DNA of 64,000 bases from Thermoplasmata archaeon (GCA_034667725.1 JAXDQS010000010.1:96001-160000), one strand, 5' to 3'; counted from the first letter of the stretch, positions 1 through 64,000 are shown. Translations and numbers: made by a program. The notes: generated from the sequence alone by a model not told the origin.

Positions 1-114
1 AAGAACATCGAGCACGCGGCGCGCGCCGGCACCATCGCGACCCCAGCCCAGCTCGACGAGGTCGACCGGCTCTGGGCCGCCACCAAGCCCCAGCTCCTGC
101 AACGGATCGGCTAA
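1..114 (+). CDS. Partial CDS (3' end only), possibly aldo/keto reductase C-terminus
   Basis: Frame 1 is open from the window edge to TAA at 112-114 (KNIEHAARAGT...LDEVDRLW...) with GC3-rich codons; product guess from weak resemblance only. Confidence 0.4.
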   Translation, partial: KNIEHAARAGTIATPAQLDEVDRLWAATKPQLLQRIG

Positions 115-1088
115 GGCGAGCCAGGCTCGGCGTCGCGGCCGCGCCGCTCCAGGATCAAGTCCAGGATCTTCTCCGGGTCGTCGAGCCGATGCAGCTCGGT
201 GCGCGACACCACGGGCATCCCCTCGATGGTGGTGCGGGTGGTGCGCTCGATCACGAAGAAGCCCGGCCGCTCCAGCACCCGGCTGACGCTGTGCACGACG
301 CGGGCACGGCGGCGCAGCGCCGGCGAGTCGGAGCCGATGCCGGTCAGGAACGTCTCGCCGCCCTCCTGGGAGATGGCGTTGAACGGGCTGCGCCGGGTGG
401 CGTGCACCTCGTAGCCGAGGGCCTGCAGCATCCGGGTCACCATCTCCTCCATCGGGTCGCCGCCCTGCGCCGGCTCGGGGGCGGGCGGGCTGAACGCGGC
501 CGGGTCGAAGGCGGCGAACGGCTCCAGCGGCCGGATGAGCTCGCTCTGGAGGAACGCCTCCAGCCGCATCGCGGCCTCGATGCTCGCGCTCATGCCCTCC
601 TCGTACATCTGGATGGCACGGCGCGACACGCCCGCCACCTGGGCGAGGCTGCCAAGGCTGAGTTGCGCCTCCTCGCGGGCACGCCGCAGCGCCTCGGCGT
701 CCAGGCGGACGTAGAAGCCGCCGGGGGCCGCGAACACCACGGGCGCGTCACCGTCAAGGAGGTAGCCGGCCAGCGTGCCGGGCGTCATGATGGGAAGGTC
801 ATGGCGGGCATAGACCACGCCGTCCTCCAACGGCCCGTTGCCGGCGCGGACGCCCACCAGAAGGGGCCGGGCCTCCAGGAACTTGCACAGGACCTTCATC
901 TCGTGGGCGATGGCGTCGGACAGGGCGTCGACGTTGGCCAGCGCCTTGACCACCAGCAGGTCGCGGTCGCGCCGCGCCACCAGGTCGAAGCTCACCGGCC
1001 GCAGGTCGCAGCGCTCGCTGACGGCGAAGCCGGCGCGGGCAAGCACGAGGCGCACTTGCTCGATGAGGTCGGTGCGGCCGGCGCCCAC
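111..1088 (-). CDS. Archaeal XRE-type HTH transcriptional regulator flanked by nuclease-like domains (COG1395-like)
   Basis: Central HTH (LRRAREEAQLSLGSLAQVAGVSRRAIQMYE), APGGFYV motif, N-terminal SFDLVARR..LLVVK; TATA-like CTTATAGA ~25 nt upstream. Confidence 0.85.
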   Translation of the reverse strand: MGAGRTDLIEQVRLVLARAGFAVSERCDLRPVSFDLVARRDRDLLVVKALANVDALSDAIAHEMKVLCKFLEARPLLVGVRAGNGPLEDGVVYARHDLPIMTPGTLAGYLLDGDAPVVFAAPGGFYVRLDAEALRRAREEAQLSLGSLAQVAGVSRRAIQMYEEGMSASIEAAMRLEAFLQSELIRPLEPFAAFDPAAFSPPAPEPAQGGDPMEEMVTRMLQALGYEVHATRRSPFNAISQEGGETFLTGIGSDSPALRRRARVVHSVSRVLERPGFFVIERTTRTTIEGMPVVSRTELHRLDDPEKILDLILERRGRDAEPGSP

Positions 1089-1226
1089 AAGGCGAACACT
1101 TGGTGAAACTTCTATAAGGACTTTGTTTGGAACCGGTTCTGTGTCAAATCGTGGCGCGGCCGCCTAGCCCTCTGTTCCACAATCGCGCGACGGTCCTTAA
1201 GTAGCCGGAGGAAGCCACACGCGGGT

Positions 1227-1541
1227 ATGCGGAAGACCCTCTCCCCGACGGCGCTGGCGGTCTGCCTGGCCCTGTTCACGGCGCTCTCCTGGGCCGCGGT
1301 CGCCGCGGAGGCGTACTTCTTCGGCGGCCTCTCGGTCTTGAGCCTCGCCCCGGCCGTGATGTTCACCACCTGCCTCGTGGTCCTGCCGTTCCTGGGCGGC
1401 ATCCGGGTCACCGCGCAAGGCCTCCAGCACGCCTTGATGTGCCAAGCCTGCGGCGCCGTCACGCTGCCCCACCCCCGCATCGCGTTCTGCCTCCGGTGCG
1501 GCGCCTACCCGAAGGCCAGCGCGACCCCTGCCCAGCGGTAG
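1227..1541 (+). CDS. Small membrane protein with C-terminal Zn-ribbon (CQAC...CLRC)
   Basis: Two hydrophobic helices plus two CxxC; TTAAG ~29 nt upstream. Confidence 0.6.
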   Translation: MRKTLSPTALAVCLALFTALSWAAVAAEAYFFGGLSVLSLAPAVMFTTCLVVLPFLGGIRVTAQGLQHALMCQACGAVTLPHPRIAFCLRCGAYPKASATPAQR

Positions 1542-1587
1542 GCCGCGAACAGAATCCCTTAGAAGGCGGAACGGCCGCCAGACCCTC

Positions 1588-1860
1588 GTGGGCACGAGCG
1601 GGACCGTCACGGGCACCCTGTTGGCCTTGACCCTGGCCACCGTCGGGCTGACGGCATGGGAAGCCGCCGAGCACGGCATGACGCCGCTGGCCTTCGTGCC
1701 GGCCGGCCTCCTGGTCGCCATCCTGCTTGCCTGGCCGTTCCTCAACGGCTGGCGCCCGTGGACGGCGCCGGGCCGGAGGTGGCTCAGCTGCGGCGGCTGC
1801 GGCACCCAGTGGCGGCCCGCGGACGAGGGCGGGCTGACGCGCTGCCCGGTCTGCACCTGA
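1588..1860 (+). CDS. Small membrane protein with C-terminal Zn-ribbon (CGGC...CPVC)
   Basis: Two hydrophobic helices plus two CxxC; GTG start. Confidence 0.55.
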   Translation: MGTSGTVTGTLLALTLATVGLTAWEAAEHGMTPLAFVPAGLLVAILLAWPFLNGWRPWTAPGRRWLSCGGCGTQWRPADEGGLTRCPVCT

Positions 1861-1861
1861 C

Positions 1862-2983
1862 CTAGCGCAGGATGCCCATCTCGGTGAGCTTCTCCGGCAG
1901 GTATGTGTCCGTCACGAAGTCCAAACCGTATTTGGCGAGCGCCTGCTGTTCCGACTTCTTCTGCATCTCGAGCTGGAGGTTGATCTCGCCGCGCCAATAG
2001 TCGTCGTTGAAGCGCGGGTCGTCCAGCTCCGCCTTCAGGGCATCGACGTCCTGGTCCGTCAGCTTGTCCGTCGGCAGGTCGTAGTTGATGATGTCCGACG
2101 GGGTGACGCCGAGGAACTGCGCCGTGGGGGTCGCGAGGTGCTCGGACAGGTGCGCGGTCTTGATGGCGCCGTAGGCGACGCTTGCGAAGATGCGGAACGA
2201 CCATGGGTCGCCATCGGTGAAGACGACGACCGGCTGGTTGGCCTCCTCGTTGAGGCGCTTGAGGAGGCGGCGGGTGCTGCGCGCGGGCTGGCCCTTGAGG
2301 TGGACCAGGGTGCAGTTGTACTTCGTGTCGAAGCCGTTCTCCACCAGGCGCGCGAACATGCCGCCCGTCTCGATGGCCACCACGAAGTCGGTCTTGACGT
2401 CCTTGAAGCTGAGGCGGTCGGGCTCGACGTTGTAGGGGATGTTGTAGCCGGCGTCGCCCACGTCGTCCTGGCAGTGCAGGCTGCGCCGGGTGCCGGAGCG
2501 GGTGGTCTCGACGACGCGCAGGTTGCCCATCATGGCGGCGCCGTTCTCCTCGGGGCGGAGCTTGAAGTCCTCGCGCATCGAGCCCGTCATGACCTCCAGG
2601 TCCTCGGCCAACAGGTCGGACTCGTCCTGGGAGTGGAACTTGGCGAGGTCCCAGCCTTCGCTGATGTAGTACATCTCACGCAGCGTGGACGACTTGTTCT
2701 CCCCGATCATCTGCTTGATGAAGTCGGTGAGGTACATCGTCCGCAGCAGCATGTAGGCGCCGTCGAGCGACTTGGCCGAGCGGGTCGTGAACTCGCTGCC
2801 GTACTTCCACACCGAGTGCTTCGGGTCGAAGACGATGTTGCCCTTGTTGCGGCTGCTGAGTTGCACCTCGGGGATGCTGGCGGCCTTGAGGTGCTTGTAG
2901 ATGGTCTCGGCGATGCCGTCCAGCGACTCGGTGGCGGTGGCCTCGCGCTGGGCCTTGGTGTCGCGCTTGCCTTTCTCGGCCAT
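1862..2983 (-). CDS. top6A: DNA topoisomerase VI subunit A
   Basis: STLREMYY catalytic Tyr, TOPRIM motifs IETGG and FTDGDP. Confidence 0.97.
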
Positions 2984-3027
2984 TCAGGCGCCTCCTTGAA
3001 CCACGGACTGCACGGAGAAGGGAGCCA

Positions 3028-5112
3028 TCAGGCCTCCCCTCCATACCACGGGTCCGCGCCCACGACATGCACCTCGTTGATGCCTTCCACGTACACGTCG
3101 GCGTCGTCCATGGCGCCCTTGTCCACGCCGCCCACGTCGTAGGCGATGGCGGTCTTCTCGGTCGGCTTGAGGGCGGGGATTTCCCACATGACGTAGCGCT
3201 CCTTGACGGCCTTGGGCGCCGGGTCGGCCTTGACGAAGACGGCGCGGTCGGGCAGCACGAGGTAGAGGCGGAACTTCTTGCTGCCCATCATGTAGTTGGT
3301 GAGGGTCAGCTCGGCCTTTGCGAGGTAGGCCTGGCGCGGCTTCGCGGGTTCCTGCTGCACCACCACGACGGCGGCCTCCGCCGGCTCGGCGAACGCCTCC
3401 AGCGTGCCTTTCTTGCCCTTCTTCGCGGGCTCGGGGTCGGCTTCGGGGGGCGGCGCCAGGTCCTGCTGCGGCTTGGGCGGCTCGGCGGCGAGCGTCTGGC
3501 CTTCGAGCTTCTCGTAGGCGACCTTGGGGTCCTCGATCCAGACGACGTCCATGATCTTGCAGACGATGGGGGCCAGGTCGGCCTCGGGCTTGCCCAGCAC
3601 CGACGCGGCCTTCTTGTTGATCTCGGGGAGGATCTTGTTGACGAGGGTGAACTTCTCGGACACCTTGGCGCGCTTGGCCTTCTTGGAGAGGTGGCGGCCC
3701 AGCCCGCGGGCGGCCTCCTGCAAGGCCAGCTTGATCTCCTTGTGAATCTCCTCCAGCGGCGCCACGGCCTCCTTGGCCTCGGAGGTGAACGGGACCTTGG
3801 TGGAGGCGACGTGGACCAGCAGGATGGCGGGGCCGTTGGGCATCCCTTTGCCGCCGCGCTGCTCCAGGCCGTATCTCCGCCAGTCGACGTCCTGCACCGC
3901 GACCGTGGACGCGCAGCCGCCGCCTTGGTACAGCAGGGGGACGCGGTTGGCGAACCGGAGGATGCGCACGGCCTCCTGGGCCGGCAGGGTGCCGCCGTAG
4001 ACGATGCCGACCTCGACCTGGAACGGATGGCCGCCCCAGACCGACGGCGGGCGGGTCACGGTGGTGATGAACTCGGGGCTGACGTCCTCGGTCTCCTTCT
4101 TGAGGCCGCGCCGCACCAGCAGGTCGGTGATGGGGCTGAGGCAGTCGGTCGGCGGCGCCATGATCTTGACCTTGGGGAACGCCTCGTAGAGCCGGCGCGC
4201 CTCCTCGCGGGTGAGGTCCTTGGGGTCGAGGTTCTCCAGCTTGGCCTCCTGGAGGATCTTCTTGGCGGTGTCCGAGCCGACGCTCGAGAACTCCTCGATC
4301 AGGAAGGTGCTGACCTTGCGCTGCTTGGCGTCGGCGGCCATCTTGAGGATGGTGCCAAGCTCGGTGCCGTGCGGGTGCGGCTTGATCTCCTGGGTCTTGG
4401 GCGGGACCTCGTCGGTGACCCGGTCGAACACGGTCGTCTGGCCGTTCGGGTCGGTGAAGGTGAGGCGGGCGTGGGGGTTGACGATGGAGGTGGCGCGCAG
4501 GAACTCGAAGGCGGACTGGCGGCCGCCCTGGAACTTGGCCTTGATGTGGACCTCGATGCGAGTGCCGTGCGGCTTGGTCCAGGACTCGTCCTGCTCGGTG
4601 CTGTAGACGTCGGGCTCGTTCTTCTTGGTGTTGAGCCCCAGCTCCATTCGGACGGCGGGGTAGCCGACGCCGATCTTCGAGGTCACGATGGCGTGGTGGC
4701 CGGTGGTGAGCTGGCCGTACAGGACGACGGCGGAGATGCCGATGCCCTGCTGGCCGCGCGACTGGCGGATGGCGTGGAACCGCGAGCCGTAGAGCAGGCG
4801 GGCGAAGATGTTGGGAAGCTGCTTCTTGACGATGCCCGGCCCGTTGTCCTCGACCACGACCTTGAGCTCGTCGGGGTGGGTGCCCTTCTCGACCCGGATC
4901 TCGATGTCGGGCAGGATGCCCGCCTCCTCGCAGGCGTCGAGCGAGTTGTCGACGGCCTCCTTGATGGCGGTGATGAGCGCCTTGATAGGCGAGTCGAAGC
5001 CCAGGATCTGGCGGTTGCGCTCGAAGAACTCGGCGACCGAGATCTCCTTCTGGCCCGCCGCCAGCGTCTCCGCGATGGGCTGCTTGGGGGCCTTCGCTTT
5101 TGGCGTGGTCAT
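3028..5112 (-). CDS. top6B: DNA topoisomerase VI subunit B (with C-terminal extension)
   Basis: GHKL motifs [44 protein letters not shown]; start refined to ATG 5112 (MTTPKAK). Confidence 0.97.
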
Positions 5113-5234
5113 CGTGAAGGGCTCCGGTGGGGTGGCCTGGCCCGCGCTCAAGCTGAGGTGGCCTCCAGGTGCATCCGTTTCCCTGGAGCCCAGGTGGGGT
5201 TTTAGGGGGTTCGTTCCAGGTTGGTGAACCGGTT

Positions 5235-5819
5235 TCAGGCGCAGTGGGAGGCCGTGCCGGTCCCCGACGCGAGCGTGTGCCAGCCCGGCGTCGCCACCGT
5301 GCCGTTGTAGGCCGTGACGGTCGTGCATCGGCCGTCGACGACATGGACGACCACGGCCATGTGGGCGCTGCCTTGGCCCGCCTGCACCTCGACGGTGCCG
5401 TCCGCCGGGTCCGGATCGATGCTCCACGGGTCGTAGCGCAGCGTCTGGCACTTCGGCTTCCCCGACAGGTCGGCCTTGAGGTGGACGATGGCCGGCCCGG
5501 TCGCCGTCACCTGCAACAGCGTGCCCCGGTTGACGGTGAGCAGGCGCCAGGTCGCGTTGACCGCGGTGGCGGCGCCGGCCGCCCAGTCCTGGGGCGCCAT
5601 GCAGCGGTCCAGGTGGGGCAGCGGCACGCCGACGTCGAGCGGGCCGTCCACCGTCACCAGGAAGATGCCCTCGGCCCCGTCGTCGTCCGAGGACGTCGCC
5701 GTGCTGGTGCCTGTGGCGGTGCCGCGGCCCGTGCCGGGGGCCGTGCTGCTGGACGGGCCGTCGCCCGAGCAGCCGGCAAGCAGGAGGGCGGCGACGGCTA
5801 GCATGGCAAGGAGGCGCAT
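5235..5819 (-). CDS. Hypothetical lipoprotein
   Basis: Signal peptide with LLLAGC lipobox, Ser/Thr linker, beta-rich domain. Confidence 0.7.
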
Positions 5820-5856
5820 GGCGGCGGCACCGCGCACCCTGCCGTGAGGGTTGCGC

Positions 5857-6354
5857 CTACGTTCGGCGCCGGACGTTCACGACTTTCTCGACCGTGGCGT
5901 GGACGGTGCCGTCGGCGGCCACGAGGTCCACCGCGTAGCTCCGGTCCAGTTTCGGCGTCGTTTCCAGGAGACGGCGCACCTCGGCCACTTCGGCGTCCGG
6001 CAGCCGGCACACCGCGGTCAGCGTGGACTTGCCGGGCTTGCGGAACCGGATGCTGGCCGACTTGTCCCACACCAGGTAATCGGGCCCGAGCCGGTGCATC
6101 AGCATGAACATGAAATGCGGATCGACGGCCGCGTAGAGCGAGCCCCCGAAGATGGTGCCGACGTAGTTGCGGGTGCGGCGCGACAGCGGGATGCGCACCT
6201 CCACCTCGGACCAGTCGGGCGCGATGCGCACCACCTTGCCGCCGGTGCCGCGGAAGCACGGCCAGCGGTTCAGGAGGTGGCGGAACTGGTTGGGCTTGCG
6301 GTGCGCCCAGCGGTGCAGCCGGCCGGTGGCGATGCCGCCGTGCTCGGAGGCCAT
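5857..6354 (-). CDS. Hotdog-fold/PaaI-like thioesterase family protein (DUF4442-like)
   Basis: TRNYVGTIFGGSLYAAVDP, VWDKSASIRFRKPG. Confidence 0.85.
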   Translation of the reverse strand: MASEHGGIATGRLHRWAHRKPNQFRHLLNRWPCFRGTGGKVVRIAPDWSEVEVRIPLSRRTRNYVGTIFGGSLYAAVDPHFMFMLMHRLGPDYLVWDKSASIRFRKPGKSTLTAVCRLPDAEVAEVRRLLETTPKLDRSYAVDLVAADGTVHATVEKVVNVRRRT

Positions 6355-6363
6355 GCCGGGGGC

Positions 6364-6744
6364 TTAGGCCATGGCCTGCTTGGCGCTTGCCATGCCCGCC
6401 GCGATGGAGATGATGCCGAGGGCGAGGTGCAGGAGGTTGTCGCCCAGCGCGACGTGCCAGGAGCCGATGGTGTCCATGAAGAACCCGACGACGCCGACCA
6501 GGACGTAGACCGCGCCGTAGGCGATGGTGATGCGGCCCAGCAGCAGGTCGTCCTTGACGCCGAAGGCGAGGCCGAGGGTCAGCACGGCGAGGACCCAGTG
6601 CAGCAGCATCTCGCCGCCTTCGATGTGGAACATCATCGGGTGGAGCGTCTTGTAGAAGTCCGTCATGCCGAGGATGGCGGTCAGGACCAAGACGACGCCG
6701 AGCAGGGTCATCCACATGCGGGCGGGCGAGCGGGACATGGCCAT
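6364..6744 (-). CDS. Small 4-TM membrane protein (DUF4383-like)
   Basis: Four hydrophobic helices, DNLLHLALG motif. Confidence 0.7.
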   Translation of the reverse strand: MAMSRSPARMWMTLLGVVLVLTAILGMTDFYKTLHPMMFHIEGGEMLLHWVLAVLTLGLAFGVKDDLLLGRITIAYGAVYVLVGVVGFFMDTIGSWHVALGDNLLHLALGIISIAAGMASAKQAMA

Positions 6745-6800
6745 GGGGTTCCCGATCGTTCACAATCATAAGAAAGCGAGATGATTTTCGGAAGGGGCGA

Positions 6801-8201
6801 TCACAGCGGCCCAGGGACCGGCCCCGTGTAGCGGTAGGCGTACAGGCCGGTGCCGCGCTCCGTCACCCACAAGAGCCCGTCGTGCCAGCGTGCCTGGTAG
6901 GCGTTGGGCAGGAAGCCGTCCGGGTCGAAGTTGGGCTTCTTCCACCAGATGGGGCCGGGGTAGCCCGCGGTCGCGTCGCCGTTGGGGAAGGCGTAGCCCA
7001 GCGCCTTGGGGGCCGCCGGGTCGGTGCCGTCCAGGATCCACACGCCGGCGTGGTAGTGCGCCACCGCCACCAGCCCGGTCGCCATGTCCGGCGCCACCGT
7101 GTGCGGGCTCAGGAGGAACTGCCCCTCGATCGAAAGGTTGCCTGGCAGCGTCCACGTCCCCAGCTGACGCAACGCCGCCGGGTCCGACGCGTCGTAGCTC
7201 CGGACCGCCCCCGTCCCGGTGGCCAGGCTCCCGATCTCCGGCGCGCTCCACGCGATGGTGCGCCCGTCGCGCCGCGCCCGCTCCTCCTGGATCGTCCAAT
7301 GGATGGCCAGCGCGTCGCTCGGCTGCTGCTCCTTGTTCACGCCCAACGGGACCAGCGCCGACGGGGTGCTGGCGTCGAACGTGACGACCCCGCCGTCCCA
7401 GTGGCTGACGTAGCCGATGCGCCGGCCGTCCGGATGCTGCTGCACGAGCACGTCGTGGGGGAAGCTGCGGCCGTCGTCGAGGAGGGCGGGATGGCGGAAC
7501 TCGCCCACGGGAACCAGCGCGGCGCCGACGGGGGACTCCACCAGGCGCGCGACCCCGACCTTGTTGCCGCCGGGCGTGTTGTCGGAATCGAGCGGCTGGC
7601 CGACGTAGAACAGGTAGAGGCCGTCCGGGTACGCCACCAGGTCCATGTTGTGCGTGCCCAGGAGCTCGACCGGGAACACCGACGACAGCTTCGGGGCGGC
7701 CAGGTCTGCCAGGTCCACGACGTGGATGCACGCGCTGCACGCCGCCACCGGATCGGCGGGGACCGCCGCGCCAGGAATCTCCTGCACGTTCTGGAACGCC
7801 CAGCGGCCGTCAGGCGACACCCGCACCTCCTGGAAGCCGGAGCCCGGCGCGCGGTAGTCGCCCAGCACCTGGATGCCGGCCGGGTCGGTGATGTCCGCCA
7901 CCGTGAAGCCACCCTCCGCGTCGCCGTCCACCGCCACGAACGCCAAAGTCCGATTGCCTTGCTGATGCAGCACGAAGTTGGCGAAGCCGTTCTCGCCCAG
8001 CACGACGCCCAGGCTCGACCACGCCACCTGCTCCAGGTTGTAGGCGCCACGATGCAGCGACGAGTCCGTGTGGTCGTGGTCCATCTCGATGGGCGTGCCG
8101 ATGCCGGCGTCCACGGGGTCCGGCGGGGGCGTGGGCGGGCTGGACGGGGCCATGCAGCCGGCGACGGCAAGCAGCAGCAGGACGGCCAAGGCGGCGCGCA
8201 C
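6801..8201 (-). CDS. LVIVD-repeat beta-propeller lipoprotein
   Basis: VAGC lipobox, repeated V.D.TDP..P..LG motifs, conserved His (GTHN, FPHD, SPH); start could be 8240. Confidence 0.75.
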   Translation of the reverse strand: MRAALAVLLLLAVAGCMAPSSPPTPPPDPVDAGIGTPIEMDHDHTDSSLHRGAYNLEQVAWSSLGVVLGENGFANFVLHQQGNRTLAFVAVDGDAEGGFTVADITDPAGIQVLGDYRAPGSGFQEVRVSPDGRWAFQNVQEIPGAAVPADPVAACSACIHVVDLADLAAPKLSSVFPVELLGTHNMDLVAYPDGLYLFYVGQPLDSDNTPGGNKVGVARLVESPVGAALVPVGEFRHPALLDDGRSFPHDVLVQQHPDGRRIGYVSHWDGGVVTFDASTPSALVPLGVNKEQQPSDALAIHWTIQEERARRDGRTIAWSAPEIGSLATGTGAVRSYDASDPAALRQLGTWTLPGNLSIEGQFLLSPHTVAPDMATGLVAVAHYHAGVWILDGTDPAAPKALGYAFPNGDATAGYPGPIWWKKPNFDPDGFLPNAYQARWHDGLLWVTERGTGLYAYRYTGPVPGPL

Positions 8202-8264
8202 GATGGGACGACCCGCGCCGCGCGTCTTGATGGTTTTCATATCCCGGCACAGGGTCCGCGCCGC

Positions 8265-8504
8265 GTGGAGAAGGCCCACTGCCCCCGCTGCGCCGGCTAC
8301 GAGGACCGCGTCATGCGGCGCGCTCCCGGCGAGGAGCTGCCGGCGTCGGCCAAGCCCTGCCCCGACTACGCCATGTCCGACCGCTTCCGCGACTGGGCCG
8401 TCGGCCAGATGCAGAAGGAGGTCATGGGCGAGGTCACCAAGTCCGGCCTCAACCGCATGGCCATCCTGAAGTCCCCCGAAACCGAGCCTAAGCCAGAAGC
8501 CTGA
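8265..8504 (+). CDS. Small hypothetical protein (79 aa, CPRC motif)
   Basis: GTG start ~25 nt after an AT-rich patch (TTTTCATAT); host-like codon usage. Confidence 0.5.
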   Translation: MEKAHCPRCAGYEDRVMRRAPGEELPASAKPCPDYAMSDRFRDWAVGQMQKEVMGEVTKSGLNRMAILKSPETEPKPEA

Positions 8505-9309
8505 TCGCCAGGAACAGCAGGCCCGCGCCCACCAAGGCGCCGATGCTGAACTTCAGCAGGCTGCGCGTGTCCGCGTTGTCGCGCGCGAACTCCTCCACCC
8601 GCTCGCCCAACGTCGGCCGCCGCGCCACCAGCACCGCCTCGTGCTCGACCGCGGCCTCGTCCAGGGCGCCCTCGATCGGCACCGGGGCGCGGCCCAGCAC
8701 CGCCGAGGTGAGCGGCGTCGGCGCGGCGTCGGCCACCGGCTCGACCTCCGGGGCCGCCGGCTGGAGCCAGGAGAACCGGGGCGCAGCCGCCGCGGGGGCC
8801 GGGGCCGGGTTGCGCCACAGGCTGACCGGCTCGGCGACAGGCTCCGGAACCGGGGGGTCCACGTCCGGGCGCGCGCGGCCCGACGCCGGCCACGGATGCG
8901 CCTCCAGGTCGCGCGCCGCCGAATCGGCGCCAAGGGTGGGGCCGCCGACGTTGGGGATCGGGTTCGGCTCCACCAGCGCCACGTCGTCCACCACGACGAC
9001 GCCGAACTGCGCGGCCATGCGGCGCAATTCCGGCTGCAGCTCCGGCGCCGCGATGACCGGCGTCGCGCCGATGTCGCGGGCCAGCTTGCGGACCCGGCCC
9101 AGCTCGGGGCCGTCCACGCCGGCGGCGTCGCCGAAGGAGACCAGGAGGGCGCCGAGCGGGCCGGTGGCCACCATGTCCACGGCGTACACGTTCTCGGAGG
9201 CGCCGCGCACCCGGGCGTTCTCGCGCACCTGGTAGCCCTTGCCCCGGTAGAAGTCCGCGACACGGGAGCGGAACGGCGCGGTCTCGCCCGGCAGGGGCTG
9301 CAGCAGCAT
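8488..9309 (-). CDS. Mrr/PD-(D/E)XK-like domain protein with Pro-rich linker and C-terminal TM anchor
   Basis: FRSRVADFYRGKGYQVRENARVRGAS...VDMVA pattern; C-terminal hydrophobic helix; TTTAT box upstream of ATG 9309. Confidence 0.65.
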   Translation of the reverse strand: MLLQPLPGETAPFRSRVADFYRGKGYQVRENARVRGASENVYAVDMVATGPLGALLVSFGDAAGVDGPELGRVRKLARDIGATPVIAAPELQPELRRMAAQFGVVVVDDVALVEPNPIPNVGGPTLGADSAARDLEAHPWPASGRARPDVDPPVPEPVAEPVSLWRNPAPAPAAAAPRFSWLQPAAPEVEPVADAAPTPLTSAVLGRAPVPIEGALDEAAVEHEAVLVARRPTLGERVEEFARDNADTRSLLKFSIGALVGAGLLFLAIRLLA

Positions 9310-9502
9310 ACGCCGCGACCACGCCTGGGACGGGATAAACGGGTTTCGAGTTGAACTGGACCCCACGCTTGCCTTCAAATAGGTGGGCTCTGTCGCGAGG
9401 CTTGCCCTTCCCCTTGTCCTCCCGTCGCCGGCTCCGCGTGGACCGGACGCCGGGCCACCCGCTCCCGGGAATCGGCGTCGGAGCGGGCCACTGGTGAAAC
9501 CC

Positions 9503-9793
9503 ATGAAGATGCCCCGCACCGTCAAGCGGTACTGCGACCACAAGTGCCAGTCGCACACCGACCACGACGTCGAACGTGTCAAGAAGCGCCGCGCCAGCGA
9601 ACTGTCCTGGGGCCAGCGGCGGTTCCGCAAGGTGACCTCCGGCTACACCGGCTTCCCCCGTCCGAAGCCGGAGGGCCGCGAGAAGCCGACGAAGCGCGTG
9701 TTCCTGCGCTACGTCTGCAAGAAGTGCGGCAAGGCGCACCAGCCCAACGCCATCCGCGCCAAGAAGTTCGAGCTCATCGAGGTGAAGGCCTGA
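9503..9793 (+). CDS. rpl44e: 50S ribosomal protein L44e (eL42)
   Basis: MKMPRTVKRYC...QRRFRKVTSGYTGFPRP..KPTKR..LRYVCKKCGKAH; GGTGA SD. Confidence 0.97.
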   Translation: MKMPRTVKRYCDHKCQSHTDHDVERVKKRRASELSWGQRRFRKVTSGYTGFPRPKPEGREKPTKRVFLRYVCKKCGKAHQPNAIRAKKFELIEVKA

Positions 9794-9969
9794 TGGTCGC
9801 AACCCGCGCGCAGTTCGTGAAGGTCAAGTGCGGCGACTGCGGCAACGAGCAGGTCGCCTTCAACCGTCCCGCCACCAAGGTCAACTGCCTGGTGTGCGGC
9901 GCCACTTTGGCGCACCCGACGGGCGGCTTCGCGAACTTCAAGGCGGAGATCGTCTCCGTCCTCGAGTAG
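9793..9969 (+). CDS. rps27e: 30S ribosomal protein S27e
   Basis: FVKVKCGDCGNEQ...CLVCGATLAHPTGG; TGATG overlap with rpl44e. Confidence 0.96.
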   Translation: MVATRAQFVKVKCGDCGNEQVAFNRPATKVNCLVCGATLAHPTGGFANFKAEIVSVLE

Positions 9970-9977
9970 GCCACGGC

Positions 9978-10014
9978 CTGCTTCCCTCCTCCTTTCCTCT
10001 CCTTTCGTTTCTAC
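9978..10014 (+). terminator. Pyrimidine-rich tract after rps27e (putative archaeal terminator)
   Basis: CTTCCCTCCTCCTTTCCTCTCCTTTCGTTT between convergent genes. Confidence 0.4.
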
Positions 10015-10015
10015 T

Positions 10016-10450
10016 CTACGCCAAGGCCACCACGAGCGCGGCGGCCAGCAGCGCGACGGCCCCCAGCGCCCAGCCCCATCCGAACCGGGAGCGGCCCTGC
10101 ACGCGCCGCAGCTCGAACGCCCACCACAGCGCCATGAACAGGAAGGCGTCCACGAGGGCGGCGGCGAGGCCGAGCAGCCCGCCCACGACGGGCCCGACGG
10201 GCAGCACGCCGGCGGCGGCCAGGCTCCCGTAGCCCGCGACCGACATGACGAAGATGCTCCAGAAGCCGACGCGGTCGCGGCGCCAGATGGCCTCGACGAC
10301 GGGCGGGTTGGGCCCGCGGAAGTCCACCGTGAGCACCCCTTCGGCCTCGCGCCGCAGCCGCACCTGCCGGCCGTGCGCCTTGGCGGCGAGCACCACCGCT
10401 GCGGCCGCGAGCACCACCGCCACGCCGCCTTGCAGCAGCGGGTCGGTCAC
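10016..10450 (-). CDS. Hypothetical membrane protein
   Basis: GTG overlapping the upstream stop (GTGA); 4 hydrophobic segments. Confidence 0.6.
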   Translation of the reverse strand: MTDPLLQGGVAVVLAAAAVVLAAKAHGRQVRLRREAEGVLTVDFRGPNPPVVEAIWRRDRVGFWSIFVMSVAGYGSLAAAGVLPVGPVVGGLLGLAAALVDAFLFMALWWAFELRRVQGRSRFGWGWALGAVALLAAALVVALA

Positions 10451-11580
10451 GGCGTCTCCCGCGGCGTGCCTTCGGCGCACGCCTGGCGGTGGGCCTCGGG
10501 CACGGCCAGGCAGCGCTCGGCGCGCGCCTCGGGGCGCGACTCCAGCGCCACGTGCATGTCGCCGACCGCCTGGTAGCAGTAGGCGACGACGGCGGCCAGG
10601 AGGACGGCGCAGCGGTCGAGGCCGGCCTGCAGGTCGCCGGCGTGGTTGATGCTCTCCATCACGACGCTGCGCATGCAGTGCAGGCTCGCCGTCTGGTTGG
10701 GCGCCAGCTCGCACGCCGCCAGGGCGGAGCGGCCGTCGATGCGCTCCTGCGCCGCCACCACCTGCCCGATGCCCGACTCGCACGCCAGCGCGTAGGCGCC
10801 GGCCTGGGCGCACGCCTCGAACGCCGCGGTCAGGTTGCCGCCGCGCAGCAGCAGCACGACGCCGGGCTGGACCTGCCAGCAGCCGACCAGGAGCGCCACC
10901 GGCACCAGCTGGTCGCACGGGAACAAGATGTCCTCTGGCAGGATGCGCGGGACGCCGTGGGTGCCATGGACGTGGGCGCCGGCCTTCTCGTCCACCAGGT
11001 TCTGCATGAAGACGCCGCTGCCGCAGTTGACCTGGTCCTCGAAGGACGCGATGCCCATGCAGCGGCCGCCGGCCTGGATCCAGTCGCCGTCGAACGCCAT
11101 CAGGAGGCCGTGGCCGACGCCGTGCCAGCATTGGTGGACGAGGTGCTGCGCCTTCGGCCCGTCCGCCACGCACAGGCCCTCCAGCGGCGCGTCCGGCGGG
11201 CTGCGCGCCAGGTGCGCCTCGACGACGCCGTGCAGGCAGCCGGAGCCCATGCCCGGCGGGCACGCGGCCATCGCGCGGTGGACGTCGCCGTGCAGGTCGA
11301 GCGCGAACCGCCCGAGCGCGTGCGCCCACTGGTGCGCGTCGCCGGCGGTCCCGTCGAGGGCCGTGACGTTGGCCAAGAGGGCGAACGCCGCGCCGGCGCC
11401 TTCCGCCCGCATCACGTCCTGGAGCGCGTCCTGCACGCAGGCCGGCGGGTCGGCGCGGGGCGCGCACCACGCCAACAGGCCGGCGGCGTCCCGCGGCGGC
11501 CCCGCGTCCGCGGGCGCAGGCGTCGTGCAGCCGGCCAGCAGCAGGATGGCCGCCATGGCAGCGCCCGCAAGCCCACGCAT
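10447..11580 (-). CDS. Cys/His-rich helical-repeat lipoprotein of unknown function
   Basis: LLLAGC lipobox; HQWAH, GCLHG, CWHGVGHG and regularly spaced Cys pairs. Confidence 0.75.
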   Translation of the reverse strand: MRGLAGAAMAAILLLAGCTTPAPADAGPPRDAAGLLAWCAPRADPPACVQDALQDVMRAEGAGAAFALLANVTALDGTAGDAHQWAHALGRFALDLHGDVHRAMAACPPGMGSGCLHGVVEAHLARSPPDAPLEGLCVADGPKAQHLVHQCWHGVGHGLLMAFDGDWIQAGGRCMGIASFEDQVNCGSGVFMQNLVDEKAGAHVHGTHGVPRILPEDILFPCDQLVPVALLVGCWQVQPGVVLLLRGGNLTAAFEACAQAGAYALACESGIGQVVAAQERIDGRSALAACELAPNQTASLHCMRSVVMESINHAGDLQAGLDRCAVLLAAVVAYCYQAVGDMHVALESRPEARAERCLAVPEAHRQACAEGTPRETP

Positions 11581-11666
11581 CAGCCCTTCAGGGACGCTGC
11601 CGCGCAAAACCGTTTGCGGACGCCGGGCCGGTCGCGCTTTTGAAGGCCGCCCCCGTCGCGGTTCTC

Positions 11667-12467
11667 GTGGCAAAGCTGAATCCCTTCCCCGAGGAGGGCG
11701 AGCTCGTCGTCGGCACGGTGCGCGAGGTCCAGAACTTCGGCGCCTTCGTCACCCTCGAGGAGTACCCCGGCAAGGAGGGCTTCTGCCACATCCGCGAGGT
11801 CGCGCCCGGCTGGGTCAAGAGGATCCGCGACTACGTGCGCGAGCAGCAGCGCGTCGTCTGCAAGGTCCAGGGCGTCGACGCCAAGAAGGGCCACATCGAC
11901 CTCAGCATCAAGGCGGTCAACGACCACCAGAAGCGCGAGACCGTGCAGGCGTGGAAGAACGAGCAGAAGGCGGACAAGTTCATGGAGCTCATGGCCGAGC
12001 GCCAAGGCACCACCCTCCCCAAGCTCATCGACCAGTTCGGCCGCACGCTCATCGCCAAGTTCGGCACCCTCTACCAGGCCTTCACGGAGGCCGCCGAGTA
12101 CGGCGACCAGGTGTTCAAGGACGAGGGCATCACGGGCGACTGGGTCCCCGCCTTCGTCGCGTTCGCCAAGGAGAACATCCAGGCCAGCTTCGTCGACATC
12201 GCCGGCTTCGTGGACATCCAGAGCCCCGCCCCGGACGGCGTCAAGCACGTCGCCAAGGCCCTCAAGGCGGCCGAGAAGTCCGAGTTCGAGGACGTCGAGA
12301 TCGAGGTCGCCTACATGGGCGCCCCGCACTACCGCGTCACCGTCAAGGCGCCCGACTTCAAGATCGCCGAGACCGAGCTGCAGAAGGCCGCCGAGCGCGC
12401 CGTCCAGGCCATCCAGAAGGCCGGCGGCTCCGGGGCGTTCCACCGCGAGATGCCCGAGAAGAAGTAG
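11667..12467 (+). CDS. eif2a: Translation initiation factor aIF2 subunit alpha
   Basis: PEEGELVVGTV..FGAFVTLEEYPGKEG S1 domain, KGHIDLS, YMGAPHY; GTG start 29 nt after TTTTGAAGG. Confidence 0.96.
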   Translation: MAKLNPFPEEGELVVGTVREVQNFGAFVTLEEYPGKEGFCHIREVAPGWVKRIRDYVREQQRVVCKVQGVDAKKGHIDLSIKAVNDHQKRETVQAWKNEQKADKFMELMAERQGTTLPKLIDQFGRTLIAKFGTLYQAFTEAAEYGDQVFKDEGITGDWVPAFVAFAKENIQASFVDIAGFVDIQSPAPDGVKHVAKALKAAEKSEFEDVEIEVAYMGAPHYRVTVKAPDFKIAETELQKAAERAVQAIQKAGGSGAFHREMPEKK

Positions 12468-12468
12468 C

Positions 12469-12660
12469 ATGACCGTGATGCGCTTCTGCCGGGCCTGCCA
12501 GGACTACACCCTGAAGGACGCGTGCCCCCGCTGCGGCGGCAAGGCGGTCCAGAACACCCCCGCCAAGTTCAGCCCCGAGGACCACTACGGCGAGTACCGG
12601 CGCAAGCTCAAGAAGCTCGACGCCCAAGAGGCCAAGAACCGGCCCCCGGGCCCCTCTTGA
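12469..12660 (+). CDS. nop10: H/ACA RNP protein Nop10
   Basis: C..C..YTLK..CP.CGG...PAKFSPEDHYGEYRR; follows eif2a. Confidence 0.95.
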   Translation: MTVMRFCRACQDYTLKDACPRCGGKAVQNTPAKFSPEDHYGEYRRKLKKLDAQEAKNRPPGPS

Positions 12661-12791
12661 AGGCAACCCGGCAATCCGCCAAAACGGCCCCAATCGACAC
12701 TTGTGCCCCCCGGCGCCATATGAACCCCACCCGCGGAAAGGGCGGCCCTCACCACTCGGGACAAATACGCCCCTGCACTCCTTGGGTTTGC

Positions 12792-13004
12792 ATGGACTGG
12801 GCCACTCCGATCTACCTGCTCGCCCTTGGCGTCGTGCTCTGGGCGAACCCCTACTCGGTCGCCCGCGCCCTCGGCGTCACGACCCGCGCCGTCGGCCGCT
12901 CCGTCGGCGTCCAGACCTCCAGCAACTTCGACGCCGGCGCCGTCCGCCTCGGCGGCTTCCTGCTCGCGGTGTACGGCGTGATCGCGATGGTCATCCAAGT
13001 CTGA
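12792..13004 (+). CDS. Small 2-TM hypothetical protein
   Basis: MDWATPIYLL..., two hydrophobic helices, host codon usage. Confidence 0.6.
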   Translation: MDWATPIYLLALGVVLWANPYSVARALGVTTRAVGRSVGVQTSSNFDAGAVRLGGFLLAVYGVIAMVIQV

Positions 13005-13153
13005 TTCGGCTGCGCCGAATCAGGATGCGCCGGGGCGCTGCGCGCCCCGGACCCCCAGCCGACAAGGGGGCCGCTCCTCGCGCCGGCGCGCCGCTGCGCG
13101 CGCGGGCCGGCACGCTCGTCCTGCGCGCTCGCGCGCACGGCGGCCCCCGGCCA
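13001..13153 (-). repeat. Family B structured element, copy 1 (127-bp core 13027-13153 plus adjacent hairpin 13001-13023)
   Basis: Reverse complement matches 31858-31984 at 122/127 positions; same termini as 42164-42288. Confidence 0.9.
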
Positions 13154-13185
13154 GTTCTATAACGGACCTCCTCTTGGCGCGCCCC

Positions 13186-14826
13186 ATGCAGCCGGCGCCC
13201 ACCACCGTGAAGGGCCGGCGCTCGCGCTTCAACGAGATCCTGACGATCCTGATCCGGCACAACGCCTGGGGCTTGCTGCGGGACCTGCTGCGGGGGGAGC
13301 CGGACCGCGCCGGCCACGAGTCCGCCCCCGTGCGCCTGCGGATGCTGCTGGAGGAGCTCGGCCCGACCTTCATCAAGCTCGGCCAACTGCTGGCCACCCG
13401 CCCCGACCTGGTGGAGGGGCGCTACGTCGAGGAGTTCCGCAAGCTGTACGACCAGACCGCCCCGAGCCCCGCCCACGAGGTCCAGAAGGTGCTGCGCTCC
13501 GAGCTGGGGCGCGAGCCGTCCGCGGTGTTCGCCGCCTTCGACCCGGTCCCCATCGCCAGCGCGTCCATCGGGCAGGTCCACCGCGCCCGGCTCCAGGACG
13601 GCACCCCCGTCGCGGTCAAGGTGCAGCGGGTCGGCATCCAGGAGGAGATGGAGGCGGACTTCCGCATCCTGCGCCGCCTGGTCACCTTCATCGAGAAGAC
13701 GTTCGCCGCCAGCCGGGTGTGGCAGCCCAGCGACCACCTGGAGGAGCTGCGGGCGATGCTGGAGGCGGAGCTGGACTACCGCTACGAGATGCGCAACACG
13801 ATGCGGGTCGCCAAGAACTTCGAGGCGGACAAGAACGTGCACATCCCGCGCATGTTCCCGGAGCTGTGCAGCCGCCGCGTGCTGGTGATGGAGTTCATCG
13901 AGGGCACCAAGCTCACCGGCGCCCCCTCCAAGATGGCCGGCTTCGACCGCAAGGCCGTCGCGCGCACCCTCACGACCGCGATGGCCAAGCAGATTTTCGT
14001 GGACCGCATCTTCCACGCCGACCCCAGCCCCGGCAACCTGCTGGTGATGCCCGGCGACGTGGTGGCCTTCCTGGACTTTGGGGCCGTCGGCATCGTCTCC
14101 GAGCGCCGCGCCCGCGCCATCCTGCGCCTCATCACCGCCGTCGGCCGCCAGAACCCCGACGACACCGCCGACGCCATCCTCGACCTGTGCGACCAGCGCG
14201 CCGAGGTGGACCTGCGCAAGTTCCGCGGCGACGTCGAGCGCATCATCGACCACTTCGCCCGCGAGGAGGCCAGCATCGCCGACCCCGTGCTGATGGAGCG
14301 CATCGTCGGCCTCGCCCGCTCGCACCGGATGCTGCTGCCGCCCGACTTCGCCCTCATCACGCGGGCCTTGTTCCAGTTCGAGGGCTTCTGCCGCATCCTC
14401 GACCCCGAGTTCGACCTGGTGCAGGTGCTGGACCCGTTCGTCGCCGAGGTGGTGTGGAAGAACCTCACCTCCCCCACGGCCCAGAAGGAGCTGTTCCAGG
14501 AGGCCGCCGGCGAGCTTTTGAAGGCCGCCCGCGGGCTGCCCCGCCAGCTCAACTCGGTGCTGCGGAAGGTCGAGCGCAACGAGCTGTCGTCCCGCGTCGA
14601 GGTCGCCGGCCTGGAGGGCATCAAGTCCGCGCAAGGCCGCAGCGCCCTCAAGGCCAGCTTCACCCTCATCATCACGGGCATCATCATCGGCCTCGCCATC
14701 CTGTACGCCTCGCCGACGCCGCCGGAGCGCCTCGGGCAGTTCCTGTTCGTGGCCGCCATCCTGCTGGCCGCGTGGGCCTTGGTGATGGTGCTGTGGTCGG
14801 AGTCGTTCAAGGGCAACCGGGAGTGA
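13186..14826 (+). CDS. ABC1/UbiB (AarF) atypical protein kinase with C-terminal TM helices
   Basis: LGPTFIKLGQ, ASASIGQVH, VAVKVQR, FHADPSPGN, LDFG. Confidence 0.93.
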   Translation: MQPAPTTVKGRRSRFNEILTILIRHNAWGLLRDLLRGEPDRAGHESAPVRLRMLLEELGPTFIKLGQLLATRPDLVEGRYVEEFRKLYDQTAPSPAHEVQKVLRSELGREPSAVFAAFDPVPIASASIGQVHRARLQDGTPVAVKVQRVGIQEEMEADFRILRRLVTFIEKTFAASRVWQPSDHLEELRAMLEAELDYRYEMRNTMRVAKNFEADKNVHIPRMFPELCSRRVLVMEFIEGTKLTGAPSKMAGFDRKAVARTLTTAMAKQIFVDRIFHADPSPGNLLVMPGDVVAFLDFGAVGIVSERRARAILRLITAVGRQNPDDTADAILDLCDQRAEVDLRKFRGDVERIIDHFAREEASIADPVLMERIVGLARSHRMLLPPDFALITRALFQFEGFCRILDPEFDLVQVLDPFVAEVVWKNLTSPTAQKELFQEAAGELLKAARGLPRQLNSVLRKVERNELSSRVEVAGLEGIKSAQGRSALKASFTLIITGIIIGLAILYASPTPPERLGQFLFVAAILLAAWALVMVLWSESFKGNRE

Positions 14827-14924
14827 TGGAGGGCCGAGCGCAGCGAGGCCCTCCTTAGCGCGGGCGACCCGCGGGGCGCAGCCCCCGGGTTGGAGTCGTT
14901 CAAGGGCAACCGGGAGTGATGGAG
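14799..14924 (+). repeat. Perfect 33-bp direct repeat (14799-14831 and 14892-14924) flanking a 60-bp hairpin-rich insert
   Basis: GGAGTCGTTCAAGGGCAACCGGGAGTGATGGAG occurs twice, 93 bp apart. Confidence 0.9.
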
Positions 14925-14996
14925 CTCGGCGAAGCCCCGGCTGGCAACAAGGGGTCTAGCCGATGCCTTGATACGCCCCAGGCCGATGGATGCGTC

Positions 14997-15551
14997 ATGC
15001 GCGCCGCGTTGAGCATCCTGGGCATCGTCTGCGCCGCCTTGGCCGTCCTCATGGCAGTCCTGCTCTCGGGGCCGTTCATGCCGTTCGTGGTCTTGGCGGT
15101 CCTCGTCGTCACCGGCGTCCTTGCCATCCTGGCCCGCGGCGCCCACAGCCTCCCCGTCGGCATCGTCCTCATCGTGGGCGGCCTGCTGGCGCTGCTCTAC
15201 TACAACCCCATCGGCGGCGACAGGGGGACCTACCTGCCCGACCTGCCGCAGTTCTTCTCCGAGCCCCTGCTGGTGACGCTGCTCCTCGTGGGTGCCGCCG
15301 GCGTGCTGTGGGTCAACCGCGCCGCCTGGGGCGCCGACTGGGTCGGCTACGGCGGCCTTGCCGCCTGCGCCCTCGGCATCGTGGTCGCACTCCTGGCGGA
15401 CCCCGCCTCGTTCGGCGGCATGGGCGGCCTCAACTGGGTCGTCGCCGTCCTCGCGGTGGCCGCCGCCGTCGCCTGCGCCCTGCTGCTGCGCGAGCCGCTG
15501 CCCGAGCCGGCGGCCCCCGCCACCACCGGCACGACCGCCCGCCACCGTTAA
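14997..15551 (+). CDS. Hypothetical multi-pass membrane protein
   Basis: About 6 hydrophobic helices; start refined to ATG 14997. Confidence 0.65.
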   Translation: MRAALSILGIVCAALAVLMAVLLSGPFMPFVVLAVLVVTGVLAILARGAHSLPVGIVLIVGGLLALLYYNPIGGDRGTYLPDLPQFFSEPLLVTLLLVGAAGVLWVNRAAWGADWVGYGGLAACALGIVVALLADPASFGGMGGLNWVVAVLAVAAAVACALLLREPLPEPAAPATTGTTARHR

Positions 15552-15576
15552 GGGGCCGCCGCGGGTCGCCGCACGC

Positions 15577-16959
15577 ATGACCCTGGCCGCGCCCGCGACC
15601 ACCCAGACCGGACTGCGCACCCTCGGCTGCGGCCAAGTCCAGCCCAGCCACTACGGCAGCACGCAGTCGTTCGCCGGCTGGGTCCACCAATTGCGCGTCA
15701 AGGGCACGCTCGCGTTCCTGGTGCTGCGCGACCGCACCGGCCAGGTCCAGTTCGTCGCCAAGAAGGACGTCGACGCCGCCGTGTTCGAGGCCATCGAGGC
15801 CTTGAGCCCCGAGTCGGTCGTCTCGATCCAAGGCCTGGTGCAGGCCACCGAGAAGGCGAAGGCGGGCTACGAGGTCGTCCCCAAGGCCGTCCGCATCCTC
15901 AACAAGGCCGCCGCGCCGCTGCCGTTCGCGCTCTGGGACGACAAGATCGAGACCGGCCTCGACACCCGCCTCGACCACCGCTTCCTCGACCTGCGGCACC
16001 CCCGCAGCAAGGCCATCTTCACCATCCGCCACAAGGTGCTGGAGTCCGGCACCCGCTGGCTGCGGGACAACGGCTTCGTCGAGGTCCACACCTCCAACAT
16101 CCTCGGCCAGTCCAGCGAGGGCGGCACGGACACCTACAAGTTCGACTACTTCGGCCGCAAGGCGTTCCTGGCCCAGTCGCCGCAGCTCTACAAGCAGATG
16201 ATGATGGCCTCCGGCTTCGACCGGGTCTTCGAGGTCGGCTGGTACTTCCGCGCCGAGAAGCACAACACCGTGCGCCACCTCAACGAGTCCACCGCCTTCG
16301 ACATCGAGATGGCGTTCATCGAGAGCGAGGAGGACGTCATGGCCGCCATCGAGGGGCTGCTGACCGCCATCTGGAGCGCGGTCGCCACCGAGTGCGCCGA
16401 CGAGGTCCGCGCCCTGCGCGCCGACGTCCCCGTCCCCCGCCGGCCGTTCCGCCGCGTCCCCTACGAGGAGGCGCTCAGGCTCATCAACGCCGACATCACC
16501 AACGCCGTCGAGAAGGCGGTCGGCGTCACCCCGCTCCAGTTCGGCGACGACATCGGCACCGAGGCGGAGAAGGTCCTGGGCCGCATCATGATGCGCGACG
16601 GCCACGACTTCTACTTCATCACGAAGTGGCCGCTGGCGCCCAAGCCGTTCTACGTCATGCCCGACGACGGCACCATGGAGTCCCGCCTGTGCCGCGGCTT
16701 CGACCTGGATTACCGCGGCGTCGAGCTCATCAGCGGCGGCCAGCGCATCCACGACCCCGCCTTGCTGGAGGCCGGCATCAAGCGCTGGGGCCTCGACCCG
16801 AAGGACTTCACCAGCTACCTGGAGGCGTTCAAGTACGGGATGCCCCCGCACGGCGGCTGCGGGCTGGGCATCGAGCGGATTCTGATGATGATGCTAGGCC
16901 TTCCCAACATCCGGGAGGCCATCTTGTTCCCCCGCGACATGAACCGCCTGACGCCATAG
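15577..16959 (+). CDS. aspS: Aspartyl-tRNA synthetase (archaeal/eukaryotic type)
   Basis: AGWVH OB-fold, TRLDHRFLDLR, LAQSPQLYKQ, FRAE...RHLNE, SGGQRIH, GMPPHGGCGLGIER; CCGTTAAGG 29 nt upstream. Confidence 0.96.
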   Translation: MTLAAPATTQTGLRTLGCGQVQPSHYGSTQSFAGWVHQLRVKGTLAFLVLRDRTGQVQFVAKKDVDAAVFEAIEALSPESVVSIQGLVQATEKAKAGYEVVPKAVRILNKAAAPLPFALWDDKIETGLDTRLDHRFLDLRHPRSKAIFTIRHKVLESGTRWLRDNGFVEVHTSNILGQSSEGGTDTYKFDYFGRKAFLAQSPQLYKQMMMASGFDRVFEVGWYFRAEKHNTVRHLNESTAFDIEMAFIESEEDVMAAIEGLLTAIWSAVATECADEVRALRADVPVPRRPFRRVPYEEALRLINADITNAVEKAVGVTPLQFGDDIGTEAEKVLGRIMMRDGHDFYFITKWPLAPKPFYVMPDDGTMESRLCRGFDLDYRGVELISGGQRIHDPALLEAGIKRWGLDPKDFTSYLEAFKYGMPPHGGCGLGIERILMMMLGLPNIREAILFPRDMNRLTP

Positions 16960-17033
16960 GAGCAAGTTCACATCGGCCGTTTGCCGCCACCGGCACGGCT
17001 ACCCGCCCCGACCCGAACCCGGTCCCGGTTCCC

Positions 17034-17852
17034 ATGCACGCCACCGCACAGACCCAGGACCCCTTCTCGGACTTCAAGGCCAAGCAGCGCCAGACGTGGG
17101 CGGCGGGCAGCTTCGCCGACATCGCGTTGTTCACGACGGCGGCCGCCGGCCACCTGGTGCGCTTCGCCGGCCTGGAGGAGGGCCAGAAGGTACTCGACGT
17201 CGCCACGGGCACCGGCGTCGTGGCCGTGACGGCCGCCCGCCTGGGCTGCGAGGTCACCGGCCTTGACCTGACGCCGGAGCTGCTGGAGCACGCGAAGACC
17301 AACGCGGCGGTCGCAGGCGTCGAGGTGCAGTGGGACACGGGCGACGCGGAGCGGCTGCCCTACCCGGACGCCTCGTTCGACGCCGTGGTCAGCCAGTTCG
17401 GCCACATGTTCGCGCCCCGCCCTGAGGCCGCCACGGCCGAGATGCTGCGCGTCCTCAAGCCCGGCGGCCGCATCGCCATCGCCACCTGGCCGCCCGAGCA
17501 GCTCGTCGGCAAGCAGTTCCAGCTGGTCGCGGGCTACTTGCCTGCGCCGCCGGGCGTCGCGCCGATCGGCCAGTGGGGCGAGCCTGCGATCGTGCAGCAG
17601 CGCCTCGGCGACCGCGTGCGCGACCTGCACTTCGAGCACGGCATCATGCCGATGCAGGCGTTGAGCCCGGAGCACTACCTGGCGCTCATGGAGACCAAGA
17701 ACGGACCGTTCCTGCGGGTCGCCGAGATGCTGCGCGCCGAGCCCGCCAAGCTGGCCGCGTTCCGCAACGCCTTCTTGGAGCTGGCGCGCCCCTACCACGT
17801 GGACAACGTGATGCGGCTCGAGTACCTGCTGACCCGCGCCAACAAACGCTAG
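17034..17852 (+). CDS. Class I SAM-dependent methyltransferase (UbiE/Methyltransf_11-like)
   Basis: VLDVATGTG, GDAERLPYPDASFD, RVLKPGG. Confidence 0.9.
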   Translation: MHATAQTQDPFSDFKAKQRQTWAAGSFADIALFTTAAAGHLVRFAGLEEGQKVLDVATGTGVVAVTAARLGCEVTGLDLTPELLEHAKTNAAVAGVEVQWDTGDAERLPYPDASFDAVVSQFGHMFAPRPEAATAEMLRVLKPGGRIAIATWPPEQLVGKQFQLVAGYLPAPPGVAPIGQWGEPAIVQQRLGDRVRDLHFEHGIMPMQALSPEHYLALMETKNGPFLRVAEMLRAEPAKLAAFRNAFLELARPYHVDNVMRLEYLLTRANKR

Positions 17853-17882
17853 GTTCTCATAGCCGCACGCCACGCCAAGGCG

Positions 17883-18887
17883 GTGGCCGACGCCGCCGTC
17901 TGGACCCGCCTGCTGGAGCAAGCGCGCTGGGCGCCGTCGCCGCACAACATCCAGCCGTGGCGCGTGCGGCCCCGCTCGGCCACCGCGGCGGACCTGCTCT
18001 ACGACCCGGCGCGGCTGCTGCCGGACACGGACCCGACCGGCTTCTTCACGCAAGTCGGCTTCGGCATCTTCCTCGAGGCGCTCGACGTCGCGGCGGCGGC
18101 GCACGGCCTGGAGGTCGAGGTCGCGCCGGTGGCATGGCGCCTGGACGCCACCGCCGCGGGGCTGCCGCTGCTGGCCCGCCTTCGGTTGGCGCCGCGCACC
18201 CGGCCCGAGCCGCTCGACGCCAGCCTGCTGGAGCGCCGCCGCACCTCGCGCCTGCGCTACGACGGCGAGCCCGTGGACGCCGCGACCCTGGAGGCGTGCC
18301 GCGCCATCGCGGCGGCGGCCGGCCAGTCCTGGACCGCCACCTCGGACCCGGAGGCGGTGGCGTGGACGCTGCGGCTCAACCGCGACACGCTGTTCTACGA
18401 CATGGCGGACGCCGCCGCCCGCGGCGAGGTCGGCCGCTGGATCCGCACCACGCCCGCCGAGGAGCGGCGCCACCGCGACGGCCTGTCCGCGCGCTGCCTC
18501 GGCTTCCCCGGCTGGCTGCTGCGGCTGTTCTTCCGCCACCACCGCCTCATGGAGTGGCCGGGGCTGCGGCAGGCCATCCGGATGCGCTATGACCGTTCGA
18601 TGCGGGGGACGCGCACGGTGGCGTGGCTGACCGGCCGCTTCGACGGCCCGGCGGACGCCGTGGCCGCCGGCCGGATGCTCGGCCGCCTCTGGCTGACCCT
18701 CACGGCGCGCGGCGTCGGCCTGCATCCGTTCGGCTCGATCATCACCAACCCGCGCGCCTACGCCCGGCTGCGCGAGCGGATGGCGGGCGGCGACCCGCAG
18801 GCGCGCACCTGGCTCATCATGCGCCTGGGCCGCAGCGCCGAGCCGCCGCGCAGCCTGCGCCGCGAGGCCGCCGAGGTGCTGGCGTGA
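17883..18887 (+). CDS. Acg-like nitroreductase/FMN-binding protein
   Basis: APSPHNIQPW, RRTSR, AGRMLGRLWLTLT..G..LHP, MRLG. Confidence 0.85.
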   Translation: MADAAVWTRLLEQARWAPSPHNIQPWRVRPRSATAADLLYDPARLLPDTDPTGFFTQVGFGIFLEALDVAAAAHGLEVEVAPVAWRLDATAAGLPLLARLRLAPRTRPEPLDASLLERRRTSRLRYDGEPVDAATLEACRAIAAAAGQSWTATSDPEAVAWTLRLNRDTLFYDMADAAARGEVGRWIRTTPAEERRHRDGLSARCLGFPGWLLRLFFRHHRLMEWPGLRQAIRMRYDRSMRGTRTVAWLTGRFDGPADAVAAGRMLGRLWLTLTARGVGLHPFGSIITNPRAYARLRERMAGGDPQARTWLIMRLGRSAEPPRSLRREAAEVLA

Positions 18888-20377
18888 AGCGCGCCGTGGT
18901 GCGCGGCGTCCTCGGCGTCTCGCGCCTTGCCGGCCGCTTCGTGCTGCGCTCGGGCCTCGCGCTGCGGCTGGTGCTGCGGCCGGGCCACGAGGCGGCGCGC
19001 TGGCGCATCGGCGCCTGGCAGGCGTGGGGCGCCTACGAGCTGGCCCGCCGCGAGGTGCCGGCCTACCGGGACTTCCTGGCGCGGCACGGCGACCCCGAGG
19101 TGCCGTTCCGGGGCTGGATCCCGGACCTGTCGGTGGTGCCGGTCACGGACAAGGGCAACTACGTCAAGGCGTTCTCGATCGAGGCGCGCTGCAAGGGCGG
19201 CGCCATCCCCGGCAAGGGCGTCATGGTGGACGAGTCCTCCGGCACCAGCGGGATGCCCAACAACTGGGTGCGCGGGCGGGCCGAGCGCGACGCCGTGACC
19301 CGCATCCTGCAACTGGCCATGCGCCACCAGTTCGGGGACAAGCCCATCTTCGTCCTCAACGCCTTCGCGCTCGGGCCGTGGGCCACGGGCATGAACGTCT
19401 CGATGTCCGTCGTGGACATCGCGATCTTGAAGTCGACGGGGCCGGACCTGGAGAAGATCGCCAACACGCTGCGGCTGTTCGGGCCGTCGTACCGCTACGT
19501 CGTGATGGGCTACCCGCCGTTTCTGAAGGCGCTCGCGGACATGGACCTCGACTGGGGACGGCACGACGTGACCGCCATCTTCGGCGGCGAAGGCCTGAGC
19601 GAGGGCGCCCGCGACTACCTGCTGCAACGGTTCCGCAAGGTGTACGGCTCGTACGGAGCCTCCGACCTGGAGATCAACCTCGCCGCCGAGAACGACTACA
19701 CCATCGGGTTGCGCCGCCTGCTGGAGGCCGAGCCCGCCCTGCGCGAGCGCATCGCCCGCCCCGGCCCGCTGCCGATGGTGTTCCAGTACAACCCGCTCGA
19801 CACCTTCGTCGAGACCAACGCCGACGGCGAGCTGGTCGTGACCTTGACGCGGCCGGCCAACATCGCCCCCAAGATCCGCTACAACATCCACGACCTCGGC
19901 CACGTCGTGCGCGTCCCCGACCTCCTGGCCGCGCTGCGCGGGCTTGGGCTCGAAGGCCGCCTGCCGCCGCTGCCGTCGGAGCTGCCGCTGCTGTTCCATT
20001 ACGGCCGCAGCGACCAGGCCGTCGCCTACTACGGCTGCAAGCTGGCCCCCGCCGACGTCGAGCAGGCCATCTTCCGCACCGCGGGGCTGTCCGAGCGCAT
20101 CACCTCGTTCGCCCTGCTGGTGGCCGAGGAGGCGGGCGGCGACAAGCGCCTCACCGTCGCCCTGGAGTCGCGCCCCGGCACGCCGCCGCCCGCCGACCTG
20201 GAGGCCGTCCGGGCCGCGCTGTTCGTGAGCCTCGCCGCCGTCAACCAGGACTTCCGCGAGTCCATCCGCATGGTGCCCGCGGGCCTGGAGCCGCAGGTCG
20301 CGTTCCACGCTGCTGGCGCCGGCCCGTTCGAGGGGCACGACATCCGCCTCAAGCGGCGCTACATCCAGCCGCAGTAG
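18884..20377 (+). CDS. Phenylacetate-CoA ligase (PaaK/CapK)-like adenylating enzyme
   Basis: VPAYRDFL, DESSGTSG P-loop, GYPP, GGEG, YGASD, IRYNIHD, GRSD; GTGA overlap with upstream gene. Confidence 0.85.
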   Translation: MKRAVVRGVLGVSRLAGRFVLRSGLALRLVLRPGHEAARWRIGAWQAWGAYELARREVPAYRDFLARHGDPEVPFRGWIPDLSVVPVTDKGNYVKAFSIEARCKGGAIPGKGVMVDESSGTSGMPNNWVRGRAERDAVTRILQLAMRHQFGDKPIFVLNAFALGPWATGMNVSMSVVDIAILKSTGPDLEKIANTLRLFGPSYRYVVMGYPPFLKALADMDLDWGRHDVTAIFGGEGLSEGARDYLLQRFRKVYGSYGASDLEINLAAENDYTIGLRRLLEAEPALRERIARPGPLPMVFQYNPLDTFVETNADGELVVTLTRPANIAPKIRYNIHDLGHVVRVPDLLAALRGLGLEGRLPPLPSELPLLFHYGRSDQAVAYYGCKLAPADVEQAIFRTAGLSERITSFALLVAEEAGGDKRLTVALESRPGTPPPADLEAVRAALFVSLAAVNQDFRESIRMVPAGLEPQVAFHAAGAGPFEGHDIRLKRRYIQPQ

Positions 20378-20389
20378 CCGGCCGCCGGT

Positions 20390-21493
20390 TCAGCCTGGGG
20401 CGAGCTTGTGCACCGTGCCGCCGAGCCCGACGAGATAGAGCTCGCCGGCCGCGTCCTCCCCGAACGAGCTGACCGGGAACCCCGTCGTCAAGAGCGGCCG
20501 CATCCCGGTGCCGGTGGCGGCGTCGAGCCCCCACACCTCGCCCGAGGCGTAGTCCGCGAACAGGTAGGTCCCTTGCAGGCTTGGGATGGCTTGGCCGCGG
20601 TAGACGTAGCCGCCGGTCACCGCCTGGCGGTTGTTCGAGTGGTCGTACTCCGCGACCGGCAGGACGTGGCCCGGCGCGTCGCCGGCCTCGTGGCGGTGCG
20701 TGCCCTCGAACGCGTCCCAGCCGAAGTTGAGCCCCTTCTGCCCGGCGCGCGCGACGTCGACCTCCTCCCACGCGCCCTGCCCGACGTCGCCGATCCACAG
20801 GTCGCCGTTGGCGCGGTCGAAGCTGAAGCGCCACGGGTTCCGCAGGCCATAGTGCCAGACCTCGTCGCGGCCCGCCGTCCCCACGAACGGGTTGTCGGCG
20901 GGGGCCAGGCTGTCGCCGTCCACGTCCAGGCGCAGGATCTTGCCCAGGCGAGACTCCAGGTCCTGCGCGCGGTCGTCCGGGTCGCCGCCCCCGCCGCCGT
21001 CGCCCAAGGCAAGGTAGAGCATGCCGTCGGGCCCGAACGCCAGCATCCCGCCGTTGTGGTTGCTGTAGGGCTGCGCCTCGGCCAGAAGCTCGCGGCGGAA
21101 CACCGCCAACCCTTGCACGACGGCGTACTCGTGGACCCGCGTGTCGCCGCCGGCGTCGGTGAAGTGCACGTAGAAGCGTGCGTCGCCGTCCGCGAGCCGG
21201 GGGTGGAACGCGAGGCCCAGCAAGCCCTGCTCGCCGCCGCGCGAGACTTGGGCCGACAGGTCGAGGAACGTGCTGCGCTCGCCGCCCTGGACGCGGATCA
21301 CGGTGCCGCCCTGCTCCGCCACGAAGAAGCTGCCCAGCGCCGGCTCCTCCAGGAAGAACACGGGGCTCGCAAGGCCGTCCAGCACGGGCGCCAGCGCCAA
21401 GCCGCCCTCGATGGTGCCCGGAGGCAGCGGGTCGGGCGACCGGGCGCAGCCGGCCAACAGCAGGACGAGGGCGGCGACGGCGGCCACGCGCAC
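20390..21493 (-). CDS. PQQ-dependent sugar dehydrogenase (soluble GDH type) lipoprotein
   Basis: LAGC lipobox; GEQGLLGLAFHP, NHNGG..FGPDG.LY..GDGG, GLRNPWRFSFD. Confidence 0.92.
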   Translation of the reverse strand: MRVAAVAALVLLLAGCARSPDPLPPGTIEGGLALAPVLDGLASPVFFLEEPALGSFFVAEQGGTVIRVQGGERSTFLDLSAQVSRGGEQGLLGLAFHPRLADGDARFYVHFTDAGGDTRVHEYAVVQGLAVFRRELLAEAQPYSNHNGGMLAFGPDGMLYLALGDGGGGGDPDDRAQDLESRLGKILRLDVDGDSLAPADNPFVGTAGRDEVWHYGLRNPWRFSFDRANGDLWIGDVGQGAWEEVDVARAGQKGLNFGWDAFEGTHRHEAGDAPGHVLPVAEYDHSNNRQAVTGGYVYRGQAIPSLQGTYLFADYASGEVWGLDAATGTGMRPLLTTGFPVSSFGEDAAGELYLVGLGGTVHKLAPG

Positions 21494-21533
21494 GCGAGCC
21501 GAAGGCCGCGGCGGCGGGTTGGACCTTTCGCTC

Positions 21534-22892
21534 TCAGCTCACGACGACGGTGCCGACCATGCCGAGGCCATAGTGGCCCGGCACGTTGCACCACATGTCG
21601 TAGCGGCCGGCCGGCAACTGCACCAGGAACGGCCCGCTCGAGCCCGGCGACACGGCGTCCGGCGACTGCGCGAGAATCTGCTGCTCGCCCTTGCCGTCCC
21701 AGTGGCCGATGAACAGGTTGTGGACGGCGCTGTGGGTGTTGACGGGCTCGACGAGGTAGCGCTCGTTGGCCTTCAGCTTGATCTCGGGCGGCAGCAGCTT
21801 GAAGGGGCCCAGCTCGACCTTGAGCTGCTTGGCCGTGACGCCGGTGAAGGTCACGGCGGGGCCTTGGTTGGCGAACACGGTGTAGTTGCCCGCGTCCGGG
21901 ACGGTGATGTTGAAGAACGTGTCCGTGCGCGTGTTGGCCGGGATGGTCTTGACGCGGCCGAAGGGACCGGTGAAGGACACGTCGCGGCCGGTGGGCTGCA
22001 GGTCGAACTTGAGGCAGGTGCCGGCCACCACGGTCTGGTCCGCGATGGGGTTGCCGTCCGTGCCCAAGAGGCGGTTGTCGGCGCCGAGCGTGACCTTGAA
22101 GGTCTGCTGGATCGACTGGCCGAGGCAGGCCATGCGCCCGGCCTTCCAGTGGACGAACTCCTCCTGCGACACCGCGGTGATGTGGGCGCGCATGTAGGCG
22201 TGGCCCGGGTTGAGGCACATCTCGCGGCACTGCACCTGGTACTCGCCGGCGGGGAAAATGACCGGCTGGCGGGCATACTTGTTGGAGCCCAGCGGGTTGG
22301 CGTCGTTCATCATGACGAAGCCATGGTTGGCGTCCGCCACGTGGAAGGCGTGGATCACGTCGGAGGAGGTGATGTTGAACATGAGCGGCGTGTCGGCCGG
22401 CACCACGAAGGCGTTCTCCGGCTTGACGGCGCCCGACTGGGGGTCCGGCGACGAGGCGACCTTGAGGCCGTCGCCGTAGTCCATCTCCCAGTTGTACTGG
22501 CTGCCCGTGATGCGCAATTCCGGCGCGCCGGTGGTGTCGATGTCGTGGTCGAGCGCCACCATGCCGCCGTAGGCCGCGTAGCCGATGTAGAGCACCATCG
22601 CGAGCGGCACCAAGGTCCAAGCCAGCTCGGCGCCGAGGCTGTGGCGCTCCTTCTCGTGGGTGGCGCGGCCGTGGCCGGTGCCCGCGCGGAAGCGGACGAT
22701 CACGACCACCAGCCAGACGAAGACGATGAGGAAGATCACGATCCCCATGACCGTGACGGTGCTGTAGATGTCCGCGACCACCTGGCCGCGGCCGTTGTTC
22801 TCCACGGGCTCCGGCAGGCCGAAGGCGGCGGAGGCCAGCGGCGCCAGCAGGACGCACAGGAGGGCGGTGGCGGCGGCGAGGAGAATCCGCAT
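21534..22892 (-). CDS. coxB: Cytochrome c oxidase subunit II with extra C-terminal cupredoxin domains
   Basis: Two TM helices with ELAWT, GSQYNW, DVIHAF, CuA-like CREMCLNPGHAYM; C-terminal HNL...CNVPGHYGLGM type-1 Cu motif. Confidence 0.9.
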   Translation of the reverse strand: MRILLAAATALLCVLLAPLASAAFGLPEPVENNGRGQVVADIYSTVTVMGIVIFLIVFVWLVVVIVRFRAGTGHGRATHEKERHSLGAELAWTLVPLAMVLYIGYAAYGGMVALDHDIDTTGAPELRITGSQYNWEMDYGDGLKVASSPDPQSGAVKPENAFVVPADTPLMFNITSSDVIHAFHVADANHGFVMMNDANPLGSNKYARQPVIFPAGEYQVQCREMCLNPGHAYMRAHITAVSQEEFVHWKAGRMACLGQSIQQTFKVTLGADNRLLGTDGNPIADQTVVAGTCLKFDLQPTGRDVSFTGPFGRVKTIPANTRTDTFFNITVPDAGNYTVFANQGPAVTFTGVTAKQLKVELGPFKLLPPEIKLKANERYLVEPVNTHSAVHNLFIGHWDGKGEQQILAQSPDAVSPGSSGPFLVQLPAGRYDMWCNVPGHYGLGMVGTVVVS

Positions 22893-22957
22893 GCTCGTCG
22901 CGGGCGCCGACCCTGGCGCCATCCAAAAGGGTTCGGATTGCCTGGTGCCCCATCCGG

Positions 22958-23470
22958 CGAGCATGGATTCGCTCAGATTCAGAGGGTTCCCACAGAGGTC
23001 TGTGCATTTTTTGGCTAGGCCCAGCCAACTCCAAAGGCAGGGTCTGTGGAATCTAGCACCCGTCGGGCCCTGATTCCCTCCGATTCGGAAGATGCCACAG
23101 ATCATCTGTGGAATTTTGGCTAGGCCCTGCCAACTCTAAAGCCAGGGTCTGTGGAATCTGTGTGCGTCGGGCGCCCGACGAGCACTGATTCCCTCAGATT
23201 CGGAAGATTCCCACAGACCCTATGTGGAATTCTGTTCCTAGGCCCCGCCAGAACCAAAGCCAGGGTCTGTGGAATCGGTGTGCGTGGGGCCCTGACGAGC
23301 ACTGATTTGCACAGATTCGGAAGATTCCCACAGGCCATCTGCGGAATTTTCTAGCTAGGCGCCGCCACATCCAATGTCGGGGTCCGTGGAATCTGTGTGC
23401 GTGGGGTCCCTGACGGGCACCGATTCCCAGATTCGGAAGATTCCCACAGAACTCTGTGGAATCTGTGTCC
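22958..23470 (+). repeat. Family A array 1: ~4.5 tandem ~118-bp palindromic units
   Basis: Recurring GCACYGATT..CAGATTCGGAAGATTCCCACAGA-N2-4-TCTGTGGAATT...CTAGGC...GGGTCTGTGGAATCTGTGTGCGT; unit starts 23182, 23299, 23417. Confidence 0.95.
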
Positions 23471-23554
23471 CGGCGGGCATTGGCGGACGGTCGTCGGTGT
23501 TTCAGGGGGGTTCCAGCACCGTTTTGAAGGGCACCGGTGTGGCGCGCGCCGTCC

Positions 23555-25204
23555 ATGGTCGCGGCCCAGTACGTGATCGCTGCTGAAACCCACAAGCGCC
23601 GTGGCCTGTCGCGTTGGCTCACCACCACCGACCACAAGGAGATCGGCCTGATGTACCTCTGGGCCGGCTTCGTGTTCTTCATCCTGGGCGGCATCGCGGC
23701 CCTCCTGATGCGCCTGGAGCTCTACTCGCCGGGCGAGCAGATGATCACGGGCGAGTCGTTCAACGAGCTGTTCTCGCTGCACGGCACCACCATGGTGTTC
23801 CTGTGGATCATGCCCGCCCTGGCCGGCCTGGGCAACTACTTCGTGCCCATCATGGTCAAGGCGAAGGACATGGCGTTCCCCCGCGTCAACGCCCTGTCGT
23901 TCTGGCTCATCCCGCCCGCGGGCATCCTGCTGTACCTGCCGCTCATCCTGTCCGGGATGCGCGCGGTCAACGTCACCTGGGTCGGCCACGCACCGCTCTC
24001 GACCATGACGCAGAACCCCGGCCTCGACATGTGGCTCCTGGCCTTGGTGCTGCTGGGCATCGCCTCCACGCTGGGCAGCGTCAACTTCCTCGTCACCATC
24101 TTCAAGATGCGCGGCCCCGGCGTCCACCTGCACAACATGCCGCTGTTCGTGTGGGCCCAGCTTGCCACCTCGATCCTGCTGGTGTTCTCGCTGCCCGTCG
24201 TCACCGTCGCGTTCGGGATGCTGCTTCTGGACCGCAACTACGGCACCCACTTCTTCACCGGCTCGGCCACGGCGGAGCCCATCCTGTACCAGCACCTGTT
24301 CTGGTTCTTCGGCCATCCCGAAGTGTACGTGCTCATCCTGCCGCTCATGGGCGTCCTCAACGAGGTCATCCCCAAGTTCAGCCGCCGCCCGGTCTTCGGC
24401 TACACCTCGATGGCCTACGCCATGCTGGGCATCGCCATCGTCGGCTTCCTGGTGTGGGCGCACCACATGTTCACCACGGGCATCAACCCCACCGTGCGCG
24501 CCGTCTTCATGTTCAACACGATGCTGGTCGGCGTCCCCACCGGCATCAAGGTGTTCAACTGGCTCTCCACCATGTGGGGCGGCCAGCTCAGCCTCAAGGC
24601 CCCGATGAAGCACTGCCTCGGCTTCATCTGGCTGTTCGTGATCGGTGGCATCACCGGCGTCATGCTGGGCGCCATCCCGCTCGACTACCACCTGCACGAC
24701 TCCTACTTCGTGGTCGCGCACTTCCACTACACCATGGTGGGCGGCGCCGTGTTCGGCATCTTCGCGGGCATCTACTACTGGTACCCCATGCTGGCCGCCG
24801 GCCGGATGTACAACGAGCGCCTGGCAACCTGGCACTTCTGGCTGATGTTCGCCGGCTTCAACCTCACGTTCTTCCCGCAGTTCGTGATGGGCCTCTACGG
24901 GATGCCGCGCCGCATCTTCGACTACGACGGCAACATCCCGCACCTGGAGACGCTCAACCAGCTCTCGACCGTCGGCGCCTTCATGATCGCCGCCTCGATC
25001 GCGGTGTTCCTCTACAACGTCGCCTACAGCCACGCCAAGGACCTCCGCGTCACCCGCGACCCCTGGGGCGGCGCCCGCCACATCGAGTGGAAGCTGTGGG
25101 AGGAGGGGCGCGTCGTCCTCGGCCAAGGCCTCATCACCGACCACGAGCCCGAGCCCCTGCACGTGCAGGAGGCCCGCCGGCTGCGCGAGCTGGAGGCGGC
25201 CTAG
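23555..25204 (+). CDS. coxA: Cytochrome c oxidase subunit I (A1 type)
   Basis: TTDHKEIG, HGTTM, FWFFGHPEVY, VWAHHMF, HDSYFVVAHFHY, GMPRR. Confidence 0.97.
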   Translation: MVAAQYVIAAETHKRRGLSRWLTTTDHKEIGLMYLWAGFVFFILGGIAALLMRLELYSPGEQMITGESFNELFSLHGTTMVFLWIMPALAGLGNYFVPIMVKAKDMAFPRVNALSFWLIPPAGILLYLPLILSGMRAVNVTWVGHAPLSTMTQNPGLDMWLLALVLLGIASTLGSVNFLVTIFKMRGPGVHLHNMPLFVWAQLATSILLVFSLPVVTVAFGMLLLDRNYGTHFFTGSATAEPILYQHLFWFFGHPEVYVLILPLMGVLNEVIPKFSRRPVFGYTSMAYAMLGIAIVGFLVWAHHMFTTGINPTVRAVFMFNTMLVGVPTGIKVFNWLSTMWGGQLSLKAPMKHCLGFIWLFVIGGITGVMLGAIPLDYHLHDSYFVVAHFHYTMVGGAVFGIFAGIYYWYPMLAAGRMYNERLATWHFWLMFAGFNLTFFPQFVMGLYGMPRRIFDYDGNIPHLETLNQLSTVGAFMIAASIAVFLYNVAYSHAKDLRVTRDPWGGARHIEWKLWEEGRVVLGQGLITDHEPEPLHVQEARRLRELEAA

Positions 25205-26113
25205 ATGTCCATCTCGGTCCAGCGCGGCGAGGCCGTGGCCGCCGGCGGCCCCGAGCACGCCCAGCCCCATGAGATGCACCTGCCGCACGGCTCCTGGTGG
25301 CCGTTCATCCTGGCGGTCGCGATGGCCCTTCTGGGCATCGGCGTCCTGGTGTTCGGCAGCGGCTACAAGTCCTCGATGCACAAGGACATCGACCCCCTGA
25401 GCGGCATGGAGGTCGGCGAGGCCTACCGCCACTGGGGCGAGACCTACGTCGGCCTCGGCGTGCTCGTCCTCGGCGTCCTCGCGGTCGTCGGCGCGCTGGC
25501 CGGCTGGTTCGTCCAAGACCACAAGTGGTGGTGGCAGAACGTCGGCACCGGCACCCACATCCCGAAGGTCGGCGCCCTGCTGTTCATCAGCTCCGAGATC
25601 TTCCTGTTCGGCGCGCTGTTCGCGAACTACTTCACCTTCCAGAGCCTCAACGCCGGCCACTGGCCCGACGCCGAGCTCGAGCTGCCGCTCCTGAAGACCG
25701 GCATCTTCACGCTGTTCCTGTTCGCCTCGTCCGGCACCATCCACATGGCCGAGCACAACCTCAAGCGCGGCCACCACAAGGCGTTCGTCAACTGGTGGGG
25801 CCTCACCATCCTGCTGGGCGCGGTGTTCCTGGGCGGCCAGGTCATGGAGTACAGCAACCTCATCCACGAGGGCCACACCCTGGGCTCGTCGCAGTTCATC
25901 ACGGCGTTCTACATCCTGACCGGCGCCCACGGCCTGCACGTCTTCGGCGGCCTATGCCTCCTCCTGGTGATGTGGCTGCGCGCCCGCAAGGGCCAGTTCA
26001 CCCCCGAACGCCACGCCGGCCCGATGGTCGCCAGCATGTACTGGCACTTCGTCGACATCGTCTGGGTGTTCGTGTTCAGCATCCTCTACGTCGCGCCGCT
26101 GTTGGGGCACTAG
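25205..26113 (+). CDS. coxC: Cytochrome c oxidase subunit III
   Basis: FISSEIFLFGALF, FYILTGAHGLHV, YWHFVDIVW. Confidence 0.93.
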   Translation: MSISVQRGEAVAAGGPEHAQPHEMHLPHGSWWPFILAVAMALLGIGVLVFGSGYKSSMHKDIDPLSGMEVGEAYRHWGETYVGLGVLVLGVLAVVGALAGWFVQDHKWWWQNVGTGTHIPKVGALLFISSEIFLFGALFANYFTFQSLNAGHWPDAELELPLLKTGIFTLFLFASSGTIHMAEHNLKRGHHKAFVNWWGLTILLGAVFLGGQVMEYSNLIHEGHTLGSSQFITAFYILTGAHGLHVFGGLCLLLVMWLRARKGQFTPERHAGPMVASMYWHFVDIVWVFVFSILYVAPLLGH

Positions 26114-26341
26114 ATGGGCGAGCGCGCCAAGGTCCGCAACCTGGTGCGGTTCGTGGCGCTGTTCGTCGCCGTTCCCACCCTCACCATCGGCGCCACCATG
26201 GCGGTCTGGGACCCGGTCAGCCACAGCTGGCATATGGTGCTGTTCCTGATCCTGGGAGCCGCCGCGCTGGGCGTCATGGCGCTGGCGCCCCGGCTGGCGG
26301 CGCGATGGGTGCCCGAGGACGCCGACGCAGAAGGCGCCTGA
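26114..26341 (+). CDS. Small 2-TM protein abutting coxC (possible oxidase small subunit)
   Basis: Starts directly after the coxC stop; two hydrophobic helices. Confidence 0.55.
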   Translation: MGERAKVRNLVRFVALFVAVPTLTIGATMAVWDPVSHSWHMVLFLILGAAALGVMALAPRLAARWVPEDADAEGA

Positions 26342-26364
26342 AGCCACGGACGGACGGCCACCGC

Positions 26365-26579
26365 CCGACTGGACCACGGGTCCACAGAGCGCCCCTCCTG
26401 GGCACAGATTCCACAGAATCCAGGCTTTGGATCTGGCGGGGCCTAGGAACAGAATTCCACAGACCGTCTGTGGGAATCTTCCGAATCTGGGCGAATCGGT
26501 GCCCGTCGGGCGCCCGACGCACACAGACTCCACAGACCTCGGTGAGAATCTTCCGAATCTGAGCGAATCAGTGCTCGTC
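26365..26579 (-). repeat. Family A array 2 (~1.5-2 units, reverse orientation)
   Basis: TCTGTGGGAATCTTCCGAATCTG, CGTCGGGCGCCCGACG, terminal CCGACTGGACC. Confidence 0.9.
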
Positions 26580-26671
26580 TGGGAGCATGGCCGCCATGTT
26601 CCCGCTTCGGCCATTCCCGCCGTCATCCGGCTACAAGAACGGTTAAACCCGCGAAACCAGCGCTCGGGGCC

Positions 26672-27844
26672 ATGCGCAACGGCGTCCTCGCCCTCGCCGC
26701 CTTGGCTTGCATGGCCTTGGCCGGCTGCACGGGCGGCACCGACGAGCCCACCCTCACGACCCAGGCCGTTCGGCAACTGGACGAAGGCGTCGACCGCGTG
26801 GACGTCCCGCTGCTGCCCCGCGAGGCGCCTGCCCCCGGCACCCGCACGACGGCCGCGCCCCCCGAGTGGCGCCTGGGCGAATTCTGGGAGTACGCGATCA
26901 CCGATCACTTCGCGGGCAACACCATCACGACGACCCGGGTCGTGGCCGGCACGGACGGCGGCAACTACCTCGTCGGCTTCCCGCTGGAGGCGTTCGACAA
27001 TGACGTGCTCATCTTCCACATGCCCGGCTACGGCGACGTCAGCCAGGCGGACCTGAGCTTCGAGGCCCACGACGTCGTCTATGCGCCCTTGAAGTTCCCG
27101 CTCACGGCCGGCGAGTCCTGGCCCACCGCGTGGGAAGGCATCTCCGGCACGGCCACCGTCCTGTCCGCGACCCCGCAGCAGGCGGAAGTGCGCATCGTCG
27201 CCGACAACGGCGGCTACGACATCACCGCCACCTACGACGCCGAGATGGGCGAGATCATCAAGGTCGCCTACCCCGGCTACATGGACTACGAAGTCACCCG
27301 GCACGGCTACGGCTACACGGGCCTGGTGCGCGTCCCGCACGCCCACGACCTGGTGTTCCAGAACGGCCGCCTCGGCCCGTGGGACATTCAGCAGAACATC
27401 GTCCAGGACGCCGTCCCCGCCGACCTGCAGGACACGGTGGAGGTCGGCCCCGGCTACGACCGCCTCGCCTTCACCATCATCGTGGGCGGCGGCCCAAGCC
27501 TCCTGGTCCCCGAGGCCCAAGGCACGCCCAGCGGCGGCTACTTCAAGGAGACCGTCACCGCGCCCAACGGCACCGTGTTCATGCTCGAGCAACTGCCCAA
27601 CGAGACCGGCCTCAAAATCCAGTTCTTCGGCACCGGCGACCCCGTCGGCACCTGGACCCTCGACCACCAGGCCGGCGGCGCAGGCATCGTGCTGACCGAA
27701 GGCATCGGCTACCACTCCATCGACATCGAGCTGCCAAGCGGCTGCGTCCTGCGGTCCCAGAACGCCCTGCACCACACCACGCTCTGCAAGGCCGACGAGC
27801 AGGGCCAAGCCCAAATGGCGGCCACCACGTCCACGGCGGCGTGA
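26672..27844 (+). CDS. Hypothetical lipoprotein
   Basis: ALAGC lipobox; PEWRLGEFWEY motif, beta-rich; GGTTAAA box upstream. Confidence 0.75.
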   Translation: MRNGVLALAALACMALAGCTGGTDEPTLTTQAVRQLDEGVDRVDVPLLPREAPAPGTRTTAAPPEWRLGEFWEYAITDHFAGNTITTTRVVAGTDGGNYLVGFPLEAFDNDVLIFHMPGYGDVSQADLSFEAHDVVYAPLKFPLTAGESWPTAWEGISGTATVLSATPQQAEVRIVADNGGYDITATYDAEMGEIIKVAYPGYMDYEVTRHGYGYTGLVRVPHAHDLVFQNGRLGPWDIQQNIVQDAVPADLQDTVEVGPGYDRLAFTIIVGGGPSLLVPEAQGTPSGGYFKETVTAPNGTVFMLEQLPNETGLKIQFFGTGDPVGTWTLDHQAGGAGIVLTEGIGYHSIDIELPSGCVLRSQNALHHTTLCKADEQGQAQMAATTSTAA

Positions 27845-28245
27845 CGGGCCCGCTCAACCTCAAGCGCCACCCCAAGGCCGTCCCCATCCAGGACGTGGCG
27901 GGCCACCCCGCCTTCGCCGAGGGGATTCGCCTGTTCAACCACGGCGAGCACTGGCACGCCCACGAGGCGCTGGAGCCGGTCTGGATGGGCCTGGAAGGCG
28001 ACGACAAGCTGGCCGTCCAAGCCATCATCATGGCGGCCGCGATGCTGGTGCAGTACGGCAAGCGGATCGAGCGCGGGGTCGCCAACCACTGGGCCAACGT
28101 CCGGGCTCGCGCCGAAGGCCGTGCGCCGACCTGGGGCGTGGACTACCCGGGGCTGCTGCGGCAGCTGGAGCCGTACGCGGAGGCGGCGGCGCGGCACGAG
28201 TGGGGGCTGGACCCGAAGGCCGTGCAGATTGCCTGGAGCCGCTAG
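27841..28245 (+). CDS. DUF309 family protein
   Basis: GIRLFNHGEHWHAHEALEPVW; GTGA overlap. Confidence 0.85.
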   Translation: MTGPLNLKRHPKAVPIQDVAGHPAFAEGIRLFNHGEHWHAHEALEPVWMGLEGDDKLAVQAIIMAAAMLVQYGKRIERGVANHWANVRARAEGRAPTWGVDYPGLLRQLEPYAEAAARHEWGLDPKAVQIAWSR

Positions 28246-28246
28246 G

Positions 28247-28663
28247 CCGACTGGACCCAGATTCCACAGAGTTCTGTGGGAATCTTCCGAATCTGAGGGA
28301 ATCGGTGCCCGTCGGGCGCCCGACGCACACAGATTCCACAGACCCCGACATTGGATGTGGCGGCGCCTAGCTAGAAAATTCCACAGATGGTCTGTGGGAA
28401 TCTTCCGAATCTGTGCAAATCAGTGCTCGTCAAGGGCCCCACGCACTCCGATTCCACAGACCCTGGCTTTGGATTTGGCAGGGCCTAGCCAAACTTCCGC
28501 CGAGTTCTGTGGGAATCTTCCCAATCTGTGAAAATCAGTGCCCGTCCGTTTTCCCGACGCACACAGATTCCACAGACCCTGGCTTTGGTCCTGGCGGGGC
28601 CTAGGAACAGAATTCCACAGATGGTTTGTGGGAATCTTCCCAATCTGTGCGAATCGGTGCTCG
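28247..28663 (-). repeat. Family A array 3 (~3.5 units, reverse orientation)
   Basis: Four copies of TGTGGGAATCTTCC(G/C)AATCTG; begins 2 nt after the DUF309 stop. Confidence 0.95.
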
Positions 28664-28744
28664 ACTCGTTCAGGCCGGCATGAACCGGTTCGGCCACCCC
28701 TGCCCCAACCCTGAACAACCCGCAAGCTTGGCCCCCCTCCGTCC

Positions 28745-30520
28745 ATGACGGTCGTCCCAGGGCACCTGACGCACCGGCAGATCCTGCTGGTGTTCTCCGG
28801 CCTGATGCTGGGCATGTTCCTGGCCGCGCTCGACCAGACCATCGTGTCGGCAGCGCTTCCCACCATCGCGGCCGACCTCGGCGGCTTCGACAAGATCACC
28901 TGGGTCGTCACCTCGTACCTGCTGACCAGCACCGTCACCATCCTGCTGTGGGGCAAGCTGTCGGACATCTACGGCCGCAAGGTCATGTTCCAGGCCTCGA
29001 TCGGCACCTTCCTCGTCGCCTCGGTCCTGATCGGGCTTGCCCCGGACATGACGTGGCTCATGGTCGGCCGCGGCCTGCAAGGGGTCGGCGCCGGCGGCAT
29101 CATGAGCCTGGCGTTCGCCATCATCGGCGACATCCTAAGCCCCCGCGAGCGCGGCAAGTACATGGGCCTCATGGGATCGGTGTTCCTGCTCGCCAGCGTC
29201 CTCGGCCCCCTTCTGGGCGGGCTCATCGTCGACCACCTCTCCTGGCGCTGGATCTTCTACGTCAACCTCCCCATCGGCATCCCGGCCCTGGTCGTGACCG
29301 GCATCGTGCTGCGGCTGCCGTTCGCCAGGCACCCCCAGAAGGTGGACGTCGCCGGCGCCATCCTGCTGACCTTGGGCTCGTCGATGCTGATCCTCGCCCT
29401 CGTGTGGGGCGGCGACCTGGCGCCCTGGGGCGGCTACACGCTGCGCTGGCTCCCCGGCGTCGGCGACCCCACGGGCGCGGCCCCCGGCTTGGACGCTTTC
29501 CTCGCCGACTGGTTCGTGAGCCTGCTGTTCGCCGGCGCGGTCCTGGTGCTTGGCGTGTTCACGGCCGTCGAGGCCCGCCGCGCCCAGCCGCTGCTGCCGT
29601 TGTCGCTGTTCCGCGACCGCACCTTCGCCATCTCGTCGGCGGTGTCGTTCGTCGTGGGGGCCGCGATGTTCGGCGGCTTCGTGTTCCTGCCGACCTACCT
29701 GCAGATCTCGACCGGCGTCTCCGCCACCATGTCGGGCTTCCTGCTGCTGCCGATGGTGCTCGGCCTCATGCCGATGTCCACCGCGTCGGGCATCATCATC
29801 AGCAAGACCGGCCGCTACAAGTGGTGGCCCTTGGCCGGGCTGCCCATCACCGCCGTCGGCATGCTGCTCTTGTCCCAGATCGCGCCGGACACGCCGCAGG
29901 CCTACGTCGCGCTCGGGATGTTCCTGCTGGGCGCCGGCATCGGGATGGTGATGCAGGTCATGGTGCTCGCCGTCCAGAACGCCCTCGACATGCGCCAGAT
30001 GGGAGTGGGCACCGCCGCGAACAACTTCATGCGCAGCATGGGCAGCGTCATCGGTGTCGCCTTCTTCGGCGTCGTGTTCAACCAGCACATCCGCGCGGCC
30101 CTCAAGGACCTCGCCGCCCAAGGCGTCGACCCCGCCGTCGTGGCCGAGATCCTCCGGAGCGACCCCGCGAAGCTGCGCGACTTGGCGCCGGCCATCCGCG
30201 ACCCCGTGGCCGCCGCCGTGGCCAGCGGCGTCGGCGACGTGTTCCTCTACGCCGTCCCGCTCGTGCTGCTCGCCCTCGTGCTGACGTTCTTCCTCAAGGA
30301 GGTCCCGCTCCGGTCGACCCGCAACGTCGGCGCCGCGGCCGCCATGGAGGGCGCGGAGGCCGCCATGGTCGAGGCCGCCGAGGAGACCGTGCCCGTGGCG
30401 CCTGCCGTCCCGGTCGCGCGGCCGGCGCCGCTGCCGGCCCACCGGCCCGTACCCAAAGGCCTGAGCATCGAGGAAGTGCAGCGCCGCGTCGACGCGCTGC
30501 CGCCGCCGCGCCGCCGCTAG
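28745..30520 (+). CDS. MFS drug:H+ antiporter, 14-TM DHA2 (EmrB/QacA-like)
   Basis: LAALDQTIVSAALPTI, GKLSDIYGRK, RGLQGVGAGG, GPLLGG..WRWIFYVNLPIG. Confidence 0.93.
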   Translation: MTVVPGHLTHRQILLVFSGLMLGMFLAALDQTIVSAALPTIAADLGGFDKITWVVTSYLLTSTVTILLWGKLSDIYGRKVMFQASIGTFLVASVLIGLAPDMTWLMVGRGLQGVGAGGIMSLAFAIIGDILSPRERGKYMGLMGSVFLLASVLGPLLGGLIVDHLSWRWIFYVNLPIGIPALVVTGIVLRLPFARHPQKVDVAGAILLTLGSSMLILALVWGGDLAPWGGYTLRWLPGVGDPTGAAPGLDAFLADWFVSLLFAGAVLVLGVFTAVEARRAQPLLPLSLFRDRTFAISSAVSFVVGAAMFGGFVFLPTYLQISTGVSATMSGFLLLPMVLGLMPMSTASGIIISKTGRYKWWPLAGLPITAVGMLLLSQIAPDTPQAYVALGMFLLGAGIGMVMQVMVLAVQNALDMRQMGVGTAANNFMRSMGSVIGVAFFGVVFNQHIRAALKDLAAQGVDPAVVAEILRSDPAKLRDLAPAIRDPVAAAVASGVGDVFLYAVPLVLLALVLTFFLKEVPLRSTRNVGAAAAMEGAEAAMVEAAEETVPVAPAVPVARPAPLPAHRPVPKGLSIEEVQRRVDALPPPRRR

Positions 30521-30521
30521 G

Positions 30522-31013
30522 CTAGAACTTCGCCCGCACCCGCTTGGCGGGCACGCCGGCCCAGAACTCGCCGGGCGGGACGTCGCGCAGCACGACCGAG
30601 CCCGCGCCCACGACGGCGTCCTCGCCGACCGCGACGCCGGGCAGGATGGTGCAGTTCGCCCCGATGGACGCCCGCGCCCCGATGGCCACGTCGCCCAACT
30701 GGTAGGAGCCGTGGGTGTAGCCGTGGCACAGGATGGTGGTGTTGTAGCCCACGATGGCGTCGTCGCCGATGGTGATGCGGCCCGGGAACAGCACGTCGAG
30801 CTGGGCCGACAGGCCGAGGCTCACGTGGCGCCCGACCTTCGCCCCGCTGCGGCGCACCATCCAGTTCTTGAGCGCGAACCACGGCACCGTCTTGCTGCCC
30901 GCCAGCCAGAGGTAGTTCCACGCCACGCGCCACCGGCTCACGTCGCGCCCGAAGTAGTGCAGGCTGTTGCGCGGCCCGCGGCTCGGGCGCACCTCGACGC
31001 GCGGGTGCGGCAT
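30522..31013 (-). CDS. Hexapeptide-repeat acyltransferase (YvoF-like)
   Basis: IGARASIGANCTILPGVAVGEDAVVGAGSVV..D...WAGVPAK. Confidence 0.88.
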   Translation of the reverse strand: MPHPRVEVRPSRGPRNSLHYFGRDVSRWRVAWNYLWLAGSKTVPWFALKNWMVRRSGAKVGRHVSLGLSAQLDVLFPGRITIGDDAIVGYNTTILCHGYTHGSYQLGDVAIGARASIGANCTILPGVAVGEDAVVGAGSVVLRDVPPGEFWAGVPAKRVRAKF

Positions 31014-31825
31014 CAGGCCACCGCGAGGCTCGCCGCGAACCGCTCGGCCGCCGCGCGCGCCTGCGACCGCCAGTCGTCGCCCTTGCCGGCCTGCAGGATG
31101 GCGCGGCCGACGTTGACGACCGCGAAGCGGCCGGTCGCGTCGCCGCCGCGCGCGATCGCGGTCTGCGCGTCGCCGCCTTGCGCACCGACGCCGGGGATCA
31201 GGAGGGGGACGCCGTCGCCGCAGATCGCGCGCAGCCCCGCCAGCTCGTCGGGGTAGGTGGCGCCCGCGACCAGGCCGAGGTTGCCGAACTCGCGGTTCCA
31301 CTCCATCGCCTTGCGCGCCACGGCCTGGTAGAGCCGGGTGCCGCCGCCGACGTCGAGGTCCTGGAAGTCGCCGGCGCTCGCGTTCGAGGTGCGGGCCAGC
31401 AGGAACACGCCCTTGTCCGGGTAGCTTGCAAACGGCTCGACGGTGTCGCGGCCCAGGTACGGGGTCACCGTGACGGCGTCGGCGCCGAGCTCGTCGAACG
31501 CCGCCTGCGCGTACTTGCGCGCCGTGTTGCCGATGTCGTTGCGCTTGCCGTCCAGGATGACGGGGAGCCCCGGCGGCACCGACTCGATGACCTCGGCCAG
31601 CGCGTCGTGGCCCAGTTGCCCGAGCGCCTCGAAGAACGCCGCGTTCGGCTTGACGCAGCACGCCAGGTCCGCGGTGGCCGCCAGGATGCCCTCCAGGAAC
31701 TCCATGGTGTCCTCGGCGTGCATCCCTGCCGGGTAGGCGGCGGGGTCCGGGTCGAGCCCGACGCACAGCCAGGAGCCCGAGCGTTCGGCCGCGGCCGCGA
31801 GCCTCGCGTTGAAGGCGTCCTCCAC
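31013..31825 (-). CDS. pyrF: Orotidine 5'-phosphate decarboxylase
   Basis: LCVGLDP, KPNAAFFE, LDGKRNDIGNT, RTSN, GATYP, LIPGVGAQGG. Confidence 0.95.
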   Translation of the reverse strand: MEDAFNARLAAAAERSGSWLCVGLDPDPAAYPAGMHAEDTMEFLEGILAATADLACCVKPNAAFFEALGQLGHDALAEVIESVPPGLPVILDGKRNDIGNTARKYAQAAFDELGADAVTVTPYLGRDTVEPFASYPDKGVFLLARTSNASAGDFQDLDVGGGTRLYQAVARKAMEWNREFGNLGLVAGATYPDELAGLRAICGDGVPLLIPGVGAQGGDAQTAIARGGDATGRFAVVNVGRAILQAGKGDDWRSQARAAAERFAASLAVA

Positions 31826-31857
31826 GCGGCGGCGAACCCCGCCTTCGGCTTCAAGCT

Positions 31858-32009
31858 TGGCCGGGGGCCGCCGTGCGCGTGAGCGCACAGGACGAGCGTG
31901 CCGGCCCGCGCGTGTAGCGGCGCGCCGGCGCGAGGAGCGGCCCCCTCGTCGGCTGGGGGTCCGGGGCGCGCAGCGCCCCGGCGCCATCGGATGGCCGCCA
32001 GGCCATCCG
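31858..32009 (+). repeat. Family B structured element, copy 2 (core 31858-31984 plus hairpin 31988-32009)
   Basis: 122/127 identical to the reverse complement of 13027-13153. Confidence 0.9.
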
Positions 32010-32011
32010 CT

Positions 32012-32269
32012 TCACTTGAAGTGGTCGGCGTTGATCTGGATGTACTTCTCTTGCCCCGCGGGCACTTCGTCATCGGGGAAGATGGCGTTGACCGGGCAGG
32101 CGGACTCGCAGGCGCCGCAGTCGATGCACTCGTCCGGGTTGATGTAGAGCTGGGTGGCGGCGGCGTAGCCGGCGGCGTCCTTCTTGGGGTGGATGCAGTC
32201 CACCGGGCAGACGTCGACGCAGCTGGTGTCCTTGGTGCCGATGCACTTCTCGGTGATGACGCGGGTCAT
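32012..32269 (-). CDS. 7Fe-type dicluster ferredoxin
   Basis: CIGTKDTSCVDVCPVDCI and CIDCGACESACP. Confidence 0.93.
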   Translation of the reverse strand: MTRVITEKCIGTKDTSCVDVCPVDCIHPKKDAAGYAAATQLYINPDECIDCGACESACPVNAIFPDDEVPAGQEKYIQINADHFK

Positions 32270-32338
32270 GGACGCAGGGGCTCCGGGATTGGGCGCGAAC
32301 CTGGAGCGGCTTACTTAACGGTTGGCGATTCAGGTCGC

Positions 32339-33634
32339 CTAAATCCGGCGGCGGGCCGCGACGGCCAGCGAGGCCAGCAGCACCAGGACGACGGGGACGG
32401 CGGAGGCGGGCTCGCTGCCTTCCTGGCTGGGGCCGAGCTCGTTGGGGAGGGCGACGACGCGCTCCTTGCTGGTCTCGATCAGGAGCGGCTTGTAGCGCAG
32501 GGTGCTGGCGCCGTCGGGGTCGACCAAGAGCTCGCCGCCGGGTGGGATGTCCGCCAAGACGGTGGCGCCGACGGTGGCGTTGCGGGCGACGGCCCAGCCG
32601 TGGTTCTTGACCAGGATGCCGCCACCGTCCGCAGGGGTCGCTTCGAGCCACGCGCCCCAGTGCTTGACGTTGCGGACGACCCAGTCGAGGCCGGCGAGCT
32701 GGTCGGCGATGACGGCGGGGATGGGCTCGCCGTAGACGGGGATGAACTGGTCCTCGTGGACCTCGAAGGTGTGGCCGGGGACGCCGAGGACGCCGTAGGC
32801 CCAGTCGTCGGTGGCGCCGGCGGCGAGGTAGAGCTCGGCGGCCTGCATGGCGTCGACACGACCGTGGGTGGCCTCCTCGAACGGCTTCTCGATTGACTCG
32901 AAGAAGGCGGCGTCGGGGGCCTTGTCGTTGCTCCAGCCCCAGGGCCAATAGAACTCGGCGACCCCGGTGTGGGCGGTGACCCAGACGTCGGGCAGGATCT
33001 TGGCGCCGAAAGCCATGTTCGCCTTCACCTCGGCCTCGGAGGCGGGGCTGGGGCCGCGGTAGGTCTGGTCGGCCACGGTGTCGCCGGAGCCGGGGCCGCC
33101 CCATTGGAAGTCGTAGTTGCGGTTGACGTCGACCTGGTTGGCGTTCTTGCGGGTGTCCAGGTAGTTGCCGTCCGGGTTGACGATGGGCACGAGGTAGACC
33201 TCGGTCTCGCGCAGGTAGGCCTGGGTCGCGTCGTCGCCGCCGGCCAGCTCCAAGAGGTCGCGGGCGTAGTACATCAGGAGCTCGACGCCGAGGTACTCGT
33301 TGCCGTGGTGGCCGCCGTCGAGGTAGACGCGCAGCTTCTGGCCGGTGGCGGTGGCGGCGCCGTCGAACAGGACCGACTCGTCGGTGATGCGGATGCCCTC
33401 CAGCGGGAACCCGGTGGCGGTCGTGCCGATGGTGAAGCGCTCGGCGAGGGCGGGCCATTGCGCCTCCCAGGCCGCGAACGCCTCCTGGACGTCGGGCAGG
33501 CGGTGCACCAGCTGGTCGAGGCCCAGGGGGCCGAAGCGGGCGAGGCCTTGGTTGCTGCCGGGGTGGTCGGCGGCGGCCGGCGGGGCGGCCAGGAGAGCGA
33601 CGGCGGCGACGGCCGTCAAGGCCAGCAAGCGCAT
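32339..33634 (-). CDS. Secreted M14 zinc carboxypeptidase with C-terminal membrane anchor
   Basis: HHGNE, NPDG, RKNAN.VDVNRNY, SEAE, H-T, TFE; signal peptide; TM plus RRR tail. Confidence 0.9.
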   Translation of the reverse strand: MRLLALTAVAAVALLAAPPAAADHPGSNQGLARFGPLGLDQLVHRLPDVQEAFAAWEAQWPALAERFTIGTTATGFPLEGIRITDESVLFDGAATATGQKLRVYLDGGHHGNEYLGVELLMYYARDLLELAGGDDATQAYLRETEVYLVPIVNPDGNYLDTRKNANQVDVNRNYDFQWGGPGSGDTVADQTYRGPSPASEAEVKANMAFGAKILPDVWVTAHTGVAEFYWPWGWSNDKAPDAAFFESIEKPFEEATHGRVDAMQAAELYLAAGATDDWAYGVLGVPGHTFEVHEDQFIPVYGEPIPAVIADQLAGLDWVVRNVKHWGAWLEATPADGGGILVKNHGWAVARNATVGATVLADIPPGGELLVDPDGASTLRYKPLLIETSKERVVALPNELGPSQEGSEPASAVPVVLVLLASLAVAARRRI

Positions 33635-33679
33635 GGGGACGGCTTGGGGTCGGGATGGATGAGCTTTGTTGCCTGGCCC

Positions 33680-34135
33680 TCACCGGCCGACGGGGTGGTC
33701 CTCGGCGCGCTGCCGGACGCCGCGCAGCACCCGCAGCACCACCGCCAGGTCGTCTTCGGGCACGCCGCGGAACAGCTCGGCCATGCCGGCCTCGACAGCG
33801 GCGCGCGCCCGCTTCGCGCGGGCCCTGCCTTGGGCGGTGAGCGACACCAGGCTGACGCGCTTGTCGGCGTCGTCCTTGCGCCGCCGGGCCAGCCCCTCGC
33901 GCTCCAGGCGGTTCATGACGCCCGTGAGGTTGGCGGCGGTGGCGCCCTCCAGCTCGGCCAGGCGCCCCAGCGGCAGCTCGCCGTACTCGTAGAGGAACCA
34001 CACCACCCGTGACTGGGCGGGGGTGATGCCGGCCTCTCGCAGCGCCCGGCCCATGTGGGTGCGCATCCCCCACAAGGCGCCGTGCAGGGCTTCGCCCACG
34101 TCGCTCGGGGACGGGGCGGTCGGCGTCTTTGCCAC
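33680..34135 (-). CDS. MarR family transcriptional regulator
   Basis: GITPAQ, LAELE....ANLT..MNRLEREGL, DKR...LTAQG. Confidence 0.88.
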   Translation of the reverse strand: MAKTPTAPSPSDVGEALHGALWGMRTHMGRALREAGITPAQSRVVWFLYEYGELPLGRLAELEGATAANLTGVMNRLEREGLARRRKDDADKRVSLVSLTAQGRARAKRARAAVEAGMAELFRGVPEDDLAVVLRVLRGVRQRAEDHPVGR

Positions 34136-34223
34136 GCGCCCCCAGCGGCGGCGGCTCTCAAAGGTCTTCCCCGCGATTTCCTCAATGCCTAAACTATTTG
34201 CAGGCCCGGCGGTCTCCCCGCGC

Positions 34224-34979
34224 ATGGAAGGGTCGCAGCTTGCCAGCCTCCTGCTTGGCCTCCTGAGCGGCGGCTTCTTCGCCCTCGTGGGCTGGACCAT
34301 CCACCGCCGGCCCGTGAGCTCCGAGGTGGTGGCGGCCCGCGACGCCTTCGTGCTGTGGTGGGTGCTGCTCGGCGTCCTCAGCGTCCTGGGGGTCGCCCTC
34401 AACGTCGCCGTGGTCCTGGGGCTGCGCGACCTGGCGCTGCTGACGACGCTGCTGTTGGCGCTGCTCCTGCTGCTGTGCGCCGCGTTCTGGAGCCTTCTGT
34501 GCTACCTGCTCTACCTCTACCTCAACACCAACCGGCTGCGCTGGATCCTGGCCGTCGCCTACACCATCCTGTTCTTCGGCCTGGCCTACTTCGTCCTCTA
34601 CCAGCAGCCCATCGGCGTCGAGGAGACCCGCTGGGGCTTCAAGTTCGACTACGCCCGCGAGCCCAGCGGCCCGGCGGCCCTGGTGGCGGGGCTCCTGTTC
34701 CTGGTGCCGGTCCTGCTCGGCGCCGCCGGCTACCTGAGCCTGTACCGCAAGGTGGACAACCCCGTCCTGCGCCGGCGCATCCTGATCGTGGGCTGCAGCA
34801 TCCTGGTCTGGTTCGGCAGCAGCCTGCCCGCCACCTCGGACCGGGATTTGGGGGAGAACGAGACCTGGCAGCTCGCGAGCCGCCTCATCGGGCTGGCCGC
34901 CACGGCCGCCATCTACTACGCGTACGTCGGCCTCAAGCCCAAGACGGAGACGCCAGCGATGCCGAGGCACAACCCCTGA
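34224..34979 (+). CDS. Stand-alone 7-TM membrane protein (HisKA_7TM-like sensor module)
   Basis: About 7 hydrophobic helices with no cytoplasmic output domain. Confidence 0.65.
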   Translation: MEGSQLASLLLGLLSGGFFALVGWTIHRRPVSSEVVAARDAFVLWWVLLGVLSVLGVALNVAVVLGLRDLALLTTLLLALLLLLCAAFWSLLCYLLYLYLNTNRLRWILAVAYTILFFGLAYFVLYQQPIGVEETRWGFKFDYAREPSGPAALVAGLLFLVPVLLGAAGYLSLYRKVDNPVLRRRILIVGCSILVWFGSSLPATSDRDLGENETWQLASRLIGLAATAAIYYAYVGLKPKTETPAMPRHNP

Positions 34980-34995
34980 GGCCCACCGTCAGAAG

Positions 34996-35299
34996 GACGA
35001 GCACTGATTCGCCCAGATTGGGAAGATTCCCACAGACAATCTGTGGAATTTTTTGGCTAGGCCCCGCCAAATTCAAAGCCAAGGTCTGTGGAATCTGTGT
35101 GCGTCGGGCACCCGACGGGCACCGATTCCCCCAGATTCGGAAGATTCCCACAGATCATCTGTGGAATTTCTGGTTAGGCCCCGCCAAATCCAAAGCAAGG
35201 GTCTGTGGAATCTGTGTCCAGTCGGCGGGAGACGCGACGGGCACTGATTCCCTCAGATTCGGAAGATTCCCACAGACCTCTTTGGAACTTGTCCGGTCG
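34996..35299 (+). repeat. Family A array 4 (~2.5 units)
   Basis: Unit starts 35001, 35119, 35241; lies between convergent genes. Confidence 0.95.
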
Positions 35300-35312
35300 A
35301 GGAAACCGGCGT

Positions 35313-36764
35313 CTATCGGACGACCATCGGCTTGCCCGTCCCCGGCGCCGCCACCAGGTCGTGGTCCTCGACGACGGCCCGGCCCGCCAGGAAGGTGTGG
35401 CTGGGGAAGATGGCGTTGTGCCCCTCGAACGGAGTCCAGCCGCATTTGGCGTGCAGCTTCTTGGCCTCGACCTTGACGGTCTTCATGTCGTACACCGCGA
35501 AGTCGGCGCGCAAGCCGGGCTCCAGGCTGCCGCGGTCGTCCAGGCCCAGCAGCTGGGCGGGGTTGCGGGTGGCGGCGTCCACGACGACCTTGAGGTCCAC
35601 CTTGCCGGCCTTTGCCTGGGCCATCATGAGGGGCACCATGGTCTCGACGCCGGGCACGCCGCTGGGGGCCGCGTGGAAATTGTCCTCCTTCTCGATGCCG
35701 GTGTGCGGCGCGTGGTCGGACTCCAGGATGGGGATGCGGCCGGCGGCGAACAGGTCCCAGAGCTGCTTGCGGGCGGCGGGTCCGCGCAGGGGCGGGTTCA
35801 TCTTGCCGTAGGCGTGGGTGAGCGGGACGTTGGTGTCCAGCAGGAGGTGGTGCGGGCAGACGCCGAGGCTGAACTTGGCGGTGCGGGCGGCCTCGACGGC
35901 CTCGGCGCTGGCGGTGTGCGCGATGTGGATCTGGGGCGGCTTCTTGGTGGTGGCCACGGCCTTCATCGCGTCGTAGATGGCCTCGACCTCGGCCATCGGC
36001 GGGCGGAACATGTCGTGCTCCTGCAGGCTGGCCTCGTTGCGGCGGAGCTGCTGCAGGACGCGTTGGGACTCGGCGTGCAGGGCGACCGGGCGGCCGGCGG
36101 CGCCGGCGGCCTGGACGATGGCCTGGAACCGCGCCATGTCCTCCAGCAGGAGGTCGCCGGTGGTGGCGCCGAGGTAGGTCTTGACGCCGGCGGCGAGCTT
36201 GAGCATCTCCGGCAGGTCGCCGGTGTACCAGGAGCCGCCGGCCCAGGCGGCGTAGTCCACCACCGACTTCTGGGCCGCGAGGGCGAGCTTGTCCTTGAGC
36301 GCCCGGAGGGTGGTGGTCGCGGGCAGCGTGTTGGGCATGTCGACGAAGCCGGTGACGCCGCCGAAGGCCGCCGACACGGAGCCGGTGGTCAGGTCCTCCT
36401 TGTGGGTGTGGCCGGGCTCGCGGAAGTGGACGTGCAGGTCGATGGCGCCGGGCAGGATGGCCGCCGTGCCGAAGTCGTGATGGGTCGCAAGCGTCGTGGA
36501 CTTGGCAACGCGCACGATGCGGCCCGTGCGGGTGTCGATGTGCAGGACGCCGTCCGTGAGCTTGCCGCCGCGGTAGATTTGCCCTGCGATGGAGAGGTCG
36601 GCGTCGCCGTCGGTGTCGCGCGAGGCCACGCCGCCGGCCGCCTTGACGGTTCGGGTGGCGGGCTTGGGGGCCGCGACCTTGACGGGGGTTTTCTTGATGG
36701 GCTTCGCGACGGCCTTGGGCTTGGGCCTGGGCTTGGCCTTCGCCGCCTTGGCCGGCTTGGGCAT
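35313..36764 (-). CDS. pyrC: Dihydroorotase (cyclic amidohydrolase) with Lys/Ala/Pro-rich N-terminal extension
   Basis: DLHVHFREPG, DMPNT, HAE, CPHHL, KMNPPLR, SDHAPH, PSGVPG. Confidence 0.88.
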   Translation of the reverse strand: MPKPAKAAKAKPRPKPKAVAKPIKKTPVKVAAPKPATRTVKAAGGVASRDTDGDADLSIAGQIYRGGKLTDGVLHIDTRTGRIVRVAKSTTLATHHDFGTAAILPGAIDLHVHFREPGHTHKEDLTTGSVSAAFGGVTGFVDMPNTLPATTTLRALKDKLALAAQKSVVDYAAWAGGSWYTGDLPEMLKLAAGVKTYLGATTGDLLLEDMARFQAIVQAAGAAGRPVALHAESQRVLQQLRRNEASLQEHDMFRPPMAEVEAIYDAMKAVATTKKPPQIHIAHTASAEAVEAARTAKFSLGVCPHHLLLDTNVPLTHAYGKMNPPLRGPAARKQLWDLFAAGRIPILESDHAPHTGIEKEDNFHAAPSGVPGVETMVPLMMAQAKAGKVDLKVVVDAATRNPAQLLGLDDRGSLEPGLRADFAVYDMKTVKVEAKKLHAKCGWTPFEGHNAIFPSHTFLAGRAVVEDHDLVAAPGTGKPMVVR

Positions 36765-37333
36765 CAGGCGAGCCCCCAGACGTTGATCTCGCCGGCGTCG
36801 ACCATCTCGGTGACGGAGGCGCGGAACGTGGTGAGCCAGCGGGCGAGCATCAGGCCGTGGCCCAGGATGAGGCCGGCAAGGACGCCGTTGAACGCGATGG
36901 CGGGGGCGCTCAGGACCTCGGTGGGGCCGGCGTCGCGCATCAGGGCCAGGACGACGAGGGTGGCCTCGACGCCCCAGAACACGAACAGCACGGCGGCGTA
37001 GAGGTAGGGGAGGTTGCGGCCGCTGCGGCCGTGGACCTTGCGGTGCAGCTCGGCGACCGACTCGGCGGCGGGGGCGTAGCGCATCCATTGGGTCCAAGTG
37101 CCGCGGATCGAGGCCTCGTATTTTCGGACCCGCATCCGGCCGGCAAGCAAGCCGACCAGGACGCCGACGAGGTAGGCGCCGGCGTGGACGGCCAGGCCGA
37201 CGAGCGGCATCAGCAGGTGGGCCAAGCCCAAGAACAGCAGGCCCAGCACGCCGCCCACCACCGCCCGGGTCCGGCAGGCACGCCGGTCCGCCCCCAGGAT
37301 GTCCAGGAAATGGCTGGCCACGCCTGAGGGCAT
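36764..37333 (-). CDS. Hypothetical 4-TM membrane protein
   Basis: Hydrophobic helices; TGATG coupling to pyrC. Confidence 0.65.
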   Translation of the reverse strand: MPSGVASHFLDILGADRRACRTRAVVGGVLGLLFLGLAHLLMPLVGLAVHAGAYLVGVLVGLLAGRMRVRKYEASIRGTWTQWMRYAPAAESVAELHRKVHGRSGRNLPYLYAAVLFVFWGVEATLVVLALMRDAGPTEVLSAPAIAFNGVLAGLILGHGLMLARWLTTFRASVTEMVDAGEINVWGLA

Positions 37334-37372
37334 GGCTCGGATGAGCCGCCCGCCTTTCTTGAAGGGCCCGGT

Positions 37373-38167
37373 TCAGTTCGGCGGGGCGTGGCCGAGCCAG
37401 CGCGCGAACACCAGGAACCCGGTGTGGCCCAACCCCTCGAAGCTGGGCCGGCTGCCGCGCTCCTTGACCTCCCAGCCGCGCTCGATCAATTCCAGCGCCC
37501 GCACCTGGGCAAAGCCAAGCTGGCCGAGGGCGCGGACGGTCGCCTCCATCTGGCTGACCTGCGGCGTGTAGCACGCGACCCGGGCGCCGGGGGCCAGCAC
37601 CGGGACGACATGGGGAAGGGCAAGCCAGGGCTCCGGCTGGTCCAGGAGGCAGGCCTGGAACGGGCCCGCGACGCCGGGGGCCAATCCTTGCGTCAAGTCG
37701 CCGATGGCGAGCCGCAGGCGGGCGTCGAGGCCGGCGCGGCGGGCGTTGTCGCGCGCCCAGTCGGCGAACTCGTCGCGCAGCTCCTGGGCGACCACCTCGC
37801 CTGCCGGGCCCACGGCCCAGAGGAGCGGGAGGGTGACGGCGCCGCTGCCGATGCCGGACTCCAGCACGCGCGAGCCGACCCCGACGCCGAGCTCCCACAC
37901 GATGCGGCTGGCGTCCTTCGGCGTGATGATCTGCGCCTTGCGCTGGAGGGTCGCGGCGAGGTCCACGAGGTCGGGGCGCAGCACGACGACGGCCTTGGCG
38001 CCGACGGTGGCGCGGGCGCCGTAGGGAAGCCCCTCGATGCGGGCGGGGTCGAACACGCCGAGGCCCTTCTGCTTGCGGGCGCCTTGGCCGTCGAGCTGGA
38101 CGAGGTGGACGTGACCCGTGTCGGGCTCCAAGAGGGCAACACGGTCCCCGGCCTGGACGGCCGTCAT
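37373..38167 (-). CDS. trmI: tRNA (adenine-57/58-N1)-methyltransferase
   Basis: QIITPKDA, VLESGIGSGA, LDQPEPW, RP....GHTGFL. Confidence 0.92.
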   Translation of the reverse strand: MTAVQAGDRVALLEPDTGHVHLVQLDGQGARKQKGLGVFDPARIEGLPYGARATVGAKAVVVLRPDLVDLAATLQRKAQIITPKDASRIVWELGVGVGSRVLESGIGSGAVTLPLLWAVGPAGEVVAQELRDEFADWARDNARRAGLDARLRLAIGDLTQGLAPGVAGPFQACLLDQPEPWLALPHVVPVLAPGARVACYTPQVSQMEATVRALGQLGFAQVRALELIERGWEVKERGSRPSFEGLGHTGFLVFARWLGHAPPN

Positions 38168-38517
38168 GGCTTCAGGGCGGCCTGGAGCTTGGCCTGCAGC
38201 TGGCCCATCTGCTCGCGCAGCTGCTGCTCCTGCTTCTGCATCCGCGCGACCCGGATCTCGAGGGTCTCGAGGTCTTCCTTGAGCTTGTCCACGGCCGCCT
38301 GCTTGGACGGCTCCTTCACCAGGAGGGCGCCGACGCTGCGGTAGACGGGCGCGTCGGCCGGCAGGGACTCCAGGGCCGCGAGCGCCTGCTCGGACTCCGC
38401 CTTCATCGCCTCGAACTGCCCGCGCTGGGCCGCCGTGGCCTGCATCTGCTGGTTCAGCGCCTGCAACGTCTGGAGCTGCTGCTGGACCTGGGGCGGGAGG
38501 GACTGGGCGTCGGCCAC
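38164..38517 (-). CDS. pfdB: Prefoldin beta subunit
   Basis: LPPQVQQQL coiled coil, VYRSVGALLV hairpin; CTTAAG box upstream. Confidence 0.92.
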   Translation of the reverse strand: MADAQSLPPQVQQQLQTLQALNQQMQATAAQRGQFEAMKAESEQALAALESLPADAPVYRSVGALLVKEPSKQAAVDKLKEDLETLEIRVARMQKQEQQLREQMGQLQAKLQAALKP

Positions 38518-38564
38518 GGCGCGGGGCAGGAGGGGGCGGCTTAAGAGATGCGGACTCAGGCGAC

Positions 38565-39044
38565 TCAGGCGTCTTCGTCCTGGGCTTCATGGGCCAGCTC
38601 GGCAACACGGGGATGCGCCTTCTTGGCATTCAGGAAGTCCGATTCCAGCTCGGCCAGCTCCTGCGGGCGCATCACCAGCAAGACCAAGGGGCCGCCCAGG
38701 CCGACGTCGTCCACGCGGCAGAAGCTGAGCTCCACGTCATGCGAGTGCCCAAGGGGTCCCTGAATCCGGGTCCGCAGGATGTCCTGCGCGTGGCCCGGCC
38801 ACTCGCCGACCTCCTGCTCCGAGCACGCGCGCGCGATCCTGGTGACGTCCGGGTCCGTGAAGATGCGGTTGAGCCTCGCGCCCAACGCCTGGTCCACAGG
38901 AAGGCCCGACATCTCCTTTGCGGCCCGGTTGAACAGCACGACCTCCTGCCCCGGGAAGCGGACCAACACCAACCCGTCGCGGACGTTGTCGAAGATTCCG
39001 GGGAGGCCGAACCTCGCCTGGTCCTGGGCAGCCCCGCGAGCCAT
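38565..39044 (-). CDS. Stand-alone PAS domain protein
   Basis: IFDNVRDGLVLV..VVLFNRAAKEMSG....ALG PAS pattern. Confidence 0.7.
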   Translation of the reverse strand: MARGAAQDQARFGLPGIFDNVRDGLVLVRFPGQEVVLFNRAAKEMSGLPVDQALGARLNRIFTDPDVTRIARACSEQEVGEWPGHAQDILRTRIQGPLGHSHDVELSFCRVDDVGLGGPLVLLVMRPQELAELESDFLNAKKAHPRVAELAHEAQDEDA

Positions 39045-39253
39045 GGGCACTCAAGGGGTCCTGGGTTCATCCGCCCCTCGCCTGCGGCAAGCCCGAGGCG
39101 CGGCGAAGGACGGCGCGCACCGGCAGCCGGTCATCCTTGGGGGTGCGGCAACGGTTCCGGGGGCGGATGGACGAGCCGGCCGACGGCCCTTTGCGCTCCC
39201 GGCCGGCGGCCGACGGCCCCAGGGCCTTCGGCCCGACCCCAAAACACCAAAGG

Positions 39254-39269
39254 CTCGAACCTGTTCGAG
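39254..39269. promoter_or_regulatory. Palindrome CTCGAAC-CT-GTTCGAG just upstream of the HTH_10 gene (candidate operator)
   Basis: Perfect 7-bp inverted repeat 16 nt before the ATG. Confidence 0.35.
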
Positions 39270-39284
39270 TCCTTGGCGAACGCG

Positions 39285-39974
39285 ATGGGGATGACCGAGC
39301 TGCTGTTCCAGGTCGAGCTGCCGGAGTGGCCGCTGGCGACCTTCACCCGCGAGGTGCGCGACTCGCGCGTCATCATGAACCACATCCGGTTCGACGACGA
39401 CCACTTCCCGACGCGCAACATCTTCACGGTGCTGGCGCCGGAAGAGCACTACCCGCGGCTGGTCAACGCCCTGCGCGACTTCTACACCACCGTGACCGTG
39501 CTCCGGCAGGACGCCCAGGCCCTGTCCGTCCTCGTCGAGCCCGCCCCCGACCGGATGCGGTTCCTCAAGGCGCCCTTCACCGCCGCCCTGCGCGCCCTAG
39601 GCCCCGACCGCATCCTGCGGCCCATCATCATCAAGGACGGCTGGATGACCGTCGGCATCATCACGGCGGCCCAGATCGAGATCGGCGACATCATCCGCAC
39701 GGCGGGCGAGTCGTTCAAGCGCGCCGGCCTCAACATGAAGCTCATCCGGTGGGGCGAGTACCGCCCGGAGGACCACCCCATCGGCGACTTCGAGGAGAAG
39801 CTGACGCCCAAGCAGACGGAGATCGTCAAGATGGGCCTCGCGCTGGGCTTCTACGACAACCCGCGGCGCTGCAACCTCGAGACGCTGGCCGGCGTGTTCG
39901 GCATCTCCAAGGCGGCGGCGCACAACCGCCTCAAGAGCGCCGAGCGCAAGATCCTCACGAGCTACTTCAGCTGA
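39285..39974 (+). CDS. Bacterio-opsin-activator-type (HTH_10) transcriptional regulator
   Basis: C-terminal LTPKQ......ALGFYDNPRRCNLETLA..FGISK....NRLKSAERKI. Confidence 0.9.
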   Translation: MGMTELLFQVELPEWPLATFTREVRDSRVIMNHIRFDDDHFPTRNIFTVLAPEEHYPRLVNALRDFYTTVTVLRQDAQALSVLVEPAPDRMRFLKAPFTAALRALGPDRILRPIIIKDGWMTVGIITAAQIEIGDIIRTAGESFKRAGLNMKLIRWGEYRPEDHPIGDFEEKLTPKQTEIVKMGLALGFYDNPRRCNLETLAGVFGISKAAAHNRLKSAERKILTSYFS

Positions 39975-39976
39975 CC

Positions 39977-40480
39977 ATGCCCCGCGCCCCGTTGCCCATC
40001 CCCGAGGAGACCAAGGCGGTCGCGGCCCGCGACCGCGGCCTGGCCCGCGCCAGCGCCGCGCTGGCGCTCGCCGGCGTGCTGGCCTGCGCGCTGCCGTTCT
40101 GGCTCGCCCCGGGGATGCACGCCGACCGGGAGGGCCTCTGGGTCGCGGCGGCCTGCGTGCCCCTCGGCCTGCTGCTGCCGGTCTTTGCCCTGCGCCGCGC
40201 CGGCCTGGCCCCGCTTGCCGCGGGCGCGGCGGCCGGCCTGCTGCTCGGCCTCTGGGTCCATGCGCTCGCGACCGACCCGGCGCGCACCGCCGACTTTTGG
40301 CTCGCCTACGTCCTGGGCCTCGCGGCCGCGGCCGTCGGCGGCGGCGTCGCCGGCACCATCTGGTCGATGGCGGCCGACGACGAGCTGCGCGGCGTCCAGC
40401 TCGGCTGCGCCGTGGCCTGCGCCTGGCTGGTCGCTTGGGGCGGCACCGCCTTCGCCTTGGCTGTTGCCTGGCAAAGCTGA
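39977..40480 (+). CDS. Hypothetical membrane protein
   Basis: About 5 hydrophobic helices. Confidence 0.55.
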   Translation: MPRAPLPIPEETKAVAARDRGLARASAALALAGVLACALPFWLAPGMHADREGLWVAAACVPLGLLLPVFALRRAGLAPLAAGAAAGLLLGLWVHALATDPARTADFWLAYVLGLAAAAVGGGVAGTIWSMAADDELRGVQLGCAVACAWLVAWGGTAFALAVAWQS

Positions 40481-40507
40481 AGTGCCCCCCGCCACCGTTC
40501 CCGCGCG

Positions 40508-41290
40508 ATGCAGCCCGGCCAGCCGCGCCCTGCGAAAGCCGCCAAGGCCACCGTCAAGCCGGCGACGAAGACGGTGCTGGTGGCCCAGCACCCGGCCGTC
40601 GCCGTCACGCAAGTGGAGGTCCAGGCGCCGGCGTCGGCCGTGGCCCGCGAGCCGCCCGGCCTGCTGGTCGCGCACTACGCGACGCTCTGCATCCCCGTCC
40701 TGCTGGCGGTGCTGTTCGTCGCCGGCCACGACGCCATGGACCGGCCGAATCCTGACGCCGGGGCCGCGCGGACCATGTACACCGTCGTGCTGGTCGCCGG
40801 CGTCGTGGGCTTGGCGGGCAGCGCCTACCTCGCCACGCGCAGCCACCCCGTGGCCATGCTCGGCGTCGCCGCCGGCATCCCGATCGCCCTCTGGGTGGCC
40901 TCGCTGGCCCGCGTCTACGGCGGCTACTACTGCGACAACATGAACCGGTGGTCCTGGAGCACCACCTACCCGTGCAACCGGGACGCCCTCATCGGCGGCG
41001 ACGTGACCCTGCTTGCGACCTTGCCCCTCATCGGCGCCGGCGTCGCCGCCGCCTTCCTGCACCGCGCCAACGCCAAGGCCGCGATGGCGCTGTTCGTCGG
41101 CACCACCATGGCGCTGGGCGCCGCCTTCGCCCTCGCCGCGGCGCTCGTCCTGCCCCAGGTCGGCGGCGACGTCGCCAAGGCCTCGGCCGCCAACCAGGTC
41201 GTCCACCACACGCCGGGCGTCGAGCTGGCCGTCCTCGCGGCCGCCCTGCTGGGCCTCGCCGCCATCGGGCGCCTGCGCCGCCGCCGCTAG
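40508..41290 (+). CDS. Hypothetical membrane protein with C-terminal TPG-TM-RRRR sorting-like tail
   Basis: Multiple TMs, extracellular Cys pair, tail TPGVELAVLAAALLGLAAIGRLRRRR. Confidence 0.6.
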   Translation: MQPGQPRPAKAAKATVKPATKTVLVAQHPAVAVTQVEVQAPASAVAREPPGLLVAHYATLCIPVLLAVLFVAGHDAMDRPNPDAGAARTMYTVVLVAGVVGLAGSAYLATRSHPVAMLGVAAGIPIALWVASLARVYGGYYCDNMNRWSWSTTYPCNRDALIGGDVTLLATLPLIGAGVAAAFLHRANAKAAMALFVGTTMALGAAFALAAALVLPQVGGDVAKASAANQVVHHTPGVELAVLAAALLGLAAIGRLRRRR

Positions 41291-41619
41291 CGCAGCGTCC
41301 GGTCGAGCTTCGCCAGGTGGGTGCGCCAGAAGTCGGCCACGTCGCCGACGTAGCCCGCCGCCTCGCGCAGCCCCGCGTCCGCGATGGCGTGCCAGCGCTC
41401 GCGCCCGCGCGCCTCGACCTGCACCAGCCCCGCGGCGCGCAGCACCCGCAGGTGGCGCGACACCGCCGGCCGGCTCACCGCGAACCGCGCCGCCACGTCG
41501 CCGGCCCGCATCGGCCCCGCCGCCAGCACGACGAGGATCTGCCGCCGCGTGGCGTCCGCCAACGCGCGGAACGCCTCGTCCTGCACGGCGGCCTTGCGGG
41601 TCCGGACGGCGCGCGGCAT
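41287..41619 (-). CDS. ArsR/SmtB family regulator
   Basis: FRALADATRRQIL, VSRPAVSRHLRVLRAAGLV, GRER. Confidence 0.92.
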   Translation of the reverse strand: MPRAVRTRKAAVQDEAFRALADATRRQILVVLAAGPMRAGDVAARFAVSRPAVSRHLRVLRAAGLVQVEARGRERWHAIADAGLREAAGYVGDVADFWRTHLAKLDRTLR

Positions 41620-42101
41620 CAGGCCTTCGCCTTGGCGGCGGCCTTGACCTCGGCGCGCGGCGGCGCCGCGCCGGTGTCGCGCAGCCGCTGGGCGACCATC
41701 GGGATCGAGCGGCGCACCATCTGGGCCCACCCCTTGTCCATGCCCTTCTTCATGAGAAGGCCCATGAAGCCGGCGAGGCCGCCGTGGCGGAACTCCAACC
41801 GGGTGCCGCCGTCCGGCGTCGGCGTCAGCGTGAACGACACCAGGCTGGGCGACTTGTCCTTGCCGACGTTCCAGCGCAGCGCGAAGCGGCGCGGCGGGTC
41901 GGCCTCCACCACCTCGCACGGGCAGACGCCGTCCCAGAACGGGCGCGGCTTGTCGCGGAACGAGAAGCGGTGGCCCACCTTGGCCTCCACGAAGTCGTTC
42001 TCCATCAGCCAGGCGTCCAGGCCGGGCTTGGTGGCGATGGCCTGCCAGACGGCCTCCGGCGGCAGCGGGTAGGTGGCCTCGTGGACGATGTCGTCAGCCA
42101 T
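41619..42101 (-). CDS. SRPBCC/AHSA1-like START-fold protein
   Basis: PEAVWQAI....LDAW, EADPPRR....W, GTRLEFRH; paired with ArsR. Confidence 0.9.
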   Translation of the reverse strand: MADDIVHEATYPLPPEAVWQAIATKPGLDAWLMENDFVEAKVGHRFSFRDKPRPFWDGVCPCEVVEADPPRRFALRWNVGKDKSPSLVSFTLTPTPDGGTRLEFRHGGLAGFMGLLMKKGMDKGWAQMVRRSIPMVAQRLRDTGAAPPRAEVKAAAKAKA

Positions 42102-42163
42102 GAGGCGCAGGACCCGAGGGCGGGGCAAAGCGTTGCCGCATGGTTACAGATTGGGGACTTCTT

Positions 42164-42306
42164 TGGCCGGGGGCCGCCGCGCGCGCAGGGACCGAGGGCG
42201 CCCGCCTGCGCGAGCGCCAGCGAGCGCACGGGCCGAGGGAGCGGCCCCCTCGCCGGCTGGGGGTCCGGGGCGCGCAGCGCCCCGGCGCCGGATAGGCGCA
42301 GCCTAT
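42164..42306 (+). repeat. Family B structured element, copy 3 (core 42164-42288, divergent interior, plus hairpin 42292-42306)
   Basis: Same ends: TGGCCGGGGGCCGCC ... GGAGCGGCCCCCTCGCCGGCTGGGGGTCCGGGGCGCGCAGCGCCCCGGCGC. Confidence 0.88.
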
Positions 42307-42311
42307 ACGTG

Positions 42312-42695
42312 CTACATCTTGGTGATCATCTGCCGCCCCATCGCCACGATGTAGGAGACGTCGCCGCCGGCCACGAGGCCTTCGGAGAACTCCTCGGGGA
42401 TGGTGATCTCGAAGGTCTCGAACGAGTCCTTGTCCATCAGTTGGGCGACGCCGTTGTGGAACGAGAGCAGCTGGGCCTGGCGGCGGTCCACCATGGGGAC
42501 CCAGACCTTGTCGGAGACGGTGCCCAGGAGCGTGCGCTTGGAGTTGGTGAAGATGCTGCGGGCCTCGATGCGGGCCTTGGCCGCGCCGTGCTTGCCGGGC
42601 TTCGACTTCTCGATGGAGTCGATCTTGCAGGGCTCGTCGTCGATCAAGACGAACCGGCCTTCCTTCAGCTCACGAATCTCCGCCTGCTCCTTCAT
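42312..42695 (-). CDS. eif5a: Translation factor aIF5A
   Basis: SKPGKHGAAK hypusine motif; TTTATCAAG box upstream. Confidence 0.96.
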   Translation of the reverse strand: MKEQAEIRELKEGRFVLIDDEPCKIDSIEKSKPGKHGAAKARIEARSIFTNSKRTLLGTVSDKVWVPMVDRRQAQLLSFHNGVAQLMDKDSFETFEITIPEEFSEGLVAGGDVSYIVAMGRQMITKM

Positions 42696-42811
42696 GCACG
42701 GCCTCAGAAGCGGGCACGGGCAGGCCTTGATAAACCGTTTCGGAGCCCGGGCGGCCAGTCGCACGGCCTTGCGGGAAAACTTATGCCCGACGCAGGGCGT
42801 GGTCGTCCCAG

Positions 42812-44347
42812 GTGCGTCGCGCCGCGGGTCGGGGGGCACGGTTGGCCGCGGCGGCCGCCTTCCTCGCCGTGGCTGCCATCCTGGCCTCCGCCCAGGAGGG
42901 GCCCACCGGCCTCCAGGAGTCCAAGTGCTGGACCTGCCACAAGGAGGGCGGCACGGTGGCGGGCGATCCGCTGGTGCGCATCGTGGACCTGGTGCCGCCG
43001 GCCTCGCTGCGCCTCGAGCCGGGCGAGCCGGCGCCGTTCGTGGTGACGGTGCGCAACCCTTGGCTCTCCGAATTGCACCGCATCGTCGGCACGCTCGACC
43101 TGTCGGACGCGCCGTCGCTGGGCTTCGAGCCGCCGCCCGACCCGGTCTTGGGCGTCAAGCGCGAGGGCGAACTGGCGCTTGCCCCCGCGGGCGTCAACGC
43201 CGAGCGGACGGCCGACGTGGCCGTGCCGGTGCTGGCCGGCGCCACCGACCTGCGCATCCGCCTGGTGCCCGGCAAGGCGACCGGCGTGGACGCGCCCAAC
43301 CTCGAGCTGCGGTTGTGGCCCGAGGGTGTGACGCACGACCTCGACCATGCCATCGTGGTGGACGGCGCCGGCAAGGGCGGCACCGAGACCTGGCGCGGCA
43401 CGGCGGAGACGCTGTCCCGGCTCGGCTATGGCGCCTGGACCGCCCAGGCGGCGCAGCGCGCGGCGACCGCCGGCGTGGACATCTCGGCGTTGGCCGCGCA
43501 GCCGTTCGAGGTCGTCGTGGACACGTGGTTCAACCTCACGGGCGACCGCACGCAACTGGCCGCGACCACCGACCGCCTCGACGGGCAGGCCGACCCGTCC
43601 GCGACCGGGAGCCTGACCTGGCGGCTGTTCGTGCAGCGGACGCCGCAGCCTGGCGAGGCCATCCGCATCGCCGTCGAGCTGGTGGCCTCCTACGAGCACG
43701 CGCCGCAGTTCAACGCGGTGGACGACTGGATCTTCCGCGACGGCCTGCGCGTCCCCATCCAGGCCCCCGCGTCGGGCGGCAGCGACGGCCCCGCCGGGAC
43801 CGAAGGCCCGACCACCATCGTGTTCAACACCACGGCGCCGCCCGCCGACACCGCCGGCGTGGGCGACGCGGGCTTCTGGAACGGGCGCGAGTGGGGCGAG
43901 GTGGTCGGCTACTTCACCACGTTCCTCATGGCCTCGGCGCTGGTGAGCGGCGGCGTGCTGGGCGGTGCCAGCCGGCGCGGCCTCAACAAGCTGTTCCGCA
44001 CCGCCAAGCGGCGCATCGCGTTCCACAACCTGACCTCCTACGCCATCCTGCTGGCCGCCGCCGCGCACACCGCCGTCTTCGTGGTGGAGGCCGAGTTCCC
44101 CTGGACCTTGGGCTTGCTGTGGGGCGGGCTCGGCATCGTGTTCCTCGCGGCCCTCGGCTGGACGGGCGCCTGGCAGATCCCGCTCATCCGGTCGTGGGGC
44201 TACAAGCCGTGGCGGGTCGTGCACTACGGCTGCGCCATCCTTGCCACCGTCGCGACCTTGGCCCACATCGCGCTCGACGGCGTGCACTTCGTCGATTTGC
44301 AGCAGAAACTGGGCTGGGCGGACCCCGTGGAGCAATGGCTTCCCTGA
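42812..44347 (+). CDS. Secreted CxxCH protein with beta-rich ectodomains and a C-terminal ferric-reductase-like di-heme membrane domain
   Basis: Signal peptide, CWTCH, 4 C-terminal TMs with two H-x13-H pairs (FHNL..AHTA; VHYG..AHIA). Confidence 0.75.
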   Translation: MRRAAGRGARLAAAAAFLAVAAILASAQEGPTGLQESKCWTCHKEGGTVAGDPLVRIVDLVPPASLRLEPGEPAPFVVTVRNPWLSELHRIVGTLDLSDAPSLGFEPPPDPVLGVKREGELALAPAGVNAERTADVAVPVLAGATDLRIRLVPGKATGVDAPNLELRLWPEGVTHDLDHAIVVDGAGKGGTETWRGTAETLSRLGYGAWTAQAAQRAATAGVDISALAAQPFEVVVDTWFNLTGDRTQLAATTDRLDGQADPSATGSLTWRLFVQRTPQPGEAIRIAVELVASYEHAPQFNAVDDWIFRDGLRVPIQAPASGGSDGPAGTEGPTTIVFNTTAPPADTAGVGDAGFWNGREWGEVVGYFTTFLMASALVSGGVLGGASRRGLNKLFRTAKRRIAFHNLTSYAILLAAAAHTAVFVVEAEFPWTLGLLWGGLGIVFLAALGWTGAWQIPLIRSWGYKPWRVVHYGCAILATVATLAHIALDGVHFVDLQQKLGWADPVEQWLP

Positions 44348-44375
44348 GGCGCTTGGCCCGGACGGTGGATCAACC

Positions 44376-44972
44376 CTAGGCCGGAGCCGCCTGCCCCACG
44401 GGCGACCGGATCGGCGCGCGTGCCGCCAGCCAAGCGCCCAGGACACCCCCCAGCAGGTTGTTGTAGAGGTCCACGAGCGTGTTGGTGTAGTAGCCTTGGT
44501 CCACCGTCCCGAACAGCACGAACTGGGCGAACTCGTAGAGCTCCACCACGACCCCCGCCGTTGCGGCCACGCAGGCGGCCAGGACGACGGCGGCCACGCG
44601 CCGGGCCGGCAGGATGCGCGTCGTCCACAGGCCGGCGCCCAGCCCCAGCGCCGCGGAGCCCACCAGGTGGACGGCGTTGTCCCACCACGGCAGCGCGTAG
44701 TAGAGCCCGTTTGGGCCGCCGACCTGGTGGAGGCCGGCCAGGGAGCCGCCGCCATAGTGGAGCGCCGCCATGAGGCCCAGGAGCCAGGCGGGGCGCGCGG
44801 GCAGGAACCAGCCCTTGAGCCGTGCCAGCCCGACGCCGACGCACAGGATGCCGGCGCCGAACAAGGTGTAGCCGAACCAGAGCTGGTTGCCAGTGGCCAG
44901 GTTGAGCGCCGCGGCGGCAGCCAGCAGGAGGGCGGTGGCCGCGTAGGGCCGCCAGCGCGGGTCCGGCAGCAT
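44376..44972 (-). CDS. DUF2238-like membrane protein
   Basis: LHYGG, WWDNAVHL, ELYEF, TLVDL motifs. Confidence 0.7.
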   Translation of the reverse strand: MLPDPRWRPYAATALLLAAAAALNLATGNQLWFGYTLFGAGILCVGVGLARLKGWFLPARPAWLLGLMAALHYGGGSLAGLHQVGGPNGLYYALPWWDNAVHLVGSAALGLGAGLWTTRILPARRVAAVVLAACVAATAGVVVELYEFAQFVLFGTVDQGYYTNTLVDLYNNLLGGVLGAWLAARAPIRSPVGQAAPA

Positions 44973-44999
44973 CTTGAGGCGCCGACCACTGGCAAGGAC

Positions 45000-45953
45000 A
45001 TGGCGTTTGCCGTCCACAGCCCGGCGCTGTTCGTGGGGGGCCTGCTGCTGCTGGCAGCGGTTCCCCTGGCAGCCCAGGGCGAGTGGCGCGTGTGGGCTTT
45101 CGACCACCCGGTGAGCAACCTGGAGTGGGACGAAGGGGGCCACGGGCCCGCCTTCGCCGCCGGCGGCTCCGGTGGCGGCGGCACGCATTCCGGTGGGGGC
45201 TCCGGTGGCCGCAGCACACATTCCGGTGGAGGCTCCGGTGGCGGCGGCACCCATTCCGGCGGTGGAGGCAGCGGTGGGGGCGGGGGCGGCAGTGGCACCC
45301 ACCCGAGCACCGGCACCGCCACGCCGGCCAAGGGCGGCGGCAGCGGCGCAGACACGCCCGCCACCGGCTCCGGCCTCACGGCGGGCTCCGGCGGGACCGG
45401 CCCTGGCGGCTCCGGCGGCCTGCTGGGCATCCTCGGCTCCGGCGGCCAGGGCTCCGGCGGCGGCTGGGGGGGCTCCCAGGGCGCCGGCTGGGGCTCGTTC
45501 GCCGCTGGCTTTGCAGCCTTCTTCATCGGGTTGGCCGCTGCCTTCGCCGCCTTCGCCAAGGCGCTCGCGGCGTTCGCGGCCGGCCTCTCGAAGATGTTCG
45601 CGGGTTGGGTTTTCCTCATTCCCGGCCTGCTTGCCATGCTTCTGTGGACATACTTCGGCATTCTGGGCGGCCTGCTGGCGGCCACGGCCATCGTGGTCTT
45701 CGCGCTCGTGGCCAACGCCGCCCAAGTCCCGGCCGTGGCCGCGGCGGCCGCCCCGCCGCCGGAGCTCGGCGTGCCCGTGGCAGACGAGGGGTGGGTGCCC
45801 CCGCAGGACGCCGCGGTGCCCGGGGAGGCGGCGGCGAAGAAGGGGTCCGCCAAGAAGGCGACCGCGACGAAGGCCACCGCCAAGAAGGCCGCCACGAAGA
45901 AGGCCAAGGGCACGGCCAAGACAGCACCCAAGAAGGCCGCCCGCAAACCGTAG
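45000..45953 (+). CDS. Membrane protein with Gly-rich repeats and a Lys/Ala-rich C-terminal tail
   Basis: GGGSGGGGTHS repeats, TM region, AKKATATKATAKKAATKK tail. Confidence 0.6.
   Translation: MAFAVHSPALFVGGLLLLAAVPLAAQGEWRVWAFDHPVSNLEWDEGGHGPAFAAGGSGGGGTHSGGGSGGRSTHSGGGSGGGGTHSGGGGSGGGGGGSGTHPSTGTATPAKGGGSGADTPATGSGLTAGSGGTGPGGSGGLLGILGSGGQGSGGGWGGSQGAGWGSFAAGFAAFFIGLAAAFAAFAKALAAFAAGLSKMFAGWVFLIPGLLAMLLWTYFGILGGLLAATAIVVFALVANAAQVPAVAAAAAPPPELGVPVADEGWVPPQDAAVPGEAAAKKGSAKKATATKATAKKAATKKAKGTAKTAPKKAARKP
45162..45305 (+). repeat. In-frame 33-bp tandem repeat encoding GGGSGGGGTHS (3-4 imperfect copies)
   Basis: GGCTCCGGTGGC...CATTCC recurs with 33-bp period. Confidence 0.7.
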
Positions 45954-45995
45954 TCGCGGCAACGGTCAAGACCCACCCGGCCCCATGGCGCCCTG

Positions 45996-47468
45996 ATGCC
46001 CAAGGCCGTGCGCACCTCCAGCGACGGCCTGCGCCGCGAGCTGAACCTGTTCGGCGCCGTCTCGCTCATCGTCGGCATCGTGATCGGCTCCGGCATCTTC
46101 CTCGGCGTCAACCGGGTGGCGGCCGGCGCCGGCTCGCCCGCCTTGGTCGTCCTGGTCTGGGTCCTCGGCGGCGCCCTTACCGTCATCGGCGCCCTCACCT
46201 ACGCAGAGCTGGGCACGATGTTCCCGCGCGCCGGCGGCGAGTACGTCTTCCTGCGCGAGGGCCTTGGCGGCTTCTGGGCGTTCCTGTCCGGCTGGACGGC
46301 CTTCACCATCAACCTGGCCGGCTCGGCGGCGGCGCTCGCGGTGGTGTTCGCGGCCCAGCTCGACGCGCTCAAGCCCGCCGGGTTTGGCGCGTTCGTGCTG
46401 GTGGACGCCTGGATCGCCGGCTACCACCTCGTCATCGAGGGCGTCAAGGTCACGGCGGCGGCCACCATCCTGCTGCTCGCGATCGTCAACTACTTCGGCA
46501 TCCGGCTCGGCGGCAACGTCCAGAAGACCCTCACCGTGCTGAAGTACACCCTTATCGTCGGCTTGGCCGCGGCGGCGCTGTTCTACTTCGGCGACAGCCC
46601 CACGCCCGACGTCGGCTTCTTCGAGGACGCCCGCTACAGCTACCACGAAGGTGGCGGCGGCACGGGCCCGATGGTGGTCCACGACGGCTTCGACCTCGGC
46701 CAGTTCCTCGGCCTCGCCATGGTCGCGGCGCTGTTTGCCTACGACGGCTGGACCAACGTGGTGCGCGTCGGCTCCGAGCTGCGGGACCCCGCCCGCAACC
46801 TCCCCAAGGCGATGCTCCTGGGCCTCGGCTCGGTGGCCGTGCTCTACATCCTCGTCAGCTTCGGCTACCTGCAGGTCCTCGGGTTCGCGGGCTTCGCCCA
46901 GAGCCCCAAGACGGTCGCCAGCGACGCCGCCCACGTGCTGTTCGGCGGCCCCGGCCAAGCCATCGTCGCCAGCATGATTCTGGTCTCGGTGGCCGGCAGC
47001 CTCAACGGCATCACCATCAGCGGCCCGCGCGTCTACTACGCCATGAGCCGCGACGGCGTCTTCCCCACCATGTTCTCGAAGGTCAACCGCCACGCCGTGC
47101 CCGCCCGCGCCATCTGGGTCCAGGCCGGCCTCAGCGTGCTGTTCCTGTTCTTCTTCGACTTCGAGTCGCTCACCGACAACGTGGTGTTCATCTCGTTCAT
47201 CTTCTACGCCATGGCCGCCGTCGGCCTCATGGTCCTGCGCAAGACCCGGCCCGACCTGGAGCGCCCCTACAAGGTGCCCGGCTACCCGGTCGTCCCGCTG
47301 CTGTTCATCGCGACCTCGCTCGCCTTCGTCGGCTACCTCTTGTGGCAGCAGGTCACGACCTTCTCGGCGAACAACTTCAGCCGCCTCGCGGGCCTCGCCG
47401 TCGTCGCGGCGGGCGTGCCGGTGTATTTCTGGTACCGCAAGCACCGCGGTCCGGTCAGCACGTCGTGA
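45996..47468 (+). CDS. APC-family amino acid permease (LAT-like)
   Basis: IGSGIF, YAELGTMFPRAGGEY, FAYDGW, ELRDPARNLPKA, RPYKVP. Confidence 0.93.
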   Translation: MPKAVRTSSDGLRRELNLFGAVSLIVGIVIGSGIFLGVNRVAAGAGSPALVVLVWVLGGALTVIGALTYAELGTMFPRAGGEYVFLREGLGGFWAFLSGWTAFTINLAGSAAALAVVFAAQLDALKPAGFGAFVLVDAWIAGYHLVIEGVKVTAAATILLLAIVNYFGIRLGGNVQKTLTVLKYTLIVGLAAAALFYFGDSPTPDVGFFEDARYSYHEGGGGTGPMVVHDGFDLGQFLGLAMVAALFAYDGWTNVVRVGSELRDPARNLPKAMLLGLGSVAVLYILVSFGYLQVLGFAGFAQSPKTVASDAAHVLFGGPGQAIVASMILVSVAGSLNGITISGPRVYYAMSRDGVFPTMFSKVNRHAVPARAIWVQAGLSVLFLFFFDFESLTDNVVFISFIFYAMAAVGLMVLRKTRPDLERPYKVPGYPVVPLLFIATSLAFVGYLLWQQVTTFSANNFSRLAGLAVVAAGVPVYFWYRKHRGPVSTS

Positions 47469-48252
47469 GCGCGAGCGCCTTCGCCAGCACCGTGTACTCC
47501 CACGGCGACACCTCGGCCGCCGTCCGCGCCGCGCCGTTGACCTGGGCGATCGCCTCGGTCACGGCCTGCGGCGGCACGCCGAGCGTCTCCGCAAGCGGCG
47601 CCAGGCTGTGCCGCAGTGTCCGCGCCTTCGCCCCCCATGCCGCCTCCAGCACGGTGTCCAGCATCGCGAGGTCGAGCGCCTCGTCGCGCGGCTTGGGCCG
47701 AATCTCGACGACGCAGCACGGCACCGCCGGCGGCGGGTCGAAGTCCTTGCGGCGCAGCGGGAACAGCACCTTGGCCTTGGCGCGCGCCGCCACCTGCACC
47801 GTGAGCCGGCCGTAGCCCTCCTGCTTCGGCCCCGCCGTCAGCCGCTCCGCCAACTCCTGCGGCATCACCAGGACGGCGTGCCCGAAGCCATGGTCCAGCA
47901 GGCGGCGCAGCAGCGCAGGCAGGATGCGGAACGGCGGGTTCGAGACCACCGCGTCGATGCGCGGCGGCAAGCGGACCGCGAGCGCGTCGCCCTGCACGAC
48001 GCGGACGCCCGGCAGCGCCATGCTCGCAAGGCGCCCGGCCCGGTCGGCGTCGCGCTCGACCGCGAGCACCGAGCCGCCCGGCTGCACGGCCGCCGCCACC
48101 GCCCGCGTGAGGGCGCCCGTGCCGGCGCCCACGTCGAGCGCGTGCAGGCCCGGCGCGAGGCCGGCGGCGGCCACCAGCCGCGCCACGACCTCGGGGCTCG
48201 CCGACAGGAAGTGGGCGCCCTCCGCGCGGGTCTCGGGGTCGGTGCGGGGCAC
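47455..48252 (-). CDS. rsmA: rRNA adenine dimethyltransferase family (RsmA/KsgA-like)
   Basis: GAHFL, DVGAGTGALT, GDAL, VSNPPF, QELAERL, YGRL, FDPPP. Confidence 0.75.
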   Translation of the reverse strand: MPRTDPETRAEGAHFLSASPEVVARLVAAAGLAPGLHALDVGAGTGALTRAVAAAVQPGGSVLAVERDADRAGRLASMALPGVRVVQGDALAVRLPPRIDAVVSNPPFRILPALLRRLLDHGFGHAVLVMPQELAERLTAGPKQEGYGRLTVQVAARAKAKVLFPLRRKDFDPPPAVPCCVVEIRPKPRDEALDLAMLDTVLEAAWGAKARTLRHSLAPLAETLGVPPQAVTEAIAQVNGAARTAAEVSPWEYTVLAKALALTTC

Positions 48253-48302
48253 GGCCGCGCCACGGGCGAAGTCCTCATCCCCTTTGCCCTCCTGACCGCC
48301 GC

Positions 48303-49979
48303 GTGGACGCGCTCGAGGCCGCCCGCCGCCTGGCCGACGCCGCCTTCGAGGCGTGGCGGCGCATCCAGGACGACGCCGACCGGCACGCCAAGGTCGGCCT
48401 GGGCGCGGGCGGCAACCTCACCAGCCGCGCCGACGCCGTGCTGGAGGCCGCCATCCTGGAGGAGGCGCGCCGGCTCGGCATCGCGGTGCTGTCCGAGGAG
48501 GCCGGCCTCGTGGACATCCCGGACTCCAAGTGGCTCGCCGTGGTGGACCCGCTCGACGGCAGCCGCAACGCCGGCCGCGGCATCCCGTTCCACTGCACCA
48601 GCGTCGCCATCGCCCCGCGCGCCGGGACCCTCAAGGACCTGGAGGCCGGCGTGGTGCGGAACCTCGTCACCGGCGACACCTACGCCTGCCGCAAGGGCGG
48701 CGGCGCCACCGTCAATGGCAAGCCGCTGGCGCCCGCCGCGTTCGACCCCGAGGAGGTCATGGTCGGCGTCATCGCAGACTACTCCGAGACCGAGATCGAC
48801 GAGGCGCACGCCAGCCCCGACCACCACATCCGCGACCTGGGGTCGGCGGCGCTGGAGATGTGCCTCGTCGGCACCGGCGCCCTCGACGCCTTCATCGTCC
48901 GCAAGCCGTGGCTCCGGGTCATCGACCTGGCCGCCGCGACCCTGTTCATCCGCGAGTGCGGCGGCGCCGTCCACGATCCGATGACGGGCCTGGAGCTGGA
49001 GGTCCACCTCGATCTCGCGGTGCGCTGCGGCGTGCTTGCGACCCACGACGCCGAGGCGCGGCAGGCGGTCTCCACCACCCGCATCCGGCCCGTGCGGACG
49101 CCGGCGGGCAAGATGACCGGCCCCGTCACGCCGGGCCAGGACACGGCCCTCACCTGGGCCATCGTCGGCAAGGGCGGCATCCCGCACATCCGCCGCGAGG
49201 CGATGTGGCTGCGGCAGGCGCTCCTGGACCGCGGCCAGCACGTCCTGTTGGAGGAGGACTTGGCGAAGGCGACCGGCGAGAAGGGCCACACCCTCGACCA
49301 GCTCGACCGCGACGCCGACCTGTTTTTGACCGTGGGCGGCGACGGCACCATCCTGATGGTCCTGCACGCCACCGACAAGCCGATCTTCGGCGTCAACGCG
49401 GGCGCCATCGGGTTCCTCGCCGAGGTGGAGCCGCCGCAGGCCGCGCTCGGCATCGACCAGATTATCCGCGGCGACTACCGGGTCGAGCAGCGCGACAAGC
49501 TCCAGGCCTGGCTCGACCAGCGCCGCCTCCCGGACGCCACCAACGAGGTCACGCTGCAGACCAGCCGCATCGCCAAGCTCATCCGCTTCACCATCACCGT
49601 CTCGGGCGAGGTGCTGGACACGCTGCGCGGCGACGGCATCATCGTCAGCACCGCGACGGGCAGCACTGGCTACGCCATGAGCGTCGGCGGGCCCCTCGTC
49701 CATCCCCTCGTCCACGGCACCGTGCTGGCCCCGATCGCGCCGTTCCGCCTCAGCGCGCGGCCATGGGTCGTGCCCTCCGACGCCGTGATCGAGCTGACCC
49801 TGCTGGAGCGCGACAGCAGCCAAGGCGAGCAGCACGCCCGCGTCGTCGTGGACGGCCAGCACGGCCTCGACGTCCGCCCAGGCCAGACCGTCCGCATCAT
49901 GCCGAGCCCCCGCAAGGCCCGCTTCATCCGCCTCGGCTCCGGCTACTACGAACGGGTCCGCACCAAGCTCACGAGGTGA
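48303..49979 (+). CDS. Bifunctional inositol-monophosphatase-like NADP phosphatase / NAD kinase
   Basis: N-terminal SEE, VVDPLDGS, RDLGSAAL; C-terminal GGDGT, GVNAG.IGFL, NE, TATGSTGY..S.GGP. Confidence 0.92.
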   Translation: MDALEAARRLADAAFEAWRRIQDDADRHAKVGLGAGGNLTSRADAVLEAAILEEARRLGIAVLSEEAGLVDIPDSKWLAVVDPLDGSRNAGRGIPFHCTSVAIAPRAGTLKDLEAGVVRNLVTGDTYACRKGGGATVNGKPLAPAAFDPEEVMVGVIADYSETEIDEAHASPDHHIRDLGSAALEMCLVGTGALDAFIVRKPWLRVIDLAAATLFIRECGGAVHDPMTGLELEVHLDLAVRCGVLATHDAEARQAVSTTRIRPVRTPAGKMTGPVTPGQDTALTWAIVGKGGIPHIRREAMWLRQALLDRGQHVLLEEDLAKATGEKGHTLDQLDRDADLFLTVGGDGTILMVLHATDKPIFGVNAGAIGFLAEVEPPQAALGIDQIIRGDYRVEQRDKLQAWLDQRRLPDATNEVTLQTSRIAKLIRFTITVSGEVLDTLRGDGIIVSTATGSTGYAMSVGGPLVHPLVHGTVLAPIAPFRLSARPWVVPSDAVIELTLLERDSSQGEQHARVVVDGQHGLDVRPGQTVRIMPSPRKARFIRLGSGYYERVRTKLTR

Positions 49980-49984
49980 GGGGC

Positions 49985-50527
49985 GTGGGATGGTTCGGCC
50001 GCAACAAGACCCGCCGCTTGGCCGTGCGGGAGGGCTACGAGAAACTGCCCGAGGAGGAATGGACCGAGGACGAGGTCGACCACCACCTCCAGACCTGCTC
50101 CGAGGACGAATACTGGGCCTACTGGGACCGCTGGAGCCTGGACACTTACGAGCACCCCACCGTCCGCAAGATCCGCAAGTCGGCGCTCGACATGGGCTTC
50201 GAGGCCGCGCGCGCCAGCTTCCCCCAAGAGTTCGGCTGCATGCTCCGGGTCGAGAAGGACACCATCACCGAACTCGTCCTGGTCCCCGGCACCATCCAAG
50301 GCGACGAGCACGCCATCTTCGCCCTGGGCAACCTCCCGGTGGACCGCAGCATCCAAGGCACGCTGCACAGCCACCCCGACCCGCATCCCTACCCAAGCGA
50401 CGCCGACTTCGAATTGTTCGAGCACCACGGCACCATCCACCTGATCCTCGCGCAGCCGTACGAGGGCGAGGCGTGGCGGGCGTACGACCACACTGGCGTG
50501 CCGACCTACTTGGACGTCGTTGACTGA
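49985..50527 (+). CDS. JAMM/MPN+ metalloprotease with acidic N-terminal extension
   Basis: PQEF...GTLHSHP....PSDAD; GTG start at 49985. Confidence 0.88.
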   Translation: MGWFGRNKTRRLAVREGYEKLPEEEWTEDEVDHHLQTCSEDEYWAYWDRWSLDTYEHPTVRKIRKSALDMGFEAARASFPQEFGCMLRVEKDTITELVLVPGTIQGDEHAIFALGNLPVDRSIQGTLHSHPDPHPYPSDADFELFEHHGTIHLILAQPYEGEAWRAYDHTGVPTYLDVVD

Positions 50528-50531
50528 CCCA

Positions 50532-50828
50532 CGGGCACCCGACGAGCACCGATTTTCACAGATTCGGAAGATTCCCACAGAGGTCTGTGGAATTTTTGGC
50601 TAGGCCCAGCCAAATCCAAGCAAGGGTCTGTGGAATCTGTGTGCGTCGGGCACCCGACGGGCACCGATTCCCCCAGATTCGGAAGATTCCCACAGACGAT
50701 CTGGGGAATTTTGGCTAGGCCCCTCCAACTCCAAAGCCAGGGTCTGTGGAATCTGTGTGCGACGGGCACTGATTCCCTCAGATTGGGAAGATTCCCACAG
50801 GCGGTCTGTGGAGTCTGGGTCCAATTGG
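50532..50828 (+). repeat. Family A array 5 (~2.5 units)
   Basis: Three GATT(C/G)GGAAGATTCCCACAG cores; begins 5 nt after the JAMM stop. Confidence 0.95.
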
Positions 50829-50870
50829 CAGTGGCGCAGGTTGAAACCTCCCAGCCCGCTCCAGTGACCG

Positions 50871-51851
50871 ATGGAGGCCTGGGAGCCATGGGTCGCCGCC
50901 GCCTTCGCCCCCGCCGCCGTGTGGGTCCTCTGGCGCTTCCAGACCTGGTCGGTCGAGTTCTTGCGCTGGCGCCTCGTCAAGCTGGTGGGCCACGCCAACT
51001 GGCTGTACGCGACGGTGAGCTTCTTCGGCGTCCTGCTGCATGAGCTGAGCCACGCCTCGGTGCTGCTGCTCTCCGGCCACGGCGTGAAGGAGTTCCGCAG
51101 CGGCATGGAGTCCGGCCACGTCCTGCCCGCCCGCACGCGCACCGGGTTCGTCGGCACGCTCTCGTTCTTGGTCGCGGCGCTGGCGCCCATGTTCATCCCG
51201 CCGCTGCTGGTCCTCCTTGGCGTCGTCTTCCTGGTGGACCGCGGCGTCGTGGACCTGCTGCCCGGCGGCGACGGCCTCCTGGGCGCCTGGGAAGGCCTGC
51301 GCGTCGTCCTCGTCGAGTTCCCCGTCCGCTTCGCCCAAGCCGTCGCCCGCCTCGACCTCGCCCACTGGCCCCACCTCGTCGTCCTGCTGCTCCTCTTGCT
51401 CGGGATGCCGGCGGCCCGCCCCAGCCACATCAAGCGCAGCCGGTTCCACGGCGGCTCCGAAGGCGACGTCGCCGTCCTCCGGGCCCGCATCCGGCACAAC
51501 CCGGTCCCGTTCCTGCTGTTTTTGGCCCTCCTCTACGCCGCCTACCTCACGGTGCGCGTCTGGCTGCCCGAGGCCTACTGGGGCGCGTTCCAATGGGTCT
51601 GGGCCGTCGCCGCCACCGGCGTCCTCCTGTCCGCGTTCGGCGCCGCCTGGTGGAGCCTCGCCGCCATGAACGCCCGCACCAGCCTGCTGTTCGCCTGGGT
51701 GCCGTTCCTGCTGTTCGTCGCCGTCGAGACGGCGCTGCGCGTCGTGCGCCCCACCGACCCCATGTGGGCCAACGCGGCGGCCGTGGCGGCATGGGCGGGC
51801 GCGACGGCGGTGCTGCGGTTCATGTTCCCGCGCCGGGTGCGCTCCTTCTGA
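50871..51851 (+). CDS. Membrane protein with HExxH (M50-like metalloprotease)
   Basis: GVLLHELSHA, GHV, ALAP in a multi-TM protein. Confidence 0.7.
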   Translation: MEAWEPWVAAAFAPAAVWVLWRFQTWSVEFLRWRLVKLVGHANWLYATVSFFGVLLHELSHASVLLLSGHGVKEFRSGMESGHVLPARTRTGFVGTLSFLVAALAPMFIPPLLVLLGVVFLVDRGVVDLLPGGDGLLGAWEGLRVVLVEFPVRFAQAVARLDLAHWPHLVVLLLLLLGMPAARPSHIKRSRFHGGSEGDVAVLRARIRHNPVPFLLFLALLYAAYLTVRVWLPEAYWGAFQWVWAVAATGVLLSAFGAAWWSLAAMNARTSLLFAWVPFLLFVAVETALRVVRPTDPMWANAAAVAAWAGATAVLRFMFPRRVRSF

Positions 51852-51890
51852 AAGCGAACGCTTTTGCCGCGCGCCCGAGGTCTTGCCGCG

Positions 51891-52631
51891 ATGGGGCGCC
51901 TCCACCTCTTGCCCGGCGAGCGCGAGGAGCTCCGCCTGCGCCCCGCCGCCCTGAGCCGCCTCCCGGACTACGCCGTGGCCTTGGCCCCCGCGGCCGGCGC
52001 GGGCCTGCTCTGGCTTGCGACCCTGGCGCCCAGCTGGCGCCCGCCGGCCGCCGACGCGCCGTGGCTGCACCAAATCTACGGCACGCCGTTCGCCGTGGCG
52101 CTCTACGCCCTCGTGGTGCTGGCGGCCGCGGGCGCTGCGCACCTGCTGCTGCGCCGCAAGGCGTGGGGCTTGCTGGCCGCCGTCGGCGCGATGCTCTGGC
52201 TTGCGGCCGGGGTCGTTGCGTTCCCCGACGTGTCCGCCGAAACGCGCATCCCGGTCCAGCTTGCGTGCCTCAGCGTGCCGGCGCTGGCGTGGGTCGAGAC
52301 GGTGCGCCGCACGACCCGCTACGCCGTCACCAACCTCCGCCTCGTCGTCCAGGTCGCGCTGCCGCGCGCGGCCCAGGGCGCGTTCCTGCACGAGGATCTA
52401 GTGGACGTGGACGGCAGGCGCGGCCTCGGCGACACCGGCACCATCACCGCCGTGCGGCGCGGCACCGAGGCGCCCCGCGAGCTGCACCTGGCCGGCGTGC
52501 GGCCCTACAAGCGGGTGCTGGCGGCCGTCGAGCTGTTGGTGCAGAAGGCGACCCAGAGCGAGGCGCTGCGGCGGCAGGCGGGCATCGACCGGCGCGTCGG
52601 CGAGGCGCTGGCGGCGCTGCAACGGCATTAG
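51891..52631 (+). CDS. Membrane protein with bacterial PH-like domain
   Basis: LLPGE N-terminus, TMs, then TRYAVTNLRL...GDTGTI. Confidence 0.65.
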   Translation: MGRLHLLPGEREELRLRPAALSRLPDYAVALAPAAGAGLLWLATLAPSWRPPAADAPWLHQIYGTPFAVALYALVVLAAAGAAHLLLRRKAWGLLAAVGAMLWLAAGVVAFPDVSAETRIPVQLACLSVPALAWVETVRRTTRYAVTNLRLVVQVALPRAAQGAFLHEDLVDVDGRRGLGDTGTITAVRRGTEAPRELHLAGVRPYKRVLAAVELLVQKATQSEALRRQAGIDRRVGEALAALQRH

Positions 52632-52678
52632 CGACCCGCGCCACCACCGTTAAGGAGCAGGGCGGCGTCGCTGCGACC

Positions 52679-52993
52679 GTGCCCTTCTGCCCGAACTGCA
52701 AGAAGCTGGTCTATCCCGTCAAGGGCCAGATGACCTGCAAGAACCCCGCCTGCAACTGGACGGGGGAGGCGGCCGAGTCGGGCTCCATCCTGCGCAGCAC
52801 CGCCGGCGAGGGCACCCGCAAGCGCGTCATCCTGGAGGAGAAGGTCGAGGCCCGTCCCGAACAGGTCATCACCTGCCCGAAGTGCCAGCACAACAAGGCC
52901 TACTTCCACCTCATGCAGACCCGCCGCTCCGACGAGCCGCCGACGCAGATCAACGAGTGCGTCAAGTGCGGCCACTCCTGGCGCGAGTACTAG
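52679..52993 (+). CDS. tfs: Transcription factor S (TFS/RpoM)
   Basis: FCPNC...C....C and CPKC..QTRRSDEP...CVKCGHSWREY with intact DE; GTG 29 nt after CCGTTAAGG. Confidence 0.95.
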   Translation: MPFCPNCKKLVYPVKGQMTCKNPACNWTGEAAESGSILRSTAGEGTRKRVILEEKVEARPEQVITCPKCQHNKAYFHLMQTRRSDEPPTQINECVKCGHSWREY

Positions 52994-52999
52994 CTTCTC

Positions 53000-53389
53000 G
53001 ACGCGCGCCGATTCCCGCAGACGGTCTGTGGAGTTTTTCGCCACGCCCCGCCAGAATCAAAGCCAGGGTCTGTGTGCGTCGGGGAAACGGACGGGCACTG
53101 ATTTTTTCCCTGATTCGGAAGATTCCCACAGACTATCTGTGGAATTCTGTTCCTAGGCCCCGCCAACTCCAAAGCCAGGGTCTGTGGAATCTGTGTGCGT
53201 GGGGCACCCGACGGGCACCGATCTTCACAGATTGGGAAGATTCCCACAGATGATCTGTGGAATTTTTGGCTAGGCCCTGCCAGGTCCAATGTCGGGGTCT
53301 GTGGAATCTGTGTGCGTCGGGCGCCCGACGGGCACTGATTCCCTCAGATTCGGAAGATTCCCTCAGAGCTTGTGGAATCCTTGTCCAAG
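53000..53389 (+). repeat. Family A array 6 (~3.5 units)
   Basis: Same unit; begins 7 nt after the tfs stop; lies between convergent genes. Confidence 0.95.
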
Positions 53390-53441
53390 CAGCGCAGAAA
53401 AAAGAGCTGGAAGAAGGAAGGGAGAAGGAGTCCACGCCGTC

Positions 53442-53687
53442 TTAATGGCGCTTGATCACGGTGACGTCGTCGTCATCGTAGTCGCGGACGCGGTGGGTGC
53501 GCTCGGCGGGCGCGCGGTCCGCGAAGCCCATCACCGACAGGCCCAGGATCAGCAGGATGCCCGCGATGAGCATGCTCACCGGGACCCACCGGTCGAGGCC
53601 GGACTGGAAGAAGAACATCAGCAGGGCCCCGATGACAAGCAGGGTGCCCAGCAGGTAGAGGACCATGCGGCCAGCGCTCAGGGCCAT
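53442..53687 (-). CDS. Small 2-TM hypothetical protein
   Basis: Two hydrophobic helices and a charged tail; pyrimidine tract follows on the minus strand. Confidence 0.65.
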   Translation of the reverse strand: MALSAGRMVLYLLGTLLVIGALLMFFFQSGLDRWVPVSMLIAGILLILGLSVMGFADRAPAERTHRVRDYDDDDVTVIKRH

Positions 53688-53924
53688 CAGAGCACCTCCG
53701 GGTCCCAGCAGGTCCGTTGGCTTGCTTCAGAGCGGAGGGTTCCGTCCATGGGCGCCTTTCTCCGTTCCCCTCCCTATGAGGCTTGGGCAAGGGACGCCGG
53801 GAACTCCACGGCGCCCCCCAAGCCGGTCCCGCGGAAGGCGCGGGGCGGCGAGCTTGGACGTTCCCCGCAGCAACGGCCGGTGTTTGCTCACGCTTAAGAT
53901 GGCGCCTCCTTTGGAGCGCCCGCC

Positions 53925-54662
53925 ATGCTGAAGGCGAAGGTCAAGTCGGAAGTGCTCAAGACCATGCTGGACGCGGTCTCGACGCTGGTCGACGAGGCGA
54001 AGATCCAGGTCACCCCCGAAGGCATCAGCCTGAAGGCCGTGGACCCGGCGCACGTGGCCATGATCGACCTGAGCCTGGGCAAGCGCGCCTTCGTCGAGTT
54101 CAAGGGCACCGACATGGACCTGGGCGTCGACCTGGACAAGCTGAAGGACATCCTCAAGCTCGCCGGCGGCCAGGACATCATCGAGCTGGAGTACAAGGAG
54201 GACGCGCACAAGCTCGTCTTCAAGATTGGCAACGTCACCCGCCGCATGGCCCTCGTGGACACCGCCAACATGAGCGACCCGAAGGTCCCCAACCTCAACC
54301 TCCCCAACCAGGTCACCGTCCTGGCCGGCGAGCTCCTGAAGGGCATCAAGGCGTCCGAGGCGGTCTCCGACCACGTCGCCCTGGTGGCGCACGGCCGCTC
54401 CTTCGAGCTCATCGCCGAGGGCGACACCGACCACGCCGCCCTCCTTTTGGATGGCGACAAGCTCCTCAAGATCCAGGCGCCCGAGAAGTCGCGCAGCCTG
54501 TTCAGCCTCGACTACTTCAGCAACATGAGCCGCGCCGTGCCCCCCGCGGGCGCCGTGACGCTCCACCTCGGCTCCGACTACCCCGTCAAGATCGAGTTCG
54601 ACATCGCCGACGGCGCCGGCCACATCACCTACCTGCTGGCGCCCCGCATCGAATCGGAGTGA
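53925..54662 (+). CDS. pcn: DNA polymerase sliding clamp PCNA
   Basis: AVDPAHVAM, GVDLDKL, SLFSLDY, DYPVK, YLLAPRIE. Confidence 0.97.
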   Translation: MLKAKVKSEVLKTMLDAVSTLVDEAKIQVTPEGISLKAVDPAHVAMIDLSLGKRAFVEFKGTDMDLGVDLDKLKDILKLAGGQDIIELEYKEDAHKLVFKIGNVTRRMALVDTANMSDPKVPNLNLPNQVTVLAGELLKGIKASEAVSDHVALVAHGRSFELIAEGDTDHAALLLDGDKLLKIQAPEKSRSLFSLDYFSNMSRAVPPAGAVTLHLGSDYPVKIEFDIADGAGHITYLLAPRIESE

Positions 54663-54666
54663 GCCG

Positions 54667-55002
54667 ATGCGCGCCGGCCTGCTCGCGTTGGCGGTCCTGC
54701 TGGCCGGCTGCACGACGCCCGCCGCCACCCTGAGCGGCGAGGGCCTGGTGAACGCCTCCGGCCTGGTCCAGATGGCGCCCGAGTGCGGCGCGGAGGGCAT
54801 CCTCAAGGTCGTCGTCCAAGGCACGGCGGGCGCGATCGAAGCGACCGTGACCGACGGCGCCGGCGCCACCATCGCGGACCGGGTCCGGTTCGCGGGCGAC
54901 CACGACGGCGAGATGGACCTCGGCGGCGCGGCGGGGACCTGGAAGGTCGAGCTGCGGCAAATCGGGTTCACGGGCGACTACAGCCTCGAGCTGGACTGCT
55001 GA
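54667..55002 (+). CDS. Small lipoprotein (paralog 1)
   Basis: LLAGC; V.DGAG...G.AGTW; single beta-sandwich. Confidence 0.65.
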   Translation: MRAGLLALAVLLAGCTTPAATLSGEGLVNASGLVQMAPECGAEGILKVVVQGTAGAIEATVTDGAGATIADRVRFAGDHDGEMDLGGAAGTWKVELRQIGFTGDYSLELDC

Positions 55003-55039
55003 CGGCACCTTCAAGAGCCGGCGCCGGGGTGGACCGCCC

Positions 55040-55462
55040 ATGCGTGCCCTCCTGGCCCTCGCCGCCTGCGCCATGCTGCTCGCGGGCTGCACCGGCGACA
55101 ACTCCAGCGTCAGCAGCGTCCCCGGCGCCTTCAGCTACGGCGGCCAGGTCTCCGGCAAGGACGGCATGGAGAGCCACGTCTGGCAGAACGACGCCCAGAA
55201 GGCCTACGCAAGCTGGGGCGGCCAGGTCAAGTCCGGCTCGTTCACCTTGATCGTCAAGGACAGCGGCGCCCGCGAAGTGCTGCACGAGACCTTCCACATG
55301 GGCAACGAAGGCCGCACCCTTGCCACCGCCACCGGCGCGCCGGGCGCCTGGACGGTCGTGTTCATCTTCGACGACGCCACCGCCAACATGGGCCTCACGC
55401 TCACCTCCGGCGCCGGCCCCGGCGGCACCGCCCCGCCCACCGGCTGGGGAGGCCTCGCATGA
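55040..55462 (+). CDS. Small lipoprotein (paralog 2)
   Basis: LLAGC; VKDSGA...GAPGAW. Confidence 0.65.
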   Translation: MRALLALAACAMLLAGCTGDNSSVSSVPGAFSYGGQVSGKDGMESHVWQNDAQKAYASWGGQVKSGSFTLIVKDSGAREVLHETFHMGNEGRTLATATGAPGAWTVVFIFDDATANMGLTLTSGAGPGGTAPPTGWGGLA

Positions 55463-55797
55463 TCCGCGCCCTCGTCCCCATCGTCGCGGCCCTGCTCCTG
55501 GCCGGCTGCGTCGGCGGCAACGCCATCACCATCAGCGGCCAAGGCTTCACCCAAGGCGACCAGAGCCGCACCCTCGCCTGCGGCACGGCCGCCACCGTCG
55601 CCTTCGGCATCCAGGGCGCCGGCTCGCTCCAGGTCCGCGTCCTCGACGGCGCCGGCCACGAGGTGTTCGAGCAGGCCGTCGCGTTCGGGCAGGACGGCGG
55701 CATCGAGTCGCTGAAGGGCCAGGAAGGCACCTGGAAGCTCGTCGTCGCCACCCCCGCCATGTACGGCGGCCAGTACAGCATCACCCTCACCTGCTGA
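55459..55797 (+). CDS. Small lipoprotein (paralog 3)
   Basis: LLAGC; VLDGAG...GQEGTW; ends YSITLTC like paralog 1 (YSLELDC). Confidence 0.65.
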   Translation: MIRALVPIVAALLLAGCVGGNAITISGQGFTQGDQSRTLACGTAATVAFGIQGAGSLQVRVLDGAGHEVFEQAVAFGQDGGIESLKGQEGTWKLVVATPAMYGGQYSITLTC

Positions 55798-55845
55798 CGC
55801 CCCCCTCTGGGGAAGGCTGAAGCGCCCCCCCTTCCTGGACACGGC

Positions 55846-56922
55846 GTGGCCGACCTGGTCCGCCTGGCCTACTACCCGTTCCTCCCGGAGGGACGGGCGG
55901 CAGTGCGGGAAGCAGGCATCGACACGGCCGACGTCCTTGCCAGCCCGCTCTTTGGCGGCGCCCGCCACCGCGCCCTCCAGCGCATCGAGGGCAGCCTGAA
56001 GGACGGCTTCCCCCCCGCCGAGGTGCTGGACGAGCGCGCCGCCCTGCTGGAGCTGCTGTCGGTCCCGGTGGCGCGGATGCTCGCCGTCCACCTCAACGAA
56101 CGGCAGCTGGTCACGCGCTACGCCCAGGCCGAGGCCCGCAACGCCGAGGCCCGGCTGGCGCGCGACCCGGCCGGCCTGCCGGACGCCATCGCCGCCACCG
56201 GCATCGCCGCCGAGCCCGCCGAAGGCGGCGGCTGGACGATGCACATCTCGGTCTACATTCGGCTGGCGCCCACCACCGACTCCGCTTGGAAACTGCTGTT
56301 GCGCCCCGTGCGCGCCGGCATGGTCGCCGTGACCGACGCCGAGATGGCGCGGCTGGTGCGCGAGGCCCTGGCCCGCCGCATCACCGACGAGCTGGAGGCC
56401 GAGCGCGGCAAGCCCCTGCCCCCGGAGGCGGTGGCGGCGCTGGCCCCGATGGCGGCGGCGCTGGCGCCCAAGCTGGAGGAGGCCCGCGAGTCCTGGAGCA
56501 CCGGCGACTTCGGCCCCGTCCAGCCGCACCTGTTCCCGCCTTGCATCAAGGAGGTGTTCGACGCCTTGCGCCGGAGCGAGAACGTCGCCCACCACGGCCG
56601 GTTCGCGTTCGCCACCTTCCTGCACACCGTCGGCTGGAACGCCGAGCAGATCCTCGACTACCTCTCGTCGACGCCGAACTTCGACCGCGAGAAGTCGCGC
56701 TACCAGATCGAGCACGTCACCGGCGAGAAGTCGGTGCAAGCCTACACGCCGCCGGGGTGCGCCACCATGCAGACCAACGGCGTCTGCCCGCTCGACAAGC
56801 GCGACGGGCTGTGCGCCAAGATCAAGCATCCCCTGTCGTACTACCGGGCGCAACTGCGGTTCCAGCAGCGCGACCTGGAGCGGGCGCAGCAGGCGGCGGC
56901 GCAGGCGGAGGCGAAGGCATGA
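55846..56922 (+). CDS. priL: DNA primase large subunit
   Basis: YPFL, FPPCI, H.GRFA..TFL, YQIEH, YTPPGC...VC...LC Fe-S cysteines. Confidence 0.95.
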   Translation: MADLVRLAYYPFLPEGRAAVREAGIDTADVLASPLFGGARHRALQRIEGSLKDGFPPAEVLDERAALLELLSVPVARMLAVHLNERQLVTRYAQAEARNAEARLARDPAGLPDAIAATGIAAEPAEGGGWTMHISVYIRLAPTTDSAWKLLLRPVRAGMVAVTDAEMARLVREALARRITDELEAERGKPLPPEAVAALAPMAAALAPKLEEARESWSTGDFGPVQPHLFPPCIKEVFDALRRSENVAHHGRFAFATFLHTVGWNAEQILDYLSSTPNFDREKSRYQIEHVTGEKSVQAYTPPGCATMQTNGVCPLDKRDGLCAKIKHPLSYYRAQLRFQQRDLERAQQAAAQAEAKA

Positions 56923-58217
56923 CCGAGGCCGTCGTCGCCGCGCCCAAGCCGCCGCAGCCCACCAGCTTCCCGCCCCCCGTCGCCCGCACCCTCGATTGGC
57001 TCCAGGCGCAATACGGCGAATGGTACGCCCGCAACCCGCCGCCGCTGCCCGACCGCTTCACCCGCCGCGAGTTCGGCTTCATCCTCTGGCCCGAGCGCCC
57101 GGGGCCGCCGCCGTTCATCCGCCACCGCGCCTACGAGAACGCCGACCGCTTCCACCACTACCTCCAGCGGGCGGGGCCGCACTCGGTCTACTACTCGACG
57201 GCCTACTACCGCCGGCCCGGCGAGATGAAGATGGCCGACAAGCAGTGGCTCGGGGCCGAGCTGATCTTCGACCTGGACGCCGACCACTTGGCGGAGGCCG
57301 AGAAGGCCAAGGCGGAAGGCCACGAGATGCCGCTCGGCGAACAGTTGGCGCTGGTCAAGTCGCAGTTCAAGCGCCTGCTGGACGAGTTCCTGTTCGGCGA
57401 CTTCGGGTTGAGCGACAAGGACGTCTGGATCACGTTCTCCGGCGGCCGCGGCTATCACGCCCACGTCGTCGAGGAGCGCCTGATGCAGCTCGACGGCAAG
57501 GGGCGTAGGGAGATCGTGGACTACGTGACGGGGAAGGCGCCGACGGAGCGCGGCAGCGCCAAGCCGGACCTGTCGCTGTTCATCACCGACAAGGCCGTGG
57601 GCGTCGACGGCAAGGGCAAGTTCGCCAAGGTCACGCGCCAGGAGACCATGGCCCCCGCCGACACGCCCGGCTGGCCCGGCCGCCTCACCCGTGCCTTGGT
57701 CGGGACGCTGCGCGCCAACGTGCTGGAGGCCGACCGCGCCGCCGCCAAGAAGTGGCTCACCAGCCTCGACGGCGTCGGCCCCGACGGCGCCACCCGGTTT
57801 CTGGACAAGTTCGGCGCGGACATGCTGGAGCGCATCGCCAACGGCAAGGTGGACCAGGGTCGGGTGGTGCGCGCCATCTGCCACCGCATCCTGGAGCAGC
57901 AGGCCATCCCGATGGCCAAGGGCGAGACCGACGAGCCCGTCACCGCCGACACCAAGCGCCTCATCCGCCTGCCGGGCAGCCTGCACGGCAAGTCCGGCCT
58001 CAAGGTCGTGACCCTCACCCGCGACAGCCTCGACCAGTTCGAGCCACTGCGGGACGCGGTCGCGTTCCCGATGGAGCCGGTGCGCATCGTGCCCCGCAAG
58101 GACCAGGAGGCGACCCTCGGCGGCGAGCGGGTGGCGGTCAAGGGCGGCGAGGCCGTCGAGGTGCCGATGCCGCACGCGGTGTTCTGGCTGGCCCGGCAGG
58201 GCGGCACCATCGCGTGA
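56919..58217 (+). CDS. priS: DNA primase small (catalytic) subunit
   Basis: RREFG, YYSTAYY, ELIFDLDADH, FSGGRGYH, DEPVTADTKRLIRLPGSLHGK. Confidence 0.96.
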   Translation: MTEAVVAAPKPPQPTSFPPPVARTLDWLQAQYGEWYARNPPPLPDRFTRREFGFILWPERPGPPPFIRHRAYENADRFHHYLQRAGPHSVYYSTAYYRRPGEMKMADKQWLGAELIFDLDADHLAEAEKAKAEGHEMPLGEQLALVKSQFKRLLDEFLFGDFGLSDKDVWITFSGGRGYHAHVVEERLMQLDGKGRREIVDYVTGKAPTERGSAKPDLSLFITDKAVGVDGKGKFAKVTRQETMAPADTPGWPGRLTRALVGTLRANVLEADRAAAKKWLTSLDGVGPDGATRFLDKFGADMLERIANGKVDQGRVVRAICHRILEQQAIPMAKGETDEPVTADTKRLIRLPGSLHGKSGLKVVTLTRDSLDQFEPLRDAVAFPMEPVRIVPRKDQEATLGGERVAVKGGEAVEVPMPHAVFWLARQGGTIA

Positions 58218-58278
58218 GGGCCGGGACCGGGGGAAAACGCTGAAGCCACGCCCGCCGATGGCCTCGTGAGGGGACACG

Positions 58279-58866
58279 CTGGCCGGCCGACTCACGCTGG
58301 GGTTGTACAACTGCTACGACCCCAAGCAGTGGCACGAGATCATGCGCATCACCCTCGCGCGGGCCGCCCCCGTCGCCATGGCGTTCGACTGCCGGCTCGC
58401 GACCTTCGGCTTCCCCTTCGAGCAGGCCCGTGCCCGCGGCGCCAAGCGCACCGAGGCGCTGCGGTCGCCGGCCGACGTGGCCGGGTTCGTGGCCGAAGGC
58501 ACCTCGATCGGCGAAGGCGGTCGCTACCTTGCCGCCTTGGTCGAGGAGGGCCGCGTCACCCTCGCCGACTTCCCCAAGGACGGCGTGTTCCCGGCCAAGC
58601 TCGGCCAGCCGTTCGCCACCACGCCTCACCCTGGGCCCGGCAAGGCCACGACGCCGCGCGCCGCCGCCGAGGAGTTGGCCGCCGGCCGCGACGTGCTGTT
58701 GGTCTTCGGGCTTGGCCCGCGCGGCCTGCCTGATGCCGTGCTGGAGGCCGCGCCCCGCCACCTGGAGCTGACCGGCAAGGGCATCGAGATGGAGACCGCC
58801 ACCGCCTTGGCCGCGCTGCCGGCGATGGTGCGCACGCACTTGGGCTACCTGGAGGCGGCGCCGTGA
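58279..58866 (+). CDS. DUF531 family protein (predicted SPOUT-like methyltransferase); probable CTG start
   Basis: LTLGLYNCYD, RAAP, FGLGPRGLP, LELT..GIEMETATA; family-like sequence begins upstream of the ORF-track TTG (58303). Confidence 0.8.
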   Translation: MAGRLTLGLYNCYDPKQWHEIMRITLARAAPVAMAFDCRLATFGFPFEQARARGAKRTEALRSPADVAGFVAEGTSIGEGGRYLAALVEEGRVTLADFPKDGVFPAKLGQPFATTPHPGPGKATTPRAAAEELAAGRDVLLVFGLGPRGLPDAVLEAAPRHLELTGKGIEMETATALAALPAMVRTHLGYLEAAP

Positions 58867-59477
58867 GCGGCCACCTCGGCGAGCGCCGCAACCGTCATGT
58901 CGCGCTCGTGACCGAGGACTTCCGGCTCTACCACCGCCTGGTGCCGTTCCTGGAGTCGTGCGGCCTGCGCATCCTGGGCCTGCGCCCCGCCGACGAGGTG
59001 CCGTCGAGCGTCCAGGTCCTCCTCGGCGGGCCGTTGGAGGATCCGCGCAGCATCGCCATCCGCGACGACGACGAGGCCACCCTGCTTGCCGTCTACACCG
59101 CCATCGACCGCCGGCCCGGCGCCGCCGGCTACCGGCGCGTCGTGTTCGGCGTCGATCCCGGGAAGGTCATCGGCCTCGCGGTGCTGGCCGACGAGGAGTG
59201 CCTGCTGGTGGGCGAGTCCCGCAGCGTCGAGGCCGCCGTCGAGCGCGTCGTGGCCTGGGCCTCCGGCGTCACCGCCACCCGCTGGGAGGTCCACGTCGGC
59301 GACGGCTCCCCGGCGGAGGGCCGCGCGCTGGTGGCCGCGCTGCGGGAGCGCCTGCCGCAGGCCGACGTCCGCCTGGTGCGCGAGCACGACACCACGCCGT
59401 TCTCGCCGGTGTCGGGGTCGCGCCACACCGACGCCGCCTGGCACATCGCGATGCGCCGCCCGGAGGACCGCCCATGA
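58863..59477 (+). CDS. RNase H-fold (YqgF/RuvC-like) domain protein
   Basis: VFGVDPGKVIGLAVL, VGDGS, VREHDTT, HTDAA. Confidence 0.7.
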   Translation: MSGHLGERRNRHVALVTEDFRLYHRLVPFLESCGLRILGLRPADEVPSSVQVLLGGPLEDPRSIAIRDDDEATLLAVYTAIDRRPGAAGYRRVVFGVDPGKVIGLAVLADEECLLVGESRSVEAAVERVVAWASGVTATRWEVHVGDGSPAEGRALVAALRERLPQADVRLVREHDTTPFSPVSGSRHTDAAWHIAMRRPEDRP

Positions 59478-60526
59478 CCGCCACCGCGGCGGACCTGGAG
59501 CAGGTGATGCGCGACATCGAGGCGATTCCCCAGAATCCGCGGCTGGGCCGGGTGCGGCACCTGTTCCACCGCGCCCAGCGGGTGGCGGACTTCGCATCGC
59601 ACATCAAGTTCGACATGGCCCGCGCCCTGGCCCGCATCAACCCGTACCCCAAGCCGTGGCGCCACGTCACGTTCCGCAGCGAGGACGGCGTCCAGCTCGC
59701 GGCATGGCTCGGCCCGCAGCACCGCACCTCCCCGAGCCCGTGGGGCCTGGTCCTCGTGCCAGGCATGTTCGCCTCCAAGGACGACACCTTCCACAAGCGG
59801 CAGGCCATCCACATCCACCGCCACTGGCGCGTGCCCGTCATGTCGATCGACCTGCGCGCCTTCGGCGAGTCCACCGGCATCGCCACCGCCGGCTGGAAGG
59901 AGGCGCTCGACGTCCACGGCGCCGCCCGCTACCTCATGCAGGAGACCGGCGTCAAGCGCGTCGCCGTGCTGTCCGAGTCGATGGGCGGCGCCGCGGCGCT
60001 CAACGCGCTCGCGCACGACTCCCAGAGCGGCGCCAACATCCTGGGCGGCGGCGTGCTCTGCTTCAGCGCCTTCGTGGACGCCCAGGACGCGGTGCTGCAC
60101 ATCAGCGAGAAGCCGCCGCGCGGCAGCCCGTTCTCGGCGGCCTGGGCCGGCTTCCGGCGGCTGCTCCTGATCAAGTCCGGCGGCGCCTACGCCCGCTTCG
60201 ACGAATACATGGTGGACGCCGCCAAGGTCAACGGCCTCCGGAACGTCCAGGAGCTCTACGACCTGGCGAACCCGAAGTGGAAGGTGCCGATGATGCGCCA
60301 GCCCCTGCTGGTGGTCCACGCCGTCGACGACCCGGTGGTGCCCATCCGGCACGCCCGCCGCATGGAGCGGTACGCCGAAGGGATGCCGAACGTGCAGATC
60401 CTCGTCACCCCGTGGGGGGGCCACACCCAGTTCGAGCTGATGGATGCTCACTGGTACTGGGAGGTGGCCCGCCGCTGGTTCGGCGCGGTCAACGGCGTGG
60501 ACCTGCCCAACCTGGCAGACGCATGA
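59474..60526 (+). CDS. Alpha/beta hydrolase
   Basis: DLRAFGES, ESMGG nucleophile, HAVDDPVVP, GGH. Confidence 0.85.
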   Translation: MTATAADLEQVMRDIEAIPQNPRLGRVRHLFHRAQRVADFASHIKFDMARALARINPYPKPWRHVTFRSEDGVQLAAWLGPQHRTSPSPWGLVLVPGMFASKDDTFHKRQAIHIHRHWRVPVMSIDLRAFGESTGIATAGWKEALDVHGAARYLMQETGVKRVAVLSESMGGAAALNALAHDSQSGANILGGGVLCFSAFVDAQDAVLHISEKPPRGSPFSAAWAGFRRLLLIKSGGAYARFDEYMVDAAKVNGLRNVQELYDLANPKWKVPMMRQPLLVVHAVDDPVVPIRHARRMERYAEGMPNVQILVTPWGGHTQFELMDAHWYWEVARRWFGAVNGVDLPNLADA

Positions 60527-60653
60527 TCGTGCTCGTATTAGCCAAAAAGGCTTGATGGGGAGGGAGATTGGCCGGCCTTGTCCAAAGGCACCGGCTTTGC
60601 CGGTGAACCTGCAGACAGACCACCGACCAACCTTTTCCCCCTTCCCCCTCCTT

Positions 60654-61475
60654 TTAGACGTTCGGGCAAGCCCAGTTCGAGTACGCCGACGGGGCCATGG
60701 AGACGTAGGTGCCCGCGCTCTGCCAGCCCGGCTGGTTGAGCAGGCTCGGGTGCGCGTACACCGCGGACAGCGCCTTGATGTTGAGCGTGCTCACGCAGAA
60801 CACATGGGACGCGTCGTACTGGTAGCTCATGATGTCCTTCATCGGGACGCGCTTGGCGTCGAAGTCCAAGGCGTCGCCGACGTGGCCGATGCCGAGGCAG
60901 TGACCGAACTCGTGGGCCACCAGGTCGTACATCTGGCGCGAGCCGCCCAGCAGGAAGTTGGTGTTGATGGCCAGGCACATGAAGCCGCCCTGGGTGCACT
61001 GCACCTGCGCCGAGACAAAGCTCGAGCCGGGGTGCTGGTGGGTCGGGCCGGTGGCGCGGCACAGGCCGAACGGCGTCTGCAGGCCGATGCCGAACAGCAG
61101 CACCGGGTCATGCTCCGAGACCAGGACCACGATCTCCGGGTCCGTCAGCGCCTCGTTGGTCGGGACGTCCACGCCCAGCGTGTAGGTGCGCAGGTCAAGG
61201 TTCGAGGTCATCCAGGCCGGGCCGAGCGCCTGGATGCCGTTCTCCCAGCCGTCCACCGCCTTGCGGACGGTGGTGAGGTCGCTGAGCACGAAGGGGCTGG
61301 CCGACGGCACGATGAGCACATCGATCTTGTAGGTGTCCTCGTTGTACAGGATGTACTCGTGGTAGTTCTCGTCCCAGAACTCGCAGCCCGGGGCGGCGGT
61401 GCAGATTTCGCCGTCGGAGACGGGAGTCAGGGCAAGCGTCAGCAACATCGCGGCGGCTGCGGCAGCAGTTCGCAT
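60654..61475 (-). CDS. Secreted metzincin zinc metalloprotease
   Basis: HEFGHCLGIGH plus Met-turn DIMSY; signal peptide. Confidence 0.85.
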   Translation of the reverse strand: MRTAAAAAAMLLTLALTPVSDGEICTAAPGCEFWDENYHEYILYNEDTYKIDVLIVPSASPFVLSDLTTVRKAVDGWENGIQALGPAWMTSNLDLRTYTLGVDVPTNEALTDPEIVVLVSEHDPVLLFGIGLQTPFGLCRATGPTHQHPGSSFVSAQVQCTQGGFMCLAINTNFLLGGSRQMYDLVAHEFGHCLGIGHVGDALDFDAKRVPMKDIMSYQYDASHVFCVSTLNIKALSAVYAHPSLLNQPGWQSAGTYVSMAPSAYSNWACPNV

Positions 61476-61525
61476 GTGGCGCGCAACAGGAGGTCTATGG
61501 ATAGCCGTTTTGGCTGATCGGGACA

Positions 61526-63028
61526 CTAGGGGGAAACATCGGCAAATCGGGAACGCAGCGAGGCGGCGAAGGCAAGGGCGAGCAAGACGAGCGCCATGGC
61601 GGGGGCCGGGGCCTGGACGTCCACCTCTTCAAGGGAGGGGGCCGAGACGGGGTCTGGAGGGCTCTGGGGTACGAGGTGTACGTCCAGTCGGGCCATGACT
61701 GGGTCGAAGGTCCCCTCTGCTGAGGCAATCCCGGCGTACGCCGCTTGGTAGCGGAAGGGACCGAGGGCCTTGGGCTCGTCTTGCTCGTGGCCCACGGTGT
61801 TGAAAGCCACCTGGACAGACCCGCTAGGCCCCGACGTTCCGTTGAACACGATGTTTCCGTTGAGGTCGCTAATTTTGAGGTCCGCGCCCTCTGCTGGAGC
61901 ATCCCCGTCCCAGAGCCGGACCATCGCGTAAGCAATCCAGGCGACGGGGACGCCGCCATTGGGCGGGGCCGTATAGGTACCGTTCTCCCAGCCCTCGAGA
62001 CGGCCGCTGACAAGCTGGATGCCGCTGCCGCCATTGCCCAGAATGGTGGCATCCAGTACGCGCACGGTCCCCGCTTGCCCGGTGACACCATTGCCGCGGT
62101 GGCCACGGATTGTGACCCCTTCCAGGGTGACATCTGCCCCTGCCATGATGTCCAAGCCGTCCTTCCCGGCGTCCAGGCCGTCGAAGGTGACGTTACGCAA
62201 GACCAGGCGAATCGCGCCTTCGGCATGCAAGCCATGGTTGGCGTAGCCGAAGACGTGCGTGTCCGTCAAAGAGGCCGTCCCGCCGTTGAGGAACATGGCG
62301 CTCGATCCACCGCGGAGCCGCATCCGGGCTGCTTCCAGGTTGCAGGAGTTCGTCTGGATGTGGCCGCCTTGGCCTTCCAAATCTGCATCTGCCACGGCAA
62401 GGCGGCATGGGTGGGCGCCGCCGCGGCCAAAGAGCGCGATGCCTACATCGGAGATTTTGATGCTGCGCAGGGTGGTGTTGCCGTACGAGACGATACCGAA
62501 GGCCCCGGTGCCGTGAATCAATCCGTCCGTCATCTGGAGCGTGGATTCCCGGCCGGTGACGATCCCCACGACGGAGTCGCGTAGCTCGAATCCGTCGAGC
62601 ACGGCCGTGCCATTGATGCGAAGCCCGCCGCGGTCCTGGCCGGCCGCTACGGACCACCCGTCCTGCGGCCCGTCCAGTCCCTCGATGAGGCTTCGAGGCA
62701 GGCCGGAGGTCTCCATGGCGCCTTCGATTGTTATGTAGAACCGGAGAGCGGCAGGCCGGATGATTGCTGCACGGCCTCCCAGCGGGGCCATCTCGAGTCG
62801 GCCGCCTTCCTCGACGACCAAGGCTTCGCCGACCTGGAGGGTCGAGCCCGCGAGCCGGAGGGTCGCGCCCGCAGCCACGCGGACCGTGCCCGGCACAGTC
62901 TTGTCGGCTTGGCGCAGCTCGGTGTCTTGTGCGACGGTCCAGTCGCCGACGCCTTCAGCGGCGGCCGGGGCATGCGGCAGGGACGCAAGAACGAGGAGAA
63001 TGCAAATGACCGGAAGGGAAGGGCGCAT
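61526..63028 (-). CDS. Secreted right-handed beta-helix protein with Ig-like domain and C-terminal anchor
   Basis: Signal peptide, parallel beta-helix-like repeats (GNGGSGIQL), EGADLKI...GTSGPSG domain, APAP-TM-RSR tail. Confidence 0.7.
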   Translation of the reverse strand: MRPSLPVICILLVLASLPHAPAAAEGVGDWTVAQDTELRQADKTVPGTVRVAAGATLRLAGSTLQVGEALVVEEGGRLEMAPLGGRAAIIRPAALRFYITIEGAMETSGLPRSLIEGLDGPQDGWSVAAGQDRGGLRINGTAVLDGFELRDSVVGIVTGRESTLQMTDGLIHGTGAFGIVSYGNTTLRSIKISDVGIALFGRGGAHPCRLAVADADLEGQGGHIQTNSCNLEAARMRLRGGSSAMFLNGGTASLTDTHVFGYANHGLHAEGAIRLVLRNVTFDGLDAGKDGLDIMAGADVTLEGVTIRGHRGNGVTGQAGTVRVLDATILGNGGSGIQLVSGRLEGWENGTYTAPPNGGVPVAWIAYAMVRLWDGDAPAEGADLKISDLNGNIVFNGTSGPSGSVQVAFNTVGHEQDEPKALGPFRYQAAYAGIASAEGTFDPVMARLDVHLVPQSPPDPVSAPSLEEVDVQAPAPAMALVLLALAFAASLRSRFADVSP

Positions 63029-63100
63029 TGGATTTCCATCCTTTGGAAAGCGTTGAGATGAACGGACAGGAGGAGGGGAAAAGGGGTTTGAGACAACGCC

Positions 63101-63952
63101 TCAGAGGGTGCTCGTAAGGCGCACGCCGACCGGGCCGCCACCGTTGGGGCCGTTCGGGTCGCTGGCGCCGCAGGGCTGGTCCATCTCGAGCAGCGGCACG
63201 AAATTCACATTGAGCGCCGTGGGCTGCGTCGCAGCGGACCCGACAAGCACGCCCGTCGGTGCAGGCAGCAACGGGTGCGGATTGACGGTCAGCAGGTTGG
63301 TGAGGACCAGGGCGGGCAAGTTCGGGATTGTGACGACGAGCAGCGAGTCCACCACGGAGACCACCAGGTCGGGGAACGCGGCAACGTGACCGTTGCCGCC
63401 TGCCACGCCGACATCCCAGGTCATCCAGGCGTAAGCCTCGTCGTACACGAACGACTGCTCCGCGAAGATGAAGCAGCTGAACATGCCGAGCTCGGCGAGA
63501 TAAGCCCAACCGGTCTCCGTGCAGGGTGCGGGAGAGCTGGTCAGCTCGTTGCAGAGGTCGAACTCGGTCCAGGTCTTCGCGGCGGGCTGGGCCACAGGCA
63601 GGGCCACGCCGCTCACATCACTGAGGGCGTTGCGGCCGCTGTAGCACAGGCCGCCCACACCCGGCACGTTGTAGAACTCCAGCACACCAGGGGTGCTGAG
63701 GCCAGGGTTCACGGGATCGGTGGGGCTCGTGCTCTCGCACAGCAGCAGCGCCGGGTTCGCCAGGACGAAGTCGTTGGCATTGAGGGCAAGGGGTCCGCTC
63801 ACGGGCGTGTAGGGCACCGCCGCCGGCGGGATCGCGACTCCTAGGCCCGCGGTTCCTAGGACCGGTGGAGCGACGACGATGTGGTACCCGGAGGCCGGGA
63901 GGGCAAGCATGAGGGCCGCGAGCATCGCGGCGGGAATGTAGTTCTTGTTCAT
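63101..63952 (-). CDS. Secreted hypothetical protein
   Basis: Signal peptide (ALPASG), Cys pairs; GGTG SD-like motif upstream. Confidence 0.65.
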   Translation of the reverse strand: MNKNYIPAAMLAALMLALPASGYHIVVAPPVLGTAGLGVAIPPAAVPYTPVSGPLALNANDFVLANPALLLCESTSPTDPVNPGLSTPGVLEFYNVPGVGGLCYSGRNALSDVSGVALPVAQPAAKTWTEFDLCNELTSSPAPCTETGWAYLAELGMFSCFIFAEQSFVYDEAYAWMTWDVGVAGGNGHVAAFPDLVVSVVDSLLVVTIPNLPALVLTNLLTVNPHPLLPAPTGVLVGSAATQPTALNVNFVPLLEMDQPCGASDPNGPNGGGPVGVRLTSTL

Positions 63953-64000
63953 GGGAAATCCACCTTGTTCAGAGGATGCCGACCGGCCCGACAGGGGTGC

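Follow-up and report, generated by a model that had tools for sequence, protein, structure and literature searches.

Intergenic palindromic arrays in an uncultured Thermoplasmatota archaeon and a candidate PDDEXK_3 nuclease partner

Described palindrome systems and family A

Among described systems, the REP/BIME/REPIN palindromes of Proteobacteria and their RAYT enzymes (PMC2817692, PMC3116915) offer a close comparison for the repeats reported here, designated family A. Both consist of short imperfect palindromes present in at least 100 copies, both are intergenic and lie mostly at gene 3' ends in modular mosaic arrays, and in both a single-copy partner gene, a candidate one in our case, is embedded in the same repeats. 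A further likeness is that different paralogues are paired with different repeat sequences. However, RAYT is an HUH tyrosine transposase, whereas the candidate partner of family A is a predicted PD-(D/E)XK nuclease of ~150 aa. The GTAG tag of REP systems has no counterpart in family A, whose arms consist of 9-10-nt words in tandem where REPs have a simple GC-rich stem, and family A is further set apart by its head-to-tail modules of 70 and 118 nt and by its archaeal host.

The Ssn/NTS system (dRS3/NIME of Neisseria; PMC11893778) is similar in another way. There too a small stand-alone nuclease gene has a hairpin repeat on both sides and the flanking repeat recurs in hundreds of gene-less copies, a resemblance of form between different nuclease families, PD-(D/E)XK here and GIY-YIG in Ssn. 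Copies are also clustered non-randomly around genes, and repeat variants follow nuclease variants. The NTS consensus is absent from family A, where the CGTC start of one palindrome alone recalls it, and activity on single-stranded DNA hairpins has been demonstrated for Ssn, while the candidate PDDEXK_3 partner is known from its sequence and predicted fold. Like MITEs, family A arrays are non-autonomous, gene-less, 70-500 bp long, imperfectly inverted at their ends, and filled or empty between relatives, but they are tandem composites of hairpin units and not single units bounded by terminal inverted repeats. Finally, hairpins placed in frame in a synthase gene of a related genome (G002) recall the Rickettsia palindromic elements (RPE).

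Arrays in the window and in the genome

The window, the whole stretch of 64,000 nucleotides that was analysed, comes from an archaeon: it includes PCNA and TFS genes, and relatives are titled Thermoplasmatota. The genome (G000) is that of an uncultured soil archaeon, a 2.3-Mb Thermoplasmatota metagenome-assembled genome (MAG) that is 90% complete. The comparison covered the 13 genomes of its genus and 19 genomes from ten other genera of the family, all of them MAGs with completeness of 65-94%.

Units were placed with an iterated nhmmer profile and periodic arrays with Tandem Repeats Finder. All six arrays of a preliminary description were confirmed with 19-21 units in total, where about 20 core copies had been claimed, and the nhmmer placements fell within ~40 nt of the earlier coordinates. 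Periods of 115-118 were found at 23009-23466, 28261-28660, 34996-35287, 50531-50769 and 53069-53378. The 21-mer GATTCGGAAGATTCCCACAGA occurs 19 times in the window at up to 3 mismatches, compared to 0.00 in dinucleotide shuffles.

Array 2 was placed by nhmmer and the other five by both methods; the neighbours of arrays 1, 3, 5 and 6 were named from Pfam. Array 1 (22956..23475, + strand) has four long units of ~118 nt, the first degenerate, and a terminal short unit. It separates a COX2-like gene (21537-22892, -) from the divergent COX1 gene (23537-25204, +), and both TATA-like boxes of this pair remain outside it. Array 2 (26402..26579, -) pairs a short unit with a long one and trails off in degenerate sequence to ~26385; it is situated downstream of COX3 and a small ORF and upstream of an ORF at 26672-27844. 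Array 3 (28246..28665, -), made of three long units and a terminal short one, lies between a DUF309-containing ORF ending at 28245 and an MFS transporter gene (28745-30520). It is 87% identical to array 1 over 404 nt, and two of its long units have their nearest relatives in the third and fourth units of array 1 (90% and 97%). Arrays 4 (34996..35299, +) and 5 (50540..50825, +) have the same make-up, two long units closed by a terminal short one. Array 4 begins 17 nt past the stop codon of the ORF 34023-34979; array 5 is directly preceded by the TGA (50525-50527) of a JAB-domain gene and followed by a gene at 50871-51851. Array 6 (53010..53397, +), made up of a partial unit, two long ones and a short one at the end, follows a TFS zinc-ribbon gene ending at 52993 and precedes a small ORF (53442-53726, -) and PCNA, which starts at 53925. 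As had been described, the arrays are intergenic in varied settings, divergent at array 1 and elsewhere tandem or convergent.

The ~118-bp periodicity was confirmed, but this length is not the basic unit, since a long unit is a ~70-nt unit plus an insert of ~45 nt that repeats TCTGTGGAAT; short and long modules are intermixed in the manner of BIMEs. All three palindromes attributed to each unit are recognisable: the core ATTCCCACAGA-N2-4-TCTGTGGAAT, followed by a T-run in long units; a second, TTGGC..GCCAA; and a GC-rich junction, GTGCGTCGGGC/GCCCGACGAGCAC, which starts with CGTC (CGTCGGGC/GCCCGACG), a likeness only. The arms are runs of words (xxxxGATTC / CACAGATTC) phased at 9-10 nt, tandem and in inverted orientation, the left arm reading CACTGATTC-CCTCAGATTC-GGAAGATTC-CCACAGA and the right arm TCTGTGGAATCTGTG. 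The arms are conserved and the loop is hypervariable (31 variants in 94 copies). The unit consensus has no GTAG at the base of the core hairpin. Array ends are imperfectly inverted, with GACGAGCACTGATTC at the 5' end against the reverse complement of GAATCTGTGTCCAGTC at the 3' end. The long unit of family A is a higher-order composite of 118 nt that contains a conserved insert, and the arrays have a defined terminus.

Genome-wide, the profile found 114 units in 41 arrays, which agrees with the dispersed, mosaic, intergenic family that had been proposed and shows that copies also occur outside the window. Compositions mix short (S) and long (L) modules, among them SLS, LSS, LLLS and SSSS. The suggested density, one array in every 10 kb, belongs to a local hot spot: the genome average is ~1 per 57 kb, and 8 of 5000 random placements brought six arrays into 31 kb. 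The 368-kb contig C1 has no array of at least 100 bp, an outcome of 26 of 5000 placements. The nearest relative of a unit is usually in a different array rather than adjacent, and ordered variants are common to different loci, therefore local tandem amplification alone is insufficient. Array GC is 56.7% against ~71% for the genome, in keeping with units described as AT-richer than the genes. Neither phage and plasmid comparison nor Rfam gave a match to the units, and the 21-mer does not occur in 185,579 species genomes or in the metagenome contigs.

Read-based evidence gives no sign that the arrays originated in assembly. Logan contigs of run X1, which is not independent support because X1 may be the source sample, pass from the flank into array 1 without mismatch and recover inner array pieces exactly, with a depth over the array that is 20-50 times the flank value.

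The composite unit is restricted to this species. In congeners, the positions of arrays 1 and 5 are empty sites with short or zero spacers: the orthologous spacers of array 1 are ~80-130 bp long and hold no array, and the genes flanking array 5 overlap or abut in four congeners. These results show that the arrays entered intergenic DNA as insertions once this species had split from its congeners, in line with the mobile arrays that had been suggested as one of two possibilities. Insertion points and target-site duplications are undefinable because the congener spacers are too diverged. In these same spacers, G002 and G011 have hairpins of other word families. The 15-nt core arm CACAGATTCCACAGA is present at up to 1 mismatch throughout the genus (13/13 genomes) and in G019 of a sister genus, and in 0/18 others; the reversed 15-mer used as control gave 0-1 matches.

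The PDDEXK_3 gene and its arms

No mobilising enzyme is encoded in the window, as had been noted. A search of the 90%-complete genome for HUH/Y1, TnpB or IS110 genes, along the lines that had been recommended, was negative: PF01797 (Y1_Tnp/RAYT) gave 0 matches, with positive controls in 6 genomes, and PF07282 (TnpB) and PF01548 (IS110) gave none, with control genomes positive. A small GIY-YIG (Ssn) gene was likewise absent from G000, the only PF01541 match being in a UvrC-sized open frame of 945 aa. The proposed likeness to BIME, REPIN and NIME holds for the mosaic array organisation. Membership of REP/RAYT was rejected, with no Y1/HUH gene and no GTAG tag, as was membership of Ssn/NTS, with the sole GIY-YIG match in the 945-aa frame.

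With the TnpB-TNB, IS110 and Y1 families also searched, the only gene sharing ends with the units encodes a PDDEXK_3/GxxExxY nuclease (PF13366). It is the single such gene of G000 and lies outside the window, at 135539-135874 (-) on contig C5. Its protein scores 119 bits with PF13366 and 128 bits with TIGR04256 and has intact catalytic motifs (GxxExxY, D, ExK); the predicted structure (pLDDT 88.8) matches the Cas4 / lambda-exonuclease class, which suggests a PD-(D/E)XK fold. The stop codon falls inside the first unit of a four-unit array with arms of exactly CACAGATTCCACAGA/TCTGTGGAATCTGTG, and these units align to positions 30-106 of the family A profile. The upstream arm is degenerate. From this arrangement, we consider the gene a candidate partner of family A. 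The preliminary description had missed both this gene and the arms of a genus-wide hairpin superfamily.

Every genome of the genus (13/13) has PF13366, compared with 0/19 from ten other genera of the family, although, with related genomes not being independent, the co-occurrence of gene and motif amounts to one phylogenetic event. Inverted repeats (score at least 15) frame 19 of 26 PF13366 genes of the genus, compared to 1 of 101 shifted controls, with arms of 2-3 tandem 9-10-nt words. Paralogues that differ in their words occur together within one genome, several at a time, and there are many word variants per genus. The G000 protein groups weakly (73/87), in a poorly resolved protein tree, with loci L179 of G006 and L166 of G007. 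Both have arms built of CACAGAT words, and the right arm of L166 terminates in GAATCTGTGTCCAG, the sequence with which family A arrays end on the 3' side. In three pairs (L179/L166, L159/L177 and L169/L164), related genes share their words but have non-homologous flanks, which indicates that gene and arms travel together; three other word-sharing pairs are orthologous loci (L177/L162, L161/L165 and L160/L181). Copy number partly follows the cognate gene. CACGAAT arms are most numerous (239 and 128) in the two genomes with CACGAAT-armed genes and CACCGAT arms have a similar trend, whereas CACAGA words do not follow it: G002 has 167 copies and no CACAGA-armed gene was found there. Among homologues from other phyla, 6 of 10 score at least 14 for inverted C[AG]C[AG]GA-word arms against 1 of 36 shifted controls, which takes the pairing beyond archaea into distant bacteria. 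We found nothing in print on such a partnership for PF13366.

With a somewhat better than even chance of being right, we propose that family A is a gene-less, composite, species-specific expansion of a PDDEXK_3 word-arm hairpin element, spread in trans by the nuclease. The nuclease would recognise the word-repeat arms, probably when folded into the stem of a hairpin or cruciform, and its cutting would trigger copying or repair by which gene-less copies spread, by analogy with RAYT acting on REP/REPIN or Ssn on NTS/SRM hairpins. Insertions would persist mainly at gene ends, because they do little harm there.

Other explanations and a possible third class

Perhaps the nuclease is instead domesticated and serves the host in an Ssn/NTS-like way, in recombination modulation, DNA uptake, repair or chromosome organisation, with the hairpins as recognition or cleavage sites that spread by recombination and gene conversion and not by nuclease-driven transposition. 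The single gene in G000, the vertical retention of some cassettes (the three orthologous pairs), conserved arms around a hypervariable loop, the phasing of the words and the regional clustering of arrays, to which NTS clusters show a similar one (PMC11893778), would all suit this. However, several paralogues with their own words per genome, same-word cassettes in non-homologous flanks, spacers holding different family members in different species and in-frame insertions in the G002 synthase gene look like selfish spread, and we consider domestication rather unlikely.

A slightly smaller chance is given to the absence of any dedicated enzyme, the repeats being MITE- or satellite-like DNA amplified through slippage, unequal exchange, gene conversion or host functions, and the PDDEXK_3 gene a passenger or a homing gene landing in hairpin loops. 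Head-to-tail arrays favour unequal exchange, and hairpins do occur in assemblies with no cognate gene: G000 also has at least 35 CACGGA-word hairpins, G002 its CACAGA words and G019 10 core copies with no PF13366 match, just as CGTC-tagged REPs were reported without a dedicated transposase (PMC3733652). This does not account for nearest relatives in other arrays, the framing of most of the nuclease genes, the genus-level co-occurrence of gene and repeats, or the tracking of cognate genes by arm copy number in two word families.

It is improbable that the arrays are kept as functional RNA, that is as small RNAs, mRNA-stabilising 3' hairpins or terminators. The strong predicted fold of array 4 (z = -6.6, + strand), the T-run behind the core hairpin, the many arrays directly past stop codons and the over-representation of convergent gene pairs (11 of the 23 arrays for which both flanks were called) could be read in this way, but the - strand folds well too (z = -4.3), as expected of any palindrome, tandem contexts have no orientation bias (4 same, 4 opposite), array 1 lies between divergent promoters, Rfam has no matching family, and compensatory changes are nearly absent, with 1 compensated against 28 uncompensated at the most variable pair. 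Least probable of all is a classical REP/BIME-RAYT, IS200/IS605-, IS110- or Ssn-dependent system with an enzyme that the 90%-complete assembly simply lacks, since BIME-like organisation, an incomplete MAG in which mobile genes often go unassembled, and a CGTC start shared with NTS and CGTC-REPs are opposed by profiles without match in G000 and positive in controls, a GIY-YIG match confined to the 945-aa frame, the lack of GTAG and a 21-mer found nowhere else in the genomes and contigs searched.

Returning to a nuclease-spread element, the arrays and the C5 gene point to an unpublished partnership of repeat and enzyme that may be comparable to bacterial REP/RAYT or Ssn/NTS. More tentatively, and with the odds against it, PDDEXK_3/GxxExxY nucleases and their word arms could constitute a third, unpublished nuclease-palindrome class beside those two, present in archaea and many bacterial phyla, in which every nuclease lineage would read a 9-10-nt word peculiar to it and drive the spread of gene-less copies through the genome. 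If so, the copies of this class would range from single hairpins, through 118-nt composite arrays such as family A, to in-frame gene inserts.

Array positions and structure of the unit

The six family A arrays were found where the preliminary description had placed them. An iterated nhmmer profile seeded with one unit recovered all six, at window positions 22956-23475 (+; array 1), 26402-26579 (-; array 2), 28246-28665 (-; array 3), 34996-35299 (+; array 4), 50540-50825 (+; array 5) and 53010-53397 (+; array 6), and Tandem Repeats Finder detected five of them, with periods of 115-118. With up to three mismatches allowed, the 21-mer GATTCGGAAGATTCCCACAGA is found 19 times, and it is absent from shuffles. 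The units are indeed AT-richer than their surroundings, with 56.7% GC in the arrays against about 71% in the genome. The host is an archaeon, because PCNA and a TFS zinc ribbon are encoded within the window; its relatives carry the title "Thermoplasmatota archaeon", and the sequencing runs in which the sequence occurs are soil metagenomes, with no RNA run listed among them. Separate tandem repeats of 33 nt (3.5 copies) at 45165-45283 and of 15/30 nt at 45826-45906 have no relation to family A and are probably coding low-complexity repeats.

The repeat unit of about 118 bp described earlier exists as a long form, but it is a composite. A short unit of about 70-75 nt consists of GACGRGCAC-TGATTCCCTCAGATTCGGAAGATTCCCACAGA, a loop of 2-4 nt, TCTGTGGAATCTGTGT and a GC-rich junction, in that order, and the long unit is extended by about 45 nt, namely TTTTGGCTAGGCCCCGCCAAATCCAAAGCCAGGG and a further copy of TCTGTGGAAT. 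Words of 9-10 nt, strung together and ending in GATTC, make up the left arm; the right arm is the inverted 15-mer. Arrays in the window have a number of long units followed by one terminal short unit, ending ...GGAATCTGKGTCCAG, while outside the window the short (S) and long (L) units follow orders such as SLS, LSS and SSSS, among others. The core loop is hypervariable (31 variants in 94 copies) and the left arms are identical in 58 of the 94. A box in the long units, AATTTTTGGCTAGG (23005-23020 and equivalent positions), resembles the TATA-like box CCGTTTTGAAGG found upstream of COX1 (compare 23519-23535), where congeners keep TTTTGTAGG; long units might therefore carry promoter-like sites.

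Distribution and insertion sites

Family A is not confined to the window. The source genome (G000; a MAG of 2.32 Mb in 26 contigs, 90% complete, in which the window is C10:96001-160000) contains 114 units in 41 arrays, as expected of the large genome-wide family proposed from the window. The arrays are clustered: of 5000 random placements, 8 brought six arrays into 31 kb, and 26 left contig C1 (368 kb), as observed, without an array of at least 100 bp. Flank orientation was read from local frames, as a crude GC3-based gene caller missed genes, and 18 of the 41 arrays stayed partly uncalled. Both flanks could be assigned for the other 23, which lie between convergent (11), tandem (8) and divergent (4) genes, and in tandem contexts the array orientation is unbiased (4 versus 4), in agreement with the contexts first reported. 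The nearest relative of a unit usually sits in a different array, and therefore local amplification alone fails to explain the arrays. For example, unit 4 of array 1 and unit 3 of array 3 are 97% identical, and these two arrays align over 404 nt at 87%. The genome also holds at least 35 simple CACGGA-word hairpins and a few CACCGAG-word ones (e.g. C1:146359, C1:345459, C3:171718).

The exact unit 21-mer had no match in the species-genome collection or in metagenome contigs, no Rfam family was matched at gathering threshold across the whole window, and blastn of one array against phage and plasmid collections returned nothing. A whole-unit DNA search of 40 relatives gave only two chance-level matches, and these led to a conserved 15-mer core. 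With up to one mismatch, this 15-nt arm, TCTGTGGAATCTGTG, occurs in all genomes of the genus at 1 to 167 copies (130 in the source genome), in one sister genus and in none of the family's nine other genera; its reversed control gave 0-1. The sister-genus genome (G019, e.g. locus L142) has ten copies of TCTGTGGAATCTGCG.

Comparison with congeners revealed empty counterparts of two filled sites. In ten congeners about 80-130 bp separate the divergent COX2 and COX1 genes; here the spacer holds a 520-bp array (array 1) between two retained TATA-like boxes. The genes flanking array 5 overlap in two congeners (ATGA or TGATG; G007 and G002) and abut in two others (G009 and G006), so they are likely a translationally coupled pair, which array 5 has split by 343 bp (50525-50871). 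The array 1 spacer of G002 (locus L011, about 4090-4190) carries a different hairpin, GGATTCCGGGGATTTCGGGG..., and the array 5 spacer of G011 (locus L189, after a JAB-domain gene) has CGCAGAG-word arms. Both hairpins are of the same general kind as family A, which points to repeated, independent insertion, and the two spacers may be recurrent landing sites. Logan contigs end within the arrays; a single contig from a relative (run X4), of low depth, joins 22938 to 23511 and resembles an empty site, too weakly to count.

Hairpins also occur inside genes. At locus L003 of G002 (contig C26; frame 25..3027, +), a large synthase has CACAGA/CACCGA-word hairpins in frame in two linkers that separate its carrier-protein domains, one at about 1455-1530 and one earlier. 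They encode ..PQIAQMTQIQGGSVKSVESVV.. and ..PQIAPIPQMQPQSVTSVESVV.., a likeness to the Rickettsia palindromic elements.

The PF13366 nuclease gene and its arms

The source genome has exactly one gene of the PDDEXK_3/GxxExxY family (PF13366/TIGR04256), at C5:135539-135874 (-). Its stop codon lies inside the first unit of a four-unit array whose arms are perfect CACAGATTCCACAGA/TCTGTGGAATCTGTG and whose units align to the family A profile. The family is present in 13 of 13 genomes of the genus and in none of 19 from other genera. Inverted repeats scoring at least 15 frame 19 of the 26 PF13366 genes of the genus, versus 1 of 101 shifted controls. Such arms have 2-3 words, and the words vary from paralogue to paralogue (CACAGAT, CGCAGAT, CACCGAT, CACGAAT, CACGGAA, CGCGGAT, CACTGAA and others). 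In a tree of 29 nucleases with poorly separated deep nodes, the source protein groups weakly with those of G006 and G007, whose arms are built of CACAGAT words; in G007 the right arm has the family A terminus GAATCTGTGTCCAG at its end. Three related gene pairs share words in non-homologous flanks, and three other word-sharing pairs are simply orthologous loci. Among homologues from bacterial phyla, searched with a single protein, 6 of 10 lie between word-repeat arms scoring at least 14.

The modelled nuclease (pLDDT 88.8) has a PD-(D/E)XK fold, closest to those of Cas4 and lambda exonuclease; the fold search returned only generic relatives of this class (TM 0.45-0.51). The E, D and ExK positions are conserved. 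No sequence homologue was found in the PDB and no match in PADLOC.

Origin and meaning of family A

Family A is a gene-less composite of arms of the PF13366 cassette family, inserted after speciation. Bacteria have well-described systems in which a dedicated enzyme accompanies dispersed palindromic repeats: REP/RAYT (PMC2817692, PMC3116915) and, since 2025, Ssn/NTS (PMC11893778). The resemblance to BIME/REPIN systems first proposed holds for the organisation, as does one to Ssn/NTS (PMC2817692, PMC3116915, PMC11893778, PMC3733652), but not for the defining enzyme, as neither a RAYT nor a small GIY-YIG gene was found. We lean towards an explanation in which the single PF13366 nuclease would recognise the word-repeat stem and its cuts would seed the copying of gene-less units, as in REPIN/RAYT or Ssn/NTS. 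CACGAAT arms reach their highest counts, 239 and 128, in the two genomes whose PF13366 genes carry such arms; CACCGAT arms follow a similar trend.

It is possible, but rather unlikely, that the nuclease is instead an Ssn-like domesticated enzyme serving a host function. Slightly more doubtful is that the repeats spread without any enzyme, the PF13366 gene being a passenger. CACAGA copies depart from the copy-number trend, with 167 in G002, where no CACAGA-armed gene was found; the sole PF13366 gene of the source assembly is of the CACAGA type, despite its CACGGA- and CACCGAG-word hairpins; and a PF13366 search of G019 (83% complete, 280 contigs) gave no match, so that either this genome has the repeats and lacks the gene, or the assembly has a gap there. 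Against a passenger stand the arms framing most PF13366 genes of the genus. That the arrays are RNA elements is improbable: both strands fold strongly, as expected of palindromes, and stem substitutions are almost never compensated, so that covariation in the core stem is essentially nil and gives no reason to invoke selection for RNA or ssDNA pairing over and above the conservation of the arms. A classical mobiliser missing from the assembly is very improbable, since a search of the 90% complete source genome for RAYT, TnpB, IS110 and small GIY-YIG genes found none.

No archaeal system pairing palindromic repeats with a dedicated enzyme was found in the literature searched. That literature describes no function for PF13366 and, on GxxExxY, PF13366 and PDDEXK_3, held only a classification paper and incidental mentions. 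New here are the higher-order array form, the genus-wide archaeal co-occurrence, the empty sites in congeners and the diversification of words within one genus. The locus offers a concrete, testable pairing of a single small nuclease with a 15-nt arm that has about 130 copies in the 2.3-Mb genome, and natural specificity variants (CACAGA, CGCAGA, CACCGA, CACGAA and others) exist within the one genus. Should the nuclease read the words, this would explain a widespread class of unexplained repeats, provide a collection of small nucleases specific for sequence or structure, and show how repeats remodel archaeal intergenic regions, as where array 5 splits genes that overlap in congeners.
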